The position numbers and the translations under genes are program-made. Source: an uncultured Gammaproteobacteria bacterium (lineage in GTDB: Bacteria; Patescibacteriota; Patescibacteriia; Magasanikbacterales; UBA922). From it: a DNA stretch of 64,000 bases. The notes beneath the pieces are model-generated. The model saw nothing but the letters and a program-made list of their open reading frames with translations, did no database searches and was not told the origin of the DNA. Below are positions 1 through 64,000 of the stretch, piece by piece. Each line of letters opens with the position of its first letter. Positions within the stretch are counted from its first letter, which is position 1. The stretch spans positions 38,546 through 102,545 of the forward strand of contig CAYMVY010000001.1 in the NCBI GenBank assembly GCA_964394405.1. The letters run 5' to 3'.

Positions 1-49
1 GGTCTTTTCCAGATAATACGTGTACATTGTCTCCTGTTTTTATTTTCAT
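1..49 (-). CDS. rplX: 50S ribosomal protein L24, N-terminal fragment (gene continues past window start)
   Basis: Reverse complement of 1-49 reads MKIKTGDNVHVLSGKD, the conserved L24 N-terminus (KxGDxVxVxSGKD). Position directly downstream of rplN matches spc-operon order. Confidence 0.6.
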   Translation of the reverse strand, partial: MKIKTGDNVHVLSGKD

Positions 50-71
50 AGGTCTAAAAAATGTCGTAAGG

Positions 72-443
72 TTAGAGCACTTCTGGTGCAAGAGAAACAA
101 TTCGTTGAAAACCGCGACTTCGAAGTTCACGAGCAACTGGTCCAAAAATACGAGTTCCCTTTGGTTCACCTGATGCTTTATCGATAATAACTCCAGCATT
201 CTCATCAAAACGAATATAGGTTCCATCCTTGCGGCGCATCTCTTTTCTCTGTCGCACAATTACTACATGCACCACTTCACCTTTTTTGACTTGAGTTCTA
301 GGAAGAGCTTCTTTTACACTGCAGGTGACAATATCACCAATGCGTGCAAAACGCTTTCTATATCCACCAAGCACACGAATACACATGAGCCGCTTGGCTC
401 CGCTATTATCAGCAACGGTGAGAATACTTCTATGTTGAATCAT
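72..443 (-). CDS. rplN: 50S ribosomal protein L14
   Basis: 123 aa starting [27 protein letters not shown], a typical L14 sequence. Operon position between L24 and S17. Confidence 0.95.
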
Positions 444-468
444 ATATACAAATTACCGCTAGGTGTAT

Positions 469-747
469 TTAAGTCTTTGCCTTGGTCAAGACACTTACGA
501 GTGTCCAGCGTTTGGTCTTACTCAAAGGTCGACATTCTTCAAACACTATTACATCACCCACATGTGCCGCACCTTTTTCATCATGAACCGCATATTTTTT
601 ACTTCGGGTGTACTGCTTGTGATACTTAGGATGTGTCTTGATCGTATGAACCAACACATGGATAGTTTTGTGTTCCTTGGTACTCACAACTTCACCCTCA
701 AAACGGCGACGATGTACTTTCTGTGTTGTTGATGTAGTAGTATTCAT
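469..747 (-). CDS. rpsQ: 30S ribosomal protein S17
   Basis: 92 aa with the S17 OB-fold signature (KTIHVLVHTIKTHPKYHK...DVIVFEECRPLSKTKRW). Confidence 0.92.
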   Translation of the reverse strand: MNTTTSTTQKVHRRRFEGEVVSTKEHKTIHVLVHTIKTHPKYHKQYTRSKKYAVHDEKGAAHVGDVIVFEECRPLSKTKRWTLVSVLTKAKT

Positions 748-764
748 AATATAGATCTTCTGGA

Positions 765-968
765 TTAAACACTGCTACTAGAACGTTTGGTTCTAATGGT
801 GCCAAGAAGGCGTGCAATGTCTTGTCGTGTACTGCGAATAGCTCGAACATTTTTAAGCTGATTTCCATTCACAGAAAAACGAAGAACCCGCAACTCTTCT
901 CTCTTTTGAGAAAGAGCTTCGTGTAATTCTTGGATGCTCTGTAGTTGTAAATCCTTCACGTGTAACAT
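765..968 (-). CDS. rpmC: 50S ribosomal protein L29
   Basis: L29-like helical protein (ELHEALSQKREELRVLRF). The track ORF extends to 998; the internal Met at 968 avoids overlap with rplP and gives the usual 67 aa. Confidence 0.85.
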   Translation of the reverse strand: MLHVKDLQLQSIQELHEALSQKREELRVLRFSVNGNQLKNVRAIRSTRQDIARLLGTIRTKRSSSSV

Positions 969-981
969 ATAAAATAATAAT

Positions 982-1395
982 TTATGATCGAGAGACAAAA
1001 ACTGCAGTAACCGGAAGCTTATATGCTGCCTGAATCAGTGCTTCTCGCGCGTCAGCCTCGGGTACCCCTTCCATCTCAAACATTACCACTCCAGGTTTAA
1101 TGGTGCAGACATAATGATCTGGTGATCCTTTTCCTCCACCCATCGGAACTTCACTTCCCTTTCTGGTTACTGGTCGATCAGGGAAAATACGAATCCAAAT
1201 CTTTCCTCCACGCTTCACATAGCGAGTGAGTACACGACGAGCAGCTTCAATCTGACGAGAAGAAACCCATGCATGTGAAGTTGCCTTGAGACCAAAACTT
1301 CCAAAAGCAACAGTGTTGGTACGTGAAGCAACCCCCTTATTCATACGTCGAGGTTTGTGCCACTTTCTATGTTTTACTTTTTTAGGGACTAACAT
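982..1395 (-). CDS. rplP: 50S ribosomal protein L16
   Basis: 137 aa starting [21 protein letters not shown], which is the L16/L10e N-terminus. Confidence 0.95.
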
Positions 1396-1397
1396 AT

Positions 1398-2084
1398 TTA
1401 TTTCTTCTTGCGTTTAATTGATTCAGTTTTTTCCGCCAATTTATCGATCTCTACAAACGATTCTCCCAGATAAATCCAAACTTTTACTCCAATCGCTCCA
1501 TAAATCGTATGTGCAGTGTAATCAGTATAATCAACATTACTTCGAAGAGTAGTCAATGGAATTTTTCCAGCTGACAAAGTTTCGCGGCGAGCAATTTCTG
1601 CGCCATTCAAACGTCCGGACATAGAAATTTTGACACCCTGAGCTCCTGCTTTCATCACGCGCTCGATCGTAGACTTCATAGTTCTGCGGAATGGGATACG
1701 ATTTTCCACATCCTTTGCAATTCCTTCAGCCACGATTACTGCAGAGAGAGAAGGATTGCGAACTTCTTGAACATTCAATTTCACTGCAATAGACATTTTC
1801 AAAAACTTTCGTTCGATTTCTTTTTTCAACACCTCAAGCCCTTGCCCACCTCGTCCAATAATTACCCCAGGCTTTCCAGCAAAAATGGTAACAACGATAT
1901 TTTTTGCACCGCGCTCAATAAAGACAGTGTCAAGCTGCGCGTCTTTGAATTTCTCAGTCAAATATTCCCGAATTTTTACATCTTGTTCAAGATATTCCGG
2001 ATATTTGGTAGTACTTACCCAGCGGGAAATCCACGGGAATAAGATGCCGGTTCGGTAGATTTTGGGGTGAACTTTGTGACCCAT
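1398..2084 (-). CDS. rpsC: 30S ribosomal protein S3
   Basis: 228 aa starting [14 protein letters not shown], with KH and S3-C domains. Confidence 0.95.
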
Positions 2085-2114
2085 ACGGTGTATTAAATCG
2101 TTATCTAGTGAAAT

Positions 2115-2603
2115 TTATGAAACTTTTTTTGCTGTCGATGATTTTGCACGTGGCTTTCGTGCGCGCACAGTTTTTGCCTTTGTTGATTTCTTTTCAGCAG
2201 TCTTCTCAGTATTAGTACCTGATTCGAGAGCCTTCTCTTCACTCACTGGCTGAGAAGGAGTACTAGACTCACCAGAAAGCACCAAGGTGATATGTGAACT
2301 TCGCTTTCGAAGCGGAGTAGCACGTCCTTGCGCTCGAGGCATCCATCGCTTGAGTACTACACCTTCATTTACAAAGATAGTAGAAATAACCAGCTGAGAA
2401 GCATCCATCTTATGATTATTAACCGCATTTGCAATAGCTGAATTCAAAAGAGTTAGTACAGGCTTTGCTGCAGCTTTCCGTGAAAACTGGAGCTGAGCTT
2501 GTGCTTCACGAACATGCATACCTCGAATCAAATCGACGATAAGCCGTACTTTCTGCGGACTCATGCGGAGACTATTTAGTTGTGCTTTTGCTTCCATCTT
2601 CAT
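2115..2603 (-). CDS. rplV: 50S ribosomal protein L22 with basic C-terminal extension
   Basis: L22 core (SPQKVRLIVDLIRGMHVREAQAQLQFSRKAAA) followed by a K/A-rich tail of about 45 aa. Confidence 0.9.
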   Translation of the reverse strand: MKMEAKAQLNSLRMSPQKVRLIVDLIRGMHVREAQAQLQFSRKAAAKPVLTLLNSAIANAVNNHKMDASQLVISTIFVNEGVVLKRWMPRAQGRATPLRKRSSHITLVLSGESSTPSQPVSEEKALESGTNTEKTAEKKSTKAKTVRARKPRAKSSTAKKVS

Positions 2604-2613
2604 ATAGAGCTAG

Positions 2614-2940
2614 TTATTTTGCTGTTGCTGCAGGCGCTGCTGGTTTTGCTGGAGCCGCTGCCTTACTCTCTTCCTTCGCCATCTTACCACCATGGCTCAC
2701 AAACTTTCGAGTCAATGAAAATTCTCCGAGTTTGTGACCAACCATATTTTCATCGACCAAAACTTCAGGAAAATCTTTACCATTGTGGATTTGAAACTTA
2801 AGACCAACCATCGCAGGAGTAATCGTAGAAGCACGTGCCCAGGTCTTGATCGGCTTTTTGTCTCCATTTCGAAGAGCCTTCTCAACTTTCGCCATGAGCT
2901 TAAGGTCTACATATGGTCCTTTTTTCAAACTTCGTGACAT
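2614..2940 (-). CDS. rpsS: 30S ribosomal protein S19
   Basis: Starts [20 protein letters not shown] and contains GHKLGEF; a classic S19. Confidence 0.95.
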
Positions 2941-2960
2941 ATTCTTATTTTATCTATGGT

Positions 2961-3809
2961 TTATTTCTTTCTCTTTTTTGAGACCCGTCGTGACACGATA
3001 AATTTGTCACTTGCTTTCTTCAATCTGGTCTTCACACCACGAGCTGGTTTACCCCATGGAGTACGAGGTCCTCGTCTCTGACCAATCGGAGAATGTCCTT
3101 CTCCTCCACCGTGTGGGTGATCCACTGGGTTCATATTTTTACCAATAACGGTTGGTCGGATTCCTCGATAGCGCACACGTCCAGCTTTTCCCCATCTAAT
3201 GAGTTTGTAATCTGGATTTCCCAATTGTCCAACACTTGCAATACATTCTTTTTTTACCAATCGAACTTCAGAAGAAGGCATTTTCAATTGAGCATACTTT
3301 CCTTCAATAACCATGAGCTGAATTCCAATACCTGCTCCTCGTCCGAGCTGTCCACCTTTTCCAGGTTCGAGCTCTACGTTGTAAACAAACATGCCGGCAG
3401 GAATATACTCAAGTGGCATTCTATTTCCATTTTTTGCTTCAATCTTTCCTTTTGAGGACAATACCACATCACCGACTTTAATACCATGATACGCCAAAAT
3501 GTATGATTTTGTGCCATTAGCATATTCGATAAGTGCAATTCGAGGTCCACGATTTGGGTCATACTCAATCGCAACAACAGTTGCAGGAACATCAAAAATT
3601 TGTTGTTTGAAATCCACCATGCGGTAATATCTCTTTACCCCACCACCCTGGTGCCGTACCGTAATTTTTCCCGTATTATTTCGTCCAGAATGTTTCTTGA
3701 GAGGAACGACCAATGATTTCTCAGGATTATGTTTGGTAATATCAGAAAAATCCTGAACACTTGAATTCCGTCGTCCTGCACTTGTTGGTTTGTGGATTTT
3801 GATTGGCAT
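2961..3809 (-). CDS. rplB: 50S ribosomal protein L2
   Basis: 282 aa with L2 motifs (GRNNTGKITVRHQGGG, HPHGGGEG). Confidence 0.95.
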   Translation of the reverse strand: MPIKIHKPTSAGRRNSSVQDFSDITKHNPEKSLVVPLKKHSGRNNTGKITVRHQGGGVKRYYRMVDFKQQIFDVPATVVAIEYDPNRGPRIALIEYANGTKSYILAYHGIKVGDVVLSSKGKIEAKNGNRMPLEYIPAGMFVYNVELEPGKGGQLGRGAGIGIQLMVIEGKYAQLKMPSSEVRLVKKECIASVGQLGNPDYKLIRWGKAGRVRYRGIRPTVIGKNMNPVDHPHGGGEGHSPIGQRRGPRTPWGKPARGVKTRLKKASDKFIVSRRVSKKRKK

Positions 3810-3843
3810 ACGTAATCTTTTTTCTAAAAATTCAAGTTCTTAC

Positions 3844-4257
3844 TTATACTCCCTCATGTACCCGAATTGAATCTCCCACTTTGAGGGTCACGATCGCTTT
3901 CTTGGTATCAGAGCGTCTTCCAGAATATGCTCCAAATCGTACTTCCTTACCTTGCAAACGGATCATACGAACTTTCTGTGGAACCACACCATATACCGAA
4001 GCGATAGCTTTTTTTACATCAGTCTTGGTCGCATTCGAATGGACTACAAAGGTATATGAGCGAAAAGATTCTGCAATTGCTGCTTTTTCACTTGCGAGAG
4101 GTTTCAATAATACACGAAATGCTGCGCCTGCTTTTTTTGAAGGAGTGATAGCAGGTTCAGTATTTTTTGCAGCACGAACCTTGGGGGTGCGTGTAGCCTC
4201 GGTCTCCTCTGCCTTCTTCATCGTAGATTTTTTTGAAAACTTCTTAAGCAGACTCAT
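3844..4257 (-). CDS. rplW: 50S ribosomal protein L23 with N-terminal basic extension
   Basis: C-terminal 95 aa match L23 (YTFVVHSNATKTDVKKAIASVYGVVPQKV). The start may be the internal Met. Confidence 0.85.
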   Translation of the reverse strand: MSLLKKFSKKSTMKKAEETEATRTPKVRAAKNTEPAITPSKKAGAAFRVLLKPLASEKAAIAESFRSYTFVVHSNATKTDVKKAIASVYGVVPQKVRMIRLQGKEVRFGAYSGRRSDTKKAIVTLKVGDSIRVHEGV

Positions 4258-4261
4258 ATAA

Positions 4262-4891
4262 TTATTTTACAAATCGTTTTTCAAGTGCAGTAACTGCATC
4301 TGATGACATGATCACATATTGATGATGTAGTAAATCAACGACATTCACATCTGCTGCTCGGACGAGATCAATCTGTGGTACATTAGCAACAGCATTCACA
4401 AGCTCTGGAGTAAAATCTGAAACAATAAATACCGTACTCTTTCCACTTCCAGGCAATGCACTTCTAAACTGTGAGACTAGTGCAGCCTTGCCTTTGAAGT
4501 CAACAGATTCTACGACAAACAATCGACCATGTACGACTTTATCAGAAAAACATGATTTAACTGCTCCAATTTTCATTTTCTTATTAATTTTTTGAGTGTA
4601 GGTTCGCTCACTGAGAGGACCAAAAGTGATTCCTCCACCTCTCCACAATGGAGAGCGGATAGACCCGTGTCGTGCGCGACCAGTTCCCTTCTGTTTCCAA
4701 GGTTTCTTTCCTCCACCACGAACATCGCCTCGCATTTTGGTATGCGCCCATGCTTCTCGTACATTTGCTCGCATCGCAACATATACCTGGTGCACGAGTG
4801 AAGAATTTGGTTTTACGCTGAAGATATCTTCGCGTACCTCAAGATCTGATTTTTTTTCTCCAACTTGGTTGTATACTGGTAATGTAGCCAT
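4262..4891 (-). CDS. rplD: 50S ribosomal protein L4
   Basis: 209 aa L4/L1e family protein, positioned between L3 and L23. Confidence 0.9.
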   Translation of the reverse strand: MATLPVYNQVGEKKSDLEVREDIFSVKPNSSLVHQVYVAMRANVREAWAHTKMRGDVRGGGKKPWKQKGTGRARHGSIRSPLWRGGGITFGPLSERTYTQKINKKMKIGAVKSCFSDKVVHGRLFVVESVDFKGKAALVSQFRSALPGSGKSTVFIVSDFTPELVNAVANVPQIDLVRAADVNVVDLLHHQYVIMSSDAVTALEKRFVK

Positions 4892-4923
4892 ACATTCGTA
4901 CTCGAAAATAAATTTATGCGTTC

Positions 4924-5625
4924 TTAAGTAACTGGAGTTTCTGACAGAACTTCTACTGACTCCACCTTTGTCTCAACAACAGGGGTTGCCTGTTCTTCTA
5001 TAGTAACCATTCCTTCACTGGTTGAAATATATACCAATCCATTACGTGCTCCAGGAATTGCTCCTTTGATCAATAATTCATGTGATTCAGGATGTACTTC
5101 AATAATCTCAAGATTTTTAACCGTCACCTGATCATTTCCCATGTGTCCGCCCATACGCATATTCTTGAATACGCGCTGTACGCCACCAGCTCCGATACTA
5201 CCAGGCATACGAAGGTTATCTTTGTGTCCATGACTTGCAGGACCTCCGGCAAATCCATGGCGTTTTACTACACCCTGGAAGCCTTTTCCTTTTGACATAC
5301 CTGTAACCTGTACTTTCTCTCCTGCTGCAAAAATACCTGCATTGAATCGATCACCTTTCTTAAGATGAGCTACATCGCCTCTAAAATCTTTGAGAAAACG
5401 GACAGTAAGCTGTGGGTTGTCTGCAACAGTAATATCTTTGAGATGTCCTTTCTCAGCTTTAGTCAAACGAAAAGCTTTCTGTACTCCAAAACCAATTTGC
5501 GCAGCACCTTCTTTCACTTGTGTGACAACACAAGGACCCGCTTGTACGCGAGTTACCGGAACTACGGTTCCATCTGCTTTGAATACTTGTGTCATTCCTA
5601 CTTTTTTCCCAATGATGAATTTCAT
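4924..5625 (-). CDS. rplC: 50S ribosomal protein L3
   Basis: Starts MKFIIGKKVGMTQVF and contains FKADGTVVPVTRV; a classic L3. Confidence 0.95.
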   Translation of the reverse strand: MKFIIGKKVGMTQVFKADGTVVPVTRVQAGPCVVTQVKEGAAQIGFGVQKAFRLTKAEKGHLKDITVADNPQLTVRFLKDFRGDVAHLKKGDRFNAGIFAAGEKVQVTGMSKGKGFQGVVKRHGFAGGPASHGHKDNLRMPGSIGAGGVQRVFKNMRMGGHMGNDQVTVKNLEIIEVHPESHELLIKGAIPGARNGLVYISTSEGMVTIEEQATPVVETKVESVEVLSETPVT

Positions 5626-5924
5626 ACCAGTTTTGTTTTTGAAAACTTCCTAGTTACCTCTATTAAAAAACTAGAAGCAAGCAAGCCACCGATACCCTGT
5701 GACATTCTTACTTCTAGCCTCTAAAAAACCATTGGTATATGGAGTTTACTGAAGGCAATTGTAATATGTAATGAATAGCATTCCTCATATGCATCACCTC
5801 TCGCTTCAGATGTTTTCCCCCTATAGTAACGAGGGATCTTATCTGCTCAAAAGATAGTGCATTTTCTTGTGGGACAAGTGTACCCTATTCCAAAGTACCT
5901 GTCAAGTCCCAAATTGTACACAGT
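5626..5924 (-). promoter_or_regulatory. Internal promoter (TTGACA-N17-TACACT) plus a roughly 270-nt structured 5' leader preceding rplC
   Basis: The minus strand reads gggacTTGACAggtactttggaatagggTACACT shortly after the rpsJ stop, followed by about 270 nt with no ORF before the rplC ATG. rpsJ-rplC spacers are usually short. Confidence 0.45.
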
Positions 5925-6266
5925 TTACATCATTTTAATCTCCACATCTACCCCACTTGGCAAGTTCAAATTCATAAGCGCGTCAATTGCTTTTGGGCTT
6001 GGGGAATGGATATCAAGAAGTCTCTTGTGCGTGCGCATTTCATACTGCTCCTGTGCAGTCTTATGAACGAAAGTTGCACGGTTTACACTGTACTTCTGGA
6101 TATGTGTAGGAAGTGGAACTGGGCCTACCACCTTTGCGCCATTGCGCTCTGCAGTATCAATAATAGTTTTCGTTGCACCATCAATAATTTTGTGATCGTA
6201 TGCTTTAATTTTTACACGAACACGTGGGCCAGCTTCTTCTGTTGTTTTCTTTGGTGTAGTAACCAT
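5925..6266 (-). CDS. rpsJ: 30S ribosomal protein S10
   Basis: Contains RVKIKAYDHKIIDGATKTIIDTAERNGAKVVGPVPLPT, the S10 signature. Confidence 0.95.
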   Translation of the reverse strand: MVTTPKKTTEEAGPRVRVKIKAYDHKIIDGATKTIIDTAERNGAKVVGPVPLPTHIQKYSVNRATFVHKTAQEQYEMRTHKRLLDIHSPSPKAIDALMNLNLPSGVDVEIKMM

Positions 6267-6295
6267 AATGAGCGATTTTTTAGAGAGTCAATCTC

Positions 6296-6323
6296 ATCCC
6301 GCCCCCTTTCACGGGAGCGGGAT
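6296..6323 (-). other. GC hairpin between tuf and rpsJ (atcccgccccctttcacgggagcgggat)
   Basis: Imperfect inverted repeat in the 71-nt tuf-rpsJ spacer with no T-tract after it. Possibly a processing or attenuation structure. Confidence 0.3.
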
Positions 6324-6337
6324 AAGAAATGACAGTA

Positions 6338-7555
6338 TTATGCAATAATCTTAGTAACAACCCCTGCTCCTACGGTGCGACCACCTTCACGGATAGCGAA
6401 GCGCATTTGCTCTTCGATAGCTACAGGAACAATAAGCTTGATTTTGATATTTACCGTATCACCTGGCATTACCATCTCAGTTCCCTCTGGAAGAGTAACT
6501 TCTCCGGTAACGTCAGTGGTTCGAATATAGAACTGTGGTTTGTACCCATTGAAGAATGGCTTGTGTCGTCCACCTTCTTCTTTGGTCAACGCGTATACTT
6601 CAGCTTCTACTTCAGTATGAGGTTTGATTGAACCAGTCTTTGCAAGCACCATACCGCGCTCTACTTCTTCTTTCTTGGTACCACGAAGCAAGATTCCGGC
6701 ATTGTCTCCTGCCTGACCCTGCTGCAATGATTTGTTGAACATTTCAACTCCAGTCACCGTAGTCTTCATGGTTTCAGGGCGCATACCAACGATCTCGATT
6801 TCATCACCGATCTTGATAATACCACGCTCAATACGACCAGTTACTACAGTTCCGCGTCCTTCAATTGAGAACACGTCTTCTACAGGCATGAAGAAATTCT
6901 TATCAAGATCACGAATTGGATCTGGAATATACTCATCAAGAGTCTTCAAGAGATCAAGAATAGGCTTAGCAGCTTCAGCATCATTTGGATTCTCAAGAGC
7001 CTTGAGAGAAGAACCTCGTACAATTGGAGTAGTATCTCCAGGGAACTGGTATTTCTTCAACAGATCTCGAACTTCTTCTTCCACAAGGTCGATAAGTTCA
7101 GGATCAGTTACCTGATCAACTTTGTTCAAATAAACAACGATATAAGGTACTCCTACCTGGCGTGCGAGAAGAATGTGCTCGCGAGTCTGAGGCATCGGAC
7201 CGTCTGCTGCAGAAACTACAAGAATAGCTCCGTCCATCTGTGCTGCACCAGTAATCATGTTCTTTACATAGTCAGCATGACCAGGACAGTCTACGTGAGC
7301 GTAGTGTCGCTTTTCAGTTTCATACTCTACGTGTGCAGTAGCAATGGTGATACCACGAGCTTTTTCTTCAGGAGCTGCGTCGATTTCATCAACGTTCTTT
7401 GCCTGAGCTTGTAAACCATGAGCAGCAGCAACTTTGAGGATTGCAGCAGTCGTCGTGGTCTTACCGTGGTCTACGTGACCAATTGTTCCCACATTCACAT
7501 GCGGTTTGTTTCTTAGAAATTCTGCCATATTGGGTGGCTTAGTTCTTTCCCGCAC
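6338..7555 (-). CDS. tuf: Elongation factor Tu
   Basis: 405 aa with [17 protein letters not shown] and NKVD G-motifs; full EF-Tu domain structure. Confidence 0.97.
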
Positions 7556-7638
7556 TACATCCGAATGGTCGGAGTAGATTTATATCCAGCGGAGATAAAT
7601 ATTTAAATTAAAATAAAGGCATACGAAATGCGTTGGGG

Positions 7639-7667
7639 AGTATACGGTATTTATAGAAACTCGTCAA
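7639..7667 (-). promoter_or_regulatory. sigma70-type promoter for tuf (TTGACG-N17-TATACT)
   Basis: The minus strand reads cTTGACGagtttctataaataccgTATACT about 85 nt upstream of the tuf ATG. Confidence 0.5.
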
Positions 7668-7726
7668 GAGGGGTTTCCCTGGGGAAAACCTGGGGATTAC
7701 TAGGGGCAAAAAAACAGTAAAATTCC

Positions 7727-8308
7727 CTAAGTAATTGGCTCCTCCAAAAATACCGGATCATCATCGCCTTCAAGCGAAGATTCCTCCTCAAATAATGCAG
7801 TGCTCACGCCCGATGAATCCATGCTTATTCCTGAAGTTACCTCCATAGGTTGAAACGAACGTGGTTCTTCGACTGGAGTATAGGTATGAATGGGTTCTGC
7901 AGAATCATCCTCATTCAATTTTCTTTTCTTATGACGAGTATCAATCAGATCGCTCACCCGATGCCAGTCAGTATGATGTGCAAAATCTTCCTCAAAAGGG
8001 TCAGATAATGGTTCGTCTGCAAGCTGGTCTTCGAGAAGTGCAGCTTGTTTGTCACGGGTATTCAGCTCCTGGTAAGATCTCCAAATCGCAATATCACGAT
8101 TGATCTTATCAATCAATTCTCGCTCTGACATTTCTTCAAGTAAATATTCATCATAATCTCCATGTCCAAACTGATTGGAGGAAACCAATTCTTCGTACTG
8201 CTCAAATGGCAAAACCACCACATCATGTGCTTGGGTTGGGTCATGGATCACCACCGTATCCCCTGTTTTTTTCGAAAGCGAAAGTATCCGGTTGAGTCTA
8301 TCAATCAT
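7727..8308 (-). CDS. Hypothetical acidic protein (D/E-rich)
   Basis: 193-aa ORF in an intergenic gap with no recognizable domain. It has its own promoter, TTGACA-N17-gTATAAT. Confidence 0.6.
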   Translation of the reverse strand: MIDRLNRILSLSKKTGDTVVIHDPTQAHDVVVLPFEQYEELVSSNQFGHGDYDEYLLEEMSERELIDKINRDIAIWRSYQELNTRDKQAALLEDQLADEPLSDPFEEDFAHHTDWHRVSDLIDTRHKKRKLNEDDSAEPIHTYTPVEEPRSFQPMEVTSGISMDSSGVSTALFEEESSLEGDDDPVFLEEPIT

Positions 8309-8343
8309 AGGATATATTAATAATAAATTGGGGGGATGTACTG

Positions 8344-8373
8344 ATTATACCTACAGAAAAGTCAGGGTGTCAA
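8344..8373 (-). promoter_or_regulatory. Near-consensus sigma70 promoter (TTGACA-N17/18-TATAAT)
   Basis: The minus strand reads gTTTGACAccctgacttttctgtagGTATAATcag about 35 nt upstream of the ATG at 8308. Confidence 0.55.
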
Positions 8374-8492
8374 ACCGAAAAAAATACAATTATTCTAATT
8401 GACCTAAGTACTCTAAAATAATACACCATTTGAAATAAGTTAGAATGATTAGAATAATTTTCCCATCCGTTCTATTTATCCACCAAAAAATC

Positions 8493-8521
8493 TTGACGCA
8501 TGATAAAAAAAATAATACAAT
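8493..8521 (+). promoter_or_regulatory. sigma70 promoter (TTGACG-N17-TACAAT) driving a non-coding transcript
   Basis: The plus strand reads cTTGACGcatgataaaaaaaataaTACAAT. Confidence 0.5.
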
Positions 8522-8527
8522 GATCGT

Positions 8528-8897
8528 CTGTTCTTTTTTTGGTATAAGAGTTACTGTGTGGAAAGCTAGTCCGATGAGGAGCAAGCGCTGGTGAATAATT
8601 CACCGCCCTTTCTCCTGACCGGACTTCTCTGTCCGCCAGGTTAGATCGCATTCGCGATCTTCATCTTCTACCGCCACACAAAGGAAAATACCATGCGCCT
8701 CAGGGTTGCAATCAAAAGGCCTGAATCACTCTTCGCCCTGTCCGTGGTCGCCTCCGGACTCATCCTGTCGATCGCAGGACTGTTCCGGAGCTGAACTTCG
8801 TCCGATCTTCGGCCCCCCTCCTCCGGGAGGGGTGGCCTATCGGACGAAAAAAACAAACCAAAAAAAACAAAACGCGATATTGCGTTTTTTTGTTTAT
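8528..8897 (+). ncRNA. Candidate structured ncRNA of about 370 nt with unknown identity
   Basis: Bounded by the promoter at 8493-8521 and an intrinsic terminator (aaaacgcgatattgcgttttttt, 8866-8897). About 57% GC in an AT-rich genome. Multiple nested GC helices, for example cgtccgat...ggcccccctcctccgggaggggtggcc...atcggacg and ctccgga...tccggag. No SD-linked ORF. Confidence 0.45.
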
Positions 8898-9121
8898 TAA
8901 CAATCAAAGAACACTAATTGTGTACAACAAAATAATTAAAGTTAATATCAAAATATTTGTTAAATAAAACATTAGGGGTTCGGGGGTGAAAACTGTCCGA
9001 GCTACGAGTGTAGAATAAATGGGGAAACTTAGTGAGGCGAGTTTTTTCACCCCCGAAACTTTTTGTAAAACTTTTTGGTTACAAAAAGTTTTGGATAAAG
9101 CATTTAAGTATTTTGCAAATA

Positions 9122-9162
9122 AATTAAAAACAAAAACCCCGCTCTTCCTAGAAGGGCGGGGC
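9122..9162 (-). terminator. Intrinsic terminator downstream of the 16S rRNA gene
   Basis: The minus strand reads ccccgcccttctaggaagagcggggtttttgttttt. Confidence 0.6.
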
Positions 9163-9331
9163 TATGTTATTGAAGATATTTCACAAAATACATGTGGCAA
9201 AAACCTTGTTCCGACGTTACGTCGAGAACGATTGAATGTTTTCTTATACTTAGAGCAATGCCAGATCATACTCTTGCGAGTGTAATCATGACTTTGGATA
9301 AATCTCGATTTTCATCGAGATCAGACTCCAG

Positions 9332-10835
<1,504 letters not shown>

Positions 10836-11270
10836 TTGAGTTTATTTCTTCCGAAGAAGAAATTAGTGTTTGATTGTAATCAACATATTTACTCAAAAAT
10901 ATGTATGATTCTCATATACTAGATTAAGCATATGAGTTAGCTCTAAGAAAATAGACAATCAATCTGGTTTTTGCCACGTGTATTACGTGAACTTCGCTGC
11001 GCATCCTCCCGAAGGAGCCTGGCGCAACACCATATTAATTATTTTTGCTGTATTGTTGTTTCACATCTTCAAATTGTAAAGATCGTACCCTTTTTTTCTT
11101 TGGTAAAAGAAAAAAGAGAAACTCTGTTGCCTTTGGAATGTATGTGTTATCCAAAAGCAAATATAGTCGCTCTTTTCTTAGTATCTCGGGGTCAGTGACA
11201 GGCTCGCCTTAGCAAGGCTAGTAGACTTGAGAAAAGGTTAGGTTATAAACATCATTTTCAGTGCTCGCAT

Positions 11271-11299
11271 ATAGTATAAAACTCTGAAACATCTGTCAA
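11271..11299 (-). promoter_or_regulatory. sigma70 promoter (TTGACA-N17-TACTAT) upstream of 16S
   Basis: The minus strand reads cTTGACAgatgtttcagagttttaTACTAT about 430 nt upstream of the mature 16S 5' end. Confidence 0.45.
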
Positions 11300-11398
11300 G
11301 TGGTATGGCAAGTCCCAATTGTTCACACATTGGGGATAACTTGATAGAAGGCAAAAGTTAAAAGTAAAAAGTCAAAAGAATAATACCCTCTCTAAAGA

Positions 11399-12136
11399 CT
11401 ACTTACTCTGTTTTTTGCGCCATTCAGCGATTTTTTTGTGATCTCCACTCAGCAGAACCTCAGGCACTTTCCATCCCTTAAAATCTACAGGTTTTGTATA
11501 CTGTGGATACTCAACTTCAATCTCTTGCATTCCACTTTTTACCTTTTCCTTTTTACTTTTTACTTTATTAAAAGTTTCCTCCACCAACGACTCCGCATTC
11601 CCCAATACTCCTGGCACCAATCGAGACACTGCTTCGATAATCGTAAGCGCTCCCAATTCACCACCTGCCAACACATATGGACCAACTGAAATTTCCTCAT
11701 CAATCATATGATCCACGACCCGCTGATCTACTCCTTCGTATCGACCGCAAATCAAAATAAGTTCATCAAGTTTGGCCCAAGATTCGGCAATTGATTGATC
11801 AAACTGTCGTCCACGTGGAGACAATAATACCGTCCGTTTTTTCTTTGCAACCGTTCCAGTTGCCAGTCGTTTGAGTTTAGTTAAACCAGGAGCTTTTTTG
11901 AATGGCAATCCATCAATCGACACCAGTGCCTCATAAATCGGATCTGGCTTCATGAGCATCCCCGCTCCCCCGCCATACGGTGTATCATCCACCGTCTTGT
12001 GTTTGTCATATGTGAAGTCTCGAATATAAATCGCCCGCACATCAATCAATTTCTTTTTTTGCGCACGACCAAGAATCGTCTCATCAGTATATGAAGTAAT
12101 AATGTTTGGAAAAAGTGTGAGTACTGAAAATTTCAT
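11399..12136 (-). CDS. trmD: tRNA (guanine37-N1)-methyltransferase
   Basis: 245 aa with SPOUT/TrmD motifs (LTLFP, DDTPYGGGAGM, ICGRYEGVD, GPYVLAGGE). Confidence 0.9.
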   Translation of the reverse strand: MKFSVLTLFPNIITSYTDETILGRAQKKKLIDVRAIYIRDFTYDKHKTVDDTPYGGGAGMLMKPDPIYEALVSIDGLPFKKAPGLTKLKRLATGTVAKKKRTVLLSPRGRQFDQSIAESWAKLDELILICGRYEGVDQRVVDHMIDEEISVGPYVLAGGELGALTIIEAVSRLVPGVLGNAESLVEETFNKVKSKKEKVKSGMQEIEVEYPQYTKPVDFKGWKVPEVLLSGDHKKIAEWRKKQSK

Positions 12137-12252
12137 AATGCTAGTAGTATAGCAACAATTGGCTTATTAAAAAATCCTCTCTTCGAGGAATGAATCGACC
12201 GTCCTCACCAACTGCGTGTAGCAATTGATGAGGACGACCATGTGGTGGTGGA

Positions 12253-12684
12253 TCAGCCGAGCGTGCCCGCCAAGATCGGCGCGAAGAGCTTCTCGGGATC
12301 TTCGGACTCGACAGTGCCCTCACCCTTCTCCAGGTAGACGCGCATGCGCCCCGTGCGCTCGAGTGGAACGTCGTGCGCCAAGTAGAACACATCGACCTTG
12401 AAGAACCTCTCCTCGATCAGGTCACGGATCTGGCCGATCAGGAGCAACGCCCCCGGCTTCGGCTCGTAGTAGGAGATGCTCTCCACGAACAGCTCGAGCT
12501 GATTCGGGAAGATGCCACGCCCGTCGACACAGACCGTCATGGGCTGACGATCAGTGGTGTGGTAGTAGTCCCGGTGGGACACATAGATGTCCCAGATCCC
12601 CGAATTGTTCGAATTCGAGACGATCGGAAGGGTGACAAAATCTTTCCCCTCCTCCCCGACAGACACGTTGTCCAAAGCTCCCAT
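12253..12684 (-). CDS. Hypothetical protein A1 of GC-rich island A (paralog of the 58303-58725 protein)
   Basis: Internal Met preceded by the SD gtcgccAGGGGGttatcATG. About 55% GC. Shares the spaced motif EGxxF..LP...YYxxxDRxxxxVxDGxGxFxN with the island E protein. Confidence 0.6.
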   Translation of the reverse strand: MGALDNVSVGEEGKDFVTLPIVSNSNNSGIWDIYVSHRDYYHTTDRQPMTVCVDGRGIFPNQLELFVESISYYEPKPGALLLIGQIRDLIEERFFKVDVFYLAHDVPLERTGRMRVYLEKGEGTVESEDPEKLFAPILAGTLG

Positions 12685-12875
12685 GATAACCCCCTGGCGA
12701 CTGAAGAAAAACACGTGCTGGTGTCGCAAACCAGACAGAAAAAAATATCATACATAGTGAAAAATGTCAATAATAAAACAAAAAATCCTCTGAATAAAGG
12801 ATTGACCAATCCGCATTCACCCAAGCCGAAGCTCAGATGAATGCGGAACAGAGAACGTTGACCCACACACTGACC

Positions 12876-13175
12876 TCACGGGTCGAGGACGATCACGTAG
12901 CGCGTCACCTGTTCATCCGGCTGATGGGGCACGTCGTGAACATTGGGACCGATCCGTTCGATCGAGACGATGGTATTGTAGTTCAGCATGGCGAACCACG
13001 CCGAATCCGGGAACACAATCATCTCAGACGTCCGATCACCGTCATGCGTCCAGTGAAGGGAAAAAAGATTTTCAGGAAAACCCCCATAGGAGATGCGGCC
13101 AGTCTCCTTATTACCCTGATCATCATACCGAGCCAGCGGCGAACCACGAAATTCCAAACCGTACAGAATATCCAT
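12876..13175 (-). CDS. Hypothetical protein A2 of GC-rich island A
   Basis: 99-aa ORF with the SD caGGAGGGttttccATG and its own promoter about 35 nt upstream. GC-rich codon usage. Confidence 0.55.
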   Translation of the reverse strand: MDILYGLEFRGSPLARYDDQGNKETGRISYGGFPENLFSLHWTHDGDRTSEMIVFPDSAWFAMLNYNTIVSIERIGPNVHDVPHQPDEQVTRYVIVLDP

Positions 13176-13213
13176 GGAAAACCCTCCTGAAACAGTGGCG
13201 TTTCTTATCATAC

Positions 13214-13242
13214 TATCTACAATATTTCATACCCAAAGTCAA
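13214..13242 (-). promoter_or_regulatory. sigma70 promoter (TTGACT-N17-TAGATA) for the island A cassette
   Basis: The minus strand reads aTTGACTttgggtatgaaatattgTAGATAgt. It is back-to-back with the plus-strand promoter at 13249. Confidence 0.5.
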
Positions 13243-13248
13243 TAAAAA

Positions 13249-13277
13249 TTGAAAAATATATATAGGTCGGGTATGAT
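13249..13277 (+). promoter_or_regulatory. sigma70 promoter (TTGAAA-N17-TATGAT) for the nucleotide-sanitation operon; near-leaderless mRNA
   Basis: The plus strand reads aTTGAAAaatatatataggtcgggTATGATacagcctgcgtATG. The -10 element ends only 11 nt before the ATG at 13289 and there is no SD. Confidence 0.5.
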
Positions 13278-13288
13278 ACAGCCTGCGT

Positions 13289-13813
13289 ATGAAACTTCTC
13301 AAACTCCCACAACTCAAACAAATCTACGAATACGACTGTGGCGCAACCGTACTCCAGTCAGTACTCGGCTACTTTGGCATCGAAGTGAAGCCACACAAAA
13401 TCAGAAAACATGCGGGAACAAACAAAGATGGCACCCTGATTGTCGGCATCACCGTAACTCTCGCAAAACACGGACTCAAATATACGTCAAAACAAATGAC
13501 CGTACGCGAAGTCACTCATTTTCTCGATACTGGCATCCCTGTCATACTCCTCCTCCAGGCATGGACGACCAAAAAGAATGTCAATTGGGAAACAGATTGG
13601 TCTGATGGCCACTATGTAGCGGCCATAGGATATGACAAGAAAAAAATGATATTCGCAGACCCCTGGTCATTCACACACACGTATCTAACTTTCGATGAAC
13701 TAAAAAAACGATGGCATGACAAAGATCCTCGGGGAAAAAAACACATCAACTGGGGAATCGCAGTCTACGGAAAAGATCCATCAATCAACAAAAAATTAAT
13801 CCACATGGATTAA
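13289..13813 (+). CDS. C39-like papain-fold cysteine peptidase (Peptidase_C39_2 family)
   Basis: Catalytic Cys in YDCGATVLQSVLGYFG and His in GHYVAAIGYD. Confidence 0.65.
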   Translation: MKLLKLPQLKQIYEYDCGATVLQSVLGYFGIEVKPHKIRKHAGTNKDGTLIVGITVTLAKHGLKYTSKQMTVREVTHFLDTGIPVILLLQAWTTKKNVNWETDWSDGHYVAAIGYDKKKMIFADPWSFTHTYLTFDELKKRWHDKDPRGKKHINWGIAVYGKDPSINKKLIHMD

Positions 13814-13816
13814 TAT

Positions 13817-14257
13817 ATGCATACACGACACACCATTATTCCCGCCGCATACCTCATACTCAAACAAGAAAACAAGATTCTTCTGATTCGCCGTTGTAAC
13901 ACCGGTTTTGAAGATGGAAATTATAGTATGATTGCCGGACATGTGGACCAAGGTGAGACATTTACTAAAGGTATGATTCGTGAAGCGAGAGAAGAAGCTG
14001 GAATCACACTCAATCCAGATGATATGAGATTAGCACACATGATGCATCGCAAATCTCACGTAGACGCTGAAGAAAGAATCGACGCATATTTTCTTGCAAA
14101 TACGTGGTCTGGTGAACTTACCAATAAGGAACCACACAAATGCGATGACTTCTCGTGGTTTGATATAAATGACTTACCAAAAAATGTTATCCCCTATATC
14201 AAATTCGCGTTGGAAAATATTAAAAAAAATATTTTCTATAGCGAATATGGATGGTAA
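13817..14257 (+). CDS. NUDIX hydrolase
   Basis: Nudix box GHVDQGETFTKGMIREAREEAGI. Confidence 0.85.
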   Translation: MHTRHTIIPAAYLILKQENKILLIRRCNTGFEDGNYSMIAGHVDQGETFTKGMIREAREEAGITLNPDDMRLAHMMHRKSHVDAEERIDAYFLANTWSGELTNKEPHKCDDFSWFDINDLPKNVIPYIKFALENIKKNIFYSEYGW

Positions 14258-14574
14258 TAAATACTATGGATTTCAAAGAATTACAAAAAATCATCGTCAA
14301 AAATGCACTTGAATACGGAAAAAGACATAACATACAAATAGATGCAGATTTTGCGCTCACTAAATTATTTGAAGAAGTAGGAGAACTGGCGCAGGCAGTA
14401 CTCATTCATCAGAAAAAATGTCGCACAAAAAAATTAGTACCCGAAGAGATATCAAAAAAAGAGCTCGGAAAAGAACTCGCTGATGTTATCGGCATGACCA
14501 TTGTACATGCTCACCTGCTCGGGATTGATCTGGAAGAAGCGATTGATAAAAAATGGATTCATAAAGAGGTATAG
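14251..14574 (+). CDS. MazG-like nucleotide pyrophosphohydrolase
   Basis: Contains the EEVGELAQAV and ELADVIGM motifs of the MazG all-alpha NTP-PPase fold; 107 aa. Confidence 0.75.
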   Translation: MVINTMDFKELQKIIVKNALEYGKRHNIQIDADFALTKLFEEVGELAQAVLIHQKKCRTKKLVPEEISKKELGKELADVIGMTIVHAHLLGIDLEEAIDKKWIHKEV

Positions 14575-14577
14575 AAT

Positions 14578-14928
14578 ATGAAAAACCGCAAACGCCTCAT
14601 GTATATTGAACATAAAGGAGTGGATGGGTTGACCGGACATAGTAGAATCGGTTGGGTTGAAATTTCCAAAACGGGACGATCATACCACTACCAAGGAAAA
14701 ACTTTCAAAAAAGAACGTGGTGGTTTCAAACACAATTGTATCGATTGGGAAACCAAAGAAATGTATTGGATCTCAGGACCGAAAAAAGACGGAAGTGATA
14801 CATTGTACGGGAAAGGCATAGTGGAAATTGATGACGATGCGCGTGAAGAATACTGGATCAATATTCGAAAACTTCCACAATATGTAAACGAACGAACATA
14901 TAATACCGCTCGGAGATATAATAGCTAA
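14578..14928 (+). CDS. Hypothetical protein (operon member)
   Basis: 116-aa ORF tightly packed with its neighbours (3-nt gaps). No recognizable motif. Confidence 0.6.
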   Translation: MKNRKRLMYIEHKGVDGLTGHSRIGWVEISKTGRSYHYQGKTFKKERGGFKHNCIDWETKEMYWISGPKKDGSDTLYGKGIVEIDDDAREEYWINIRKLPQYVNERTYNTARRYNS

Positions 14929-14931
14929 CAT

Positions 14932-15513
14932 ATGAAAATCGCAATTGATATCGATGACGTACTGGCAAATTTTACCCCAGCACTCATTGAATTCCACAAT
15001 ACACAATACGGAACCAATTACACTCTCAATCATTTCAATTCATACCATCTTGAAGAAGTGTGGGGCGGGACTCGAGAAGAAGCAATTGACAAAGTATTTA
15101 TTTTTTACGAAACGCCAGAGTTCAAAAATGTTGACGTCATTGAGAATGCAAAAAATGTACTCTACGAACTCAAACAGAGTCACGACCTAGTCACCATGAC
15201 AGCACGCCCAGAAGCAATCAGGGACAAAACAGAAGAATGGATTGGGAGACATTTCCCGGGGCTATTTTCACACATTCATATTGCCAATCGATTTTCAAAG
15301 ACAGGCCCAAAAACTACCAAAGCTGAATTGTGCGAAAAACATGGTGTAGATATGCTTATCGACGACTCACTCGATTACGCGCTCCAGGCAGTAGCACCCC
15401 ATCGCCGAGTATTGTTATTCGACAGACCATGGAACCAGACACCAAATCTACCAGAAGGAATTCATCGCGTACATTCGTGGAAAGAAATCCCAAAACTCAT
15501 ATGGAATTCCTAG
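14932..15513 (+). CDS. HAD-superfamily 5'(3')-deoxyribonucleotidase (NT5C-like)
   Basis: N-terminal DxDxV motif (KIAIDIDDVLANF) and LIDDS motif. Confidence 0.75.
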   Translation: MKIAIDIDDVLANFTPALIEFHNTQYGTNYTLNHFNSYHLEEVWGGTREEAIDKVFIFYETPEFKNVDVIENAKNVLYELKQSHDLVTMTARPEAIRDKTEEWIGRHFPGLFSHIHIANRFSKTGPKTTKAELCEKHGVDMLIDDSLDYALQAVAPHRRVLLFDRPWNQTPNLPEGIHRVHSWKEIPKLIWNS

Positions 15514-15989
15514 ATGTTGTCAGCGACCGCGATGAAGTGATTGGAAGAGCCTCTCGAGATGAGATATACAAAAAACTCCTTCCCCACCGTATCGTGCATA
15601 TCTTGATTTTTAATGATAGGCAAGAAATGGCACTACAGCTCCGAAGCAAAATAGCGTCATTCTGTCCTGGTCACTGGTCGACTGCTGTCGGTGGACATGT
15701 GCAATCAGGAGAAAATTATGAGCAAGCAGCGCTCCGTGAATCAGAGGAAGAATTGGGAATAAAAAGTGAGTTGCAACTATTGGGTAGCGATATCTATGAA
15801 GCAAAAAATAGACCAAAAAAATTCCTCAGAACATTTACCACTCAATATAATGGACCATTCAAAACAGAAGAAGGCGCTGTCGAAAAAGTAGAATTTTTTC
15901 CATTAGAAAAGATAAAGCAAATGATTTTAGGTAAAGAAAAATTCCATCCAGAACTTTTGTATATACTTCAAAAATATTTTGTAAACTAA
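15501..15989 (+). CDS. NUDIX hydrolase (second copy)
   Basis: Nudix box GGHVQSGENYEQAALRESEEELGI. The start was chosen at MEFLD, overlapping the previous gene by 13 nt. Confidence 0.75.
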   Translation: MEFLDVVSDRDEVIGRASRDEIYKKLLPHRIVHILIFNDRQEMALQLRSKIASFCPGHWSTAVGGHVQSGENYEQAALRESEEELGIKSELQLLGSDIYEAKNRPKKFLRTFTTQYNGPFKTEEGAVEKVEFFPLEKIKQMILGKEKFHPELLYILQKYFVN

Positions 15990-16018
15990 AACACCCGGCC
16001 ATGGCCGGGTGTTTTTTT
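15988..16018 (+). terminator. Intrinsic terminator
   Basis: aaaacacccggccatggccgggtgttttttt. Confidence 0.7.
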
Positions 16019-16109
16019 CTTCCTGAATCATTGTTTATATTAAAAAAATATTTTGTGTAAATAGTAAAAATTGCTATACTAAGAGCGGTAAAATAACTAA
16101 ATTATTTAT

Positions 16110-17375
16110 ATGGATCCAAATTTGGTGCAGCAACAAAATTCAAACATTCATCCACGAACTGTATTATACATCGTACTCTCAATTATTCTTACTGCAGGAA
16201 TTGTTGGTGGTGCAATGTATTGGTGGAAATCATCAGAAAATACAAAATTAACACGAATAAATAAAGCACAGAGTGTACAGATAGATAGTTATAAAATACA
16301 GCTGACCGCCAAGAACAGCACATCAGAAAGTACACAGGAAACTATTGAACCAAAAAACCCCAAAATGCAAAAATACCATAACAATGAATACGGATTTGAA
16401 TTTGAATATCCTGAAACCAATTTCCTGATTGAAAATGTTTGGTCAATCTCACCATCAATAAAAGATTTAAGTCATCAATTTGATGATCCGGGTCTTATTG
16501 TACAATTAACTAACGATAGCCAAACTCAAAATGTCATAGATATAGCAGTACTTGCAATCAAAAAAGAAGCAGTCGAATCTCTATTTACACGACTAAAATC
16601 AGGACAAGAAAAAAGTCAGAAAACAGGAGACGCTTGGTGTAAAAAATTTATCTCTGAAGAAGGGTTTGAGCAATGTGCCTATTACGGTGGAGGCTGGACA
16701 TATTCGACTACAACCATTGATGGTGTACAGGCCGTGGAAGCATTTTTTGCAGGCGAGGGTGGTAGGACAAAAAAAATATTTTTACCTTCCAAAGGAATTT
16801 CTATCTATATGGAAAACCCGGGAGATAAAAGAATACTTTCCGATGATGATTTTCTTAAATCTTTCAAATTTACAGACTCTACTCGAACTATAGTCGACTC
16901 ATCGACTCAAATCTCGTTCAACTGTCCCGCGTATTGGTCATGTGACTATATTGATACGGACACTATACCACGATACAATTTGTACGGACCTCAAAATCAA
17001 TATATTGAACTAAACCTGAAGAATGCGATAGAGAAGGATATCGAAAAATTAATCGAGGATAAAAAAATAGACAACGAAGAAGATGAAGTAAAATACGCAA
17101 AAGCACTCAGTGAATGTAAATCAAAAAATGGAACTCCTGAAGAATGCGATAGCTATGTAAGCTATACCGCAGGAATGATTTTCACGGATAAAGAAAGTAC
17201 GATGTCAATAAAAGGAGAACAAGGAGTATTTTCTGGAGAACGCATATTTTATAAAGGAGATTACTTTGGCTTCAACCTATTCTTTCCAAAAAAAGGCTGG
17301 ATAATATCTGCTTCACTGCAGAGTGGCGACGATATACGTATGTCTAAAGAATTTATCGAAAGCCTCTTCAAATAA
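16110..17375 (+). CDS. Hypothetical membrane-anchored or secreted protein
   Basis: 421 aa with one N-terminal TM helix (VLYIVLSIILTAGIVGGAMYWW) and a large hydrophilic domain. Confidence 0.65.
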   Translation: MDPNLVQQQNSNIHPRTVLYIVLSIILTAGIVGGAMYWWKSSENTKLTRINKAQSVQIDSYKIQLTAKNSTSESTQETIEPKNPKMQKYHNNEYGFEFEYPETNFLIENVWSISPSIKDLSHQFDDPGLIVQLTNDSQTQNVIDIAVLAIKKEAVESLFTRLKSGQEKSQKTGDAWCKKFISEEGFEQCAYYGGGWTYSTTTIDGVQAVEAFFAGEGGRTKKIFLPSKGISIYMENPGDKRILSDDDFLKSFKFTDSTRTIVDSSTQISFNCPAYWSCDYIDTDTIPRYNLYGPQNQYIELNLKNAIEKDIEKLIEDKKIDNEEDEVKYAKALSECKSKNGTPEECDSYVSYTAGMIFTDKESTMSIKGEQGVFSGERIFYKGDYFGFNLFFPKKGWIISASLQSGDDIRMSKEFIESLFK

Positions 17376-17390
17376 AAAATCTAATGTACA

Positions 17391-17420
17391 AAAAATACCC
17401 CGGTAAAGCGGGGTATTTTT
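17391..17420 (+). terminator. Intrinsic terminator (bidirectional; also serves fusA)
   Basis: aaaataccccggtaaagcggggtatttttt. Confidence 0.7.
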
Positions 17421-17458
17421 TGTATGTATTCGTGTTAATTCGTATGTAAATTTGCGCT

Positions 17459-19558
17459 TTACTTCATCTTCCCACTTACAACCTGTGCCTCAATATTCTT
17501 GGGACATTCAGCATACTTCGAGAACTCCATAGCATATGTTGCTCGTCCCTGAGTCATCGATCGGAGGGAAGTAGCATAGCCAAACATACTGGCGAGAGGT
17601 ACCATAGCGCGAATAACTTTTGCAGTTCCTCGCTGAGTCATCTCCTCGATCTGACCTCGCTTACTTGAAAGGTCTCCAATGACGTCTCCCATATACTCTT
17701 CAGGAGTCGTAACTTCTACTTTCATGATAGGTTCGAGTAATACAGGATTTGCTTTATTCGCAGCTGCGACAAATGCCATACTTCCTGCGAGCTTGAAAGC
17801 GATTTCACTAGAGTCGACCTCGTGATAACTTCCATCAAATACCGTCACTTTTACATCAAGAATTGGATAGCCTGCAACAATACCTTTGCCCACCGCTTCT
17901 TTCACACCTTTTTCAATCGCAGGAATATATTCACGTGGGATCAATCCTCCCTTGATATCATCCACAAAGACGAGATTTTCTCCACCAGCTTCTGCTTTTT
18001 CTTCAGGAGTGAGCGGTTCTACTTTGAGCCAGCAATGTCCGTATTGACCACGTCCACCAGACTGTTTGACATGCTTTCCTTCAGCCTCAGCGCTCTGGCG
18101 AATAGTTTCTTTATACGCAACCTGTGGAGCACCTACTTGTGCCTCTACTTTGAACTCACGGCGCATACGATCAACGATAATGTCGAGATGTAATTCTCCC
18201 ATTCCCGCGATAATAGTCTGAAGTGTTTCAGGATCACTTGATACTCGGAATGTAGGATCTTCTTCAGCAAGTTTCTGTAGTGCGATACTCATCTTTTCAG
18301 CATCACCCTTGGTATTAGGTTCAATAGCAACAGAAATAACCGGTTCTGGGAAGGTAGGTCGCTCGAGTACTACAGGTCGAGATTCTTCGCACAAAGTATC
18401 TCCAGTAGTCGTATTCTTGAGACCAATTGCAGCTGCGATTTCTCCTGCATATACCTGCTCTACATCTTCACGAGTATTTGCATGAAGTCGCACAATTCGT
18501 CCAATACGCTCTTTGGTACCATTAGTACTATTCAATACATAGGTTCCTGCTTTCAAATTTCCAGAATACACACGGAAGAAAGTAAGGCGTCCAACAAAAG
18601 GATCAGTCGCGACTTTGAATGCGAGTCCAACAAAAGGATCAGTGTCGCTTGATTTTACTTCAATAATTTTTTCTTCATCATCTGGATCATGCGCAGTGAT
18701 AACGGGCATATCAACCGGAGCCGGCAAATACGCAACCACATTGTCGAGTACCAATTGTACTCCAATGTTCTGCAAAGCAGTTCCACACATGACTGGATAA
18801 ATTTCATCTTTCAAAACCATACTGCGGATTGCAGTTTTGATTTCTTCAATTGAAAGTGTGTTAGTTTCAAGATATTTATTCATGAGCTCATCACTTGCTT
18901 CAGCTACTTTTTCAAGCAATGCAGAGCGATATTCTGCGACCTGAGCTTTCATATCTTCGGGAATTTCAAATTCCACTACATTGATTCCATGATCCCCTTC
19001 AAATCGATACGCTTTCTCTTCAATAATATCGATAATCCCTTTAAACTCAGACTCCATACCGATAGGCAATTGAATTGCAAAAGCGTTTGGAGACAATCGA
19101 GTTCTAATTGAATTTAATGTCATGAAAAAGTCAGCACCAGTCTTATCCATCTTGTTGGCAAAACAAATACGAGGCACGCGATATTTATCTGCCTGACGCC
19201 ATACAGTCTCAGACTGTGGTTCTACCCCCTGTGAGCCATCGAATACTGCAACTGCTCCATCGAGTACGCGGAGTGATCGCTCTACTTCTACGGTAAAGTC
19301 TACGTGGCCTGGAGTATCGATCAAGTTGATGCGATGATTTTTCCAAAAACACGTGGTAGCAGCAGAAGTAATGGTAATACCGCGCTCTTTTTCCTGTTCC
19401 ATCCAGTCCATTTCAGCAGCACCTTCGTGAACTTCTCCGATTTTGTGTTTTTTTCCAGTATAAAAAAGAATCCGTTCAGAAACCGTCGTCTTTCCAGCAT
19501 CAATATGCGCCATGATACCGATATTGCGCACGCGCTCAAGTGGATAATCTCGTCCCAT
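17459..19558 (-). CDS. fusA: Elongation factor G
   Basis: 699 aa starting AHIDAGKTT, with DTPGHVDF and the EF-G domains II-V. Confidence 0.97.
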
Positions 19559-19586
19559 AAAAATTGGGGTTAATGGTAAATATTAC

Positions 19587-20066
19587 TTAGCGACTAAAAC
19601 GTGCGAAGTGTGCAAACGCTTTGTTTGCTTCAGCCATACGATGCATATCATCACGCTTTTTGATTGCTCCTCCATTACCTTCAAGCACATCCATACATTC
19701 CTGAGCGAGCTTTTCAGCCATGGTTCGTCCTTTTCGTGAATATGCTGCTCCCACAATCCATCGGAATGCCAGGGCATTCTGTCGGCTACTCGATACAGGC
19801 ATTGGCACCTGATAGTTAGCACCTCCCACGCGTCGTGAGCGAACTTCTACCTGTGGACGAACTGCCTCAAGTGATTGTTCAAATATTTTAAGTGGGTCGG
19901 ATTTCTTTTTTTCTTTCAAAATATCAAGTGTCTGGTACACAATATGTTCTGCGGTTGATTTCTTTCCGTCCTTCATAACAAAGTTGATGAACTTTGCCAA
20001 TAATTCACTCTTGTACAGTGGGTCCGGAGTTGGTGTTCGTTTGAATCCTCTTTTTCCTCGTGGCAT
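19587..20066 (-). CDS. rpsG: 30S ribosomal protein S7
   Basis: Starts MPRGKRGFKRTPTPDPLYKSELLAKFIN; 159 aa. Confidence 0.95.
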   Translation of the reverse strand: MPRGKRGFKRTPTPDPLYKSELLAKFINFVMKDGKKSTAEHIVYQTLDILKEKKKSDPLKIFEQSLEAVRPQVEVRSRRVGGANYQVPMPVSSSRQNALAFRWIVGAAYSRKGRTMAEKLAQECMDVLEGNGGAIKKRDDMHRMAEANKAFAHFARFSR

Positions 20067-20100
20067 ATATTTCTGTAATGATTATCTAATGAAAAGTGAG

Positions 20101-20529
20101 TTATTTCTTTGCAGCTTTCGGACGTTTCGCACCGTAGATCGAACGACTGCGTCTTCGTGCTTCCACTCCCTGAGTATCATATACTCCGCGAACAATATGG
20201 TAACGCACACCAGGTAAGTCTTTTACACGACCACCACGGATAAGTACGATTGAGTGTTCTTGCAAATTGTGTCCTTCACCAGGAATATAGGCAATAATTT
20301 CTGAACCATTAGAAAGACGAACTTTCGCTACTTTTCGAAGCGCTGAGTTAGGTTTCTTTGGAGTCATGGTATACACCTTGGTGCATACACCACGTTTAAA
20401 TGGTGCTCCGCGGCGAAGTTCGGTTCGTTTACGGTGCAAACTATCGAGTGTAAACTGGAGCGCGGGAGACTTGGATTTATTCTTTCTGGTTACCCGTCCC
20501 TTGCGCAAAATCTGATTCATCGTAGGCAT
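20101..20529 (-). CDS. rpsL: 30S ribosomal protein S12
   Basis: Starts [12 protein letters not shown] and contains [19 protein letters not shown]. Confidence 0.95.
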
Positions 20530-20710
20530 AGAGTCTTGCTTACTAAATTAAACGTATACATAAATTAAAATGCCCCTGGTAGGGCACGTTCAGACAAACA
20601 AAATAGTGTTTATCGAACGTTTGAGAGCTATACAGCTCTAAGACACTTCACTTCCCGACTCAGTCGGGAAATTACTACGTTCTTAATCGTCTAACAATAG
20701 ACATGGTGAT

Positions 20711-20739
20711 AGAGTACCCGAAAATGCCTTTACTGTCAA
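20711..20739 (-). promoter_or_regulatory. sigma70 promoter (TTGACA-N17-TACTCT) for rpsL-rpsG-fusA
   Basis: The minus strand reads cTTGACAgtaaaggcattttcgggTACTCT about 180 nt upstream of rpsL. Confidence 0.45.
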
Positions 20740-20754
20740 GGGGGAAGTAGGGAC

Positions 20755-21459
20755 CTAGAAAATAGCGATATCCCCTACCAACAATCGTACAATAAAATTA
20801 ACTACTGGACTAATAACTCCAGGGAAAAAGAAGATAAAAGCGATCAAAATCACAAATCCATAACGATCAAGCGTCTGTTTGATATTCGCCAAAGAATCAG
20901 GCAAGAGTGCGTAGAGTACTTTTGATCCATCAAGCGGAGGGATCGGGAGCAGATTGAATATCGCAAGCCCCACATTGGCATATACAATAATCAAGAGAAA
21001 TATAGTCATATCTCCGAGTGACATAAATCGGACAAGGATACCAAATATGAGCGCAAGGAATAAATTCGAAAACGGACCCGCAAGCGCGACCCATACTGGT
21101 CCTGTCCGCTGATTTTTGAGATTATATGGGTTATAGGGAACTGGTTTTGCGTAGGCAAAAAGGAATCTCCCACCTGTTGAAAAATACAATAATAGAGGCA
21201 AGAGTATTGTCCCCCACAGATCTATATGTGACTTAGGGTTGAGGGTAAGCCGTCCAGCATAGCGGGCAGTAGGATCACCCAATCGGTCAGCAACCCATCC
21301 ATGCATATACTCATGAATAATCGCCGAAGGGATTACAACCGCGAGATAAAATAACGAGACAACGATATCCATAGCATGACTTGACAAAAAGAGATAAATA
21401 GAATACACTTGTCCGCATAACGTTTCATCAGTATATCTTCTATTTTCCCCTAACGTCAA
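20755..21459 (-). CDS. Peptidase M50 family membrane metalloprotease (site-2 protease-like)
   Basis: HExxH embedded in a TM helix (IIHEYMHGW) and the LDG motif (NLLPIPPLDGSKVL). Confidence 0.8.
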   Translation of the reverse strand: MTLGENRRYTDETLCGQVYSIYLFLSSHAMDIVVSLFYLAVVIPSAIIHEYMHGWVADRLGDPTARYAGRLTLNPKSHIDLWGTILLPLLLYFSTGGRFLFAYAKPVPYNPYNLKNQRTGPVWVALAGPFSNLFLALIFGILVRFMSLGDMTIFLLIIVYANVGLAIFNLLPIPPLDGSKVLYALLPDSLANIKQTLDRYGFVILIAFIFFFPGVISPVVNFIVRLLVGDIAIF

Positions 21460-21686
21460 CTATATGCGAAAATGCGAACTCTGCAAAAAAGGTACCGTCA
21501 GCGCAGCGAATCGAAGTCACTCAAAAGTGAAAACACTCCGAAAGCAGCACGCCAATCTTCAAAAATTTATGGGTCTTGTGCTCTGCAGCTCATGCCGACG
21601 AACAATCCAAAAAAAGGTGGCAAAAGCGTAATAAATATTTTCTCAAAAAATCCCGATTAAATCGGGATTTTTTATTGTGTCACATA

Positions 21687-22598
21687 CTATTCTCCCCGCA
21701 TTGGTGGTCGCTTCATTGCATCATCACTCTCCACAATTTGCTCGCATTCTTTCGAACAGGCGCCATGCAGCCGTGCAACACATTCATTGCAGTCGATAAA
21801 TAATTTATTACATTCTTTATTAATACAATTGCGATAGGTATCACAGGTGGTGCCGCATATCGCGCATTTCCCGACAATTTCTTCGGAATCCGTATGGTTC
21901 ACTCGCAAAGCAATACGATCATCAAACGTGAAACATTTACCCTCAAAAAAACCTTCATTACCATATTTCTCCGCATATGTTACAATTCCGCCTTCAAGTT
22001 GATAGACCTGGCTTTTATCAAACCCATAGGCGACAAATAGTGCTGACGCAGGCTCACAGCGAACTCCTCCTGTGCAGTACATTACAATTTTTTTCCCCTT
22101 GAATTGTCCGTAAAAATCCATGACATCTTTCAAATCTCGAAAATATGATACAGGTGGACGGACTGCATTTTTAAAACGACCAATATCATATTCATAGTCA
22201 TTGCGCATATCAATCAATACCATTTCTTCTCCGCGAGTGAGCCATTTGTGAAACGTGTCTCGGTCTACATGTTTCCCGCGTTTAGTCCAATCGATTTGAT
22301 CTTTGATCTCAGTCGTAATAATTTCGTCGCGATGTCGCACACGAAGTTTAGGGAATGGAAGAAAATCAGATGCATGCTCTTTCCAATCAATATTCTTATA
22401 TAATCGATGTTGATCCATGTATGCTTTATAGAGTTCGATACTTTCTTTGGTTCCCCCAATATTTCCATTGATTCCATAATCCCCGATCAAGATTCGCCCT
22501 TTGATATTCAAAGCAACACAAATTTCTTTGTGCATTTCAACTTCTTTTGCGGGATTCTTGATATTTACAATTTTGTAGTACAACAACGTGTGAAACAT
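21687..22598 (-). CDS. trhO: Rhodanese-domain tRNA U34 hydroxylase TrhO (YceA/UPF0176)
   Basis: Rhodanese active site CTGGVRCE plus a C-terminal Cys-rich tail; 303 aa. Confidence 0.75.
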   Translation of the reverse strand: MFHTLLYYKIVNIKNPAKEVEMHKEICVALNIKGRILIGDYGINGNIGGTKESIELYKAYMDQHRLYKNIDWKEHASDFLPFPKLRVRHRDEIITTEIKDQIDWTKRGKHVDRDTFHKWLTRGEEMVLIDMRNDYEYDIGRFKNAVRPPVSYFRDLKDVMDFYGQFKGKKIVMYCTGGVRCEPASALFVAYGFDKSQVYQLEGGIVTYAEKYGNEGFFEGKCFTFDDRIALRVNHTDSEEIVGKCAICGTTCDTYRNCINKECNKLFIDCNECVARLHGACSKECEQIVESDDAMKRPPMRGE

Positions 22599-22600
22599 AT

Positions 22601-22727
22601 TTTAAACTCAAAAGTAAAAACTCAAAGCTTAAAACTGTATCTTAAAACTAAAAACTTAACTTCCCCTGATTTTGAATTTTTAGTTTCAGTTTTACCTTTT
22701 GACATTTAAGTTTTGAATTCTCCTTTG
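22601..22727. repeat. AT-rich MITE-like repeat element, copy 1 (AAAACT array / spacer / AGTTTT array)
   Basis: The left arm has TTAAAACT repeated at about 13-nt phase and the right arm has AGTTTT repeats. The right arm ttttgaatttttagtttcagttttaccttttgacatttaagttttgaattc is about 88% identical to 38486-38536. Confidence 0.6.
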
Positions 22728-22800
22728 TCGGGCTAACACGACTTGAACGTGCGACCTCATGACCCCCAGCCATGCGCTCTACCAACTGAGCTATAGCCCG
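22728..22800 (-). tRNA. tRNA-Pro (anticodon GGG)
   Basis: 73-nt cloverleaf CGGGCTATAGCTCAGTTGGTAGAGCGCATGGCTGGGGGTCATGAGGTCGCACGTTCAAGTCGTGTTAGCCCGA. C1:G72, G37, T-loop TTCAAGT; no encoded CCA. Confidence 0.85.
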
Positions 22801-23206
22801 ATACACTCATTGCCCACAGATAATAAAACAAAAAACCCTTTTTTTCAAGAGTTCCTTGTATGACCCCAGAGAGATGCAGTACGAAATACTACTCCTAAAG
22901 ATATAGGTGGGTGGCCGCAACGCGAGCCCACGGGCTCGAGAAATATTGGCTTCCCAATGTAGTATGTTTGTAGAATAGTATATGTACTGTATCACTAAGT
23001 ACCAGGGTCAATTCTTAATATATCAAGAGGTACACAATTGTGCAAATACGACTCATCCACTGCCTAGAACATTCTAAATAATGGAGGAGAGACGACCAGA
23101 TGAGACAGGTCGCCGAGAAGCAAAAGAACAATAACGAAAACGCGATAACGCATAAGTCGGGATATCCCAACTCACACGTTACCACTTGGACCTCCCCTGA
23201 CTTCGA

Positions 23207-23406
23207 TCAAGAGTCGTGATTGCCCCGCTGCCGTTTGACCGGAGCTGGGACGGACACGACCTGGGACTCAAAGAGGGGGCGCCGTCGACATCCACGGATA
23301 GTCGCGGGGTCGAGGCGAGCCGTGTCACCACCCGAAGGAGTCGAGGACTTTTTCTTGGACTTGGGCAAATTCTTTGCCCACACTTGATACACATGATTTT
23401 CAGGCA
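23207..23406 (-). CDS. Small hypothetical protein of GC-rich island B (66 aa)
   Basis: SD ttctGAGGAtcgctATG; MPENHVYQVWAKNLPKSKKKSSTPSGG...; basic, GC-rich codons. Confidence 0.4.
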
Positions 23407-23693
23407 TAGCGATCCTCAGAAGGATGCTCGATTGAGTATTCTCAAACTTTGAGTACACTCGCACCAAGCGAAAGTCGGTCCAGACGAAATTCTTTCTTTG
23501 AAAAAACTTATTCTAAAAACATTGCATAAGAATACAAAAATAAAAAAAGCTTGTAAAGAATATTATTACTAATTCCTTACAAGTTATTCACAGATAGATC
23601 TGCCACTATCTTCCGATAATGAAAGACAATGGCAGATGGGCGGTCGACGAGTGGGCACTCATCGATCGCCCCGAGGAAAAGAACGGACGAAAC

Positions 23694-23910
23694 TCACGTA
23701 ACGGCATCAACCTGCTGAGCAGGCGCGTAAGCCGGTGTATACCAGCCAGACCTGTCAACAGTGATAGTTCGCTTGCAGACACACGTGACGCGGCAGCCAT
23801 CTCCACGTGCTTCCACGCTTTCAATGACACCAGCGCCACACGAACACTCGAAGGCCTGACCTTCTCGAATGCGATCAAGCCGACACATTCCTTTGAGTCC
23901 AATGGGCATG
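23694..23910 (-). CDS. Small Cys-rich protein of island B (71 aa)
   Basis: SD cacacAAGGAGagcgaccATG; MPIGLKGMCRLDRIREGQAFECSCGAGVIESVEARGDGCRVTCVCKR with six Cys, possibly a metal-binding knot. Confidence 0.5.
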
Positions 23911-24023
23911 GTCGCTCTCCTTGTGTGACGGGTGAACAAGACGAATGGACGCGGAAGTTGCGAGAGAAGCAACGCGAGAGCCAGAGTTGCCGGCTCAGCG
24001 CGTTACCACACTCATCTTGATAG

Positions 24024-24224
24024 TCAGTCGAGGCCGTACTTGTGACGCAACTCGATCCCCTCACGGAGCTCGAAGAACGGATCGGTGACGTACCTCGGTC
24101 GACGGTTGGGACCGCGATTCGAGTTGTACTTGTGCTTCGGCGGGAGAACCGCCTCCGGGGACTGGGTGGACGCAGTGTCGAGGTTCTGCTGCTGTGACGG
24201 CAGCTTGGAATCAGTTCCAGACAT
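24024..24224 (-). CDS. Small S/T/Q-rich protein of island B (66 aa), member of the MS-x-(T/S)...SP / RxRY..D..EL motif family
   Basis: SD cgAGGGAatgccATG; MSGTDSKLPSQQQNLDTASTQSPEAVLPP...NRRPRYVTDPFFELREGIELRHKYGLD. Confidence 0.5.
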   Translation of the reverse strand: MSGTDSKLPSQQQNLDTASTQSPEAVLPPKHKYNSNRGPNRRPRYVTDPFFELREGIELRHKYGLD

Positions 24225-24304
24225 GGCATTCCCTCGAAATTCTCTCGTGTGGCGCACGAGAGTTATTCGTCTTCCCAAGAATTCCCACCGTAGGAATACT
24301 TGTT

Positions 24305-24355
24305 CAAACGAGTTGCTGTAGGGACAAAAAATCTATCGACACAGCAACTCGTTTG
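24305..24355. repeat. Perfect 15-bp inverted repeat with 21-bp spacer (caaacgagttgctgt ... acagcaactcgtttg)
   Basis: Exact reverse-complement arms read directly from the sequence. Located between two small island B ORFs; no downstream T-tract. Confidence 0.7.
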
Positions 24356-24478
24356 TGACAAATATCCAACAAAATATATAAGGAACAAAACACTCTATTT
24401 CACCCCCTACTAAGTACATATTTTTTACTCAATAGGGGGTGAGCAACGCAGAGGACGATACGTTTTCACCCCACAGAT

Positions 24479-24655
24479 TCACCGAGTGGATGAGGGATCT
24501 CGGAACTTGTGGTTCAGATGATCCTTGTTCGGACGGAGGAGCGACAGGAGAAGCTCTTCGTCGATCTCGTCATAGCGACGACGAGAAGAGAACGGTTCGG
24601 TAGTCGGCGTGGGCGCGACAGGCTCTGGGGGACGGGGAGATTGAGTATCAGACAT
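24479..24655 (-). CDS. Small S/T/P-rich protein of island B (58 aa), same family as 24024-24224
   Basis: GGAG 9 nt upstream; MSDTQSPRPPEPVAPTPTTEPFSSRRRYDEIDEELLLSLLRPNKDHLNHKF. Shares RxRY-D-EL-L-LR with the 24024 ORF. Confidence 0.45.
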   Translation of the reverse strand: MSDTQSPRPPEPVAPTPTTEPFSSRRRYDEIDEELLLSLLRPNKDHLNHKFRDPSSTR

Positions 24656-24704
24656 GGTAGACGGCTCCATTCTAGAGTGGAATGATTCTCTGGGCGAAGA
24701 GGCA

Positions 24705-24740
24705 TTGATCTTGAGGCGAGTTCGAATCTATACACAATTT
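24705..24740 (-). promoter_or_regulatory. Putative promoter (TTGAAT-N18-TGTATAGAT, extended -10) for island B small ORFs
   Basis: The minus strand reads gTTTGAATgtatatatactgaaattgTGTATAGATtcg. Confidence 0.3.
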
Positions 24741-24923
24741 CAGTATATATACATTCAAACCCGCCTCACCAAAGCACATATCAAATACAGACACTCACCA
24801 ATCTCTGCGTTGCAATTTGTAAAGAACAATATCGCTACCCCCCTTCAAAAATCCACATAGCGTTCCTATTCAGGAAAGTGAATATCGATTCACATCGGTA
24901 CTCACTTTCCTGAATTTTTTCCT

Positions 24924-24957
24924 AAAAAAAGACCCCAAACTTTTTGGCTTGGGGTCA
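24924..24957 (-). terminator. Intrinsic terminator
   Basis: The minus strand reads gaccccaagccaaaaagtttggggtcttttttt. Confidence 0.55.
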
Positions 24958-25189
24958 GTTCTAGTAAAAGTTTGAGAATATTATCTCCTCTACCATCTCA
25001 AATTAGTACTAACCCCATGCGAATAATCGAGCGCCATGACAAAGCAAAAATTCACCTTGTTGAGGCGCTTGGTAATGAGATTAATAATTGTCTGAGAAAA
25101 TAATTTCATAAATGTATTACACACATATCTGACTATAACTCTGGATCTGTATGTGGTCAAGCTTTTTACCATACTTATCCACAAGCAAC

Positions 25190-25218
25190 AAAAAACCCGC
25201 TATGAACAGCGGGTTTTT
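25190..25218 (-). terminator. Intrinsic terminator for ndk
   Basis: The minus strand reads aaaaacccgctgttcatagcgggttttttgtt. Confidence 0.65.
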
Positions 25219-25229
25219 CATGGAAAATA

Positions 25230-25712
25230 TTATACTCTCTCATCTTCAGTATATACATGCAGATAATCGCTCTTCTCATAGTCATGCAATTCATCTGCTT
25301 TAAAGAAACGCTGTACCTCAGCTTTTGCAGCCTCAACAGAGTCAGACGCATGAATCACGTTACATGCGACACTCATCGCATAGTCCCCCCGAATAGAGCC
25401 AGCTTCAGCAGTTCGAGCTTTGGTAATTCCGGTAATCAATCTGATGGCATTTACCACTTCCAATCCCTCCCATACCTGTACAATCACCGGTGAACTCATC
25501 ATGAATCGCTCAACTCCTGGATAAAATGGTTTTTCAGCAATATGTGCGTAATGCTCGCGAAGCACCGCTTCCTCGAGTCGCATCATTTTCATACCTACCA
25601 ATTTCAAACCTTTCTGTTCGAATCGATCAGTAATTTTTCCTACCAACCCACGCTGAATTGCGTCTGGTTTAATAATTACGAGTGTCTTTTCTTCTAATCC
25701 TTCAAATTTCAT
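25230..25712 (-). CDS. ndk: Nucleoside diphosphate kinase
   Basis: VIIKPDAIQRGLVGKI ... NVIHASDSVEAAKAEV; the active-site His motif is present. Confidence 0.92.
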   Translation of the reverse strand: MKFEGLEEKTLVIIKPDAIQRGLVGKITDRFEQKGLKLVGMKMMRLEEAVLREHYAHIAEKPFYPGVERFMMSSPVIVQVWEGLEVVNAIRLITGITKARTAEAGSIRGDYAMSVACNVIHASDSVEAAKAEVQRFFKADELHDYEKSDYLHVYTEDERV

Positions 25713-25852
25713 AGAAGTATTGATTAGATGAATAAAATAGTTGGCAGAACTATACGTCTGAATAAGTAATTTGTCAAGATACTCTTGGATAAAAAAATAA
25801 AATACGATATACTAATGCCTAGTATATAAAAATTTACTTTAATACACTCCCT

Positions 25853-26542
25853 ATGGTACAAAAAGAAAGACATCCACTACACGAAATGCTTGATGTGCCC
25901 CTCGAACCATCAAATGATAATGATAAAAAAATAGGAAAAGAAAAAAAGGGAGAAAAAAGGGAGAAAAAAAATACCCGAACTAAAAAAGTATACAAAAAAA
26001 ATCAAGAACCACCCCAACTACCCAAAGAATATCTAGAAGCAACAGAAGAGCAAGAGAGAAAAGAATTCCACGAAGAAGCGCATGAAGAAATTGCACGAAA
26101 AAACTTTTTTAAAAAAGCAAAAGGAGAAGATACCTCCGATGAGAATAAAATTGCAGAAACTCGAGAAAAAATTAATAATCTTGATCTCAGTGGAGATGAA
26201 AAAGAGTCAAAATTATCTGAAATGAAAAAAATGATCAAGGAAAAATATGATATCAATCTCAATGCATGGGCTAATCCAGAAGAAGAAGCTGATGCAAAAA
26301 AAATGAACCGTCTCGGGGATATCCTAAAGGGGAAAAATCCAGAAAATATGGGATTTTTCAAAAGATTATTTATAGGAATATCTGAAAAAGAACGAATGCA
26401 GGCAAAATCATTCAAAAATGATTATGACGCCTACACAGAACTTGCAGACGAAATTGCCGAAGCAGCAGAACAACCACGGAGAGGAAAGAAAAAAAATCAA
26501 CTCCCTCCTATAGAAACTCCTCCTAAGTATCAGTGGATATAA
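25853..26542 (+). CDS. Hypothetical K/E-rich low-complexity protein
   Basis: 229 aa, highly charged (KKIGKEKKGEKREKKNTR...), followed by a bidirectional terminator. Confidence 0.55.
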   Translation: MVQKERHPLHEMLDVPLEPSNDNDKKIGKEKKGEKREKKNTRTKKVYKKNQEPPQLPKEYLEATEEQERKEFHEEAHEEIARKNFFKKAKGEDTSDENKIAETREKINNLDLSGDEKESKLSEMKKMIKEKYDINLNAWANPEEEADAKKMNRLGDILKGKNPENMGFFKRLFIGISEKERMQAKSFKNDYDAYTELADEIAEAAEQPRRGKKKNQLPPIETPPKYQWI

Positions 26543-26547
26543 GAATC

Positions 26548-26577
26548 AAAAAAACCTCCGAGTATAGGAGGTTTTTT
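26548..26577. terminator. Bidirectional intrinsic terminator
   Basis: aaaaaaacctccgagtataggaggtttttt. Confidence 0.65.
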
Positions 26578-26579
26578 AT

Positions 26580-28658
26580 TTACAAATCGTCAAGCGACTT
26601 CAAAAAACTTCTTACTGGCTTAGTACTATCATCTGCTTCATACGTAATATCGTCTACATCATCGCTCGGATCAGAAAAAACGAGTGTACTCGATCCCTGA
26701 CTTCGCTCATGATGGATCAAATCCCGATCAATCTCTTCGATAAATCGACTAGGGCCTTGCAGGACACTAAACGAACTCGCAAGTAATGGATATGAGAGAT
26801 ATAAAAACTTTTTCGCGCGAGTAATCGCGACATAAAACAACCTCCGCTCTTCTTCCACTCCATCAACCTCCCTCATTGATCGCTCACTGGGGAATTGACC
26901 AGCAGAAACATGGAGAATAAAAACCGCCTCCCACTCCAATCCTTTTGCCTGATGAATCGTAGAAAGTACAATTTTTTCCTGATCCTCATCAGCGCTTTTT
27001 GCAACCTTACCCGAATAACTCTCCTGCAAACTCGCTTCAGCTAAAAAATCAGAAAGCCGTGATTCCCCTTCCAGAGATATATACTGATCAGCAAACAGCG
27101 CAAGCTGTTCAATATCTTGCAGACGTTCTTTATAATCTGGATATTCTGCTTCCAAATATTCTGTATACGGAGATGCCAAAATTCCCCGAATCATTTCTCC
27201 TGGTCCTCGCTCATGAGAATCAACAACTTCATTCCAAATTCGCAAAAATTCTCCCCAACCCAATTGTCCTCGGAGAGAAAGAATACTTCCCGCGTGATCG
27301 ATAGGCTCGTTCGGTGCCAGTCCACGGACCATGTCAATAATTTTTTCAGCACCCGACGGACCAATTCCTGTCTGCATCGTAAGAACACGCATCCATGCAA
27401 TTGAATCTCCCCGATTCGCAAAAATTCGCAAATACGCGAGTATATCTTTCACATGCGCGCGTTCAAAAAATCGCACACCGCCACGATAATCATACGGAAT
27501 TTGTCTTCGTGTTAACTCGATTTCAAGTGATTGTGAATGGAATGCGGCGCGAAATAATACGGCGATTTCAGACAACGAAACCCCTTCTTCTGATAATTCA
27601 AGAATTCGATCCGCAATAAATCGTGCTTCTTCGAGTGCATCAACAAATGCATGTACTTCAGGCTTGGTAAAATTCTCCCGAATACTCCGCAACTCTTTTT
27701 TATATTGCTTTTTATTTTGTGCAATAACCTCATTTGCAACCCCGAGAATATCCGGAGTCGAACGATAATTCGTTTCAAGTCGAAAAATGTGAGCATCTTT
27801 GTATGTATGTTCGAAATCAAGAATGTTTGTGATATCAGCAGCACGAAATGAATAAATACTCTGTGCGTCATCCCCTACTACCAACAAATTCTGATGAACA
27901 CTCGCAAAAAAACGAATAATCGATGCCTGGATCTTATTCGTATCCTGATACTCATCAACTAAAATATATTGAAATTGTGTAGCATATTTTTTACGTACCT
28001 GCTCTGAAGATGAAAGTAGTAAAAATAAATTGACGAGCAAATCATCAAAATCCATTACATTACTTTCTCGTTTTCTTCTACTATAATCTTCTGCAATACG
28101 AGATAATGCTTCTGTAAAATCGACCCACTGTGGATGTTTTTCGAGGAGGACATCCGCAACCGTACGCTCTGCATTTCTCGCAAAACTAAGTAGTGATGCA
28201 ACTACCGCAGGAGAAGGAAATTTTTTATACGTACGCTGTATTCCTTCATTCCCGATACACAATTTGATCATGTCGCGTGCGTCTTCTGAATCAAGAATAT
28301 TAAACGTATTGTTATAACCAAGCAATGGTGCGTACTGTTTGAGTATACGATATGCAATATGATGGAATGTTCCAGACCATGGCAATTTCACTCCGCCCCG
28401 AGTGAGCGATTCCACACGATGCAACATTTCACGAGCAGCTTTATTGGTGAAGGTGAGTAATAAAATTGAAGAAGGATCAATACCCTTCTCTAGTAAATAC
28501 GCAACTCGATACGTAATCGCACGTGTCTTACCACTTCCCGCTCCCGCAAGCACCAGGCACGGACCATCGCCATGCAATACGACATCAAGTTGTTCTGTAT
28601 TTAATTCTTTTTGAAAATCAATCATAACGATTTTATCCCATTTAGACTGAGAAGCCAC
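26580..28658 (-). CDS. UvrD/PcrA/Rep-family ATP-dependent DNA helicase
   Basis: 692 aa with Walker A AGAGSGKTRAITYR and SF1 helicase motifs. Confidence 0.9.
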   Translation of the reverse strand: MASQSKWDKIVMIDFQKELNTEQLDVVLHGDGPCLVLAGAGSGKTRAITYRVAYLLEKGIDPSSILLLTFTNKAAREMLHRVESLTRGGVKLPWSGTFHHIAYRILKQYAPLLGYNNTFNILDSEDARDMIKLCIGNEGIQRTYKKFPSPAVVASLLSFARNAERTVADVLLEKHPQWVDFTEALSRIAEDYSRRKRESNVMDFDDLLVNLFLLLSSSEQVRKKYATQFQYILVDEYQDTNKIQASIIRFFASVHQNLLVVGDDAQSIYSFRAADITNILDFEHTYKDAHIFRLETNYRSTPDILGVANEVIAQNKKQYKKELRSIRENFTKPEVHAFVDALEEARFIADRILELSEEGVSLSEIAVLFRAAFHSQSLEIELTRRQIPYDYRGGVRFFERAHVKDILAYLRIFANRGDSIAWMRVLTMQTGIGPSGAEKIIDMVRGLAPNEPIDHAGSILSLRGQLGWGEFLRIWNEVVDSHERGPGEMIRGILASPYTEYLEAEYPDYKERLQDIEQLALFADQYISLEGESRLSDFLAEASLQESYSGKVAKSADEDQEKIVLSTIHQAKGLEWEAVFILHVSAGQFPSERSMREVDGVEEERRLFYVAITRAKKFLYLSYPLLASSFSVLQGPSRFIEEIDRDLIHHERSQGSSTLVFSDPSDDVDDITYEADDSTKPVRSFLKSLDDL

Positions 28659-28770
28659 GTATGATAAGTACGTAGCAAGCTTCTCTCCTCGCGGCGGCCG
28701 AAGCCGCCGCCCCGTGAATTGTGAGATCTCTCAGATTAGGTAGCCGACGTACTCCGGACCCCCTTAGATA

Positions 28771-29256
28771 TTACCCGTCGACCAATTCGATGGTGCTCTC
28801 GTTGTCCACCTGGACATAGATGGTTCGAAAGTAGCCCTGAGGAGCCCATCGCCCCGTCACGAGAACTTCCTGAACAATCGAATACCAGTTGCGATCACCG
28901 AAAAGCACAGTCCAGACACGCTTCCTCACTTCGTTCATGTGGTACGGTCGTGGTACCTGCGGACGCCGTTGGCCCATACGCAGATGCCAGTAATCATACT
29001 TCTCTTCCGAGCCCTGCCAGCAGACGTCGACCGTCACTCGTCTGAAGTAGCCCACAGGGGCGCACTCCTCGACGAGAAGGATGACGACTTCAAACGGGGT
29101 CATGTTTCCGAAGAGAGTGTGCCATGCCTCATGATACCGACGAGCGAGACGAACCAGATTGTCTGGTTGTGGCATACCCTTCTTACAGCGTGAACGTGGC
29201 ACCTTGTGATGCGACGTCATTTGTGACGGATCATCCGACTTCGCACGTTTTCCCAT
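28771..29256 (-). CDS. HNH-nuclease-like protein with degenerate zinc ligands, in GC-rich island C
   Basis: SD gctcGAGAGGGcacaaATG; HHKVPRSRCKKGMPQPDNLVRLARRYHEAWH matches HH..P.S.GG....NL..LC..CH...H, with the Cys ligands replaced by A and Y. About 58% GC. Confidence 0.5.
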   Translation of the reverse strand: MGKRAKSDDPSQMTSHHKVPRSRCKKGMPQPDNLVRLARRYHEAWHTLFGNMTPFEVVILLVEECAPVGYFRRVTVDVCWQGSEEKYDYWHLRMGQRRPQVPRPYHMNEVRKRVWTVLFGDRNWYSIVQEVLVTGRWAPQGYFRTIYVQVDNESTIELVDG

Positions 29257-29344
29257 TTGTGCCCTCTCGAGCAAAAGGACAAACACTTAAACAATCATAA
29301 CCCTGATTGAAAAAAAACACAACTTCTGTTAGTGTTAGCAACAT

Positions 29345-30505
29345 ATGTTCTGGAAAATAGTCAAACAATCCAGTGAATGCGGTGCACGAGCAGGTATCAT
29401 TCACACTGATCATGGAGATATTCCGACTCCTATTTTTATGCCTGTTGGAACTCAGGCAAGTGTGAAAACACTGGATACCAATGACATCAAAAATACAGGA
29501 GCTGAAATTATTTTGGCAAACACCTATCACCTACATTTACGACCCGGCGAAGATCTGATTGACAAGGCAGGAGGGCTTCACAAATTCATGGGTTGGGACG
29601 GACCAATGCTTACTGATAGTGGAGGATTCCAAGTACTGTCGCTTGGTGCACAAAAAACCAGAAACAAAGGTGGCGAAGCCCTCACCAAAATTGATGATAA
29701 TGGAGTGACCTTCAAAAGTCATATTGATGGTTCGACCCACCGATTCACTCCAGAAATTGCTGTAGATATTCAGCATAAGCTAGGTGCTGACATTATTATG
29801 GCATTTGATGAAGCAACACCTGATGATGCGGATGTTGAATATGCAAAAAGCGCACTTGAACGAACACATCGCTGGGCAAAAGAATCACTCGAGGCACACA
29901 AAAAAGAAACAAAACACCATGGATACGAACAATTTTTATTTGGAATTATCCAGGGCGGGGTTCATAAAGACTTACGAATTGAAAGTGCCAAAGCTATTTG
30001 CAATATGGATTTTGACGGAATTGCAATTGGTGGAGAATCAGTTGGATACAACATGCCGATAACGCGCGAAATTTTACAATGGGTAGCCCCACACTTACCA
30101 GAAAATAAACCACACTACACCATGGGCGTTGGTTACTCACCCATGGATTTGTTTGACGTCGTAGAACATGGAATTGATATGTTTGACTGTGTAGCGCCAA
30201 CACGAGTTGCACGAAATGGAACCCTGTTTGACAGAAGCGCAAAAGATTCTAACTTTAGAATTTCAATTACCAATGCTCAATACCGCGAAGATTTTTCTCC
30301 GATTGACCCGACGAATACGCTCCCCCCACATCTCAATGTTTCACGCGCATATCTTCATCATCTCTTCAAAGCAGAAGAACTCGCAGCATACCGCATTGCG
30401 ACCATGCACAATCTCACCTTCCTTCTTACACTCATGAAACAAATGAGAGTCGCGATTATCGAAGATAGGTTCTTTGAATTTAAAAAAGAATGGATCAATG
30501 GTTAA
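29345..30505 (+). CDS. tgt: Queuine/preQ1 tRNA-ribosyltransferase homolog lacking the CxCxxC zinc motif
   Basis: TGT catalytic motifs present (PIFMPVGTQASVK, LTDSGGFQV, DMFDCVAPTRVARNG). The expected CxCxxC zinc site reads SPIDPTNTLPPHLNVSRAYLHHL. Confidence 0.8.
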   Translation: MFWKIVKQSSECGARAGIIHTDHGDIPTPIFMPVGTQASVKTLDTNDIKNTGAEIILANTYHLHLRPGEDLIDKAGGLHKFMGWDGPMLTDSGGFQVLSLGAQKTRNKGGEALTKIDDNGVTFKSHIDGSTHRFTPEIAVDIQHKLGADIIMAFDEATPDDADVEYAKSALERTHRWAKESLEAHKKETKHHGYEQFLFGIIQGGVHKDLRIESAKAICNMDFDGIAIGGESVGYNMPITREILQWVAPHLPENKPHYTMGVGYSPMDLFDVVEHGIDMFDCVAPTRVARNGTLFDRSAKDSNFRISITNAQYREDFSPIDPTNTLPPHLNVSRAYLHHLFKAEELAAYRIATMHNLTFLLTLMKQMRVAIIEDRFFEFKKEWING

Positions 30506-30506
30506 T

Positions 30507-30977
30507 ATGATGAAAATAACCATTATCTCAATTGGAAAACTCAAAGAATCATATTGGAAAGAAGCAGAAGCTGAATATCTGAAACGACTTTCTTCATTTG
30601 CAAAAGTTGACATAATTGAACATAAAGAAATCGGTTTTACGGAAAAAGATACTATTGAACCTATAAAAGAAAAAGAAGCTAAAATAATTCAGAGCTCTAT
30701 TCCAGATTCTTCATATATAATCGCCCTTGATCCAGAAGGAAAAGAGGCTACATCCGAAGCGTTATCAAAAAAAATAAGTGACCTAGAACACACCACTTCT
30801 CACCTTACCTTTATCATCGGTGGCCCACTCGGACTTCATGAATCAGTTTTCAAAAAAACCAACCTTAAACTATCACTTTCCCCGCTCACTTTCACCCATC
30901 AGATAACCCGAGTAATCCTCCTCGAGCAGATTTATCGGGCATATATGATAAAATCTGGAAAATCATATCACCACTAG
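30507..30977 (+). CDS. rlmH: 23S rRNA (pseudouridine1915-N3)-methyltransferase RlmH (SPOUT)
   Basis: MKITIISIGKLKESYWKEAEAEYLKRL ... FIIGGPLGL; about 155 aa. Confidence 0.8.
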   Translation: MMKITIISIGKLKESYWKEAEAEYLKRLSSFAKVDIIEHKEIGFTEKDTIEPIKEKEAKIIQSSIPDSSYIIALDPEGKEATSEALSKKISDLEHTTSHLTFIIGGPLGLHESVFKKTNLKLSLSPLTFTHQITRVILLEQIYRAYMIKSGKSYHH

Positions 30978-30980
30978 ACC

Positions 30981-31009
30981 TTGACAAGCACGCAGTTCTC
31001 GTGTAGACT
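30981..31009 (+). promoter_or_regulatory. Consensus-like sigma70 promoter (TTGACA-N17-TAGACT) of GC-rich island D
   Basis: The plus strand reads cTTGACAagcacgcagttctcgtgTAGACTg. Confidence 0.5.
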
Positions 31010-31071
31010 GTCTCGGTCTCTAAAAAGACGTATACGGAAGTATACGTTTTGCGTTCTAGGAGGAACGAGTC

Positions 31072-31275
31072 ATGCAACACAACCGTCACACGCAACGCCC
31101 CCACCAACCCAACACCCATCTACCCGCCCCGAGTCTGCAGGCACGCGTCCAAGCGTTCGCCTGGCGCACTGCAGCACGAATCGTGCTCCCGCTCTTCGTC
31201 ATGGGACTCCGGAAATCGGAACGCCCACCACAGCGAAACACGGTGACCGATCAGGGTCACGGGCGACGTCTGTAG
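31072..31275 (+). CDS. Small hypothetical protein of island D (67 aa) with a hydrophobic segment
   Basis: Strong SD ctAGGAGGAacgagtcATG. MQHNRHTQRPHQPNTHLPAPSLQARVQAFAWRTAARIVLPLFVMGL... Flanked by its own promoter and terminator. Confidence 0.5.
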   Translation: MQHNRHTQRPHQPNTHLPAPSLQARVQAFAWRTAARIVLPLFVMGLRKSERPPQRNTVTDQGHGRRL

Positions 31276-31326
31276 TCGCGAGTGCGATTCGACGTGGTGC
31301 GGGAGGACAGAGAGATAAAAATCAAA

Positions 31327-31398
31327 GACCACCCGCTACCACATGATATTCTAAACAATTGGAATATCGTGTGGGAGAATCCGGGTGGTTTTTGTTTT
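31327..31398. terminator. Nested-hairpin bidirectional terminator (island D ORF and queA)
   Basis: Outer stem accacccg/cgggtggt plus tttttgtttt; inner stem ccacatgatattc/gaatatcgtgtgg. Confidence 0.5.
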
Positions 31399-32488
31399 AA
31401 TAGACAAACATCGCATCACCAAAACTATAAAACCGATATTCTTTTTCTACTGCAGCTTTGTAACAATTCAACATAAATTCCCGATCTCCGACAAAAGCAG
31501 ACACAAGCATGAGGAGTGTGGATTTCGGAAGATGAAAATTAGTAATCACTGCATCGACAATGTGAAATTCAAATCCAGGAGTAATAAAAATATTAATATC
31601 GCCGGTATATGCGTGCATTTTTCCTTGATGAAGCAAGGCAACACCTTCAAGTGTTCGTGTAGTCGTAGTCCCAACAGCAATTACTCGCCTCCCTTCTTGT
31701 TTCGCACGATTGATAATTTCTGCAGTTTCTTCTGCCACCTCCACCCATTCGCTATGCATCGTGTGATCTTCCACCCGTTCAGATTTTACCGGCAAAAAAG
31801 TTCCAAGTCCTACATGCAGTGTAACTTCTACAAATTCAACTCCTTTTTGTTTTAATTTTTCAATCAGCTCTGGAGTAAAATGAAAACCAGCAGTCGGAGC
31901 TGCAACAGATCCTTCGGGCTTCGCATATACGGTCTGATAACTCTCAAGCTCATGCGGTTCATCTTTTACATACGGAGGAATAGGAATCGAGCCATACTGA
32001 TTTGCTTTTTTTCGCACCTCTTCTTCGCTATCAGTAAACTGTACCAATATAGTTCCATCTTTCTCTTTAAAAATTACTTCACAATAAAAATCTGGAGCAA
32101 ACCGCACAACCATGCCCGTCTGAATTCGTCGCCCTGGTTTCCCTAATACCTTCCATACTCCACTATTTTCCATTGGACGAACGAGAAATATCTCTACTTC
32201 TTTCTGATTCAATAATGCATGATCTGGAACTCCATCCTGATTCGCATCAGTATTTCCTGCTTCGAGCTTTCCCATCAGTCGCGCTTTAAACACTTTTGAA
32301 TTATTCCAAACCAACACATCACCAGATTTCAAATAATCAACAATATCATAAAAATGACGATCGTCAGTCGTCTTGCTTTTTCGATCAATTACCATCAGTC
32401 GCGAATGATCACGTGGTTCGACTGAATGTTGCGCAATGCGCTCGTCTGGAAGAATGTAATCGAAATCTTTGGTGTGCATAGTATTCAC
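31397..32488 (-). CDS. queA: S-adenosylmethionine:tRNA ribosyltransferase-isomerase
   Basis: 363 aa with QueA fold motifs (DFDYILPDERIAQ, VLVWNNSKVFKARL). Confidence 0.85.
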   Translation of the reverse strand: MNTMHTKDFDYILPDERIAQHSVEPRDHSRLMVIDRKSKTTDDRHFYDIVDYLKSGDVLVWNNSKVFKARLMGKLEAGNTDANQDGVPDHALLNQKEVEIFLVRPMENSGVWKVLGKPGRRIQTGMVVRFAPDFYCEVIFKEKDGTILVQFTDSEEEVRKKANQYGSIPIPPYVKDEPHELESYQTVYAKPEGSVAAPTAGFHFTPELIEKLKQKGVEFVEVTLHVGLGTFLPVKSERVEDHTMHSEWVEVAEETAEIINRAKQEGRRVIAVGTTTTRTLEGVALLHQGKMHAYTGDINIFITPGFEFHIVDAVITNFHLPKSTLLMLVSAFVGDREFMLNCYKAAVEKEYRFYSFGDAMFVY

Positions 32489-32513
32489 ACTCTACAATAC
32501 AAATAATACTTTT

Positions 32514-33854
32514 TCAATCCTTATTTTTAGTCACAAACGCATGTACCGCTGGGTCAGTCCATACATGCTCACGTTTGAGCGGACGACGCAGATGCAGACC
32601 CTCAAACGTAGTACAGCGGGATAATGCGACATATACCTGCCCAGATACAAAAGTGCCACTGCCAATATCAAGTAATACCCGATCAAATGTTTTCCCCTGC
32701 GCTTTGTGAATAGTCACTGCCCACGCAAGCTTCAATGGATATTGAATAAATGATCCAATGGTTTCTGATTCCACCTGTTTGGTCGAAGGATCGAAATAAA
32801 ATCGGTACATATCCCACGTGTACATACCAATCAATACATCATCACCTGAATCGAGAGTGACTTCAATCATTTCGTCTTCACCTTCGACTTTACTAAACCC
32901 TTTTACCACACCCATACTCCCATTATGCCATTTTCCCCACGGATCATTATGCAATACCATGACGCGCGCACCAATCTTTAATTTGAGCTCTGCATCAGTC
33001 GGAAATGCTCCTCGATCAAACTTATGCTCTACTCTACCCGTAAACACGCGTTCTTTCTCTTCAAGCGCCTGTAATTGCCCCTGATTGACCGCAGACGCAA
33101 GTGCATTAGTCGTTGTCACCCATACACCCTCGTACGTACTATGATCAAAATCTTCATCCACACAGCGCCGATTAAGTATCTGCAGTTGTGCCGTAGTAAG
33201 CGTCGTATCTCGTACCGCATTCAACAATGATATAAACTCTTCGTCTGTCTGACGATACATTTTTTCAAGCTCAATAATTTCCAATTCAAATGTTTCTTCT
33301 TCAAGCATTTTCTTCTGTTTATTTCCCCCGCACACATGCGCGGCAAAAAAATATGGTGAATCATATCGTTCAGAAAAAAACTGTTGTTCGCCTCGAGTCA
33401 CTACGGGTGGCAATTGATAGAGGTCACCAATGAGAATCATCTGCACCCCACCAAATGGTTTTCGTTTATCCCTACCCGCTTTCCGGAGGAATATATCAAT
33501 ACAGTCAAATAAGTCAGCTCGAACCATAGAAATCTCATCAATGACAATTGCGTCAAGTTCACGATAAATCTGTTTCTGCTCGTCATCTCCTCGGGGATTC
33601 TTCACCGTGTCAGGCGTAGTCTCTGGAGTAAACCCAAAAAAAGAATGAATAGTCTGCCCGCCCACATTCACCGCAGCAACCCCAGTCGGCGCCAAAACCA
33701 CGATCTTTTTCTTAGTATGATGTCTAAAATAGGTGAGGAGTGTTGACTTACCAGTTCCTGCACGACCAGTAATAAAAAGATTCGTATGGGTGTTCTCCAT
33801 ACGATCCAGGGCCTTCTTGAACTGTGTATTTTGCTCAATCATAGCATTACTCAC
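32514..33854 (-). CDS. Pif1/RecD-like SF1B DNA helicase
   Basis: Walker A ITGRAGTGKSTLL and the Pif1 signature TIHSFFGF; 446 aa. Confidence 0.8.
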   Translation of the reverse strand: MSNAMIEQNTQFKKALDRMENTHTNLFITGRAGTGKSTLLTYFRHHTKKKIVVLAPTGVAAVNVGGQTIHSFFGFTPETTPDTVKNPRGDDEQKQIYRELDAIVIDEISMVRADLFDCIDIFLRKAGRDKRKPFGGVQMILIGDLYQLPPVVTRGEQQFFSERYDSPYFFAAHVCGGNKQKKMLEEETFELEIIELEKMYRQTDEEFISLLNAVRDTTLTTAQLQILNRRCVDEDFDHSTYEGVWVTTTNALASAVNQGQLQALEEKERVFTGRVEHKFDRGAFPTDAELKLKIGARVMVLHNDPWGKWHNGSMGVVKGFSKVEGEDEMIEVTLDSGDDVLIGMYTWDMYRFYFDPSTKQVESETIGSFIQYPLKLAWAVTIHKAQGKTFDRVLLDIGSGTFVSGQVYVALSRCTTFEGLHLRRPLKREHVWTDPAVHAFVTKNKD

Positions 33855-33860
33855 TGTACC

Positions 33861-34433
33861 CTATAAATGATACTTTTTCAATTCTCGTTCACGCACTCGG
33901 TAATCCGGTAATATATGAGAAACTTCTCTCCAAAATTGTGCCGAATGATTATGGTGCCGCAAGTGACAGAGTTCATGTACCACTACATAATCCCGCAAAT
34001 CTTCAGATAAAAAAATAAGCTTATAATTAAAATTCAAATTTTCTTTGGTAGAACAACTCCCCCACCTACTCGACGTATTTTTGATAGAAATCCGTTTGAA
34101 GGTAAATCCATGCAACTGAGCAAAATGCTTTACCCGCTCAGTAATTATTTTTTTTGCTCGGGCTTTATTCGCATGATATGAAAACTTCGGACCAGAAAAT
34201 TGAGATTTGGTTACAGCTTCCAGTTTTTTCAACACTCCCTCAATCCATTCGTGCTTTGATCGTACAAATTTCTCAATAACTGTTTTTGGTACCAGCTTTG
34301 GTGCAGTGACTCGCACTTTGCCTTTGGAGTTTACAGACAACGTGATGCGACGCAACCGTGCGCGTCTGTGTAATGAATATTCCATAAAATTCAATTTGAA
34401 GGGGGACGACGTATCGCCCCCCCTCCCAGTCAT
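33861..34433 (-). CDS. DUF45/YgjP-family zinc metallohydrolase (HExxH)
   Basis: VVHELCHLRHHNH motif. The start may be at 34433 (ATGA overlap with the upstream small ORF) or at the internal MEYSL (34385). Confidence 0.7.
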   Translation of the reverse strand: MTGRGGDTSSPFKLNFMEYSLHRRARLRRITLSVNSKGKVRVTAPKLVPKTVIEKFVRSKHEWIEGVLKKLEAVTKSQFSGPKFSYHANKARAKKIITERVKHFAQLHGFTFKRISIKNTSSRWGSCSTKENLNFNYKLIFLSEDLRDYVVVHELCHLRHHNHSAQFWREVSHILPDYRVRERELKKYHL

Positions 34434-34603
34434 CGATGTCGAAGTCGCACCACCCTACCAAAGGCAACGAAGGTGACCACAGTATGAGGGGCACTACACT
34501 TTTTGGGGGCAGGATCCTGCGGTGACATCCTGTTGAGGAGCGCCTGAATCCTCTCAGGTGAGATGATCTGATGTCCGACCGAATCAACGCCAATATTTCC
34601 CAT
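34430..34603 (-). CDS. Small GC-rich ORF (57 aa), translationally coupled to the DUF45 gene
   Basis: Strong SD gtctAGGAGGtcgtataATG. MGNIGVDSVGHQIISPERIQALLNRMSPQDPAPKK... The stop TGA overlaps the downstream ATG as ATGA. About 57% GC. Confidence 0.4.
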   Translation of the reverse strand: MGNIGVDSVGHQIISPERIQALLNRMSPQDPAPKKCSAPHTVVTFVAFGRVVRLRHR

Positions 34604-34636
34604 TATACGACCTCCTAGACGAAGACTAAAAAAAGT

Positions 34637-35764
34637 CTAACAACTTTTCACTGCATCCGCAACTCGCTCAGCCACTCGCCTATCAAATACATCAGGAATT
34701 ATGTTCTCTTCAGTCGGATTTTCAACACACGAGGCAATTGCTCGCGCTGCAGCAAGTTTCATTTCAGTCGTGACAGTGCGAATTCTTGCATCCAAAAGCC
34801 CTCGAAAAATACCAGGGAAAGCCAAGACATTATTAATCTGATTTGGGAAATCACTTCTACCAGTTGCAACAATTCTCGCTCCACCAGCACGTGCCTCGTC
34901 AGGCATAATTTCAGGAATAGGATTTGCAAGTGCACAGACAATCGCATCAGTATTCATAGTCTGAACCATCTCAGTGCTCAAGACTCCTGCTTTGCTCACA
35001 CCAATAAAAACATCTGCACCTACAATTGATTCAGCGAGTTTTCCTTTCACCATTTCACGATTTGTAATCTTCGACATTTCAATTTTTTCATCATTCAAAT
35101 CTTCTCTGCCTTCATAAATAGTTCCTGTAGAATCAACGAGGATAATTGAAGTAGCACCAGCAGCAATAAGCAGTTTTGCAATCGCAATTCCTGCTGCTCC
35201 CGCACCATTAATGACAATCTTCGCAGTATTAATCATCTTGCCAGTAACTTTAAAAGCATTAATCAACCCCGCAAGTACTACAATCGCAGTTCCATGCTGA
35301 TCATCATGAAAAACTGGAATGTCCAACAGTTCACTCAATTTTCTCTCAACTTCAAAACATCGGGGCGCAGAAATATCTTCCAGATTAATTCCACCAAGTC
35401 CTGGAGAAATACGGAGTACTGTTTCGACAATCTCATCAACATCTTGTGTATTCAAGACAATGGGGAATGCATCAACTCCACCAAATTCTTTAAACAAAAT
35501 ACACTTCCCTTCCATGACAGGAAGTCCTGCTTCAGGACCGATATTACCGAGTCCTAGTACCGCACTACCATCAGATACCACCGCAACCAAATTTCCTTTT
35601 CGGGTATAGTCGTATACCTTAGAAATATCAGTAGCAATTTCTTTGCATGGCAAAGCAACTCCTGGAGTATACGCAAGACTTAATTCCTCATGATTAGTTA
35701 CTGGAACTCGGGATACTACTTCGATTTTGCCTTTATATTTTTTGTGAAACTCAAGTGCATCCAT
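34637..35764 (-). CDS. NAD(P)-dependent malic enzyme (short form)
   Basis: 375 aa with malic-enzyme motifs (AYTPGVALPCKEI, VVSDGSAVLGLGNIGPEAGLPVMEGK). Confidence 0.88.
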   Translation of the reverse strand: MDALEFHKKYKGKIEVVSRVPVTNHEELSLAYTPGVALPCKEIATDISKVYDYTRKGNLVAVVSDGSAVLGLGNIGPEAGLPVMEGKCILFKEFGGVDAFPIVLNTQDVDEIVETVLRISPGLGGINLEDISAPRCFEVERKLSELLDIPVFHDDQHGTAIVVLAGLINAFKVTGKMINTAKIVINGAGAAGIAIAKLLIAAGATSIILVDSTGTIYEGREDLNDEKIEMSKITNREMVKGKLAESIVGADVFIGVSKAGVLSTEMVQTMNTDAIVCALANPIPEIMPDEARAGGARIVATGRSDFPNQINNVLAFPGIFRGLLDARIRTVTTEMKLAAARAIASCVENPTEENIIPDVFDRRVAERVADAVKSC

Positions 35765-35766
35765 AC

Positions 35767-36804
35767 TTAGCGTAAATATTTATACACATTCGCGGTATGC
35801 TCATCCGCAGTCTTCGAGTAAATCACTTTACCAGTATCAAGAGTAGTCAGGAAAAACCAATAATTATTCGGCGTAGGATGAAGTACCGCATTGATTGAGG
35901 ACATACTTGGAATTGCAATAGGGCCAGCCGGAAGACCTGGATACTTATACGTATTCCACAGAGAGTCTGTGGCTCGATCCTCGGCACTAGTAAACACACT
36001 ATCAGGTGTTCCTACTACGTAATGAACACTCGAATCAGTCTGCAATGCCCAGCCAGCGTTAAGTCGTCGAAAAAATAAATCCGCAACCATCTTTCGATCT
36101 TCTTCGCTTCGCACTTCTTTTTCGATTACACTTGCAATCGTCAAAACCTCATGAACAGTCAATCCAGTTTTTTCAATATCTTGTCGCAATATATTAATTT
36201 GTTTCTCTCGCTCGGAAATAAATTTATCTACAATTTCAGACAAAGTGGCGTTCGCAAATACATTAAATGTTTCAGGTGCCAAATAACCTTCAAGACTTAC
36301 ATTCTCTGGTTTTCCTGTAAATAAAAACTTTGACGAATCAATGGTGTGTTCTGGTTTTTCAAATTTCGCAGGCTGTCCCAATAGTTCATATACTTCTTTA
36401 GCGGTTGAAATTCCTTCTTTCTCAAAATACGCTGCGACATCACGTAACGTTGAACCCGGAATAATAGTCACCACGCGTTCTGCGCCTGATTTTTCTTGTG
36501 TAAGTAATTCAGCAACACCTACAATAGTAAGCGGTTTATCGAATACAATAGTGCCATGAGTAATCGAACGATCCAAATCTTTCCATGCAATGTATTTTTG
36601 CAAAATCGAAGCACTCGAAACTATCTTCATCTCCTCTAGACGCTTGGCAATTGAAGTAACACTCTCACCTTGCTCAATAGCAAAGGACACTTCGGAAGTG
36701 AAATCAAATTTCGCAACATAAATTTTTCTATATAACACAAAACCAAAGATACCCAAAACAAGGACGATTACCAAAAATAATCGTTTAAATAATTGGAAAC
36801 TCAT
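35767..36804 (-). CDS. mltG: Endolytic murein transglycosylase MltG (YceG-like)
   Basis: N-terminal TM followed by a YceG domain; 345 aa. Confidence 0.75.
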   Translation of the reverse strand: MSFQLFKRLFLVIVLVLGIFGFVLYRKIYVAKFDFTSEVSFAIEQGESVTSIAKRLEEMKIVSSASILQKYIAWKDLDRSITHGTIVFDKPLTIVGVAELLTQEKSGAERVVTIIPGSTLRDVAAYFEKEGISTAKEVYELLGQPAKFEKPEHTIDSSKFLFTGKPENVSLEGYLAPETFNVFANATLSEIVDKFISEREKQINILRQDIEKTGLTVHEVLTIASVIEKEVRSEEDRKMVADLFFRRLNAGWALQTDSSVHYVVGTPDSVFTSAEDRATDSLWNTYKYPGLPAGPIAIPSMSSINAVLHPTPNNYWFFLTTLDTGKVIYSKTADEHTANVYKYLR

Positions 36805-37871
36805 AGGTATTGTTCTTTACCATCTTGTTCAAGTTGTGTAAGAAGTTTTTTGATATCCGGCACCTGATCTTTGTGACACACCAGGAGCGCGTCCTTGGTA
36901 TTCACGACAATCATACCCTCGAGCCCGATGACAGTAACGAGTTTATGGGATTCTTCATTGAAGATAAAAGAATCAGTCGAATCTACTTGATACGTATTAC
37001 CAACAGAAACATTGTGTTCGGGAGCGGTATGCAACGCTTCTTTCAAAGCATAGAGCGTACCTGGATCACTCCAATTCATATCAACCGGAAGCACGACTGC
37101 CTCAGATTTATCTATCTTTTCAATAATCGCACTGTCAAATGAGAGTGCAGGAACTGTTGCGTACTCGTGTTGAAGATCACGCTTGCCCGCTACCATCTCT
37201 GACAAAGACACATACAACTCGGGTTGATGTTTTTCATACAGTGAAAGTACAAAATCAATATCAACGACAAAATACCCAGGATTCCAATACCATTCACCAG
37301 ATTCAAACATTTCTATGCATTGTACAAGTTCAGGTCTATATTTCCACCCTTCAAAAGAAAAAACACCTTCTCCAATTTCAGTGCCCATTTTGATCCAACC
37401 CAAATTATGATTGGCAAACCTAGGTTTTTCTGCCAAAAAAATAAAACGATTTTTATGTTCTGCAATCAACTCTTCGGCACGAACGAGGGCAGTGCGAAAA
37501 TGGTCTGGATGATCCATAAAATGATCAGCCCAGAGTAATGCAACCGTACCCGAAATTCCTTTTTGTTTCAGGCGAAGCAAATTCAAAAGCACGGCCGCAG
37601 CCAAATCTCTTCGAGCCGGCTCGCTCATAATATGATCATGAGCAATCTGAGGGAGTTGTTCTTTTACCACATCCACATATCGGGCATTGGTCGAAATATA
37701 GATATTACCCAGCCCTAATGGCAAAACGCGCTCGACAGCCATCTGAAGCGTCGATTGATCATCTTTCAATTTTTCAAACTGTTTGGGCGACCGTGAGCGA
37801 CTAATAGGCCATAATCGGGTACCAGCTCCACCTGCAAAAATAAGAAAATTCATAGATACGTACCTTACCAC
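36801..37871 (-). CDS. Sugar-phosphate nucleotidyltransferase (mannose-1-phosphate guanylyltransferase-like)
   Basis: N-terminal FAGGAGTRLWPISRSRSPKQF nucleotide-binding loop. Confidence 0.8.
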   Translation of the reverse strand: MVRYVSMNFLIFAGGAGTRLWPISRSRSPKQFEKLKDDQSTLQMAVERVLPLGLGNIYISTNARYVDVVKEQLPQIAHDHIMSEPARRDLAAAVLLNLLRLKQKGISGTVALLWADHFMDHPDHFRTALVRAEELIAEHKNRFIFLAEKPRFANHNLGWIKMGTEIGEGVFSFEGWKYRPELVQCIEMFESGEWYWNPGYFVVDIDFVLSLYEKHQPELYVSLSEMVAGKRDLQHEYATVPALSFDSAIIEKIDKSEAVVLPVDMNWSDPGTLYALKEALHTAPEHNVSVGNTYQVDSTDSFIFNEESHKLVTVIGLEGMIVVNTKDALLVCHKDQVPDIKKLLTQLEQDGKEQYL

Positions 37872-38422
37872 AGCCGAATAAAAGGTTCAATAATATAAGA
37901 AATAACCCATGGAAATAGTAGGAGTACCCCATGCGCCAGAATAGCGCCCCCAATAATATCTCTCGGATAATGTACACCTACGTACACACGTGAAAAAGAA
38001 ACGAGACATGCAGCAAAATAAAAAACTATGATCAATGTAACAGGTGACTGTGGCACAAAAAGCATTGCGCCAGCAATACAAAAGGACCCAATTGCATGGT
38101 CTGATGGAAATGATTTCCACGTACCCATCGTGTGAATCAACTGTCTGCTTTCTGGAAATTCAACTTTAGGCCTTCGACGTTTTACAATAAGTGCAATACT
38201 ATAACTCAAAAGCTCGGAAAGTATAAATGATCCAAACATCCACTCGATATATCGGGCAAGCCATACCGAATCCCCACGAATAATTCCATATGCAAATGCA
38301 CTCCCAAGCAAAATAAATACCAAGAATTTGGCAGCAAAAATCATGAATACATCTCGACGTGTATTTTTCCCGAGTGATGAATTGATTTTCAAAAATAATT
38401 TATGACTCCAGGATAATTTCAT
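37865..38422 (-). CDS. PAP2-family phosphatase (undecaprenyl-diphosphatase/PgpB-like)
   Basis: PAP2 motifs KRRRP, PSDH and SRVYVGVHYPRD. Confidence 0.8.
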   Translation of the reverse strand: MKLSWSHKLFLKINSSLGKNTRRDVFMIFAAKFLVFILLGSAFAYGIIRGDSVWLARYIEWMFGSFILSELLSYSIALIVKRRRPKVEFPESRQLIHTMGTWKSFPSDHAIGSFCIAGAMLFVPQSPVTLIIVFYFAACLVSFSRVYVGVHYPRDIIGGAILAHGVLLLFPWVISYIIEPFIRLW

Positions 38423-38548
38423 AAGATAATCTCAAAACGTAAAACTCAAAATTCAAAACTATAACTTAAATTTTAAAACTTTAATGCAGTACTTAATTTT
38501 GAATTTTTAGTTATAGTTTTGCGTTTTGACATTTGAGTTTTGAGTTCA
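38423..38548. repeat. AT-rich MITE-like repeat element, copy 2
   Basis: ctcaaaacgtaaaactcaaaattcaaaactataactt...ttttgaatttttagttatagttttgcgttttgacatttgagttttgag. Same architecture as copy 1 at 22601-22727, to which it is highly similar. Confidence 0.6.
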
Positions 38549-39661
38549 CTAAATACTTCGCGATTTGATAAAACGTAGATACGCCTCTACAAACTCATCC
38601 AACTCTCCGTTCAAAACAGCTTCAGTATCAGGCGTCTCATGTCTCGTACGCACATCTTTGACCATCTTATATGGTTGGAGTACATACGATCTGATCTGAT
38701 TCCCCCATTCAGCGCTTTTATACTCTCCGCGAAGTTTCAATCGTTCCTCCTCTTCCTTTTCTTCTTGAAGCTTGAGCAATTTTGAGAGCAATACTTTCAT
38801 CGCAGTCTCTTTATTCTGCAATTGCGATCGCTCATTCTGACATTGTACCGTAATTCCGGTCGGAATGTGAACAATACGAACTGCAGAATAGGTGGTATTT
38901 ACACTCTGCCCGCCTTTTCCTCCAGACATGAATGTATCGATACGTAAATCCTTAGGGTCAATAGTCACCGCATCAGCACTTTCTACTTCAGGAATTACTT
39001 CAATCAGCGCAAACGACGTATGTCGCATTTGTTCTGCGTCAAACGGTGAAATACGGACCAATCGATGTGTCCCATGTTCAGATTTCAAATGTCCATATGC
39101 ATATCGTCCTTGAACACTAAACGTGACCGATTTGATTCCAGCCTCATTCCCACGCGATTCATCAATCATCGTCGTTGACCAACCTTTCTTCTCACAATAG
39201 CGCATGACCATGCGTAGAAGCATCTCTGCCCAGTCTTGTGCTTCAGTCCCCCCGCTACCCGCGTGAATAGAAACTATTGCCCCCAGCTTGTCGTGCTTCC
39301 CATTCATCAAAACCAAAAATTCCAATTTTTCAAATTTCTTTTCAAGCTCTTCTGTCTTTTTTGCCACATCCATTTCCAAAGTCTCATCTGGTGACTTAGT
39401 CAAATCTTGTGCAAATAAAAAAAGATCTTGAGTCTCTTTCTGAAGTGTTTCCCACGTCTCAATTTCAGACGAAAGACCTTCTCGCTGTTTTGATACCTGA
39501 CCCGCACGTTGTGGATCTGTCCAGAATGCTGGATCCTGCATACTTTGATCCAAATGAGCGACTTCAACTTTCAAGTCATCAATCCGAAGAAGTTTCCACG
39601 TGTCTGTGATTTTGGTATTCAATGTTTCAAGTCGTACGACTACATCTTTTATAACGCTCAT
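38549..39661 (-). CDS. prfB: Peptide chain release factor 2, no programmed frameshift
   Basis: GGQ motif (GGKGGQSVNTT) and RF2-specific SPF motif (RISPFDAEQ). The reading frame is continuous. Confidence 0.88.
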   Translation of the reverse strand: MSVIKDVVVRLETLNTKITDTWKLLRIDDLKVEVAHLDQSMQDPAFWTDPQRAGQVSKQREGLSSEIETWETLQKETQDLFLFAQDLTKSPDETLEMDVAKKTEELEKKFEKLEFLVLMNGKHDKLGAIVSIHAGSGGTEAQDWAEMLLRMVMRYCEKKGWSTTMIDESRGNEAGIKSVTFSVQGRYAYGHLKSEHGTHRLVRISPFDAEQMRHTSFALIEVIPEVESADAVTIDPKDLRIDTFMSGGKGGQSVNTTYSAVRIVHIPTGITVQCQNERSQLQNKETAMKVLLSKLLKLQEEKEEEERLKLRGEYKSAEWGNQIRSYVLQPYKMVKDVRTRHETPDTEAVLNGELDEFVEAYLRFIKSRSI

Positions 39662-39784
39662 AATAACCTCAGTGTAGCGAAAATAAAGGTAAAAATCAAG
39701 ATATATAACACAAAAACTCCCCGCTTTCACGGAGAGTTTTTTATCTTTTCTGTCTAAATCCTTTTTAATCCGTCTAAATCAATA

Positions 39785-41795
<2,011 letters not shown>

Positions 41796-41825
41796 ATAGG
41801 TAATAAGATTATGAATAATATAGCA

Positions 41826-41852
41826 TTATCACTCTAATTTATCGAGTGATAA
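41826..41852. promoter_or_regulatory. CIRCE-like HrcA operator variant (TTATCACTC-N9-GAGTGATAA)
   Basis: Perfect 9-bp inverted repeat with a 9-nt spacer, immediately downstream of the groES promoter. The CIRCE consensus is TTAGCACTC-N9-GAGTGCTAA. Confidence 0.65.
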
Positions 41853-41862
41853 TACACTAAAG

Positions 41863-41891
41863 ATAGTAGCTGTTTTAAAACCTCTTGTCAA
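41863..41891 (-). promoter_or_regulatory. sigma70 promoter (TTGACA-N17-TACTAT) for groES-groEL
   Basis: The minus strand reads cTTGACAagaggttttaaaacagcTACTAT. Confidence 0.5.
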
Positions 41892-42107
41892 GAGTTATCT
41901 GCAACCACAATTAACCTACAAAAACAAAAAGCCCGTGGCGGGAAGCAGCCTGATGCGACGACCGTAAATGAAATTCATGATGCCTGTCAGAAACACGAAT
42001 TTCGCACAGCGTCGCTTCATGCAAATGCGTCCCGCTACGAGCTCTTAGTACCCACGTACTATACGCTCGTAAACTCTAGGTGTCAACTGACAAAACCACC
42101 CCAAAAA

Positions 42108-43439
42108 TTACATTTTGTGGACATGCTGTGGAGTGCTTGTGGAGAACTTAAAAAACAGGCTACTGTAGGCAAAAAATAACATAATTCCCGGGTACAGAGT
42201 AAACACATAATGATCAAAAAAGCTAATAACTATGAGTGGTACAAAGAGGCTAAACGCCCACAAAATTCGAGTACGCCCTGACTGCTGTCGATATCCATAA
42301 ATGATAAAAAAGCCAGCAGAAAGTACGGCAAGCAGGGCACCAAGATATCCATACTCAACCAGTATGACAAACAAAACAATATGTACGGGCTGATATACAT
42401 AACCTGGTAGTTGTGGATCCTCAATATACCATGCATGGGTAAACAGTCCCCCGCCATGACCAACCGCAGGCTGTTCCAAATGAAGTCTCCACGCAACATC
42501 GAGTAAATCAGTACGCTCAACAATAGAACGTGTTTCAGAAATAGAAATAGGAATCGCGCGTGTAGACCATAGATCATGGTACAGCGCCCCAAAACACACA
42601 ACCGTTAATGTCGTTGCCACGAATAGCGGTAATAATATCCGAAAATGATGTTTGAGCGCATACACAAAAAAACCACTGCAGACAAACATATACCCAAGCA
42701 GCGCTGACCGACTAAACGTCGCACATAATGCGAACACTACAAGTGAATGCACGACGACTACCGCGAGTCGATCCCGTAATTTTTCTGCATGTAATTTGAA
42801 TATATATGTACACAATAAAATAAATACGAGATATCCGCCAAAAATATTCGGATGAGGAAAAGTCCCATATGCGCGCAACCATCTTCCAATATATTCTGAT
42901 GCTACGATAGAGGTGCCAGGGCTTGAGACAACATGCTCTGAGAGGCCAAATAAGGTTGAACTAATAGTGCTTTGGGAAAACCACTGCCACAACCCAAGAA
43001 TACTGGGGACTACTGCCCCCACCAATACAGCACCTACCCAGTCTCTCAGTGGAATGCGGGATACGAGAATAGTCGAAAGTAACAAATATCCCTCAATAAT
43101 ATATAGAGCATGACGGATTGATATATCAATATTTGGAGACCACCACGCGCTGATGAGGGTGTACAGAGGAAAAGCAATAAAAAGGAACAAAAATATCAAT
43201 CGGCTGCCTAATTTTTTCTTATTCAAATGTACACGCACCAAATCCGATCGAAGATTAAAAAAAGTTACCAAACAAAGCACCCACAAGACAGCTTCACCGA
43301 CATACAAACCGAGTGTCCCATACTGCCATACTGATCCATTAATAAATGCATGCCGATAAATCCAAATTGTCTGCCATGGCAACATAATGCCCCAAACGTA
43401 GATAAGAATTCTTTCGAGCTGCAAAGTAAACCTAACCAT
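42108..43439 (-). CDS. Polytopic membrane protein, O-antigen ligase/Wzy_C-like
   Basis: At least 10 predicted TM helices and a FSRSALLG loop motif typical of the Wzy_C/WaaL family. Confidence 0.55.
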   Translation of the reverse strand: MVRFTLQLERILIYVWGIMLPWQTIWIYRHAFINGSVWQYGTLGLYVGEAVLWVLCLVTFFNLRSDLVRVHLNKKKLGSRLIFLFLFIAFPLYTLISAWWSPNIDISIRHALYIIEGYLLLSTILVSRIPLRDWVGAVLVGAVVPSILGLWQWFSQSTISSTLFGLSEHVVSSPGTSIVASEYIGRWLRAYGTFPHPNIFGGYLVFILLCTYIFKLHAEKLRDRLAVVVVHSLVVFALCATFSRSALLGYMFVCSGFFVYALKHHFRILLPLFVATTLTVVCFGALYHDLWSTRAIPISISETRSIVERTDLLDVAWRLHLEQPAVGHGGGLFTHAWYIEDPQLPGYVYQPVHIVLFVILVEYGYLGALLAVLSAGFFIIYGYRQQSGRTRILWAFSLFVPLIVISFFDHYVFTLYPGIMLFFAYSSLFFKFSTSTPQHVHKM

Positions 43440-43471
43440 ACGGCAAAATTGAATTTTTTAGAATAAGTAGG

Positions 43472-44473
43472 TCAATTAGAATAATTTGAAACCCCCATCT
43501 TCTCCAATCTCTTATACCATTCATCTCGATACACTGTACGCCTATCATTCTCATGAAATTTCAAAACTGAATCATTGACTACTACGCGTGTATCTTTCGC
43601 ATGCACAAGACTGTGAATATTCTTCATAATCTTCCTGCGCTGTGGAGCTCGAACGAGATTCTCGAGCCAATTCCCTCGCTTACCCTCGAATAAAGATTCG
43701 ATCATTTGCACTATAGCTTTTTTGGGACTCCGTTTATCAAACGGGATATGGAGGGTGGGTTCAATATACCGAGAATTCAGGGAAAATGGAGAGAGTAATT
43801 CCTGATTCGCCCGAAGAATACTGTCTGAGAGATCATCAGGGTCATATACGGGAATCAAAGTCCAGAGCCAGTATGAAAGATAGACATCGTCCTTAATTTG
43901 AAATTTCGATATATTGAGAGCTCGATCAGCAATATAAAAACTAAGACAGATTCGATCTTTGACTTTTGTATGTGTGCGTCTAATGCCACACAATGAAAGA
44001 GCAATCGTGGTACAGATGCGTGCGGTCCACATATGTCCTGATTTCACGATAATAAACACATCCACATCACTAGTGCGATCAGCTGAATTGAAGGCAAAAG
44101 TATTGCAGACAAATACCGAACGTACAAATGGGATATAGGGCATGAGTCTTGCGGCTCTGGTCAATTTTTTCAACTTCTCATGAATATAGACACTTCGTTC
44201 ACTATGTGTATCCAAGAGATGTTCACGTCCTCGCAGATGCCACATACCATGCGTACGCGCGATATGGGAATCAACAAATTCTCGAGTCTGTAATACAAAT
44301 TCCTGAAAGCTGATTTTGGGTCGAAGTGGCGGACGATAGAGATACTCAAAAAGTTCTCGATCAGTAAGTGGATGATCAAAAATATCAAAAAAGGTAATAG
44401 CCCGGGCAATAGAGCGATAAAGTGCTTCTTCCATATACCCGTCATTGTACCTGAGGTTCATCAATAAAAGCAA
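43472..44473 (-). CDS. Hypothetical protein, possible nucleotidyltransferase fold
   Basis: 333 aa; NSADRTSDVDVFIIV resembles the [GS]x(n)DxD motif of Pol-beta-type nucleotidyltransferases. Confidence 0.35.
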   Translation of the reverse strand: MLLLMNLRYNDGYMEEALYRSIARAITFFDIFDHPLTDRELFEYLYRPPLRPKISFQEFVLQTREFVDSHIARTHGMWHLRGREHLLDTHSERSVYIHEKLKKLTRAARLMPYIPFVRSVFVCNTFAFNSADRTSDVDVFIIVKSGHMWTARICTTIALSLCGIRRTHTKVKDRICLSFYIADRALNISKFQIKDDVYLSYWLWTLIPVYDPDDLSDSILRANQELLSPFSLNSRYIEPTLHIPFDKRSPKKAIVQMIESLFEGKRGNWLENLVRAPQRRKIMKNIHSLVHAKDTRVVVNDSVLKFHENDRRTVYRDEWYKRLEKMGVSNYSN

Positions 44474-44485
44474 AACCCCTTTTGC

Positions 44486-44779
44486 TCAAGGGGTTTCGTC
44501 TTCCATTAGACCTACGGGATTCGGAGGATTGAGAGATATTTTCTTTTTTACTTCTTCGAAGTCAGTAAGCACTCGGTCTTCGACAATAAGCTTTTCTTCC
44601 TCAATTCGCACTACGCGATCGCGAGCAATAGTGACAGTGGAGACAAATCCTTTTCGGACCAGGTACTCAAGCACCATACCAGAATCACTATCAATAGAAA
44701 AATCAGCTACTCTACCTACGTGAGTTCCTGACGTGGTGTACACATGCATTTTGAGCACCTGTGAACACGCAAATTTCAT
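44486..44779 (-). CDS. PRC-barrel-like small protein
   Basis: 97 aa; VYTTSGTHVGRVADFSIDSDSGMVLEYLV pattern. Confidence 0.4.
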   Translation of the reverse strand: MKFACSQVLKMHVYTTSGTHVGRVADFSIDSDSGMVLEYLVRKGFVSTVTIARDRVVRIEEEKLIVEDRVLTDFEEVKKKISLNPPNPVGLMEDETP

Positions 44780-44787
44780 AAAAAAAA

Positions 44788-45576
44788 TTAAGAAACAATT
44801 TTTCCTTCAATAACATCGTTTTTCCCACCAGAAGTTGGCCCGCCCGGAGATACTTTATCTTTTCTAAAAAGAAGATATTGCTGTCCCGCAGCAAGAACAG
44901 TGCGGAAGAACCAATATAAGACCACGCCAGCTGGAAATTGAAAACCAATAACGACCGTAAGAACAGGCATCATATAGAGCATCTGCTTATTCATCATCGC
45001 AGCCATACTCTCATCCTTAGCCCCTTCACCTGCAACTTTTGGTGGACGCTTGGCAGTAAGCATCTTGGTCTGGACAAACTGTGCCGCACCCGCAAGTACG
45101 GCGAGAATTGCGCTCTTCCCTGCAAGATCAAAAATACCCAGACTCATTGGATCAATTGAACCTGGACTTGGGATAAACGGATAGAGGAGATCAAAAGAAG
45201 TATTTTCAAATGCGCCTTTAAATACATAAAACAACGCCAAAAAAATCGGGATCTGAACTAGTACCGGAAGACATGAACCAAATGGATTAATTTTGTGTTC
45301 TTTGTACAATTTCATGGTTTCGGCAGCCAACTTCTGCTGATCGGCTTTGTACTCCTGTTTGAGCTTTTCCAACTTTGGTTGCATCTCTGCGAGTTCTTTT
45401 TGAGCTCTAATTGATTTATTATTCAATGGGTAGAGGATAATTTGAAATAGAATAGTGATAAGCAAAATCGCAATTCCAACGTCCCCTACCAAATTATAGA
45501 ACCATACGAATAGATTGAAAATCGGTTGATAGATAATCGTCGTAAAAAACTCTTTCATAGCAAAAAATTTATACAT
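44788..45576 (-). CDS. yidC: Membrane protein insertase YidC (short Gram-positive-type form)
   Basis: 262 aa containing the 60-kDa inner-membrane insertase core (PFGSCLPVLVQIPIFLALFYV). Confidence 0.85.
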   Translation of the reverse strand: MYKFFAMKEFFTTIIYQPIFNLFVWFYNLVGDVGIAILLITILFQIILYPLNNKSIRAQKELAEMQPKLEKLKQEYKADQQKLAAETMKLYKEHKINPFGSCLPVLVQIPIFLALFYVFKGAFENTSFDLLYPFIPSPGSIDPMSLGIFDLAGKSAILAVLAGAAQFVQTKMLTAKRPPKVAGEGAKDESMAAMMNKQMLYMMPVLTVVIGFQFPAGVVLYWFFRTVLAAGQQYLLFRKDKVSPGGPTSGGKNDVIEGKIVS

Positions 45577-45749
45577 TAGTATTGACCGAGTATACCATGA
45601 TATGATGACATTATCAAGCTGTGTAGTGGCCCGTTAAGCGAACTTCTTGATTCCGCCTGATAAACACTTTATACTCTTGTTAGTAAAATATAAAAATGTT
45701 TGCACATCAGTAGCTATATGACATTTTAAAAAATTTTAACCTATAGACT

Positions 45750-46091
45750 ATGAGTCATGAAAGACCAACGCCACCTCCTTCAGAAGTGGAACCAAAGCCA
45801 GTAGATATTTCCGATCGTGTAAGAGCTCTATTTGAGATGCCGAGGCCAAGGGGAATGGACTTTATGAAAGCAAAATTTGCTCTCCAAAAAGAATTACAAG
45901 ATAATCCACCAACCGCCCTTACACTCACACTCGATTATACAACGCTGGATGACGCAAAAACATTGAAGTGGTTACTTCAATCTGAACAAGGTAATAAATG
46001 GAAATTTGCAATTCGCGCCAATGAATCACAAGAAAAGGAGGCAGCTAATGTTTTTGCTTCTGGTGTAGAGTGTATACGAATAGACGAATAA
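45750..46091 (+). CDS. Hypothetical protein
   Basis: 113-aa ORF followed by a strong terminator; no recognizable domain. Confidence 0.5.
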   Translation: MSHERPTPPPSEVEPKPVDISDRVRALFEMPRPRGMDFMKAKFALQKELQDNPPTALTLTLDYTTLDDAKTLKWLLQSEQGNKWKFAIRANESQEKEAANVFASGVECIRIDE

Positions 46092-46111
46092 AATTTTCAA
46101 AACCTCACATT

Positions 46112-46144
46112 AAAACACCCCGTATACACGGGGTGTTTTAATTT
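46112..46144. terminator. Bidirectional intrinsic terminator
   Basis: aaaacaccccgtatacacggggtgttttaattt. Confidence 0.7.
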
Positions 46145-46168
46145 CAAATTCAACTCAATCTTTAATCT

Positions 46169-47464
46169 TTATTCTTCTTTCTTTTCTTCTAAAACCTCTT
46201 CAGCTTTAGATTCTACTGGTTCAGTCTCTTCAGCTTTCTCCCCTTCTACTACAGTAGCCTCAGTATCTGCGGGTTTCTCTACCACTACCTCACCATCTTC
46301 GCTCGTCACTACCTGGGTCCCATCTTTTTCAACTACTTTGATTTTCCAGCCTGTAAGTTCAGCAGCAAGGCGCACATTCTGCCCCCCGCGTCCGATTGCA
46401 AGAGAGAATTGATCAGCATCAACAGTCACAATTGCCTCCTTCTCAGCTTCCTTCAATTCAACACTTGCGACTTTTGCAGGTGAAAGCGCAGCTTTAATAT
46501 ATGTCTCTGCATTTTCATTATAGAGAATCACATCAATCTTTTCTCCACCAAGTTCATCAATAATGGTTGTGATTCTACTTCCTCGCTGTCCGACACATGA
46601 ACCAATAGGATCAATTGACTCATCACTCGTAGTAACTGCGACTTTTGATCGATTGCCTGGATCGCGCGCAATACCTTTGATTACCACCTCGCCCGACGCG
46701 ATTTCTGGAATTTCTTGTTCGAATACAAATGATACCATTCGCTTATCTTTTCTCGACAATATAATCTCTGGTCCACGAATACCGAGAGCTACAGAAGACA
46801 CATAAAATTTCATACGTGCACCGAGGGTATAGCGTTCACGGAATACCACCTCGCTTTGAGGCAATATGCCTGTAATCTTACCCAAATCAATTACATAGCC
46901 TCCAGTATGTCGATCACGACGTTGTACAACTCCAAATACGATATGTCCTTCTTGTTTTTTGAAATCTTCAAATACAGTATTTCGTTCTGCTTCACGAAGT
47001 TTCTGGATAATCACCTGCTTTGCAGTCTGAGCAGCCATGCGCCCAAAATCTCCTGGAACCTCAAGATCAATTTTAATAATTTCTCCTAGCTTTGCATTTT
47101 TCTTATGTTCTTTTGCCTGAGAAATCATGATCTGAGTTTTTGGATTAAACCGCACCAAATCAGCAACTTCTTCTTCAGTGAGGTCACGACCCTCTTTTCT
47201 TACTTCCTCACGACGTCGTGCGAGCTCTTCCTGATCATGAAGAAGTGTTTCTTCAGAAATATCCTCAACCACTTCTTTTTCATCCCACACTTTCATATCC
47301 CCTGTTTCAGGATCAAAAACCACCTGAATATTCTGTTGTTTGTTCCCAAAGTCTTTACGATATGCAGCACCGAGCGCTGACTGAAGAGCCTCCATAACAA
47401 TATCGTATTGGAGACCTTTTTCATCGCAGATGTACTGAATGCTTTTACTAATTTCTGATGACAT
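46169..47464 (-). CDS. nusA: Transcription termination/antitermination factor NusA
   Basis: N-terminal domain, S1 and two KH domains, plus an acidic C-terminal tail. The start was set at MSSEISKS. Confidence 0.88.
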   Translation of the reverse strand: MSSEISKSIQYICDEKGLQYDIVMEALQSALGAAYRKDFGNKQQNIQVVFDPETGDMKVWDEKEVVEDISEETLLHDQEELARRREEVRKEGRDLTEEEVADLVRFNPKTQIMISQAKEHKKNAKLGEIIKIDLEVPGDFGRMAAQTAKQVIIQKLREAERNTVFEDFKKQEGHIVFGVVQRRDRHTGGYVIDLGKITGILPQSEVVFRERYTLGARMKFYVSSVALGIRGPEIILSRKDKRMVSFVFEQEIPEIASGEVVIKGIARDPGNRSKVAVTTSDESIDPIGSCVGQRGSRITTIIDELGGEKIDVILYNENAETYIKAALSPAKVASVELKEAEKEAIVTVDADQFSLAIGRGGQNVRLAAELTGWKIKVVEKDGTQVVTSEDGEVVVEKPADTEATVVEGEKAEETEPVESKAEEVLEEKKEE

Positions 47465-47574
47465 ATACACAATAATTACACTGACTAAATTTGAGTTTAA
47501 AAAAAGCAGCATTTGATGATGCTACTTACATAAATAATACTACCACAGAAATATATATTTGTCAATAATGTGTC

Positions 47575-47961
47575 TCATCTCGGTATTTCATAATGATACA
47601 TTTTTTGATCCTCTCCACTGCCATAAATACTCACCTGTTCAAACTGTATTGGCGTATGATCGACATCAATTCCATGCAGAAGACAGTATTTCCTCGCAGA
47701 ATTCACCATATTTCCCTGTTTCTTTTTGCCAACCGACCGCTCAGCGCTCCCGTCATCGACCGCGCGATATTTCACCTCAATAAAGCAGAGCGTCCGTCCA
47801 AAATACACTTTCTCATGCCACGCGATAATATCCGTCTCACCCGTGCGATTAGAAAAATTTCGCTCAATAATTTCATACCCCTTTTGTAATAAAAAATGAG
47901 CAGCTATTCGCTCGCCACGTGTCCCGATCTTCCGTGTATTTTCCCTCCCCCCTTGATGCAT
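47575..47961 (-). CDS. yraN: YraN-family (UPF0102) PD-(D/E)xK endonuclease
   Basis: GERIAAHFLLQKGYEII ... TGETDIIA ... IEVKYR. Confidence 0.75.
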   Translation of the reverse strand: MHQGGRENTRKIGTRGERIAAHFLLQKGYEIIERNFSNRTGETDIIAWHEKVYFGRTLCFIEVKYRAVDDGSAERSVGKKKQGNMVNSARKYCLLHGIDVDHTPIQFEQVSIYGSGEDQKMYHYEIPR

Positions 47962-47962
47962 A

Positions 47963-48556
47963 CTAATGCCGAAAAAGCACTAAAGCCCGATGATAAGGAC
48001 CGACCGCAGTATCCTCTTGAATGGCAAAATTATTATCCCTCGCCCACGAAACGATCTCATCGAAATTCACCATCTTATTCTGAGAAGGACCGAGTACAGA
48101 AAATTTCTTCCTCCAGTCAACAATAATAATCCTACCCTTTTCTTTGAGTACACGCGTCACCTCTCCAAGCGGCGTTGTATATGAATCAAAATGATATAGT
48201 ACATTAATAAAAAACCCAAGATCAAGTGTCCGCTCGGGAATTGCAAGACCTTGTGCCTGTCCCAAATCCGCCCAAACTGTTTCAACATTATGTATTGCTT
48301 CAAGCGCTGCGCGTTTCCGCACATTCTCAAGAACATCTTTCAAAATATCGACCGCATATACAACACCCCGATCCCCCACAATCTGTGATGCGGGGAACAC
48401 AATATGGCCCGTTCGCCCGCAACCCAAATCTGCAACATGCATTCCCTCAATTACACCACCCTTTTTGAGCAATACATGAGGATCGATCAGATGATTTCCC
48501 GTGTGATATGTCATAAAATCGTAAAGTCTGTAAAGTCGTAAAGTAATAGTATACAT
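47963..48556 (-). CDS. Class I SAM-dependent methyltransferase
   Basis: Motif I VADLGCGRTG. Confidence 0.8.
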   Translation of the reverse strand: MYTITLRLYRLYDFMTYHTGNHLIDPHVLLKKGGVIEGMHVADLGCGRTGHIVFPASQIVGDRGVVYAVDILKDVLENVRKRAALEAIHNVETVWADLGQAQGLAIPERTLDLGFFINVLYHFDSYTTPLGEVTRVLKEKGRIIIVDWRKKFSVLGPSQNKMVNFDEIVSWARDNNFAIQEDTAVGPYHRALVLFRH

Positions 48557-48598
48557 TATGTATTTACTTTATGACTTTATGGACTTTTGACTTTCCGA

Positions 48599-48847
48599 CT
48601 AACGTGCACCACCAATAAATAATTTTCCAAACACACTAAATAAAATCTCACCCAAAGCTCCGGTTAGTGCAAGGACCGCACCCACGATAAACAAAATACC
48701 AAGCAATTTATACATAAGTCGAGTTCCTCCTCCACCAAACTTTGCCTCAGCCCAATCACTGTATCCAAAATTTTCAATAAACCACGAAGTTTTAATCACC
48801 ATAAATGCGCCGAGAACAATCACCAAACTACCTAAAAAATATTTCAT
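48599..48847 (-). CDS. Small membrane protein (2 TM)
   Basis: 82 aa, hydrophobic. Confidence 0.45.
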   Translation of the reverse strand: MKYFLGSLVIVLGAFMVIKTSWFIENFGYSDWAEAKFGGGGTRLMYKLLGILFIVGAVLALTGALGEILFSVFGKLFIGGAR

Positions 48848-48857
48848 ACAAACGAAT

Positions 48858-50450
48858 CTATGGAGTACTAAATGTCACCGGAACAGTATAGGTATAGTCA
48901 TGTTCAGGTAGACCAGATGGATTATCTTTCTTAAAAGAAATCTTTCCCATAGGTGTAGTCGGATCATCAATCTTAGAAAGAGTTACAGAAAAAGGCACAA
49001 AATTCTCGGTCATCCAATCAGCTTGTGCCTCGGCAATACCCTGTGCGACTATTGTTCCAATATCATCAGTCACCACGACAGGAAAGCTCGCCTCAAAAAA
49101 CATAGTGCCACGAGCTCTCCCCGTAAAAACAATTGACGAGAGAGTTGCATTATATATATACGTTTCTCCAGTTTCAAAATAATTCTCAAAATCATCAACC
49201 ACAATAAGTTCACTATCTTGCGGAGAAGGCACGTCAGTTCGAAATACTCGATAGATTACTCCTGCATGATCATCACTAATATACAATGAACCATTCATAA
49301 ATTTCACGTCTACAGGCCTCCCCAAGGCTTCATTGTTCTTGGTCAACCACCCCTCAATAAAAGGTTCTTCACCGACAATATGCCCCTGCTCGTTCAAAAA
49401 AATACGTACGATCGAATAACCAATCGGGGAACTACGATTCCATGAACCATGATACGCGACAAGCAAATCAAGCCAGTATTCATCAGGCCAAAAACTCTCT
49501 TCTGGAATAAATGCAAGACCAAGAGGTGCGACATGTGCAGGAAGATCATAGGTACTCGGCGTCGTTAATGCGCATGGATCCATGATATACGTTTTTGTAT
49601 CAAATTGAACGTCGTGGATACGATTGCCATAGCACACAGGCCAGCCATAATTATTCCCTTTTTCAATAACATTCAACTCATCAGGAGGAATAGTATCTCC
49701 GAGCAAATCACGCCCCATCTCAGTTGCCCAAATCTTTCCATCCACTGGATTCGTAGCCAAAAATACTGAATTACGTAATCCCGTAGCATAGGGAATGAGT
49801 TGCCACGTATCAACATTTTTTTCTAACTTCTGAATTGAAGCGCGCAAACTAGATTCTTCCTCGCATACATTGCATGAAGAGCCAATGGATACCAATATCT
49901 CACCTTGTGGTGAATATGCAAGCGAACGAGTAAAATGAATACCCGTATCGCCGGTCAAATCGACTAATGTATTCATTGAATCATTTGAGGGGACTACTGG
50001 ATCAGTGCTACCGGGAGTATACGGAACCTGGACCGAAGAAATCTTATCTGCCTCTGCAATATACAAGGTATCAGGAAGAGAATTGTCGAATAACAGTCCA
50101 TGTGGTTTGTTGAGCCCAGTCAATACATCAATCTTTTTTACCATTTTCCCATCCTGAATCGCCAAAAAAGAAACGATACCTTCTTTGGTACGAGATACCC
50201 ATATATTCCCATATCGATCAAAGGCGATTACTCGAGCTCCAGACAAATCTTTTGCAAATACCTCAATCTTGAAGCCCGGAGGAAGAACGAGCGGACTCTC
50301 GGTAGGATTGGTAATCACATCGCCAATAGAATACGGCGGATCAAAAATTGCAGTTTTTGCGCCACGAAGGTGTTTGTAATAAAAAATACCAATATAGGTA
50401 CTAATCGCTAGAGCGAACAGCACGGGCAAAATAATAAAAATTTTTTTCAT
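48858..50450 (-). CDS. Membrane-anchored PQQ-type sugar dehydrogenase-like beta-propeller protein (GSDH family)
   Basis: N-terminal TM followed by a glucose/sorbosone dehydrogenase-like propeller (PGFKIEVFAKDLSGARVIAFDRYGNIWV) and an extra C-terminal domain. Confidence 0.55.
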   Translation of the reverse strand: MKKIFIILPVLFALAISTYIGIFYYKHLRGAKTAIFDPPYSIGDVITNPTESPLVLPPGFKIEVFAKDLSGARVIAFDRYGNIWVSRTKEGIVSFLAIQDGKMVKKIDVLTGLNKPHGLLFDNSLPDTLYIAEADKISSVQVPYTPGSTDPVVPSNDSMNTLVDLTGDTGIHFTRSLAYSPQGEILVSIGSSCNVCEEESSLRASIQKLEKNVDTWQLIPYATGLRNSVFLATNPVDGKIWATEMGRDLLGDTIPPDELNVIEKGNNYGWPVCYGNRIHDVQFDTKTYIMDPCALTTPSTYDLPAHVAPLGLAFIPEESFWPDEYWLDLLVAYHGSWNRSSPIGYSIVRIFLNEQGHIVGEEPFIEGWLTKNNEALGRPVDVKFMNGSLYISDDHAGVIYRVFRTDVPSPQDSELIVVDDFENYFETGETYIYNATLSSIVFTGRARGTMFFEASFPVVVTDDIGTIVAQGIAEAQADWMTENFVPFSVTLSKIDDPTTPMGKISFKKDNPSGLPEHDYTYTVPVTFSTP

Positions 50451-50460
50451 AAAACTAAAC

Positions 50461-51219
50461 TTAAAAAGTTACAAAGCGTCGCAACCCTCGACCGCCAAAG
50501 ATGGTAGTTGAAATTGACGAGGAAAGATGTCCTCCACGCTTTTTCATCACATACTCGCAACCTGTAGTTTCTATAAACTGCTCTATAGCCGGTAATGATA
50601 CTATCATATCATCTTTTGCGTGTAGAATAAACAATTTCTTTGAATTATATTTGTTTATATGCGCGATTGGATTAAAAAAATCCACTTCCCTACCCAATCG
50701 GTCAAAATCGTGATCAGAAAAACGATACGCTTCTCCAAATCCGTCTCTAATCTCATTTTTTACACCAGATAACGGTTCAATAGTATTTTTAAGCTCTGCT
50801 GCCCAATCCACAACCGGAGAAATTGCGACGGCTTTATCAACTTCAGGATACAAGGATGAAAGCAAGGCGACGGCACCACCAAAACTTGCACCCATCACAA
50901 TTACTTTTTGAATATGTGGTGTGTATTCTGTGTGATCGTATACATTACTCACTGTTTCTGCACGAATAACCCGAGCGACTTCTATAATATCATCCGTTGG
51001 GTCATGATCAAGAAACCTGCCAGAGCTCTCCCATGTGCCCTTGTATCGCGGATGAAATACCCAAAAACCTTTTTTTGACCAATACTCAAGCACATGTCGT
51101 TTTGAAGGGACACTAGGAAGACCATCGCACACAACAATAGCCCGGTCACTTGTTCCATGACGGGGAGGAAGAAATTCAGTGACAATATCCTTGTTAATAC
51201 GAAGACGCATGGGTTTCAT
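50461..51219 (-). CDS. Alpha/beta-fold hydrolase
   Basis: GxSxG nucleophile elbow VIVMGASFGGAVALL. Confidence 0.65.
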   Translation of the reverse strand: MKPMRLRINKDIVTEFLPPRHGTSDRAIVVCDGLPSVPSKRHVLEYWSKKGFWVFHPRYKGTWESSGRFLDHDPTDDIIEVARVIRAETVSNVYDHTEYTPHIQKVIVMGASFGGAVALLSSLYPEVDKAVAISPVVDWAAELKNTIEPLSGVKNEIRDGFGEAYRFSDHDFDRLGREVDFFNPIAHINKYNSKKLFILHAKDDMIVSLPAIEQFIETTGCEYVMKKRGGHLSSSISTTIFGGRGLRRFVTF

Positions 51220-51305
51220 AAACAGTAGTTACACTGAAAATTATTCTAATTAACCTAATTGTTCTAACCAATACACTTAATAACTTTTAAATTTTAGAAT
51301 AATTT

Positions 51306-52070
51306 CTACGTTCGAAGTCTCCATCCGATCGAAAATAGTCTCCACACCAAGCCTCCACAAACAAGAATAAGACCAACAATGACAAGCCAGCCAATAAGCG
51401 CACTCCCCTCTCTAATCCCGACCATCGCATATCGAAGCCCATCAACAAAATAAAAAAATGGATTGAATTTCACAAAAACCTGTATCTTCTCCGGAAGCAT
51501 GGTAACGGAATTGAACACTCCCCCAAGAAAAGTAAGTGGGGTAATGACAAATACACTTAATACCGAGAGTTGTTCAAAATTTTCAGCCCATAGTGCAACA
51601 AGAAGTCCAAGCAATGAAAAAATAACCGAAACCGCAATCGTATACAAAAGAAATAATCCAAGGTGAGTGATGGTCGCTGCACTAAAAATAAGAGCAATCG
51701 CATATACGCCCAACCCGACAATCACTCCACGGGCCACACCACCAAGCACATAGCCGACAATCATTTCAAAATGTGACAATGGAGCAACCAATATTTCCTC
51801 AATATGTTTTGCAAAACGCTGAAAATACAGTGATGAGGATGTTTGTGCAAAGGAGGAACCAATCAAATTGAGCATGAGAATTCCCGGCAATACAAAATCA
51901 ATATAGGTAACTCCCGCAATGAGATCAATCTTACTTCCCACCACTACCCCAAAGATGAGGATATAGAGAAGCGCATTAATCCACGGGGAAAGAAGCGTCT
52001 GGATATACACCCGAAACGATCGTTGTATTTCTCGCTCAATAAATGTTTGAAGACCAATAATATTCATCAT
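51306..52070 (-). CDS. ABC-2 type transporter permease
   Basis: 254 aa with 6 TM helices. Confidence 0.8.
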   Translation of the reverse strand: MMNIIGLQTFIEREIQRSFRVYIQTLLSPWINALLYILIFGVVVGSKIDLIAGVTYIDFVLPGILMLNLIGSSFAQTSSSLYFQRFAKHIEEILVAPLSHFEMIVGYVLGGVARGVIVGLGVYAIALIFSAATITHLGLFLLYTIAVSVIFSLLGLLVALWAENFEQLSVLSVFVITPLTFLGGVFNSVTMLPEKIQVFVKFNPFFYFVDGLRYAMVGIREGSALIGWLVIVGLILVCGGLVWRLFSIGWRLRT

Positions 52071-52080
52071 AAAAAGGAAG

Positions 52081-52818
52081 TTATTTTTTCTTTGCAGTAA
52101 GCGAAAGAAATTTCGCCTCGAGACTACTGCCGTCTTTTACAAAGTCAGACTTAGGTGCATCAGCAATAATTTTTCCCCCATCAATAATCGCAATTCGTTG
52201 ACACAATTCCTCCACTTCCTCTAGATAATGCGAGGTAAACATAATAGTTTTTCCAGCGGCATTGATTTTTTTCAAATACTCCCACAATTCAAGTCGAAGT
52301 TCTACATCGACCCCCGCAGTCGGCTCATCGAGAATCAAAAGCTTTGGATCATGAATCATAGCACGCGCAAGAAGTACTCGACGCTTCAGTCCACCTGATA
52401 ATTGCATAAATTTCTTATCTTTATGTGGTTCCAAATCCAAAATCTTAAAAAGTTCAGCAATCCTCGTTTTTCGCAAGCCCTTCGCCATGCCATAATATCC
52501 TCCCACATACCACAATATCTTTTCTGGAGTAGCAAAAATGTCCATATTGAATTCTTGCGGAGCTAAGCCTACGAGCATTCGAGCCTCTCTATAATCTTTT
52601 TCAACATCTTTGTCAAAGACTTTAATCGTTCCAGACGTAATTCGACCAATGCCCGTAATACAACTAATCGTCGTAGTTTTACCTGCCCCATTTCTGCCCA
52701 AAAACCCAAAAAACTCACCAGGTTCGACAGTCAAAGAGATACCATCAACTGCGGTAGCTTGCCCGTATTTCTTCGTAAAATTCGTTATTTCAAGCGCGTG
52801 CATAGTAAAAAAGTTCAA
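52081..52818 (-). CDS. ABC transporter ATP-binding protein
   Basis: Walker A GRNGAGKTT, signature LSGGLKRR and Walker B ILDEPTAGVD. Confidence 0.92.
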   Translation of the reverse strand: MNFFTMHALEITNFTKKYGQATAVDGISLTVEPGEFFGFLGRNGAGKTTTISCITGIGRITSGTIKVFDKDVEKDYREARMLVGLAPQEFNMDIFATPEKILWYVGGYYGMAKGLRKTRIAELFKILDLEPHKDKKFMQLSGGLKRRVLLARAMIHDPKLLILDEPTAGVDVELRLELWEYLKKINAAGKTIMFTSHYLEEVEELCQRIAIIDGGKIIADAPKSDFVKDGSSLEAKFLSLTAKKK

Positions 52819-52932
52819 AACTTAAAATTCAAAACTACAATATAAAACTTAAAACGATTCTGTAACGTTATTCCCGCGAAAGCGGGAATCTAAAGTCTTA
52901 GTTTTGAGTTAATATACAGTATACCCCGCCTA
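52819..52932. repeat. AT-rich MITE-like repeat element, copy 3 (diverged, with central GC hairpin ttcccgcgaaagcgggaa)
   Basis: gttcaaaacttaaaattcaaaactacaatataaaacttaaaacg ... agtcttagttttgagtt; same AAAACT/AGTTTT arm architecture as copies 1 and 2. Confidence 0.45.
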
Positions 52933-53652
52933 TCACAACTGCACAACCGCCCGAATCAACTCTTGAGAAACAGTATCCACCCGATATGATTTTTCAGGAT
53001 GCCATTGTACAGCATAGATTGGATAACTTTCGTGTTCAATAGCTTCAATAATTCCATCCGAGCTACGCGCAGAAATTTTCAATCCGTTCCCCAAATTCTT
53101 TACACTCTGATTATGGAACGAATTAACCATAATCTCGTTCGTATCAGGAAAAATACGCGATAAAAACGATTGTTGCTCAATAGTGACAGAATGTAATAAC
53201 TTTTCAATATCCTCTTTAGGCTGACGATGTGAAAAAGTGCCCGGTACATCATGATGTAGATTCTGATGTAGTGATCCACCAAAAAACACATTAATCACCT
53301 GCAGTCCTCGACATATTCCAAATACTGGTTTTTTCTCGGCAATCGCCGCTTCGAGAAGCCCAAATTCTATATCATCACGACAACTATATAATTGAACCGT
53401 AGAATATCGAACTTCTTCACCGTAGCGGGCCGTATTTACATCATGACCACCAGTCAAAACTACAATATCTACCATTGCAACCATAGAACGAAGCTCTTTT
53501 TTTGAAAATGTAAGAGCTGGAACTACTACAGGCAGAGCACCCTCAGCATGAAATGGATAGACTTTATAATCCTGCACAATAACTGAAGGAAGCCCAAATA
53601 CTTTCTCAGATTCCGCTTCATTATGATGAGAAGTAATAAGAATTTTTTTCAT
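52933..53652 (-). CDS. Class I glutamine amidotransferase-like / peptidase C26 (PuuD-like) hydrolase
   Basis: Catalytic Cys in PVFGICRGLQVIN; His/Glu in VQWHPE. Confidence 0.8.
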   Translation of the reverse strand: MKKILITSHHNEAESEKVFGLPSVIVQDYKVYPFHAEGALPVVVPALTFSKKELRSMVAMVDIVVLTGGHDVNTARYGEEVRYSTVQLYSCRDDIEFGLLEAAIAEKKPVFGICRGLQVINVFFGGSLHQNLHHDVPGTFSHRQPKEDIEKLLHSVTIEQQSFLSRIFPDTNEIMVNSFHNQSVKNLGNGLKISARSSDGIIEAIEHESYPIYAVQWHPEKSYRVDTVSQELIRAVVQL

Positions 53653-53788
53653 ACCATAAAATCAAAATGTGGCATATCACAGCCACACACTCAAATAAGA
53701 GTATCACCAACTAGTGGCTCCGTCAATTCTCATCGAGAGACGTATCCATCCTGACAAATAAAATGCCAAACATACTAAAAAATAAAAA

Positions 53789-54463
53789 TTATACCCCTCG
53801 TGCTTGAAGCACCACTTTAATCGTACGACACAGTATACGTAAATCTTTTATCAAAATATCGAAACCCCGATGCGTCATGACAAAATCAATATAGGCAGAG
53901 TCAACTGCTTGCTGATTGGTACCTGTACGTAAACCTTTTTCAGCTTGAAAAGGCCCCGTAATGCCGCATACCATACGTTCCTTGGTATAGTCCCCTGCCT
54001 CTTTCAACCTCTCTGAATTTTCGACATTGGTTGGCCGAGGGCCTACAAGCGTCATCTCTCCGTGTAGCACATGAAAAAGTTGAGGTAACTCATCCAAATA
54101 AATTTTCTTCAACAGTCGCCCATAGTATGTGAGATTCTCTGGATTCTGTTCCAAAGGTTTTGTATGCACCACTCGACCAAGACTCCGCTCACGATCAATA
54201 ACTGATTGTTTAAAAATACGAATTTTACACAGACGAAACGGCCTTCCGCCCGAAACTCTGGTCTCGCAATACAACAAAGGGCCGCGTGATTGGGGTAGGA
54301 TGAGCTGTTCGAGTAAAATCCAAAATAATAATACAAGAAAAAAAGGAAGACCCAGGATTAACAAAAAAAACGCAACAACCAAATCAAAACTGCGTTTAGT
54401 GATAGGGAGAGTGACTTTTTCTATCATAGACGATACTGGATTAAAAATGTGACTAAATCTCAA
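53789..54463 (-). CDS. Bacterial sugar transferase (undecaprenyl-phosphate hexose-1-phosphate transferase family)
   Basis: One TM followed by the Bac_transf domain (DELPQLFHVLHGEMTLVGPRP). Confidence 0.85.
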   Translation of the reverse strand: MRFSHIFNPVSSMIEKVTLPITKRSFDLVVAFFLLILGLPFFLVLLFWILLEQLILPQSRGPLLYCETRVSGGRPFRLCKIRIFKQSVIDRERSLGRVVHTKPLEQNPENLTYYGRLLKKIYLDELPQLFHVLHGEMTLVGPRPTNVENSERLKEAGDYTKERMVCGITGPFQAEKGLRTGTNQQAVDSAYIDFVMTHRGFDILIKDLRILCRTIKVVLQARGV

Positions 54464-54951
54464 TCAACCTTCTCCTGCGAATTCTTAATAAATGGAACAA
54501 AACAAAAACTTGCAATCAAAGCACCAATACCATTACTCACGAGATCAAGCCAGGTATCAAAAATGCCAAATGCAAATATGATACCGTAATAATTTTGGAA
54601 AAAAAATTCAATAATTTCATTGATGACACCGAGCAAGGTAACGACAAAAAAACTAAACACAAAAAACTGAAACCGCCTAATCGATAATCTACTATCTCTC
54701 ACAACTAAAAAACATACCATAAATGACAGGAAGCCCCCACCAAAAATATGGAGAATTCTATTACTAAGTTCATAATTGGGAACAACCGAGCTAACCAAGA
54801 AGACAAAAAAACTAAACACAATAATATACAAAATTGAATATACTGATGTATGAGTGAGCGGTGTTATCGTATTCTTAAAGAAAAAAGAAAATACAAAAAA
54901 TAGTACGACATACGCAAGGCACATTCCAAATGTTACTAATAGTAAAAACAT
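54460..54951 (-). CDS. Integral membrane protein (VanZ-like?)
   Basis: 163 aa with 4-5 TM helices. Confidence 0.4.
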   Translation of the reverse strand: MFLLLVTFGMCLAYVVLFFVFSFFFKNTITPLTHTSVYSILYIIVFSFFVFLVSSVVPNYELSNRILHIFGGGFLSFMVCFLVVRDSRLSIRRFQFFVFSFFVVTLLGVINEIIEFFFQNYYGIIFAFGIFDTWLDLVSNGIGALIASFCFVPFIKNSQEKVD

Positions 54952-54960
54952 AGAAAAAAA

Positions 54961-55503
54961 CTACCGTACAAAACACTTCCTGCACAATGGTTCGTAGGTG
55001 AAGGTTCCATCATCAGGAATAACCGGCGGCATTCCACCCATCAGAGGCTTACCACTAGTATAAATCTGTGTATACACTGCAGTAAAATTCTTACAATCAT
55101 TGCATACTGCCCGCTTATACTTCACCTCACGAGGCCCCAGCTCAAATAATTTTTTGGTCATGTCAAATAATTCCCCTCGATAATCAGTATCAAGCCCAGA
55201 CACAATCACATCAGTCCCCCGTGACAAAAGCTCTCCAATATATCGAGCGTCACTCGGCTCAAACATATGGATTTCATCAATCCCCACCAGAGACAAATCT
55301 TCATTCAAAATCTCTTGAAGAGATTTTATTTTCTTTGCCTGAATAAACAATCCGCTCCGAGATTCAATTCCCGTATCCCGTATATTCCGCTCTGGCTGAT
55401 ACAAGGCAAATTTTGACGTCGTATACTGAAGTGGCGAAAAATGACTAATAAGGTCAAACGATTTTCCGCTTTTCATGGGTCCAAGAATGAGGGTGAGATG
55501 CAT
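54961..55503 (-). CDS. tdk: Thymidine kinase
   Basis: P-loop ILGPMKSGKS and the C-terminal zinc ribbon CNDCK...CRKC. The start was set at MHLTLI. Confidence 0.85.
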   Translation of the reverse strand: MHLTLILGPMKSGKSFDLISHFSPLQYTTSKFALYQPERNIRDTGIESRSGLFIQAKKIKSLQEILNEDLSLVGIDEIHMFEPSDARYIGELLSRGTDVIVSGLDTDYRGELFDMTKKLFELGPREVKYKRAVCNDCKNFTAVYTQIYTSGKPLMGGMPPVIPDDGTFTYEPLCRKCFVR

Positions 55504-55564
55504 ATGGGGGTATAATTTTCCAAAAAATCTATTACCACTACAATAGTGTACCACGGCGTACAAA

Positions 55565-55599
55565 TAAAAAAAGTCCCGACTGAGTCGGGAACCGTTTTT
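55565..55599. terminator. Bidirectional intrinsic terminator carrying the palindrome gtcccgactgagtcgggaac
   Basis: aaaaaaagtcccgactgagtcgggaaccgttttta; the same stem is present in reverse orientation at 20652-20668. Confidence 0.6.
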
Positions 55600-55854
55600 A
55601 TTCTTCGATTATTCTGCAGTTTCTGTTTTTGGCTCTGCAGTTTCATCTGTCTCTTCGACTTCTTCAGCTGCTGGAGTTACCACCTCTTCGGTAGTTTCTT
55701 CTGTATTTTGTTCGTCTGTCATATAGAGTATATGATTGTCTGTCGTTCCAATAGGATAATCGATATACCAATTGAATTGTACAGCTGAATAAGATCTTTA
55801 CTAACCATACTCTCATTAATAGGTACTGTCAACAAAAATCAATACAAAAGCAAC

Positions 55855-56625
55855 CTAACTTTTGGGAGGTAGTGGAATAAACATGCTCGTTTGTCTTTTG
55901 TATGCTGCAAAATCAGGATGCTGCTCCATTTTCTTTTCAAGCATGGGTATTCCAGAAACTTTGAGAATAAGAATAGTGATTACCCCAGGACCGATAATCC
56001 CATACCAGCCATACAGAGAATTAAGTGTGATAAGCCATATACCCCACCACTGAGTAACTTCACCAAAATAATTTGGGTGTCTCGTGTATCGCCACAAACC
56101 AGATCTCATGAGCATTCCCTTATTCCGTGGATCACGCAAAAATGCTACGAGCTGTGCATCACCTACAGACTCAAAAAAGAAACCAATCCCCCAGATCAAT
56201 ACACCCAAGTACTCGATAAATCCAAAAAGAGAAGTGTTGGGGTGAGCGTTGAATACTATAACTGGAAATACGATCAGATACAACAAAAAACCTTGCAACA
56301 GGTACACCTGAGCATAGGACCGAGGATAAAACCACTTCCCCCACTCCTCTCGCCATGCACGATATCGATAATCTTCGGTCTTACCCTTGTTTCGTGCATG
56401 AATATGCCAAGCAAGACGAATACCCCAGATGGTTATCAGTATTCCAATCACCAGACTATGTACCGATGAAGAATCTGAAAGTGCAAAAGAAATCCAGGTG
56501 AGCAAAACAAATCCCAATCCCCATGCAATATCTGCGACATCATTTCTTTTTTTCAATACCGAAATACCAAACCACGCCGTCATGTATACCAACAACACGA
56601 GACCTAGAATCACATAATAATTCAT
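55855..56625 (-). CDS. DUF1295/ICMT-like membrane protein (steroid-5-alpha-reductase/isoprenylcysteine methyltransferase fold)
   Basis: Multi-TM protein with YTRHPNYFGE motif. Confidence 0.6.
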   Translation of the reverse strand: MNYYVILGLVLLVYMTAWFGISVLKKRNDVADIAWGLGFVLLTWISFALSDSSSVHSLVIGILITIWGIRLAWHIHARNKGKTEDYRYRAWREEWGKWFYPRSYAQVYLLQGFLLYLIVFPVIVFNAHPNTSLFGFIEYLGVLIWGIGFFFESVGDAQLVAFLRDPRNKGMLMRSGLWRYTRHPNYFGEVTQWWGIWLITLNSLYGWYGIIGPGVITILILKVSGIPMLEKKMEQHPDFAAYKRQTSMFIPLPPKS

Positions 56626-57074
56626 ACACTAATTTTAGTAGCAATAAGATAGACAATGACGGACACAGAGGCTGACAATACTGCGCCCCATATAAGGTCG
56701 ACAATAGTGACATTCAGAGGCCAATCTCTGATTGTAGCGAGGTTGGTCAAATCATACGTAGCATAAGTGATCAGACCAAATAATGCTCCATACACCAGCG
56801 CATGTACCCACGATCCTTTGGCAAGTGCCGGAGAAATAACAAATACGACGAGTCCAAAAATAAATAGAAGATAAAAAATAATTGCAGCAATCCAATTCAC
56901 ATGTGTTTTCATCAGAAAACCCAAATGTTCACGATAAAAATTTTTTGCAACCAATCCGAGCCATATCATGTCGATAGCAAAAAAGACTGGTAATGCGATA
57001 GCGTATAATTTAGCAAGCATAGAGATCAGTACACATAAAAATAATAACGGTATCATACCAAAAAACCGCCACAT
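56622..57074 (-). CDS. Integral membrane protein, hypothetical
   Basis: 150 aa with 4 TM helices. Confidence 0.5.
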   Translation of the reverse strand: MWRFFGMIPLLFLCVLISMLAKLYAIALPVFFAIDMIWLGLVAKNFYREHLGFLMKTHVNWIAAIIFYLLFIFGLVVFVISPALAKGSWVHALVYGALFGLITYATYDLTNLATIRDWPLNVTIVDLIWGAVLSASVSVIVYLIATKISV

Positions 57075-57092
57075 GGGCGATTTTTTGTGTTT

Positions 57093-57515
57093 CTATTTTT
57101 TATTCGCTTCAGCTGCAGCTTTCTCGTCCATATAAAATACTTCCCATACATGCCCATCCAAATCCTCAATATCCCGAGCATACATCCAACCATAGTCTTG
57201 TGGGGGCACTGGTTCAGTAGCCCCAGCAGCAAGAGCTTTTGCAAGAAATGCATCCACCTCTTCCCTACTATCGACAGATAGGGCATTCAGAACTTCTACC
57301 TGCCGTTTTGCATCAATAATTTCTTTTTTAGTAAAATCTTTAAATCTTTTCTCCACCAAGAGCATGGCAAATATATGGTCACTAATAATCATACATGTTG
57401 CATTCTCATCCGTGAATTGTGGGTTGAAAGTAAACCCAATCTTAGTAAAGAATTCAATAGATTTCTGCAGATCCTTCACAGGTAAATTTACAAAAATTTT
57501 TTTGGCCATAATCAA
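57093..57515 (-). CDS. VOC/glyoxalase-bleomycin-resistance family protein
   Basis: 140 aa with a paired beta-alpha-beta-beta-beta module pattern (KKIFVNLPVKDLQKSIEFFTKIGF). Confidence 0.65.
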   Translation of the reverse strand: MIMAKKIFVNLPVKDLQKSIEFFTKIGFTFNPQFTDENATCMIISDHIFAMLLVEKRFKDFTKKEIIDAKRQVEVLNALSVDSREEVDAFLAKALAAGATEPVPPQDYGWMYARDIEDLDGHVWEVFYMDEKAAAEANKK

Positions 57516-57550
57516 GATTAAAAACTAATAAATAACACAAAAACTGTAAC

Positions 57551-57582
57551 ACAAAACACTGGTAGATGCCAGTGTTTTGAAA
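57551..57582. terminator. Intrinsic terminator closing island E
   Basis: acaaaacactggtagatgccagtgttttgaaa. Confidence 0.55.
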
Positions 57583-57845
57583 ATGCTTCCAGTTGAGACT
57601 TATGCTCCAAATGTCTTATTGCGCGTACGCTTGCCCACAGCTACCGGATCTCGGAAAGCTTTGGGAGGAGTCTGTAATTTCCGAGTGTCAAAAGAATGTC
57701 CTGATTTCTGTTCTAGGTTACTATATTGTTCATTTTTCTTCAACGTATCAAGATGATTTTTATACCATTTTTTCATATAAAAAAATATTGTGTGCATCGC
57801 CCCCACGATCCCGAGAGATCATGGAGGCGCTGCTCTAGATGGAGC

Positions 57846-58049
57846 CTAGAACCCGAAACGGGAGCGGATCCAGTTCCACACACCCTTGGAGGGCTGCTGA
57901 TTGGACGGGGTGACCGCCGTGCTCTTCTGGTCGGGAGTGGCGAGCGCACGCAAGATGTCGGCGTCGGGCGACGGGGACACCTTGAGATTGCTGTTCGACG
58001 AGGTCGACTGGCGGAGACGGGACTGACGGAGTTCCCTGGAGTTGGACAT
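57846..58049 (-). CDS. Small S/T-rich protein E2 of GC-rich island E (68 aa), similar in composition to island B small proteins
   Basis: MSNSRELRQSRLRQSTSSNSNLKVSPSPDADILRALATPDQKSTAVTPSNQQPSKGVWNWIRSRFGF. Its own promoter lies upstream; the first ATG of the track ORF lies upstream of the predicted TSS. Confidence 0.45.
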   Translation of the reverse strand: MSNSRELRQSRLRQSTSSNSNLKVSPSPDADILRALATPDQKSTAVTPSNQQPSKGVWNWIRSRFGF

Positions 58050-58155
58050 CGTGGCACCATTTCCGGAGCGAGCGAATAAGAGCGCCGAGACTGACGCAAT
58101 ACTGCTACACTTCGGAGTTAAGAGCCACGAAACAAATAATTTTGAGTATCTACAC

Positions 58156-58184
58156 AATCTACCCTATAATATATGTTTTGTCAA
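58156..58184 (-). promoter_or_regulatory. sigma70 promoter (TTGACA-N17-TAGATT) for the E2 ORF
   Basis: The minus strand reads gaTTGACAaaacatatattatagggTAGATTgtg. Confidence 0.45.
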
Positions 58185-58302
58185 TCAGTCTGAAGTATAA
58201 AAACAAAAAATAATTGCTATGATAAGCAATTACTAAGAGAATCGCGACGCACCCCCCTGTAGGAAAAACAGGGAGGCGCGTTGCACAGAAGTCGTGTGTC
58301 GA

Positions 58303-58725
58303 TCAGACGCTCGAGGCGAGCATCTTCTTCCCCACCTCTTCGTCGGTCGCGCGCCGGACGCAGGCGTAGAGGGTATCGACCCACACGACGGTCACGTGGG
58401 ACACACCAGGGACGAGTCCTTCGGGTGCGAACATCCGACACGTGCGGGAGCCGCCCGGATTCTTGAAGTAGAACCAGACGCCACCATCCTCGACCCCATG
58501 CCTACGGTCCCGACAGAGCGGGTAATAGACCGGCGTCTCCGGATACTTGTTCGCCTTGTTGCTCGGGAGCGACCGCGCCTCGGCCGGCAGGAGGAAGGTC
58601 AAGCCTTCCTTGAGAAGAACGGACGGCGGTCCGTTGTCCACCGGGATGTCGAGGTGATGGAACACCTCCTTCCCACTCAGATGGCTCATCACCACCTCGG
58701 GCGTATCATCTTCAGAGACCCACAT
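58303..58725 (-). CDS. Hypothetical protein E1 of GC-rich island E (140 aa), paralog of 12253-12684
   Basis: SD acAAGGGGGtcttacATG. Shares EGLTFLLP...YYPLCRDRRHGVEDGGVWFYFKN with island A's EGKDFVTLP...YYHTTDRQPMTVCVDGRGIFPN. Confidence 0.6.
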   Translation of the reverse strand: MWVSEDDTPEVVMSHLSGKEVFHHLDIPVDNGPPSVLLKEGLTFLLPAEARSLPSNKANKYPETPVYYPLCRDRRHGVEDGGVWFYFKNPGGSRTCRMFAPEGLVPGVSHVTVVWVDTLYACVRRATDEEVGKKMLASSV

Positions 58726-58763
58726 GTAAGACCCCCTTGTGCATCATCGCCGATGATTCAGCG

Positions 58764-58792
58764 AGACCAACACAAGATAGATGAAAAAAATG
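58764..58792 (-). promoter_or_regulatory. sigma70 promoter (TTGACA-N17-TATCTT) for E1
   Basis: The minus strand reads cTTGACAaaatcatttttttcatcTATCTT. Confidence 0.45.
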
Positions 58793-58897
58793 ATTTTGTC
58801 AAGTATACAAATAAAAAAACGCCTCATCTGAGTCGCTTGTTACACTCCATATATTGGAAACTGTTCAAAAAATATTAGAGACAATGAGTGGCGTCCA

Positions 58898-59185
58898 TTA
58901 CCGATGCGGACATCCAGCCCAACAACAAGGTCGGCGCATTCCACCTGATAGTTTTGATAAAGCCTTCTCAATACGAATATTTCTCGTCTCCTGTTTTTTA
59001 CCAGACGTAACCCAACAAACCCATTCGTTCTTTGCGAGAGGTGTGATATCGTCCCATACAGCCTGTGCCTTGGGCACAGAAATCAAGGCCTTTCGCAAAT
59101 CTGCTGGAACTTGATGCACCATGCCAGTAGTAACTTTTTTATTCATAATCAAATAGTTTGTTTTGAAAAGTATATCATAACCCAA
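58898..59185 (-). CDS. YdeI/OmpD-associated family protein
   Basis: 95 aa; the C-terminal RPCCWAGCPHR motif is characteristic of the family. Confidence 0.5.
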   Translation of the reverse strand: MGYDILFKTNYLIMNKKVTTGMVHQVPADLRKALISVPKAQAVWDDITPLAKNEWVCWVTSGKKQETRNIRIEKALSKLSGGMRRPCCWAGCPHR

Positions 59186-59337
59186 ACCAACTATTCCAAC
59201 ACAAAAACACTATATTTTCATGGCTCGCGTATACGGAGGAATTCCGAACATTTTTAGCTAAACTATAAACTTTCAAAGAGGAAAAAGTTTCTCTGTTTTT
59301 TACAGAATCTTTTTTGCTCGAAAGATAAAAAATTTTA

Positions 59338-60537
59338 CTATTCGAGATCTTTTTTTACTGATTCAACCTTTTTTATTTCAAGCGGCTTTTCGTCTCGAGA
59401 AAAAGACATAATCCTACTTATATCTGACCATTCCATATTCATGTTCTCACGCAACGGATCAACATGCAGTAAGACAGTTATACCGCCTGGCCATAAAATT
59501 TGAATATCAGGGTGCTTGTACGTGGCAGATACACGGGATGGAGAGATATATCTCGTAGGACTATAATCTTCATACTTCGTTTCTATACATGCAGTAGGAA
59601 TCGACTTAGTAAAATAAAATTTTAAATCTCCCATATAAAAATTATGGAGAACTCCTCCAACTAAATTTGTCATTGGCAGATTGCCGTCCTGATCAGAAAT
59701 GTCTTCACAAGCCGGATCAAAAAGTGGTGTTAAACGTGTATCAAATGAATTTTGATTATTCAGAGGTAGTCTAAATCCGGAACCTCCGTACATGCTAAAT
59801 GCCCAGTATGGATGCCGAGGGTTATTCCAAGTTCCTTCAACCTTAAATACAAAGAAATCGTCTCTTTGTCGAACCACAGCAGTAGTTTCATCTATGTAGT
59901 CTAGATCCCAAATGCTGCTAAAATATTTACCAAGCGGACTTACTCCATCCGCAGTCTGCTTAGCAGTGCTCACAAACCACAGCTCTTTACCAGACGAAGT
60001 CGTAGTCTGAGGCTCGACTCCCCAAATTCTTGTGACCGCCAGCGTTAGCCAGTAGCCAGATGAATTTTTTTTGGAATGAATTGTTTCTATATTAAATTTT
60101 TCTATAGATGATCCTGATGGAGAAGTATAATTAGAAATCTTTTTTGTCAATATATATTCCAGTGAACTGGTCACTGAACTCGGGGCGTCAAGAAGCAGTT
60201 TTTGTTCGATTATACTTCCTGTAGAATAAATTTCTACTAGAGCGTTTTTAATCTTGAATAATTCAAAATTATAAAAAAAGAAAATACCAATAAACAAAAC
60301 TAATATGGAAATTATACAGAATAAAAAAAGTTTTGAGATACGTTTTTTTTTAAAATTCTTCATAAGAAGTATATTATCCTTAACTCTCTTTTTAAAACCA
60401 TCCATCACAAAAACAATTTCTCTCAGATTCGCCAATTTATCAAAATCATCACAATCCGCTGTTTTTTTGTTGCCACGGTCTGTCTTGTACCTGTACAGCT
60501 TAACACACCGTAAATATTTTAGAAAGTTCGAATCCAA
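59338..60537 (-). CDS. Hypothetical single-pass membrane protein with large extracytoplasmic domain (very AT-rich gene)
   Basis: 399 aa with a TM helix at about aa 68-90 (LFLFCIISILVLFIGIFFFY). About 33% GC. Confidence 0.55.
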   Translation of the reverse strand: MDSNFLKYLRCVKLYRYKTDRGNKKTADCDDFDKLANLREIVFVMDGFKKRVKDNILLMKNFKKKRISKLFLFCIISILVLFIGIFFFYNFELFKIKNALVEIYSTGSIIEQKLLLDAPSSVTSSLEYILTKKISNYTSPSGSSIEKFNIETIHSKKNSSGYWLTLAVTRIWGVEPQTTTSSGKELWFVSTAKQTADGVSPLGKYFSSIWDLDYIDETTAVVRQRDDFFVFKVEGTWNNPRHPYWAFSMYGGSGFRLPLNNQNSFDTRLTPLFDPACEDISDQDGNLPMTNLVGGVLHNFYMGDLKFYFTKSIPTACIETKYEDYSPTRYISPSRVSATYKHPDIQILWPGGITVLLHVDPLRENMNMEWSDISRIMSFSRDEKPLEIKKVESVKKDLE

Positions 60538-60675
60538 TTAACAGGAGAGAACAGGACAAAATTAAAAATAGCTAATGTAAAATATTTTTTTGTTCTTCAC
60601 TAATTCACTTCCGAACTCTTGAAAAACCAGTTTTACAGAAAAACAGGCTCTTTTGAGCCTGCTCATCCTGCTGTG

Positions 60676-60747
60676 CTCCTCGACCAGGATTCGAACCTGG
60701 AACCTACTGGTTAACAGCCAGCCGTTCTACCATTGAACTATCGAGGA
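60676..60747 (-). tRNA. tRNA-Asn (anticodon GUU)
   Basis: TCCTCGATAGTTCAATGGTAGAACGGCTGGCTGTTAACCAGTAGGTTCCAGGTTCGAATCCTGGTCGAGGAG; the anticodon loop is CTGTTAA. Confidence 0.88.
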
Positions 60748-60756
60748 ATATGGAGG

Positions 60757-60786
60757 AAGAAAAAACCCGCATCTAGCGGGATTTCA
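60757..60786 (-). terminator. Intrinsic terminator after the DoxX gene
   Basis: The minus strand reads gaaatcccgctagatgcgggttttttcttc. Confidence 0.55.
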
Positions 60787-60899
60787 TGTTCTTCTTAATG
60801 TACACGAAAACCCGATTACTCTAGAAAGTAATTATTGCAATTATTATTGTTGTTTCGATTGATTTTCATAGCATGTATTGTATATCACACACGTATTCA

Positions 60900-61355
60900 T
60901 TATGTCAACTTACCGAGCCATGCAAACTTACCGAGCCATGCATCGAGGCCCCATATTCTCCCCGCTCGGGTACAATAGAATACACACAAGACTAACATAT
61001 AGATAATATGCTCATCGACGATATACGCATGCGCATTGGGATAGGGAAAATCAAGTGCCGCGAGATAAAACAAAAACATCAATAGTGCTCCAAGTACTGA
61101 GCTCAATCGTACAAAAATCCCAAGTATGAGAGAAATTCCCAATAAGGTCAGACCCCACATGACAAAGATATTAACCATCGGGAGAACACTAGGATTCAAA
61201 AGCCAGTGATAAAACCAGACAAAACTTTTTGCTCCTTTAATATACCCTTCCGCAGACCATGCAGGATCAACAATCTTGGTAATTCCTGCATACAGCATCA
61301 ACCAACCCAATGAAATGCGCAATACTACGAGAGACAATTTTTGTTTAGCAGACAT
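60900..61355 (-). CDS. DoxX-family membrane protein
   Basis: 151 aa with 4 TM helices; RISLGWLMLYAGITKI, typical of DoxX. Confidence 0.65.
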   Translation of the reverse strand: MSAKQKLSLVVLRISLGWLMLYAGITKIVDPAWSAEGYIKGAKSFVWFYHWLLNPSVLPMVNIFVMWGLTLLGISLILGIFVRLSSVLGALLMFLFYLAALDFPYPNAHAYIVDEHIIYMLVLCVFYCTRAGRIWGLDAWLGKFAWLGKLT

Positions 61356-61363
61356 AATAAAAA

Positions 61364-62350
61364 TTATCTAATTCCAACCAACTCACGAACATCCTCCATA
61401 GTCTGTTCAGCAACAATTTTTGCTTTCTCCATGCCAACCGCAAGAATCTCAGCAACTTCATCATGTCCGCGCATAAGCTCGTCTCGACGAGCGCGAAAGT
61501 CAAAAAAGTAATCACCAATAACTCGTGCGAGTTCACTCTTCAAATCTCCGTAACGAATAGATCCGTCTTTTTCTACTTTTGCAAACTGCACATGCGCTTT
61601 TTTGTCCCCGAAAATTTTCAGCAATCCCAATAAATTAGCAACACCTGGTGACCCTTCCCCACCTTCGGTCGCAGTCACTGCTTTTTTCAACTTTTTTTCA
61701 ATCACTCCTGGCTCATCAGCAAGCTCGAGTACATGTCCCTCCCCAAGGGACTTACTCATCTTTTTGGTTGGTTCAAGTAGACTCATAACCTTTGGAGTCT
61801 CCGTAAGAATATGTTTTACTTCTGGAAAAAATTTGTCATATTTATTATTGAACCATCGCGCGATGTCTCTCGTTAATTCCACATGTTGTACCTGATCTTG
61901 TCCTACAGGAATTGCAGAACCTCGATACAGGAGAATATCTGCAGCCTGAAGAACTGGATAAGTAAAAAGTCCAGTATTAATATTCTTACTTTGACTCGCA
62001 GATTTATCTTTGAACTGTGTCATACGCTCAAGCTCGGCAATCGGCGTCACACAATTAAAAATCCAACCGAGTTCAGTGTGTTCAGGTACATGAGATTGTA
62101 CAAAAAAAGTTGATTTCTTCGGATCAATCCCGGCTGCAAGCAATTCAGATGCAGTTCGAAGTATCTGAGCTTTCCGTTCTTCTGAACTCCGATTACCTGT
62201 AAGGGCGTGTAAATCTGCAATAAAAAAATAACAATCATACTTTCCGGAATTCTGGAGATCAACCCAATTTTTTACTGCACCAAGATAATTTCCGATATGC
62301 AAATTTCCTGTTGGCTGAATACCAGAGACGATAATCTGTTTTTTTGCCAT
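61364..62350 (-). CDS. trpS: Tryptophan--tRNA ligase
   Basis: HIGH-like TGNLHIGNYLGA and KMSKS motifs; 328 aa. Confidence 0.92.
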   Translation of the reverse strand: MAKKQIIVSGIQPTGNLHIGNYLGAVKNWVDLQNSGKYDCYFFIADLHALTGNRSSEERKAQILRTASELLAAGIDPKKSTFFVQSHVPEHTELGWIFNCVTPIAELERMTQFKDKSASQSKNINTGLFTYPVLQAADILLYRGSAIPVGQDQVQHVELTRDIARWFNNKYDKFFPEVKHILTETPKVMSLLEPTKKMSKSLGEGHVLELADEPGVIEKKLKKAVTATEGGEGSPGVANLLGLLKIFGDKKAHVQFAKVEKDGSIRYGDLKSELARVIGDYFFDFRARRDELMRGHDEVAEILAVGMEKAKIVAEQTMEDVRELVGIR

Positions 62351-62467
62351 AACGCTAATCAGTTAAAGATAAATCAAGTGTACTATAGACGTGCTTTGTT
62401 TTCAATAATAGTTGTAACGGTGCAGTGGGTTGGAGGAAACTTTCCCCCAAACCCACCGCAACCAGGA

Positions 62468-62731
62468 TCAGCGCGCAGAAACCCTCAAAAAACTGATCTT
62501 CTTACCCCCTTCAGGCGGAATAATCATCTGAATGCGCCCGGAAATACCCTCGCGTTCAAAGGTTTTCAGCGCGTCATCGATAGTCCGCTCGACCTCTTCG
62601 TTGAGTGCTTCAGACGTGAAATTCACGTGGACATCAGCATTCAGAGTGAGCACATGTGGAAAGCCCATCATGTTGAAGAGGATGTGAGAAGCGAGAATTT
62701 CCGTCACATGAAACTCAACTCGATAACTCAT
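62468..62731 (-). CDS. Hypothetical small protein in GC-enriched patch F (87 aa)
   Basis: SD cgtcGGAGGGaattATG; about 50% GC versus about 40% in flanks. No confident family assignment. Confidence 0.5.
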   Translation of the reverse strand: MSYRVEFHVTEILASHILFNMMGFPHVLTLNADVHVNFTSEALNEEVERTIDDALKTFEREGISGRIQMIIPPEGGKKISFLRVSAR

Positions 62732-63046
62732 AATTCCCTCCGACGAAAGAACTGTTCAGCGTAATTCCCACTCATTGCGCTGGGATATATATACGAACAG
62801 TCATATACACATCCCAAAACAAAACTCCCCTCGAGCATAGTCGAGAGGAGTTTGAATGGTAGAGGTATTACAAACTAAACATCTGGACTATGCGAAAGCC
62901 GAGCCCAAAAGTAAAAGTAAGTATGTGTGAAAAATAATTTCATAAACTTAAAATAAGCTTACTACAGTATCTGTAATGAGTCAAATGGTAATCTCTAAAA
63001 AAATACATACACTCATAAACCTCGTCAATCCCCTGTTTATCCCATC

Positions 63047-63075
63047 AAAAAACCCTCGTAACGAGGGTTTTTTAT
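63047..63075. terminator. Bidirectional intrinsic terminator
   Basis: aaaaaaccctcgtaacgagggttttttat. Confidence 0.7.
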
Positions 63076-63078
63076 ACA

Positions 63079-64000
63079 TTAGACTTCGATCACCACAGGT
63101 AAAATCATTGGGCGCTTCTCGGTTTTTGTGAGAACATATTGCCCAATCTTGTCCCGAATATCATTTTTGATCTGATTAGTATCTGCCCAACTCTTCGGGT
63201 CTGATTCTACAACCATTTTCTTTACCCGTGATCGAATCTCTTCGATAAGTTCACGATGGTCCTTCAAAAATACAAATCCTCGAGACACGATATCCGGATT
63301 CTGGATTAATGCCCCTGACTTGGAATTAATAGTGGTGATAACAACAAGCATTCCATCTTCTGCCAATACCTGACGATCACGGAGTACAATACTCTGACTA
63401 TCGCTGATTCCCAATCCATCGACAAACACATAATCACTCGGTACTTTCTTGGCAAGCATCTTTGCTCCCTGTGGCGTCACTTCGATGACCGAACCATTGT
63501 CCGGAACAAATATCTTCTTCTCATCAAACCCGTGAGAAATCGCAAGTTTGCGAGCTTCTTTGAGAAAATAATGATTTGCATACACAGGAATAAAGTAAGT
63601 AGGTTGTACTTGTGTCAATACATCACGAATATCTTGACGTGTCGCGTGCCCAGATACATGTACATCCATCAATTGTCCATGAATTACATTATCACACTGA
63701 CGATACATGTTGTCTTTCAAGCGCTGGATTGATCGTTCATTGCCTGGAATAATAGAAGATGAGAATACCACAGTATCACTCTGCTTCAGAGTGATTGACT
63801 TGTGCTGACGATTCACAATGCGCATAAGCACTGCGTTCTCTTCGCCTTGAGCACCCGTACACAATACTACAATTCGAGTATCTGGATACTCATCGATTTT
63901 TTTCACATCGATCAATACATCATTTTTCACTTTGATATACCCTAGTTTTTTTGCCATCTCGACATTCACCTTCATACTATAGCCATCGAGTGCAACTTTT
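63079..64000 (-). CDS. rnj: Ribonuclease J (C-terminal beta-CASP and C-terminal domain; N-terminus beyond window)
   Basis: HVSGHATRQDIRDVL (beta-CASP His motif); the ORF is open to the window edge. Confidence 0.8.
   Translation of the reverse strand, partial: KVALDGYSMKVNVEMAKKLGYIKVKNDVLIDVKKIDEYPDTRIVVLCTGAQGEENAVLMRIVNRQHKSITLKQSDTVVFSSSIIPGNERSIQRLKDNMYRQCDNVIHGQLMDVHVSGHATRQDIRDVLTQVQPTYFIPVYANHYFLKEARKLAISHGFDEKKIFVPDNGSVIEVTPQGAKMLAKKVPSDYVFVDGLGISDSQSIVLRDRQVLAEDGMLVVITTINSKSGALIQNPDIVSRGFVFLKDHRELIEEIRSRVKKMVVESDPKSWADTNQIKNDIRDKIGQYVLTKTEKRPMILPVVIEV

What the first reader, a model, noticed from the sequence alone, without database searches (positions are those of the whole stretch)
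7556..17458. A 10-kb insertion splits the conserved str operon between fusA and tuf
The near-universal minus-strand order rpsL-rpsG-fusA-tuf-rpsJ-rplC is intact here except that fusA ends at 17459 and tuf starts at 7555. The 9.9 kb between them hold mixed-strand content: an acidic orphan protein, a structured ncRNA candidate, a standalone 16S rRNA gene, trmD, a GC-rich two-gene cassette and a plus-strand nucleotide-sanitation operon. tuf has acquired its own promoter (TTGACG-N17-TATACT). This is a breakpoint in one of the most conserved gene strings in bacteria, filled with accessory-looking material.
Basis: partly seen in the sequence, partly recalled or inferred. Interest (0 to 1): 0.55.

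Follow-up and report, generated by a model that had tools for sequence, protein, structure and literature searches.

The report
Lineage-wide gap splitting fusA from tuf
In this uncultivated ultra-small bacterium (Candidatus Magasanikbacteria group), the normally adjacent genes for elongation factors G and Tu lie 9.9 kb apart, separated by a complete stand-alone 16S rRNA gene, trmD and some variable small genes; related genomes share the layout, so it is an old lineage-specific rearrangement, not a fresh insertion or an assembly error.

Summary
rpsL-rpsG-fusA ends at 17459 and tuf-rpsJ-rplC... begins at 7528/7555 on the minus strand, with 9.9 kb between them.

The reading as a recent, accessory-filled insertion is only partly right. 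Three independent assemblies of close relatives (16S 98-99% identical) span the whole interval with the same skeleton: fusA, opposite-strand NUDIX/NT5C genes, small ORF, trmD, 16S, ~1 kb spacer, acidic protein, tuf. More distant relatives keep parts of it. L091 (16S 89%) has trmD...16S-acidic-tuf, and L004 (EF-G 72%) has fusA-trmD...16S. Two Logan contigs match the window at 100% across fusA-to-cargo and trmD-to-16S.

In sister lineages the order is fusA, acidic gene, tuf, with 0.4-1 kb gaps. The "acidic orphan" therefore belongs to a large uncharacterised family that sits there ancestrally, and the break lies between fusA and that gene.

The 16S gene is a self-contained unit with a conserved promoter, a leader-trailer stem and a terminator. 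No 23S or 5S occurs in the 64 kb.

Only C39-like, MazG, hyp116 and the 421-aa membrane protein are missing from the relatives' homologous intervals. tuf-proximal promoter-like sites also occur in some unsplit relatives.

Verdict: an ancient, still-evolving break in the str-S10 cluster that holds an unlinked 16S gene. It is a new variant of known phenomena and of moderate interest.

The parts
17459..20529 (-). Head of the str operon: rpsL (20101-20529), rpsG (19587-20066), fusA (17459-19558)
   Evidence: Pfam S12, S7 and the EF-G domains. The same three genes sit in the same order in 80 related loci.
17387..17424 (.). 16-bp perfect hairpin between the convergent genes fusA and mem421; a bidirectional terminator-like site that would end the rpsL-rpsG-fusA transcript
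   Evidence: Terminator scan on both strands; inverted repeat I12, 100% complementary.
16110..17375 (+). 421-aa N-terminally anchored protein with no family match; absent from the homologous interval of all relatives seen (35.5% GC)
   Evidence: No Pfam, NCBIfam or PADLOC hit. No tblastn hit in L084, L088, L089 or L107. Present at 100% identity in Logan contig L108.
13289..15989 (+). Plus-strand gene string: C39-like peptidase domain protein (13289-13813), NUDIX (13817-14257), MazG-like (14251-14574), hyp116 (14578-14928), NT5C 5'-nucleotidase (14932-15513), NUDIX/YfcD-like (15501-15989)
   Evidence: Pfam and NCBIfam. The NUDIX-NT5C-NUDIX core is conserved in L084 and L107; L088 lacks NT5C and L089 lacks the second NUDIX. 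C39-like, MazG and hyp116 are found only in the window.
12253..13175 (-). Two GC-rich (51.5%) small protein genes, about 143 aa (12253-12684) and about 99 aa (12876-13175), each with its own promoter and RBS; a terminator follows the 143-aa gene. They are restricted to this lineage.
   Evidence: The alignment with L084 shows conserved promoters, GGAGG + ATG, a shared stop and indels that are mostly multiples of three. Only 4 homologues exist among 5.8 billion proteins. No family hits.
11399..12136 (-). trmD (tRNA m1G37 methyltransferase), detached from the usual rpsP-rimM-trmD-rplS context
   Evidence: Pfam PF01746, 1.1e-55. No rpsP, KH, lepB or hisS homologue anywhere in the window. trmD lies upstream of 16S in L084, L088, L089, L091 and L107, and directly after fusA in L004.
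11271..11339 (-). 16S promoter (TTGACA-N17-TACTAT, 11299..11271) with a conserved upstream TTATCCCCAAT.TGTG motif (11339..11331)
   Evidence: Promoter scan. Both elements are invariant in a 6-genome alignment that includes L091 and L004.
9332..10835 (-). Complete 16S rRNA gene, unlinked from 23S/5S
   Evidence: Rfam RF00177, 1436 bits, model positions 1-1533. No LSU or 5S hit in the 64 kb.
9137..9205 (-). 16S trailer. The arm at 9180-9205 pairs with the leader arm at 10966-10991 (the expected processing stem). An intrinsic terminator hairpin lies at 9161..9137, followed by a T-run.
   Evidence: Inverted repeat I3, 26 nt, 88% complementary. Conserved and covarying hairpins and a terminator in a 7-genome alignment. 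Hairpin 9137-9161 listed on the plus strand by the terminator scan.
8493..8895 (+). Small divergent plus-strand unit: promoter TTGACG-N17-TACAAT (8493-8521), about 165-nt structured leader, 33-codon hydrophobic ORF (8695-8796), long hairpin (8800-8846), bidirectional terminator (8869-8888)
   Evidence: Promoter and terminator scans. Conserved in 7 genomes. RNAalifold pairs the 5' end with the SD region, and 17 of 38 pairs keep pairing after a change on both sides. No Rfam match.
7727..8373 (-). Acidic 193-aa protein gene (7727-8308) with a 12/12 consensus promoter (8373..8344). It belongs to a large uncharacterised Patescibacteria family whose ancestral position is between fusA and tuf.
   Evidence: Promoter. 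Full-length homologues at 49-68% identity. Homologous ORFs lie between fusA and tuf in about 18 loci. 1,480 representative clusters at E<=1e-3. Weak Phd/YefM-like N-terminus in 20 of 25 members.
7550..7696 (-). tuf promoter (TTGACG-N17-TATACT, 7667..7639) preceded by repeated TCCCCAGG motifs (7696..7680), then a conserved 5'-leader stem-loop (7592..7550)
   Evidence: Promoter scan. Conserved in 8 related genomes. Leader stem ACGGCUGG...GGCCGU is also present in unsplit relatives. The TCCCCA motif upstream of a promoter occurs only at the 16S and tuf promoters in the window.
2614..7528 (-). tuf (6338-7528) followed by the S10 operon: rpsJ, rplC, rplD, rplW, rplB, rpsS
   Evidence: Pfam. The same order is annotated in L082, L084, L086, L088, L090 and L091.

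Best explanation
The interval is an old, lineage-specific rearrangement of the str-S10 cluster in a Magasanikbacteria-type Patescibacteria clade.

Ancestrally the order was rpsL-rpsG-fusA-[Phd/YefM-like acidic protein]-tuf-S10. In the common ancestor of this clade a segment carrying trmD (a piece of the trmD-operon neighbourhood) and a stand-alone 16S rRNA operon came to lie between fusA and the acidic gene, in the same orientation.

The cluster now most likely works as separate transcription units:
- rpsL-rpsG-fusA, ended by a hairpin terminator.
- The small GC-rich genes and trmD.
- A monocistronic 16S operon with its own conserved promoter, leader-trailer processing stem and terminator.
- acidic-tuf-S10, driven by a consensus promoter and a second tuf-proximal promoter.

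Once opened, the fusA-trmD and 16S-acidic junctions became tolerated sites for gene gain and loss:
- NUDIX/NT5C 'nucleotide housekeeping' genes on the opposite strand, conserved at about genus to family depth.
- C39-like, MazG, hyp116 and the 421-aa membrane protein, absent from the relatives' homologous intervals.
- A RibD_C gene, a 254-aa ORF or proB-proC in relatives.
- In one relative, complete detachment of fusA.

Shown here: gene identities, conservation of the order, independence of the assemblies, and sequence conservation of the promoter, terminator and stem elements. Inferred: the direction and single origin of the event, the transcription units, and the functions of the cargo.
For: Identity of the organism: the best EF-G relatives are Magasanikbacteria, Falkowbacteria and other Patescibacteria MAGs, and one acidic-protein homologue is labelled Candidatus Magasanikbacteria.

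Same skeleton across the whole interval in three independent assemblies:
- L084 (NCBI GCA_964447765.1, 160-kb contig): 16S 98.3%, EF-G 94%, gap 7.5 kb.
- L088 (JGI 3300014059): 16S 98.7%, gap 6.5 kb.
- L089 (ENA ERZ15185866): 16S 97.9%, gap 6.9 kb.

Partial confirmations:
- A 16S 3' end lies 0.7-1 kb upstream of acidic-tuf-rpsJ in L082, L086 and L090, and in the Logan contigs L085 and L087.
- L091 (16S 89%, EF-Tu 87%) reads trmD-proB-proC-16S-acidic-tuf.
- L004 (EF-G 72%) reads fusA-trmD-...-16S.
- The same strain assembled by another pipeline: L108 equals window 12309-19412 and L081 equals window 10802-12248, both at 100%.

Polarity of the change:
- About 18 other Patescibacteria loci carry the acidic-family ORF between fusA and tuf, with gaps of 0.4-1.2 kb. 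L013 has a separate 5.5-kb insert at the same fusA|acidic junction.
- An EF-G NJ tree groups {window genus, L001, L004} with 95% bootstrap, none of which shows tuf downstream of fusA. The sister pair L002/L003 (81%) includes L002 with fusA-x-acidic-tuf, and L007 keeps fusA-acidic-tuf.

Functional 16S unit: invariant promoter and upstream motif in 6 genomes, a 26-nt leader/trailer complement, and a conserved terminator.

Cargo variability. No mobile-element genes or flanking repeats were found.
Against: - The phylogeny rests on one protein (EF-G, NJ). L091 has no fusA on its contig, and L004's contig ends inside the 16S gene. A single origin of fusA-trmD...16S-acidic-tuf is therefore pieced together from overlapping partial views.
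- L001, the nearest outgroup of the window genus, has fusA-rpsP-KH-tRNAs-lepB-hisS with no trmD or 16S within 10 kb. At least one further rearrangement must be assumed.
- In L107/L086 (one MAG) the cargo-trmD-16S block is preceded by Tat genes rather than fusA.
- Transcription units are predicted from consensus scans only, and those scans return many chance hits (30 promoter-like sites against 21.6 expected).
- All relatives are MAGs or metagenome contigs.
Confidence: 0.8

Rival explanations
1. Recent insertion of an accessory or mobile island into an intact str operon.
For: - The plus-strand genes are oriented against their neighbours and differ in composition: 38% GC, with mem421 at 35.5% and the two small minus-strand genes at 51.5%, against 41.7% for the window.
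- Their content differs between genomes with 98% identical 16S.
- C39-like, MazG, hyp116 and mem421 are seen only in this strain.
Against: - The skeleton (trmD, 16S, acidic gene, NUDIX/NT5C core) is conserved in at least 5 related genomes, down to 16S 89% identity.
- The interval contains essential single-copy-type genes.
- No integrase, transposase or flanking repeat is present, and no tRNA lies at the borders.
- At most about 3.4 kb (C39-like, MazG, hyp116, mem421) can be recent.
Confidence: 0.1
2. Assembly artefact: two genome halves joined wrongly, for example through the conserved 16S gene.
For: rRNA genes are frequent break or chimera points. Several relatives' contigs do end inside the 16S gene (L004, L082, L086, L090, L107).
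Against: - Three independent assemblies from different projects read through the whole interval in the same order.
- Logan contigs of run SRR12404947 reproduce window 10802-12248 and 12309-19412 exactly.
- The leader and trailer flanking the 16S gene are complementary to each other, as expected for one transcription unit.
- EF-G and EF-Tu on the two sides have the same nearest relatives.
Confidence: 0.02
3. A Rickettsia-type chimera: recombination between two tuf copies (a str-type tufA and an rrn/tRNA-linked tufB) left a single tuf with a foreign upstream region.
For: A 16S gene upstream of tuf recalls the rrnB-tufB adjacency reconstructed for ancestral Gammaproteobacteria (abstract of PMC6735719). 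Only one tuf is visible in the window.
Against: The gene immediately upstream of tuf is the same acidic-family gene that lies between fusA and tuf in unsplit relatives. The tuf leader stem is also shared with them. The breakpoint is therefore upstream of the acidic gene, not at tuf. No second tuf or tuf fragment is seen.
Confidence: 0.05

Closest known systems
[quoted passage not shown] 2019, PMC6735719; Brandis 2021, PMC8046335)
   Same: A few genes are inserted into the conserved translation-gene cluster. Later lineages show variable content or full disconnection, as described for tusDCB, bfd-bfr, nrdHEF and ilv-leu inserts. Here the gap ranges from 6.5 to 9.9 kb, and fusA is detached in L107.
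   Different: The four inserts analysed in detail there lie mostly between operons; one (nrdHEF) lies inside the rpoBC operon. Here the break is inside the str operon, between fusA and tuf, and the inserted core is itself translation machinery (a 16S rRNA operon and trmD) in the same orientation. The lineage is Patescibacteria, which those studies did not cover.
Unlinked rRNA genes (Brewer et al., bioRxiv 10.1101/705046)
   Same: The 16S gene has no 23S or 5S nearby. That paper reports Patescibacteria as a clade with predominantly unlinked rRNA genes.
   Different: In the passages read, that work classifies linkage only. The specific conserved position, between trmD and the acidic-tuf-S10 unit inside the str-S10 cluster, with its own terminator and leader-trailer stem, was not found in the papers searched here.
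Split fusA / tuf in Rickettsia, and fusA without a downstream tuf in Campylobacterota
   Same: fusA is not followed by tuf. L055 (Helicobacter) and L069 (Campylobacterales) show no tuf within 10 kb of fusA. The Rickettsia prowazekii 'chimeric' tuf arrangement is from my own knowledge; no paper was retrieved.
   Different: In those lineages the two genes are far apart in the genome, and in Rickettsia the split is attributed to tufA/tufB recombination. Here they stay 6.5-10 kb apart and co-oriented, and the breakpoint lies upstream of a conserved pre-tuf gene.
Phd/YefM antitoxin family (PF02604), for the acidic protein only
   Same: 20 of 25 family members give weak PF02604 hits over the N-terminal ~40 residues (best 1.3e-6). 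The AF2 model shows a helix, a beta-hairpin and a helix there.
   Different: The window protein scores 13.4 bits against a cutoff of 29.8. No toxin gene is adjacent. The protein has a long helix, a conserved LTE.EL.DKINRDIA.W motif and an acidic [FY][FL]EEP tail. Its genomic position next to tuf is conserved.

Membership tests
Canonical str operon (rpsL-rpsG-fusA-tuf as one unit) | The four genes are contiguous and co-oriented | tested here: not met
   The genes are co-oriented, but fusA and tuf are 9,930 bp apart, with 13 protein ORFs and a 16S gene between them.
Canonical str operon (rpsL-rpsG-fusA-tuf as one unit) | Co-transcription of fusA and tuf | not testable with these tools
   A terminator-like 16-bp hairpin follows fusA, and promoters precede the acidic gene and tuf. 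These are predictions only and need RNA data.
Unlinked rRNA gene arrangement | The 16S gene has no 23S in the same operon (separated by more than about 1.5 kb) | tested here: met
   Rfam finds one SSU and no LSU or 5S in 64 kb. Downstream of the 16S gene come a terminator and protein genes.
Genomic island / integrative mobile element | Integrase, transposase or recombinase gene | tested here: not met
   All ORFs of the interval were scanned against Pfam, NCBIfam and PADLOC. None matched.
Genomic island / integrative mobile element | Flanking direct repeats or a tRNA/tmRNA target | tested here: not met
   No repeat pair brackets the interval or the cargo. The nearest tRNA is at 22727.
Genomic island / integrative mobile element | Presence/absence polymorphism among close relatives | tested here: inconclusive
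   This holds for C39-like, MazG, hyp116, mem421 and for individual NUDIX/NT5C genes. It does not hold for trmD, 16S, the acidic gene or the interval as a whole.
trmD operon (rpsP-rimM-trmD-rplS) | trmD flanked by rpsP/rimM and rplS | tested here: not met
   The neighbours are a lineage-restricted small ORF and the 16S gene. There is no rpsP or KH-protein homologue in the window. L001 has rpsP-KH after fusA, and L004 has trmD-x-lepB after fusA.
Phd/YefM antitoxin (acidic protein) | Pfam PF02604 match above the gathering score | tested here: not met
   13.4 bits against a cutoff of 29.8 for the window protein. The best family member reaches E = 1.3e-6.
Phd/YefM antitoxin (acidic protein) | Adjacent cognate toxin gene | tested here: not met
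   The downstream gene is tuf. Upstream lie a promoter and a divergent small unit. The same holds in relatives.

The most novel reading that the evidence does not exclude
The 16S rRNA operon was not dropped at random. In this clade it has been recruited into the str-S10 cluster as part of a co-regulated 'ribosome-synthesis' block. The 16S promoter and the tuf-S10 promoter share a conserved upstream ATCCCCA-type motif that occurs at no other promoter-like site in the 64 kb, suggesting one unknown factor couples rRNA and EF-Tu/r-protein transcription. The conserved Phd/YefM-like acidic protein encoded just before tuf, together with the conserved tuf leader stem (present where a Shine-Dalgarno is missing), would then be CPR-specific regulators of this block.
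Probability: 0.15. Interest if true: 0.6.

Novelty: new variant of a known kind. Interest (0 to 1): 0.35.

Why it matters
The fusA-tuf junction is among the most stable gene adjacencies in bacteria. This case shows a whole uncultivated lineage that has lived for a long time (16S divergence of at least 11%) with the junction opened and its only visible 16S gene parked inside it. The opened junction then behaves as a tolerated site for gene turnover.

This supports, in a phylum not previously examined, the idea that one insertion relaxes selection on cluster integrity. It also gives a concrete, conserved genomic address for an unlinked 16S gene in Patescibacteria, and a synteny marker (trmD-16S-acidic-tuf) for this clade.

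In practice it warns annotators and binning pipelines that a 16S gene between fusA and tuf is genuine here. It also points to a large unnamed protein family (about 1,500 clusters) tied to tuf.

Tried and rejected
- **GC-rich 12.1-13.3 kb stretch as a structured RNA.** Rejected. The alignment with L084 shows two ORFs with conserved promoters, RBS and ATG, a shared stop and indels that are mostly multiples of three.
- **Function of the acidic protein.** A PDB sequence search gave nothing below E = 0.17. The AF2 model was only moderately confident (pLDDT 68.7), and Foldseek against PDB gave no hit at E <= 1e-3. Only a weak Phd/YefM signal remains.
- **Cargo as an anti-phage defence system.** PADLOC returned only a generic NUDIX candidate model.
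- **Mobile-element signatures.** None were found.
- **Known RNA families in the 16S-to-acidic spacer and elsewhere in the interval.** Rfam gave only sub-threshold chance-level hits.
- **Metagenome-wide scan for the plus-strand leader hairpin.** All 15 matches lie in unrelated G+C-rich sequence and are chance hits.
- **TTATCC[AC]C[AC] as clustered DnaA boxes or an origin.** There are 3 matches in the window against 2.1 expected, and the cumulative GC skew falls almost monotonically across 1-26 kb without reversing. Rejected.
- **L091 as a fusA-trmD junction.** Its upstream ORF is a CarboxypepD_reg surface protein, not EF-G.
- **Literature search for the Rickettsia tuf/fusA case.** No usable open-access paper was returned.
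- **Second profile search for the acidic family through the word-indexed database.** It added only 6 proteins. The exhaustive representative search was needed to see the family's size.

Full report
**What is in the window.** The minus strand carries rpsL (20101-20529), rpsG (19587-20066) and fusA (17459-19558). After a gap come tuf, rpsJ, rplC, rplD, rplW, rplB and rpsS, all confirmed by Pfam. The longest tuf ORF begins at GTG 7555. Homologues align only from residue 9-10 and are 396 aa long, so ATG 7528 is the probable start. The gap is therefore 7529-17458, or 9,930 bp.

**Content of the gap, read from fusA towards tuf:**
- A perfect 16-bp hairpin at 17387-17424, shared by the convergent genes.
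- A plus-strand string: a 421-aa anchored protein (16110-17375), NUDIX/YfcD-like (15501-15989), NT5C (14932-15513), hyp116, MazG-like, NUDIX (13817-14257) and a C39-like protein (13289-13813).
- Two GC-rich small minus-strand genes (12253-13175).
- trmD (11399-12136).
- A complete 16S rRNA gene (9332-10835; Rfam 1436 bits), with no 23S or 5S in the whole 64 kb.
- A 1-kb spacer.
- An acidic 193-aa gene (7727-8308).

**Organism.** The closest EF-G sequences come from MAGs labelled Candidatus Magasanikbacteria, Falkowbacteria and 'Patescibacteria group'. One homologue of the acidic protein is annotated as Candidatus Magasanikbacteria. The exact protein occurs on a 596,879-bp contig.

**Not an assembly artefact.**
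- Logan contigs from run SRR12404947, built by a different assembler, match window 12309-19412 (gc cassette, cargo, fusA) and 10802-12248 (trmD to the 16S 5' end) at 100%.
- Three assemblies from different projects read through the entire homologous interval in the same order:
  - L084: NCBI GCA_964447765.1, 160-kb contig, 16S 98.3%, EF-G 94%.
  - L088: JGI 3300014059, 16S 98.7%.
  - L089: ENA ERZ15185866, 16S 97.9%.
- The 16S leader and trailer contain a 26-nt complementary pair (10966-10991 and 9180-9205, 88%). This is what one expects of a single rRNA transcription unit with a processing stem.

**Not a recent insertion.** The skeleton is: fusA, opposite-strand NUDIX/NT5C genes, a small ORF, trmD, 16S, spacer, acidic gene, tuf, rpsJ. 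It is present in L084, L088 and L089, with gaps of 7.5, 6.5 and 6.9 kb. Other loci share parts of it:
- L082, L086 and L090, and the Logan contigs L085 and L087, start in or just after a 16S 3' end lying 0.7-1 kb upstream of acidic-tuf-rpsJ.
- L107, from the same MAG as L086, carries NUDIX-NT5C-NUDIX, the gc143 homologue, trmD and the 16S 5' end.
- L091 (16S 89%, EF-Tu 87%) has trmD-proB-proC-16S, then 296 nt, then acidic-tuf-S10.
- L004 (EF-G 72%) has fusA directly followed by trmD and, 8.5 kb further on, a co-oriented 16S gene at the contig end.

**Where the break lies and its polarity.** In about 18 other Patescibacteria loci, a small ORF lies between fusA and tuf that belongs to the same family as the 'acidic orphan'. 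The family has three shared features:
- an N-terminal motif L..I..L.KKTGD..I..D...V.LP..YE.L;
- a central motif LTE.EL.DKINRDIA.W;
- an acidic C-terminus ending [FY][FYL].EP.

In those loci the gaps are only 0.4-1.2 kb. The ancestral order was therefore fusA-acidic-tuf, and the extra DNA sits between fusA and the acidic gene. L013 has an unrelated 5.5-kb insert at the same junction.

An EF-G neighbour-joining tree (688 columns, 100 bootstraps) groups the window genus with L001 (83%) and then L004 (95%). None of these shows tuf after fusA. The next group is L002/L003 (81%), of which L002 reads fusA-x-acidic-tuf; L003's contig ends 1.2 kb after fusA. L007 follows.

Downstream of fusA, L001 has rpsP, a KH protein, two tRNAs, lepB and hisS. 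L004 has trmD-x-lepB. Both are pieces of the usual rpsP-(rimM)-trmD-(rplS)-lepB neighbourhood; that this is the usual neighbourhood is my own background knowledge.

The most economical reading is one old event that placed trmD-operon material and a 16S operon after fusA, followed by differential loss and reshuffling. This step is inference.

**How it probably works now.**
- rpsL-rpsG-fusA ends at the hairpin at 17387-17424.
- The two GC-rich genes each have a conserved promoter, GGAGG and ATG. A terminator (TTCCTCGAAGAGAGGATTTTTT) follows the 143-aa gene just before trmD.
- The 16S gene has its own promoter (TTGACA-N17-TACTAT, 11299..11271). The promoter and the upstream TTATCCCCAAT.TGTG motif are invariant in six genomes, including L091 and L004.
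- The 16S trailer carries covarying hairpins and ends in an intrinsic terminator at 9161..9137.
- The acidic gene is preceded by a 12/12 consensus promoter (8373..8344).
- tuf is preceded by CTCTTGACG-N17-TATACT (7667..7639), which is conserved through the clade.
- Promoter-like sites also precede tuf in several unsplit relatives: L002, L007, L012, L013, L019 and L028. A tuf-proximal promoter is therefore not a repair that followed the split. An internal tuf promoter is also known in E. coli (own knowledge).

All transcription statements are predictions from sequence.

**What is truly variable.** Among genomes with 98-99% identical 16S, the opposite-strand cargo differs:
- L084 and L107: NUDIX-NT5C-NUDIX.
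- L088: NUDIX-NUDIX.
- L089: NUDIX-NT5C.
- Window: C39-like, NUDIX, MazG, hyp116, NT5C, NUDIX, mem421.

Other differences are a RibD_C gene in the 16S-acidic spacer of L088, and a 254-aa ORF between trmD and 16S in L089.

In L107 the block is preceded by TatC, three TatA genes and a Big_13 protein rather than fusA. In that genome the str head is further away or fully detached.

No integrase, transposase, defence-system model or bracketing repeat was found.

GC content is 38.2% for the plus-strand string (mem421 35.5%), 51.5% for the two small genes and 41.7% for the window.

The 143-aa protein has only four homologues in 5.8 billion sequences.

The 'accessory-looking' impression is therefore right for roughly a third of the interval and wrong for its core.

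**The acidic protein.**
- It has 20 full-length homologues at 49-68% identity.
- A profile of these finds 1,480 representative clusters at E <= 1e-3 and 573 at E <= 1e-10 among 1.84 billion representatives. No Pfam family matches above threshold.
- 20 of 25 members give weak PF02604 (Phd/YefM) hits on the N-terminal ~40 residues, the best at 1.3e-6. The window protein scores 13.4 bits against a cutoff of 29.8.
- AlphaFold2 (pLDDT 68.7) predicts a helix, a beta-hairpin and a helix, then a long helix (62-98) and a disordered acidic tail.
- Foldseek and PDB sequence searches were uninformative.

Its function is unknown. Its fixed position before tuf across many Patescibacteria is the notable point.

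**Comparison with what is known.**
- Unlinked 16S genes are reported as typical of Patescibacteria (bioRxiv 10.1101/705046).
[quoted passage not shown] Of the four inserts analysed in detail there, three lie between operons and one (nrdHEF) lies inside the rpoBC operon (PMC8046335; PMC6735719).
- fusA without a downstream tuf also occurs in Campylobacterota loci retrieved here (L055, L069) and, from my own knowledge, in Rickettsia.

What differs here is the combination of three features:
- the break is inside the str operon;
- what fills it is a co-oriented, self-contained 16S operon plus trmD;
- the arrangement has been kept over at least 11% 16S divergence while its margins keep turning over.

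I found no paper describing this, but only three literature searches were made.

**Verdict.** This is a genuine, old, lineage-specific variant of two known phenomena: cluster interruption and unlinked rRNA. It is neither a fresh island nor an artefact. Interest is moderate (0.35). The more speculative reading, that 16S and tuf-S10 are co-regulated through a shared upstream motif, is given separately.

Noticed in passing
window 8493-8895 (+): A small divergent unit sits between the 16S terminator and the acidic gene. It has a conserved promoter (TTGACG-N17-TACAAT) and a ~165-nt leader with a strongly conserved hairpin (GUCCGAUGAGGAGC...CUCCUGACCGGAC). Its 5' end (CUGUUCUUUUUU) pairs with the AAGGAG ribosome-binding site. 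A short hydrophobic ORF follows: 33 aa here, 33-82 aa and non-homologous in relatives, absent in L082 and L090. A covarying long hairpin and a bidirectional terminator end the unit. The architecture resembles a type I toxin mRNA or a small RNA. There is no Rfam match, and a metagenome scan for the hairpin gave only chance hits.
   Followed up: partly
window 11331-11339 (-) and 7680-7696 (-): The 16S promoter and the tuf promoter both carry a conserved ATCCCCA-type motif 20-45 nt upstream of the -35 hexamer: TTATCCCCAAT at 16S and a repeated TCCCCAGG at tuf. The motif is conserved in relatives down to L091 and L004. In the 64 kb these are the only two promoter-like sites with it. It may be a shared regulator or UP-like site.
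   Followed up: partly
window 7550-7592 (-); also L002, L005, L007, L008, L010, L011, L016, L019, L028, L091: A conserved stem-loop lies in the tuf 5' leader (ACGGCUGG ... variable hairpins ... GGCCGU), 20-25 nt before the start codon. It is also present in unsplit Patescibacteria. Loci that have it lack an obvious Shine-Dalgarno, whereas several loci without it have AAGGAG (for example L017, L022, L029, L037). It is not in Rfam. Covariation was not analysed.
   Followed up: partly
window about 23100-24700: A second G+C-rich patch has three blocks of 50-64% GC separated by AT-rich spacers, in a 41.7% GC window. There is no Pfam hit, no Rfam hit, and no homologous DNA in any locus fetched. The longest ORF (207 aa) looks non-protein-like. 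Several 60-90-aa minus-strand ORFs with hairpin terminators look more plausible. It may be another cassette of lineage-restricted GC-rich small genes like 12253-13175.
   Followed up: partly
window 15942-15982 and 16016-16056: A 41-nt imperfect direct repeat (76% identity, 74 nt apart) brackets the terminator hairpin between the second NUDIX gene and the strain-specific 421-aa gene. It may be a footprint of the junction where that gene was added.
   Followed up: no
L088 8991-9470; L089 6302-7066; L091 2298-4112; L013 12221-16942: Relatives carry different extra genes at the same junctions. L088 has a RibD_C-domain gene in the 16S-acidic spacer. L089 has a 254-aa ORF between trmD and 16S. L091 has proB-proC between trmD and 16S. 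L013 has an unrelated 5.5-kb multi-gene insert between fusA and its acidic-family gene.
   Followed up: partly
L107 3783-7810 (same MAG as L086): In GCA_964435035.1 the NUDIX/NT5C-gc143-trmD-16S block is preceded by TatC, three TatA/B/E genes and a 590-aa Big_13-like protein instead of fusA. The str head is therefore displaced in that genome.
   Followed up: partly
window 20755-22800: The genes upstream of rpsL are conserved with relatives. An M50-peptidase-like 234-aa protein has homologues (33-85% identity) in the same position in most Patescibacteria loci. A UPF0176/rhodanese protein (21687-22598) is also present in L088, and tRNA-Pro(GGG) lies at 22727-22800.
   Followed up: partly

Follow-up and report, generated by a model that had tools for sequence, protein, structure and literature searches.

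The transcribed unit at positions 8493-8897 was judged to be a small-ORF mRNA that is specific to its lineage and has a new motif in its leader. It lies in the window, i.e. the whole stretch of 64,000 nucleotides analyzed in the current study, and its host is a member of Candidatus Magasanikbacteria (CPR). As a whole, the locus is probably best explained as a monocistronic mRNA of about 365 nt for a fast-evolving, single-pass membrane peptide of 33 residues, with structure in the leader and the 3' region and a proposed gating of translation. An earlier note on this DNA had described a bounded, structured transcript on the plus strand, and this part of its description is supported, as a conserved unit with promoter and terminator was found in relatives.

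Distribution and genomic context

Seventeen distinct syntenic loci on Magasanikbacteria contigs carry the promoter-to-terminator unit, once per locus and always on the same strand. In the relatives it is flanked on one side by an acidic 193-aa gene adjoining tuf, and on the other by the 3' end of a solitary 16S gene. According to the neighboring protein (68% identity), the closest relative of the window is L002. The unit is confined to one Magasanikbacteria subclade. Neither the equivalent junction in L194-L196 nor any of 20 more distant loci contained it, and the sister lineage L194 has the same junction between the gene and 16S, with the element missing. No second copy was found within the 64,000-nt window. 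An origin as a repeat or mobile element was rejected on the basis of this single copy and of the lack of similarity to phage or plasmid records. A literature search found no description of the Magasanikbacteria locus.

The earlier note suggested a divergent housekeeping RNA (RNase P RNA, tmRNA, SRP RNA or 6S RNA), and a 16S trailer read on the other strand is a related reading. Both would fit a size in the right range, the GC-rich composition within an AT-rich genome and the adjoining rRNA gene. A search of the whole window against Rfam 15 (the cmscan check proposed in that note) gave no match for the element at gathering thresholds. With permissive filters, 30 matches at E<=10 were obtained for 8250-9340, none of them RNase P RNA, tmRNA, SRP RNA or 6S RNA, and the RNA elements of the transcript matched nothing at either level. 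ARAGORN detected no tmRNA in the interval. These searches and the distribution in one subclade exclude the four families; a universal RNA would not be so restricted, as the junction without the element in L194 illustrates. As for a trailer, the 16S gene carries its own hairpin (9137-9161), followed by a T-run on the minus strand (read from the sequence), and both the G-U pairs and the covariance-model scores of the unit favor the plus strand. A housekeeping RNA or 16S trailer is thus highly improbable.

The pattern CCGATGAGGAGC-N(20-46)-CTGRCCGG was also tried and discarded. In the metagenome collection, all of the matches among those listed were unrelated GC-rich coding DNA, as were all 35 stretches found in the viral collection, indicating that the pattern is too loose.

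Promoter, terminator and transcript ends

The following features delimit the transcript:

8476..8484, plus strand: conserved upstream box TTATCCACC, an 8/9 match to the DnaA-box consensus, which ends 8 nt before the -35 hexamer and is followed by an A-tract
8493..8521, plus strand: strong sigma-70-type promoter TTGACG-17-TACAAT, matching the consensus at 10/12 positions; relatives keep TTGAC(G) and the -10 hexamer
8849..8868, plus strand: A-rich spacer from hairpin H4 to the terminator, with a composition conserved in all loci
8869..8895, plus strand: intrinsic terminator AAAACGCGAUAUUGCGUUUU with U-run; the hairpin (8869-8888) is followed by a T-run, also reads as a terminator on the minus strand and is kept in relatives

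Both boundaries had been named in the earlier note, and both are present. From the position of the -10 hexamer, transcription would be expected to start at about 8527-8530. In 4 kb, 14 promoter-like sites were observed against 7.5 expected, so that a lone site is not significant by itself; the promoter at 8493-8521, however, is conserved in relatives. The upstream-box sequence TTATCCAC is invariant across the first nine aligned loci, and the variants TTATCAAC and TTATACAC were found in L185, L190 and L193. DnaA-box-like matches were not enriched across the whole window. At the 3' end, the hairpin 8869-8888 contains GC and is directly followed by the T-run, which is the criterion for an intrinsic terminator, and this was found on both strands.

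The small ORF and its peptide

Two features define the coding part of the transcript:

8681..8685, plus strand: Shine-Dalgarno (SD) sequence AAGGA, 7 nt upstream of the ATG at 8693 and preceded by a conserved GCCAC (GUCAC in relatives)
8693..8794, plus strand: small ORF of 33 aa, MRLRVAIKRPESLFALSVVASGLILSIAGLFRS, with a basic N-terminus and one C-terminal hydrophobic helix

The earlier note held that the transcript has no ORF beyond low-complexity frames without an SD. This is contradicted by the 33-codon ORF with AAGGA 7 nt before its ATG, a combination of SD and ATG that is conserved. Comparison between loci indicates that 8693-8794 is a conserved, SD-preceded small ORF under purifying selection, and the transcript is not ORF-less.

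The hydrophobic helix of the window's peptide spans 19 residues. An SD and ATG with a small ORF for a single transmembrane helix are kept in 13 of 16 relatives, and one contig is cut inside the ORF. Most relatives use AAGGAG as SD, with a spacer of 6-10 nt. The lengths in relatives range from 28 to 90 aa, mostly 28-53 aa, with three loci at 82-90 aa. In the group of 33-aa orthologues dN/dS was 0.10-0.16, and the other two frames carry stops. Between L004 and L197 there were 12 synonymous and 7 non-synonymous differences (dN/dS 0.11), 13 of the 19 at codon position 3. Other peptide groups gave values of 0.14-0.7, and the window's own protein group 0.19-1.16 with saturated dS, where the coding evidence is weak. 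The peptides sort into three to four barely alignable groups; the UTR elements are much better conserved.

Homology searches did not connect the peptide to any family. There was no match below E=0.09 to small-protein families in Pfam, NCBIfam or PHROGs, a profile search found no peptide homologues, and phmmer against 1.84 billion representatives gave no homologue, with one 574-aa match lacking an aligned stretch.

Gene prediction either overlooks the small ORF or places spurious frames over the 8693-8794 region. One Logan gene call (8445-8900, 151 aa) would require two TGA codons to be read through. In the window, 11 of the 64 long ORFs end in TGA, indicating the standard code; an alternative genetic code was rejected and the call is regarded as an artefact.

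The ORF has been lost in two relatives: in L002 it is cut short by a stop after 7 codons and the sequence beyond has diverged, and L190 contains no ATG ORF. Both keep the promoter, the leader hairpin H1 (80.5 bits in L002), the SD, the 3' hairpin H4 and the terminator, which suggests selection on the RNA elements independent of the peptide. These two loci would fit a reading in which the RNA is the principal product or has a dual function. H1, the SD-like motifs, H4 and the A-rich spacer would then act as RNA, for example by binding a protein, the 30S subunit or another RNA, and the peptide would be secondary or dispensable. The much stronger conservation of the UTR elements compared with the peptide points in the same direction, and invariant nucleotides in H1 suggest specific recognition. 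However, 13 of 16 relatives have SD, ATG and ORF together, purifying selection is clear in one group, and no trans target was found. Moreover, L002 and L190 are metagenome-assembled genomes, in which single-contig errors or recent pseudogenes are possible. An RNA product of this kind, which is compatible with the small-ORF mRNA and not exclusive of it, is considered possible, on the unlikely side.

Base composition and folding

The GC content is 55.5% at 8600-8799 and 51.5% at 8700-8899, compared with 30-40% in the flanks and 41.7% in the window; for the whole transcript it is only about 49%. The earlier estimate of about 57% GC on a 40% background is thus accurate for the core and too high for the transcript as a whole.

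Folding of 8528-8897 is far better than chance, with z-scores of -8.5 on the plus strand and -8.0 on the minus strand. By part, the leader alone reached -3.8 and the 3' UTR alone -7.7, and the ORF on its own was not better folded than its shuffles in the window (z -0.40). Structure within the ORF was rejected as the cause of the GC content, as ORF bodies fold only slightly better than shuffles (8 loci, z +0.6 to -3.6). The GC-rich structure belongs to the untranslated regions. Both helices quoted in the earlier note exist, at 8752-8790 and 8797-8848. The second is H4, and the first lies in the ORF:

8752..8790, plus strand: hairpin H3 (CUCCGGA...UCCGGAG) in the coding region, which was not found as a conserved element

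GC-rich folded islands in AT-rich genomes are a classic route to ncRNA genes. In the genome of the window, several GC-rich, well-folded islands hold SD-preceded small ORFs instead of ncRNA.

Structure of the leader

The leader of about 165 nt contains the covariation-supported H1, a second hairpin and a closing helix:

8531..8540, plus strand: U-rich tract UUCUUUUUUU, within conserved CUGUUCUUUUUUUGG, right at the 5' end; its predicted partner is the SD region 8680-8686
8540..8551, plus strand: 5' arm of P0, the leader-closing helix, with its partner strand at 8662-8673
8569..8624, plus strand: hairpin H1 (56 nt), with P1 GUCCG/CGGAC, a conserved 4x4 internal loop AUGA/UGAC, P2 GGAGC/UCUCC and a variable apical stem
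8591..8593, plus strand: start-like codon in H1, GUG here and AUG or GUG elsewhere, always within RUGA and 8-10 nt after GAGGAGC
8643..8660, plus strand: hairpin H2 (AGAUCGC AUUC GCGAUCU), conserved in sequence in the window, L003, L005, L006 and L189

The covariance model R1 found H1 once per locus in 15 of 15 loci, with 49-84 bits and about half of this on the antisense strand; the rest of the window and 20 more distant loci gave no matches. The H1 core motif is also present in L197 and L200 (regular-expression match). In the alignment 91.6% of cells are paired and 8 of the 19 pairs show compensatory changes. The covariation score was 0.321, compared with 0.188+-0.017 for shuffles (0/500 reach it) and at most 0.166 for slid controls. 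P2 pairs the SD-like GAGGAG with CUCCU, and the nucleotides CCGAU, GAGGAG, RUGA, CUG and CGG are invariant. H1 is regarded as a new leader motif, supported by this covariation.

In its shape, H1 is essentially one rod-like hairpin with two mismatches, and has no multi-helix junction or pseudoknot pocket. The loop 5'-AUGA/5'-UGAC reads as A.C, U-A, G.G and A-U, and L192 converts the A.C to A-U, which supports a helical reading. A kink-turn or box C/D reading of GAUGA...CUGA was rejected since the GA dinucleotides are not opposite each other (register read from the sequence); forced G-A pairs put C.C mismatches in the C-stem.

The start-like codon is present in all 15 loci, and in L197 and L200 as read from their sequences. 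In the window, GUG 8591 opens a non-conserved upstream ORF of 17 codons. A conserved leader peptide was rejected because the peptides (3 to >100 aa), frames and stops are not conserved, though the start-like codon is. In the position of H2, other subgroups have a different hairpin (CAGG...CCUG).

The long-range pairings of the leader, i.e. P0 and the pairing of the 5' tract with the SD, have modest comparative support. The sequence of the 5' tract is conserved in the aligned loci, with a variant first half in L190 and L002, and its pairing with the SD is seen in both the MFE and the centroid fold of the window's leader as well as in most leader folds of relatives. Although 88% of the cells are paired, pairing of U with purines carries little information. 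The arms of P0 vary between subgroups yet remain complementary (GGUAAAAGA:UCUUUUACC, GGUUAAGGUU:AACCUUAGCC, GCGGGCA:UGCCCGU). In 9 of 15 loci, duplexes of the 5' segment with the region before the ATG were better (p<=0.06) than those formed after composition-matched shuffling of that segment; the window's own duplex was no better than shuffles (z -0.75). When P0 was held in a rigid register, 64% of cells paired and the covariation score was 0.294 vs 0.252, with 18 of 500 shuffles reaching it. RNAalifold predicted no consensus on the joined 5' and pre-ATG segments, which is attributed to register shifts between subgroups. As judged by these comparisons, support for P0 is moderate, and weak in the window itself.

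A leader that is conserved, supported by covariation and invariant in its internal-loop nucleotides might also control the small ORF as a riboswitch or as another element sensing a ligand or protein. By inspection of the sequences, a ...CAGG segment further downstream could be an alternative pairing partner for the 3' strand of H1 (CCUGACCGGAC) in most loci, and H1 contains an anti-SD-like strand. However, this alternative pairing rests on words of 4-6 nt, and the rod-like H1 offers no junction or pseudoknot pocket and has no Rfam riboswitch match. The invariant nucleotides of H1 resemble SD and anti-SD sequences, the gene under control would encode a non-conserved peptide and would not be a metabolic or transport gene, and the distribution is limited to one subclade. 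A sensing element is regarded as improbable.

The 3' hairpin

8797..8848, plus strand: hairpin H4, composed of an outer stem that is conserved, (U)CGUCCGA/UCGGACG(A), an internal loop and an inner stem rich in GC

All 14 complete loci examined fold into a long, GC-rich hairpin at the 3' end, which in L192 lacks the conserved outer stem. The sequence of the inner stem differs in every species. In 13 aligned loci 90.6% of cells are paired, compensatory changes occur in 10 of 15 pairs, and the covariation score was 0.388, compared with 0.230+-0.027 for shuffles (0/500 reach it) and at most 0.170 for slid controls. The earlier note had named covariation in relatives as a check, and the outcome is positive for both H1 and H4. 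The G-U pairs in these two hairpins fit the plus strand. H4 is followed by A's, and is therefore not a terminator on either strand.

Proposed gating of translation

In the proposed model for the small-ORF mRNA, the 5' pyrimidine tract (UUCUUUU) of the primary transcript would pair with the SD (AAAGGAA or AAGGAG), stacked on P0, so that the ribosome-binding site would be occluded by default. H1 would lock a second anti-SD-like strand (CUCCU) to the SD mimic (GAGGAG). Depending on whether H1 is intact, or is opened or cleaved, the CUCCU strand would be unavailable or free for pairing with the SD. Leader conformation or 5' processing may thus gate translation, as in type I toxin mRNAs, and H4 together with the terminator could act as a barrier to 3' exonucleases.

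Gating of the SD by the U-rich 5' end or by the CUCCU strand is a prediction from folding. When the 5' arm of H1 was deleted in silico, the SD paired with the UCCU of the hairpin in 7 of 13 MFE structures. In the predicted fold of L185, it is another upstream sequence, CUCUUGG, that occupies the SD. The SD accessibility predicted from full-length folds ranged from 0.04 to 0.99.

Comparison with known systems

The mRNAs of the type I toxins tisB, zorO and hok have translationally inert primary transcripts. This is also the case for dinQ of E. coli dinQ/agrB (PMC5066626) and aapA1 of H. pylori aapA1/IsoA1 (PMC5416894), in which the fold closes the ribosome-binding site and processing activates the transcript. 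The Magasanikbacteria unit resembles these mRNAs in its small, hydrophobic, single-helix peptide and long structured UTR, in the predicted closing of the ribosome-binding site by long-range pairing with the mRNA end, and in mutually exclusive helices of SD-like and anti-SD-like words. In both, the peptide diverges rapidly and the RNA fold is better conserved. Unlike them, the unit has no detected promoter for an antisense or partner sRNA, is single-copy and syntenic beside 16S in the whole subclade, and encodes 82-90 aa in some orthologues.

These parallels raise the question whether the unit supplies the toxin of a type I toxin-antitoxin module. The mRNA of a small hydrophobic toxin would then be held inert both by the way it folds and by an sRNA, either antisense or in trans. 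Peptides of 28-43 aa with one hydrophobic helix in most loci, of which the window's is small and hydrophobic by the limit of less than about 60 aa, would suit such a toxin, as would their fast evolution, the heavily structured mRNA with an SD predicted to be occluded by the 5' end, and the bidirectional terminator. On the other hand, promoter prediction in 16 loci revealed no conserved antisense sigma-70-like promoter at a consistent position in or near the unit, although an sRNA encoded in trans or expressed from an atypical promoter may have escaped this approach. A conserved hairpin neighboring the unit (8975-9064) has no specific complementarity to the mRNA, and is not supported as a partner RNA. 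The strict synteny of the single copy, as opposed to a patchy or multi-copy occurrence, and the 82-90 aa proteins of three loci also count against a toxin, which on balance seems unlikely.

FourU thermometers (e.g. Salmonella agsA) are short local hairpins beside the SD. The unit shares with them a run of U predicted to pair with SD purines through U-A and U-G, in a weak duplex that could melt. Unlike in FourU, the U tract lies about 150 nt upstream, where it forms the 5' end of the mRNA, and its pairing encloses a domain of several hairpins.

In Firmicutes, mRNAs are stabilized at the 5' end by an SD-like sequence or a 5' hairpin, as in STAB-SD of cry3A and the ermC and aprE leaders. Similar to these, the unit combines a strong structure near its 5' end with a strong 3' hairpin, and an SD-like GAGGAG with a start-like codon lies well ahead of the real start; the SD-like sequence of the unit, in contrast, is itself base-paired inside H1.

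Dual-function RNAs with a small ORF include RNAIII/hld, SgrS/SgrT and SR1/SR1P. Like the unit, they are highly structured, a few hundred nt long and equipped with a small ORF, and their RNA elements are conserved more strongly than the peptide; two Magasanikbacteria relatives lost the ORF and kept these elements. Unlike for these RNAs, no base-pairing target or seed region was identified for the unit. There is some chance, though not a large one, that the conserved RNA parts constitute a regulatory RNA specific to CPR and independent of the peptide. These parts are the 5' pyrimidine tract, H4, the A-rich spacer, and H1 with the SD mimic and the start-like codon buried in it. Such an RNA could be a dual-function RNA or a new class of sensor or switch, with the 30S subunit, the 16S rRNA 3' end or an RNA-binding protein as its partner. 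This would account for the full set of RNA elements in L002 and L190 despite the loss of the ORF. In a related reading, a type I toxin-like module would have become fixed in a Patescibacteria chromosome, together with a partner RNA that has escaped recognition.

Significance

With the small-ORF mRNA as the preferred explanation, the call of an unknown ncRNA becomes a testable model of a small-protein gene that has escaped annotation and has a new leader motif supported by covariation, in a lineage where experimental genetics is almost absent. The locus is an example of the small membrane proteins hidden in CPR genomes, as gene callers miss the small ORF, which has no database homologue, or call spurious frames. 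If the gating of the SD or a role at the RNA level is true, it would be among the first cis-regulatory RNA mechanisms described for Patescibacteria.

Genomic setting and distribution

The window (41.7% GC, standard genetic code) carries genes whose relatives belong to Candidatus Magasanikbacteria (Patescibacteria/CPR). The unit under study sits within a 1-kb intergenic region bounded by the first and last of the following features.

Features of the unit and its flanks
7727-8308, minus strand: ORF for an acidic 193-aa protein, just upstream of tuf and the S10 operon
8493-8521, plus strand: promoter, TTGACG-17-TACAAT
8540-8551 with 8662-8673, plus strand: P0, predicted leader-closing helix
8569-8624, plus strand: H1, leader hairpin
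8643-8660, plus strand: H2, second leader hairpin
8681-8685, plus strand: Shine-Dalgarno (SD) sequence, AAGGA
8693-8794, plus strand: small ORF
8797-8848, plus strand: H4, 3'-UTR hairpin
8869-8888, plus strand: terminator hairpin, followed by a T-run
9137-9161, minus strand: hairpin just beyond the 16S 3' end, followed on that strand, by sequence reading, by a T-run
9332-10835, minus strand: 16S rRNA gene, its 3' end forming the other flank

The 16S gene is solitary, with neither a 23S nor a 5S gene after it. Its trailer (~170 nt) is highly conserved among relatives, and many related contigs terminate within the gene. The very acidic 193-aa protein matched no family in Pfam, NCBIfam or PHROG and, among the 5.8 billion proteins of the database searched, had only about 20 homologues. 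All of these seem to come from Magasanikbacteria-like genomes, and the gene always lies just upstream of tuf. Its promoter (8373-8344, minus strand) agrees with the consensus at 12 of 12 positions.

One-mismatch DnaA-box matches were not above chance across the 64-kb window (17 against 19.5 expected), and six of the 17 (8476, 9090, 9293, 11147, 11331 and 11502) are grouped in the 3 kb surrounding the 16S gene. The one at 8476, just upstream of the small-ORF promoter, is the invariant TTATCCACC; at least one (9293-9301) belongs to the conserved trailer of the 16S gene, and the clustering may therefore be a coincidence.

Syntenic loci were retrieved via the 193-aa neighbour protein in species-representative genomes, and more assemblies via its database homologues. 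The unit was found at the same place and in the same orientation in 17 distinct loci, including the window. In a more distant relative (L194-L196; neighbour protein 46% identical) it was absent, the interval from the gene of that protein to the 16S gene being only ~300 nt. A covariance model of H1 detected exactly one copy per locus in the 15 loci searched; 20 more distant loci and the rest of the window gave no match, and no second copy of the unit was found in the window.

A small ORF within the unit

The earlier note described the unit as a GC-rich ncRNA, perhaps a housekeeping RNA. Promoter and terminator were confirmed where it had placed them, the helices that it quoted are present, and the GC enrichment is real (55.5% in 8600-8799 versus 30-40% on the flanks). 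Its statement that no ORF has an SD was incorrect: AAGGA lies 7 nt before the ATG at 8693, which starts an ORF of 33 codons with a hydrophobic stretch of 19 residues at its end. Nor did the housekeeping suggestion hold, as no RNase P, tmRNA, SRP or 6S model matched even at E<=10 (Rfam 15). At this level nothing relevant appeared within 8530-8800, and ARAGORN detected no tmRNA; at gathering thresholds the window matched only the 16S gene and two tRNAs.

Judged by its sequence, the small ORF is probably a genuine coding sequence. SD, ATG and a small ORF (28-90 aa, one hydrophobic helix) occur in 13 of 16 relatives, counting L189, whose contig stops inside the ORF, and the ORF end lies 3-36 nt upstream of H4. 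The proteins split into three or four groups, and the window peptide aligns with that of L007, L008, L009 and L191 (shared FALxxVASxxIL). Within the 33-aa group, L004 and L197 are separated by 12 synonymous and 7 non-synonymous changes (dN/dS 0.11); third codon positions account for 13 of the 19 differences, and neither of the other frames is free of stops. The remaining pairs gave dN/dS of 0.14-0.7, pairs with the window being saturated.

The peptide had no family or homologue in the protein databases searched, and the gene is therefore unannotated; gene callers gave spurious long frames across the unit in its place. In an identical Logan contig (L001), a public gene call predicts a 151-aa product over 8445-8900 (plus strand). 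It was rejected as an artefact of an alternative code, because it crosses two TGA codons and TGA serves as the stop of 11 of the window's 64 long ORFs. In L191 and L192, too, spurious calls of this sort cover the unit. Phage and plasmid records showed no similarity to the unit, pattern scans of metagenome and viral collections returned, among the matches listed, only unrelated GC-rich coding DNA, and the leader motif and peptide were absent from every library searched. No account of the locus turned up in a literature search.

Conserved elements and RNA structure

The fold of 8528-8897 had z = -8.5 on the plus strand and -8.0 on the minus strand. By part, z was -3.8 for the leader, -7.7 for the 3' UTR and -0.4 for the coding body; the signal arises from the leader and 3' UTR, and the coding body adds little.

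Elements compared among relatives (plus strand, 5' to 3')
Before the promoter: upstream box TTATCCAC, conserved
Promoter and start: -35 and -10 hexamers and first transcribed bases CUGUUCUUUUUUUGG, conserved
Leader, H1 5' side: UCCGAU-A-GGA (G or A between), invariant
Leader, H1 apical stem: UGA, conserved
Leader, H1 3' side: CUG and CGG, invariant
Leader: H2, conserved
Before the ORF: (C)GUCAC, then AAGGAG, then ATG, conserved
After SD and ATG: GC-rich ORF, variable
3' UTR: H4 outer stem CGUCCGA/UCGGACG, conserved
3' end: A-rich spacer, then terminator, conserved

Covariation among relatives, which the earlier note had proposed as a check, supported both main hairpins, with H1 and H4 each scoring above 500 of 500 shuffles.

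Pairing and covariation (cells paired; pairs with compensatory change; score; shuffled score; shuffles reaching score; best slid control)
H1, 8569-8624: 91.6%; 8/19; 0.321; 0.188±0.017; 0/500; 0.166
H4, 8797-8848: 90.6%; 10/15; 0.388; 0.230±0.027; 0/500; 0.170
5' tract:SD plus P0: 74.4%; 6/16; 0.294; 0.252±0.022; 18/500; 0.229

H1 has many G-U pairs, and its plus-strand score was about double that of the antisense strand. In H4, the inner stem forms a perfect helix in every species, each time a different one.

A long-range pairing of the 5' U-rich tract with the SD region is also predicted, together with P0, which would join the bases right after the tract to those right before GUCAC. This pairing is less secure than H1 and H4. 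The P0 arms vary in sequence between subgroups and keep their complementarity; in a fixed register only 64% of cells were paired. Duplexes between the 5' end and the pre-ATG region reached p<=0.06 in 9 of 15 loci against composition-matched 5'-segment shuffles, and the window's own duplex was no better than chance (z -0.75). The tract:SD pairing is retained in the window's centroid fold. GUCCGAU, common to the 5' arms of H1 and H4, permits strand-swapped long-range pairing, for which no consistent covariation was found.

The unit fits no known class of riboswitch, and H1 shows no obvious ligand pocket; the kink-turn suggested by the words GAUGA and CUGA is not formed in the register set by the helices.

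Other elements in the window

A near-palindrome, GAACACTAATTGTGTAC, lies at 8909-8925, directly past the bidirectional terminator, and is conserved (GAACACTAATTGTATAC in relatives). It may serve for protein binding or belong to a short minus-strand RNA; it contains TACAAT on the minus strand, with which no conserved -35 hexamer was found. About 80 nt 3' of the terminator, a second conserved structured element (8975-9064, plus strand) forms a long hairpin, UUCGGGGGUGAAAACUG...CGAGUUUUUUCACCCCCGAA, followed by ACUUUUU. The hairpin is conserved in L003, L005, L009 and L192 and partly in L185 and L191, with three compensatory pairs and several G-U pairs fitting the plus strand. Its sole Rfam match, to BTnc231, was sub-threshold (E 0.0067; 25.8 bits, where the gathering score is 80.4), and comparison with the small-ORF mRNA revealed no specific complementarity. 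The element could represent a separate sRNA, or else a large structure resembling a terminator.

At 30981-31400 (plus strand; 59% GC in 31000-31299) lies a further GC-rich unit of the same general kind, with the promoter-like sequence TTGACA-17-TAGACT. Its leader is short and structured, and GUUCU within it can form pairs with the SD region AGGAGGAAC. The 67-aa product of its ORF (31072-31275) contains a single hydrophobic stretch and has no Pfam match; a hairpin and T-run come after the ORF. The 1.6-kb GC-rich block at 23100-24730 contains no long ORF and no Rfam match at E<0.1. On its minus strand are four tandem SD-preceded small ORFs (24655-24479, 24224-24024, 23909-23694 and 23407-23207; 58-71 aa, 56-61% GC), none with a significant Pfam match. 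The islands at 12169-13060, 28647-29200, 34389-34570 and 57772-58776 hold ORFs without known families. Across this genome, GC-rich islands for the most part mark orphan protein genes.

Proposed mechanism

Within H1, an SD-like GAGGAG is base-paired to CUCCU, a word that 16S rRNA carries as its anti-SD. These bases do not covary, as expected if sequence matters as well as pairing; the stems above them do. In predicted folds the pyrimidine tract at the 5' terminus can bind the true SD, in L185 another upstream segment covers the SD, and with the 5' arm of H1 deleted it pairs with the freed CUCCU in 7 of 13 MFE structures. On the basis of these pairing options we propose that the leader may gate translation by occluding the SD, which unfolding or 5' processing would free. 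H4 and the terminator would, in the simplest reading, protect the 3' end.

Experiments on the type I toxin mRNAs dinQ and aapA1 have demonstrated the same logic of an occluded SD released by processing (PMC5066626, PMC5416894), and type I toxin mRNAs are the nearest to the unit in their workings. However, a positionally conserved antisense promoter, a defining test for such systems, was not found at the unit, nor was a neighbouring RNA complementary to its mRNA, and the unit is single-copy and syntenic, which speaks against a type I toxin.

The main alternative to a small-ORF mRNA is a dual-function RNA. In L002 the ORF stops after 7 codons, L190 lacks an ATG ORF, and both retain promoter, H1, SD, H4 and terminator. 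Barring errors in these metagenome-assembled contigs, this pattern points to some selection acting on the RNA itself. Within H1, a start-like RUGA lies 8-10 nt past GAGGAGC in every locus; the upstream ORF opened there is unconserved in length, frame and sequence.

We file the unit, read as a small-ORF mRNA, as a new, lineage-specific case of a familiar kind of element: the leader motif and peptide are new to the libraries searched, and the distribution is narrow. It offers a clean, testable example of a hidden small-protein gene with a new cis-RNA motif in CPR bacteria, and indicates that GC-rich, well-folded islands in AT-rich genomes are not necessarily ncRNA genes.

Follow-up and report, generated by a model that had tools for sequence, protein, structure and literature searches.

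Short GC-rich islands carrying small ORFs are scattered among the conserved genes of the window analysed here, a 64,000-nt stretch of AT-rich Magasanikbacterium (CPR) DNA. This raises the question of whether the islands were imported, form one mobile family or are native to their lineage.

Position and anatomy of the islands

A scan of GC content in 300-nt windows recovered all seven GC-rich patches that a preliminary description of this DNA had pointed out, at about the same positions. These are island A (12147-13150, peak z 5.8), island B (23082-24747, z 5.3), island C (28618-29287, z 4.4), island D (30977-31391, z 5.2), patch G at 34.4 kb (34306-34626, z 3.0), island E (57761-58788, z 6.5) and island F (62408-62654, z 2.6), and they total 5.35 kb, or 8.4% of the window. 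The background GC is 0.405 (sd 0.038, maximum 0.493), close to the 40% given before, and the island peaks reach 0.50-0.65. The 55-60% GC formerly ascribed to the islands applies to their cores only; the mean per island is 51-55%. F, already described as weaker, and the 34.4-kb patch have the weakest GC signal. As had been said, the islands lie between conserved housekeeping genes, the flanks including TrmD, NDK, a UvrD-type helicase, TGT, a SPOUT methyltransferase, QueA, YgjP, malic enzyme, TrpRS and RNase J. Two further GC-rich features had been missed earlier, an eighth mini-cassette (8493-8847) and the 16S rRNA gene (9332-10835, GC-rich for the ordinary reason).

The islands hold about 12 short protein genes of 57-161 aa. 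Eight of the ten ORFs looked up were identical to genes called independently on a 596,879-bp NCBI contig. A GGAG-type ribosome-binding site was found upstream of 11 of the 12 ORFs, E1 being the one without a clear site. Of the AGGAGG-type sites previously attributed to the islands, those of A2, D1 and G1 are the full AGGAGG, and F1 has GGAGG. The canonical promoter that had been described for the islands, TTGACA with a 17-nt spacer, is perfect only upstream of A1 (12770), D1 (30981), E1 (58184) and E2 (58802). A2 has TTGACT-N17-TAGATA, and the promoter candidates of the remaining island genes are weaker or none. Native genes such as NDK (25777) have promoters of this type as well. GC hairpins lie 3′ of the stop codon in several island genes, and the cassettes have host-type promoters and terminators. 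A comparison of motifs and repeats among the islands revealed no common DNA motif, inverted repeat or direct repeat.

The view of the islands as discrete, self-contained expression cassettes for short ORFs between conserved genes holds. Each island consists of one or several monocistronic cassettes. In the best-defined ones, a sigma-70 promoter of host type is followed by a leader of 25-100 nt, a GGAG-type ribosome-binding site, an ORF of 57-161 aa, a long GC hairpin just past the stop codon and a T-rich terminator.

The individual cassettes and their coding capacity

Island A carries two cassettes on the minus strand. A1 (12175..12770) has a TTGACA-N17-TATTTT promoter at 12742-12770, an ORF of 143 aa at 12253-12684 (GC3 0.83), a 37-nt GC hairpin at 12200-12236 and a terminator at 12175-12189. 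Its orthologs adjoin TrmD in the related genomes L081 and L083, with 64-67% aa identity, GC3 of 0.78-0.79 and dN/dS of about 0.35-0.5. A2 (12784..13242) has its promoter at 13214-13242, an ORF of 99 aa at 12876-13175 (GC3 0.62), a hairpin at 12810-12847 and a terminator at 12784-12803. The A2 protein exactly matches a called gene on the NCBI contig, and its slot in L081 is occupied by a different 99-aa GC-rich ORF.

Island B (23082..24747, minus strand), beside the tRNA-Pro gene (22727-22800), holds four small ORFs: B1 (23207-23407, 66 aa), the Cys-rich B2 (23694-23909, 71 aa), B3 (24024-24224, 66 aa, GC3 0.78) and B4 (24479-24655, 58 aa). Orthologs of B3 occur in L001 and in L006 (identity about 52-55%, dN/dS 0.41), and one of B4 occurs in L003.

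Cassette C1 (28680..29290, minus strand) contains an ORF of 161 aa at 28771-29256 (GC3 0.62) and a GC hairpin at 28691-28710. Its N-terminal motif, HHKVPRSRC..N..YHEAWH, is HNH nuclease-like, with weak matches to Pfam HNH (E = 0.2) and to a phage homing endonuclease (E = 0.3). An ortholog with about 45% identity was found in L086 at the same TGT-UvrD slot, where its GC3 is 0.73 vs 0.27-0.38 in the flanks. In the closer relatives L001-L006, this slot is taken by two other families of Cys-rich, GC-rich ORFs. A distant relative of C1 (36% identity) lies in another genomic context and has a nearly normal GC3 (0.53 vs 0.48), which indicates that the GC excess is not intrinsic to the C1 family.

Cassette D1 (30981..31388) is on the plus strand between the convergent SPOUT and QueA genes. 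It has a TTGACA-N17-TAGACT promoter at 30981-31009, a 5′UTR hairpin at 31028-31047, an ORF of 67 aa at 31072-31275 with one hydrophobic helix, predicted to be a single-pass membrane peptide, and a 60-nt terminator hairpin at 31329-31388. In L001, L004 and L005, promoter and 5′UTR are conserved but the ORF has diverged; its dN/dS is 0.2. An extra 33-aa ORF at 8693-8794 also has one hydrophobic helix. In patch G, the called gene G1 (34430..34618, minus strand; ORF 34430-34603, 57 aa, GC3 0.52; AGGAGG at 34611-34618) abuts the start of the YgjP gene, and it is the weakest protein case.

Island E carries two minus-strand cassettes. E1 (57765..58184) has a TTGACA-N17-TAGATT promoter at 58156-58184 and a Ser/Pro-rich ORF of 67 aa at 57846-58049 (GC3 0.87), whose frame was picked on GC3 alone; gene callers instead place an ORF of 108 aa on the other strand. 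E2 (58212..58802) has a TTGACA-N17-TATCTT promoter at 58774-58802, an ORF of 140 aa at 58303-58725 (GC3 0.80) and hairpins at 58255-58273 and 58212-58231. Its homologs show 98% and 61% identity, and it adjoins DUF2177 in L084 and L085. Island F, the weakest, consists of the called gene F1 (62468..62731, minus strand, 87 aa, GC3 0.55).

The island ORFs are coding sequence. Their GC3 is 0.49-0.87 vs a background of 0.34 (range 0.27-0.47, n = 24 neighbouring genes) and exceeds GC2 in 11 of the 12. The dN/dS was 0.2-0.6 in six family comparisons with unsaturated synonymous sites, and dN exceeds the flanking-gene value roughly 3-10-fold. Together with an aa identity of 35-74% between orthologs, these ratios indicate fast-evolving coding genes. 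AlphaFold models were poor (pLDDT 46 and 57), and a fold search gave no match.

It is quite improbable that some islands are instead structured non-coding or dual-function RNAs, with ORFs that are incidental to GC-rich DNA and its few stop codons. The transcript folding z-scores are mixed (−6.8, −3.4 and −1.9). D accounts for the first, folding far better than shuffled controls, and its promoter and 5′UTR hairpin are better conserved than its ORF. The coding evidence is weak for the small Ser/Pro/Arg-rich ORFs B1, B4, E1 and G1, and the gene callers disagree with us on the E1 strand. However, a large share of the folding signal is due to the terminator hairpins, the folding of E1 does not exceed expectation (z = −1.9), and no island has an Rfam match even at E ≤ 1. 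GC3 far above GC2 and dN/dS of 0.2-0.6 in A1, B3, B4, C1 and D1 point to translation. Structured RNA genes, once considered as a possible source of the GC shift, therefore do not explain it.

Homologs, slots and the persistence of high GC

The island proteins are mutually unrelated: an all-against-all BLASTP of the 12 gave nothing below E = 0.5, at variance with the paralogy formerly claimed for some of them. None matched a family in Pfam, PHROG, PADLOC or NCBIfam. A search of 5.8 billion proteins, covering three of the 12 families (A1, E2 and C1), returned 2-4 homologs each, and an exhaustive profile search with A1 against 1.84 billion representatives returned its own family only. For F1, the search covered the family libraries and viral contigs. 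None of the families tested gave a donor or viral homolog. Where the genomic neighbourhood was readable, each homolog lay in a related CPR genome and, apart from the distant C1 relative, in a Magasanikbacteria genome at the same syntenic slot. Cross-genome cassette matches were all positional orthologs, with the homologs of B3, B4 and D1 likewise in the same slots, and none of the cassette families turned up in more than one slot.

These results leave almost no room for recent or repeated transfer from an actinobacterial host with high GC, the candidate donor named in the preliminary description, or for its other proposal, a scattered family of cassettes with a selfish or regulatory role. All that speaks for either is the contrast in composition and the cassette-like build. 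The genome belongs to Magasanikbacteria and not to Saccharibacteria, and the homologs of A1, E2 and C1 are confined to related CPR genomes. Native homologs at conserved positions in sister species argue against high-GC import, and the lack of paralogy, shared ends, repeats and any family in two slots argues against a dispersed one.

In sister genomes, a slot is either empty or filled by the ortholog or another small GC-rich gene. L002 lacks D, L001 lacks both B4 and the patch G segment, and the UvrD-TGT slot has three unrelated families. The cassettes occupy fixed slots between housekeeping genes and would be inherited mostly vertically; their loss, or their replacement by other small GC-rich genes, probably came about by homologous recombination in the conserved flanking DNA.

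The high GC3 persists in the orthologs (0.62-0.83), even where turnover has replaced the synonymous sites of the neighbouring genes. Since sister species have kept the GC-richness, the islands are not recent imports from a high-GC host. We calculated a generous amelioration bound by calibrating synonymous GC/AT decay on a neighbouring housekeeping gene and assuming GC3 of 0.95 at the species split. For five family-and-flank comparisons, neutral amelioration predicts present GC3 of 0.74, 0.58, 0.58, 0.59 and 0.32, and the observed pairs, in the same order, are 0.83/0.79, 0.78/0.65, 0.70/0.67, 0.66/0.66 and 0.62/0.73. All ten values, in 5/5 comparisons, lie above the bound, which concerns small genes and assumes that orthologs split with the species and that flanking genes evolve almost neutrally at their synonymous positions. 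One of these pairs has its own synonymous sites saturated (pS 0.75). In codons of conserved residues, the strong-to-weak (G/C to A/T) synonymous rate of A1 is half that of TrmD (15/61 vs 30/62, Fisher p = 0.009), while strong-to-strong and weak-to-strong changes are not reduced. Polarised counts for A1, by parsimony, which is biased in skewed sequence, gave a net GC loss (15-21 strong-to-weak vs 3-7 weak-to-strong), indicating that some decay is going on.

An old horizontal acquisition from an unsampled GC-rich pool (virus, plasmid or partner), with incomplete amelioration or repeated re-import into the same slot, is possible but doubtful. It would fit the third bases of the island genes (G 0.34, C 0.34, T 0.23, A 0.09), which look foreign in every codon family, and the untranslated regions, which are GC-rich too (0.52 vs 0.34 in native intergenic DNA). 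Presence, absence and replacement resemble insertion hot-spots, island B lies beside a tRNA gene, and the net GC-to-AT flux of A1 points the same way. Between strains, the core of island E is less diverged than its flank (5 SNPs/1028 nt vs 20/814 nt), which could reflect recent spread, and small fast-evolving proteins could have diverged past recognition from donor copies. Against this stand the lack of donor or viral homologs for the families tested, the host-type promoters and terminators, the orthologs in the same slots across species, the ten GC3 values above the neutral-decay bound, including the pair at pS 0.75, and the selective reduction of strong-to-weak changes in A1.

GC-biased gene conversion at recombination hot-spots, which would drive up the local GC in variable slots, is an unlikely cause, although the slots are evidently hot-spots of recombination or turnover and the substitution pattern is the expected one, with strong-to-weak changes lowered and weak-to-strong changes not reduced. 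Biased conversion has been proposed for bacteria (PMC4450053). The flanking-gene ends nearest the islands also have a slightly higher GC3 (0.38 vs 0.33, Wilcoxon p = 0.03), but two genes account for most of this small effect. Moreover, the boundaries are very sharp (GC3 0.83 in A1 vs 0.36 in the adjacent 50 TrmD codons), and the heteroduplex formed in a cassette exchange would be expected to extend over the conserved flanks no less than over the cassettes.

We give a probability of about 0.5 to the reading that the islands are a lineage-restricted set of native accessory genes in a single Candidatus Magasanikbacteria clade, with actively maintained GC-richness, rather than recent imports or one mobile family. 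Their products are about 12 small, fast-evolving proteins unrelated to one another, among them the predicted membrane peptide D1, C1 with its HNH-like motif and the Cys-rich B2. GC-richness spans the whole transcribed unit, untranslated regions included, and ends at the promoter and the terminator T-tract. We infer that a force removing GC-to-AT changes holds cassette GC above the genomic equilibrium; it would most likely be selection on the transcript, such as on mRNA stability or structure, or alternatively biased repair or conversion. EF-Tu is at background codon usage, so the island GC is not due to ordinary translational selection. No specific RNA-level signal was found, and, apart from stop and rare codons, no motif is avoided. 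A point against selection on the transcript is that it would have to favour GC in these genes alone and spare native genes with high expression. Because of slot turnover and fast protein evolution, our guess is that the products are small conflict or host-interaction proteins.

Comparison with known systems

As the preliminary description had supposed, no account of these cassettes as a system was found. D1 and the 33-aa ORF resemble type I toxin-antitoxin or small membrane-peptide loci: each encodes a small peptide with a single hydrophobic helix, has a long, structured leader rich in GC and ends in a strong terminal hairpin. Unlike in type I systems, no antisense RNA was identified, and most island proteins (A1, A2, C1, E2 and F1) have 87-161 aa and are not hydrophobic. 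Like integron gene cassettes, the islands contain small single-ORF units, mostly without an assigned role, but each has its own promoter, attC-like shared inverted repeats are lacking, and the units are scattered rather than arrayed.

The phage morons of Hendrix and colleagues are reportedly autonomous promoter-ORF-terminator units that are inserted in lambdoid phages between conserved genes and often differ from their surroundings in GC content. The cassettes are similar in having their own promoter, one short ORF and their own terminator exactly between two conserved genes, in being present or absent among relatives and in differing in composition from their neighbours. Unlike morons, they lie among the housekeeping genes of a bacterial chromosome, without prophage context; their orthologs persist at the same slot across species, and their odd composition does not fade.

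In the model of Lawrence and Ochman, atypical acquired islands are said to ameliorate towards host composition. Like such islands, the cassettes deviate strongly in GC and codon usage and occupy intergenic or tRNA-adjacent sites, but they differ in the lack of a detected donor, the host-type signals, the conserved-position orthologs and GC3 above the neutral-decay bound. GC-rich alien genes have been reported in the AT-rich Lawsonia (PMC2671203).

The cassettes also resemble flexible genomic islets or hot-spots with ORFans, which combine fixed core-gene slots, variable content and short, lineage-restricted, fast-evolving genes. ORFans are usually AT-richer than their genome, with GC3 on average about 12.5% below that of conserved genes (PMC4706650). 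Unlike typical ORFans, the cassettes are 7-22 GC points richer, with GC3 of up to 0.87 vs 0.34.

GC-rich islands and their small genes

The overall GC content of the window is 41.7%. Background windows of 300 nt averaged a GC content of 0.405 ± 0.038 and never exceeded 0.493, whereas seven GC-rich patches (islands A to F and patch G at 34.4 kb) peaked at 0.50–0.65 (z = 2.6–6.5), the 34.4-kb patch and island F being the weakest. In sum they cover 8.4% of the window (5,351 nt). Genes on their flanks encode TrmD, NDK, a UvrD-type helicase, TGT, a SPOUT methyltransferase, QueA, YgjP, malic enzyme, TrpRS, and RNase J. The preliminary description of this DNA had reported seven such patches between conserved housekeeping genes, and our analysis agrees on both points. 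That observation was largely right, but neither explanation offered for it, a high-GC donor or a dispersed cassette family, was supported.

TGT and its neighbours showed 85–95% protein identity to contigs labelled Candidatus Magasanikbacteria or Magasanikiibacteriota. The window is thus assigned to a CPR bacterium outside Saccharibacteria. Several further close contigs were mislabelled MAGs. An assembly chimera was ruled out, as the islands and their junctions recurred at 97–100% identity in independent assemblies from other samples.

ORFs were picked by reading the sequence and by scoring codon-position GC and the ribosome-binding site. About 12 short genes were found in the islands, 11 of them on the minus strand, and were named by island: A1 (143 aa), A2 (99 aa), B1–B4 (58–71 aa), C1 (161 aa), D1 (67 aa), E1 (67 aa), E2 (140 aa), F1 (87 aa), and G1 (57 aa). 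Ten ORFs were looked up on the 596,879-bp NCBI contig, and eight were identical to genes called there. Strong ribosome-binding sites and canonical TTGACA-N17 promoters had been ascribed to the islands in general. A GGAG-type site was indeed present in 11 of the about 12 genes, but among the island genes a −35 box identical to TTGACA and followed by a 17-nt spacer, as a consensus match only, was confined to A1, D1, E1, and E2, and the candidate promoter of A2 is TTGACT-N17-TAGATA. The same promoter type was also seen upstream of native genes, e.g. NDK. A GC hairpin of 19–60 nt lies 3′ of the stop codon in A1, A2, C1, D1, and E2, and A1 and A2 additionally have a separate T-tract terminator. Among A1, A2, E1, and E2, all with a predicted promoter, only E1 has neither hairpin nor terminator.

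An eighth GC-rich mini-cassette was found at 8493–8847 (+), outside the range covered before. It consists of a predicted promoter, TTGACG-N17-TACAAT (8493–8521, +), a leader (about 170 nt), an ORF for a hydrophobic peptide of 33 aa (MRLRVAIKRPESLFALSVVASGLILSIAGLFRS; 8693–8794, +), and a 50-nt GC hairpin (8798–8847, +). In its predicted anatomy it resembles a type I toxin or small membrane peptide. D1 has one hydrophobic helix, and both D1 and the ORF at 8.7 kb, considered as possible type I toxin–antitoxin loci, combine a hydrophobic helix with a structured leader. Two long intergenic palindromes (17384–17427 and 24868–24915), one a 19-bp-stem bidirectional terminator and the other a 48-nt imperfect palindrome downstream of NDK, look like ordinary terminators. 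Segments of 58–63% GC occur in contigs of distant relatives with about 46–48% GC (L008, 4531–5690; L011, 3333–5094 and 11784–12129; L032, 1–292), and these could be rRNA genes or larger islands.

Coding capacity, homologs, and slots

Structured RNA had been considered as a cause of the GC shift. RNA folding z-scores were −6.8 for D, −3.4 for A1, and −1.9 for E1, to which the terminal hairpins contribute. However, Rfam (gathering score and E ≤ 1) gave nothing in the islands, and in the whole window it matched only the 16S rRNA gene at 9332–10835 (−) and two tRNA genes. The island genes had GC3 of 0.49–0.87 against 0.34 (range 0.27–0.47) in 24 native genes, a composition atypical of the host genome, and GC3 exceeded GC2 in 11 of 12. 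Six family comparisons had synonymous sites that were not saturated; in these, dN/dS was 0.2–0.6, and dN of the island genes was roughly 3–10 times that of flanking genes. The codon-position periodicity in GC and the dN/dS below 1 indicate coding sequence, and the sequence evidence favours protein genes instead of RNA genes as the probable content of the islands. The weakest coding cases are G1, B1, B2, and E1. At the E1 locus, gene callers annotate a 108-aa ORF at 57726–58079 (+), antisense to the 67-aa E1 at 57846–58049 (−); the E1 frame has GC3 of 0.87 and lies behind a predicted TTGACA-N17 promoter, and the opposing 108-aa frame has GC3 of 0.47. The 16S rRNA gene itself is complete (Rfam 1436 bits, model positions 1–1533). 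As no 23S rRNA gene was found within the 64-kb window, the rRNA genes appear to be unlinked.

Searches of Pfam, PHROGs, PADLOC, and NCBIfam gave no match above noise for the island proteins scanned. AlphaFold2 on family alignments gave models of low confidence (pLDDT 57 for C1 and 46 for A1), and no PDB structure was retrieved, either by Foldseek (E ≤ 0.001) or by a profile search. C1 carries an HNH-like motif, HH.(V/I)PRSRC..N..YHEAWH, which is nearly invariant in three homologs. Examined as a possible free-standing HNH homing endonuclease, C1 scored 12.3 bits with Pfam HNH (E = 0.2), below the curated cut-off of 21.4, and had no PDB match.

Three families, A1, E2, and C1, were searched against a large protein database. 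Among 5.8 billion proteins, four homologs were found for A1, two for E2, and three for C1, and every one that could be placed came from a related CPR genome. An exhaustive search of 1.84 billion representatives with the A1-family profile recovered only its own family. Viral contigs contained no relatives of the five families scanned, and plasmid tblastn with E2 gave no match; the only match of phage tblastn with C1 was weak and fell on a homing endonuclease (E = 0.3). The A1 homologs adjoin TrmD, the E2 homologs adjoin DUF2177, and a C1 homolog lies between TGT and UvrD. The homologs of B3, B4, and D1 are each in their own slot, i.e. the fixed gap between two conserved genes where a cassette sits. 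Thus A1, B3, B4, C1, D1, and E2 all have same-slot orthologs in other species. The homologs that could be placed occupy conserved native positions, with the exception of a C1 homolog of 36% identity found elsewhere; the preliminary description had itself named native homologs at conserved positions as grounds for refuting its proposal. A high-GC, for example actinobacterial, donor had been proposed for the islands, and atypical GC content is routinely taken as a sign of recent horizontal transfer. Recent transfer from a high-GC actinobacterial host was rejected, since no donor homologs were found for the families searched and same-slot orthologs exist in sister species. A metagenome scan with TGT for further sister genomes gave a best match of only 66% identity. 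In full-text searches of the literature, no earlier account of GC-rich small-gene cassettes turned up for CPR or Patescibacteria.

Synteny with the relatives' contigs L001–L006 was conserved, but the slot content was variable. Island D, which lies between convergent genes, is missing in L002, where the SPOUT and QueA genes abut, and patch G and B4 are missing in L001. C1 occupies the UvrD–TGT slot both in the window and in L086, a distant relative. In L001, L004, and L006 the occupant is a Cys-rich family, and in L002 and L003 it is a different Cys-rich family; all three occupants are GC-rich. Three more distant Magasanikbacteria loci had no such islands. The predicted promoter and the 5′UTR hairpin of D were conserved in L001, L004, and L005, where the ORF was divergent. 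Strain comparisons gave 5 SNPs across the 1028-nt core of island E and 20 across 814 nt of its flank. An AT-rich glyoxalase/bleomycin-resistance-type gene adjoining this conserved island (57093–57515, −) is absent in the strain-level relatives L084 and L085 and present in L171, and thus forms an indel polymorphism. A stand-alone C39 peptidase domain gene (13289–13813, +) adjoins island A and is absent there in the relative L081; a C39_2 peptidase adjoins the C1 homolog in L086 (1024–1917). C39 peptidases process double-glycine leader peptides.

A dispersed selfish or regulatory family, with some ORFs paralogous between islands, was the other explanation proposed. All-against-all BLASTP of the island proteins gave no pair below E = 0.5, which contradicts the paralogy. 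Short-word BLASTN between islands revealed no shared ends, no inverted or direct repeats, and no common motif longer than 13 nt, but chance matches only. Cross-genome protein matches were positional orthologs in all cases, and no cassette family occurred in more than one slot. These results argue against a dispersed family. A mobile family of the MITE, IS, or integron kind was likewise rejected, as the islands showed no similarity among copies and shared no terminal repeats or recombination sites.

Persistence of the GC excess

The islands appear to keep their high GC instead of losing it. The five A1 orthologs had GC3 of 0.83, 0.79, 0.78, 0.74, and 0.65, with a locus GC outside the gene of 0.39–0.50. 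GC3 of C1 was 0.62 in the window and 0.73 in L086, where the flanking genes had 0.27–0.38. A neutral bound was calculated from the decay of synonymous GC/AT memory, calibrated on the adjacent housekeeping gene of each pair, with GC3 at the split set to an extreme 0.95. For A1 (window–L081, control TrmD) the neutral expectation was 0.74 and the observed values 0.83 and 0.79; for B3 (window–L006, control TGT) 0.58 against 0.78 and 0.65; for Cys-rich type II (L002–L003, control TGT) 0.58 against 0.70 and 0.67; for Cys-rich type I (L001–L004, control TGT) 0.59 against 0.66 and 0.66; and for C1 (window–L086, control UvrD) 0.32 against 0.62 and 0.73. All ten observed values were above the bound. The synonymous sites of C1 itself were saturated (pS 0.75).

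In codons of conserved residues, strong-to-weak changes were fewer in A1 (15/61) than in TrmD (30/62; p = 0.009). Strong-to-strong and weak-to-strong changes were not reduced, indicating that A1 is not simply younger. However, two signals run counter to maintenance: A1 showed a net loss of GC (15–21 strong-to-weak against 3–7 weak-to-strong changes), and the C1 homolog of 36% identity, in another context, had nearly normal GC3.

The excess was seen in every codon family and for both G and C, third bases being G 0.34, C 0.34, T 0.23, and A 0.09. It extended to the untranslated regions of the islands (GC 0.52 against 0.34 in native intergenic DNA) and stopped at promoters and terminator T-tracts. 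Ordinary translational selection was rejected as its cause because EF-Tu uses background codons. The ends of flanking genes were only slightly enriched (GC3 0.38 against 0.33, p = 0.03), which speaks against biased gene conversion as a strong effect. Island transcripts were also tested for avoidance of nuclease or RNase motifs, and this cause was rejected: ACA and the other motifs tested were at expectation, and the only depleted triplets were stop-codon and rare-codon triplets. ORFans are usually AT-richer than their own genome (PMC4706650), so both the direction and the persistence of the island bias are unusual.

Interpretation and comparison with phage morons

Our preferred reading, to which we give roughly an even chance, is that the islands are native cassettes of a moron-like type, restricted to this lineage and placed in variable slots between core genes, that they encode small proteins which are unrelated to one another and evolve fast, and that their GC is apparently maintained. 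A bolder and rather doubtful proposal is that one CPR clade holds independently transcribed ORFan genes at their own compositional equilibrium, with GC3 of about 0.65–0.8 against 0.34 for the genome. Such an equilibrium would mean a gene-class-specific force on whole transcription units. This might be selection on transcript composition, in a special regulon of small proteins, or alternatively a targeted GC-biased repair or diversification process; under either, the composition would be no fading trace of foreign origin.

The GC-rich ORFans described here are at conserved positions across species and are still GC-rich after the synonymous turnover of their neighbours. Should this hold across the genome, it would provide a clear example from bacteria of a compositional equilibrium specific to a gene class and a caution against inferring horizontal transfer from composition in CPR genomes, and these small, apparently well-expressed, fast-evolving proteins would be candidates for the host-interaction or conflict biology of these uncultured episymbionts. 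If it did not, the islands would simply be foreign accessory genes of the ordinary hypothetical kind.

Native cassettes of this kind would differ from phage morons in lying outside phages and prophages, with housekeeping flanks, no PHROG match, and no relative in viral contigs for the families scanned. The best-defined of them, such as D, are similar to phage morons in having a single ORF with its own predicted promoter and its own terminator, placed between conserved genes and variably present.
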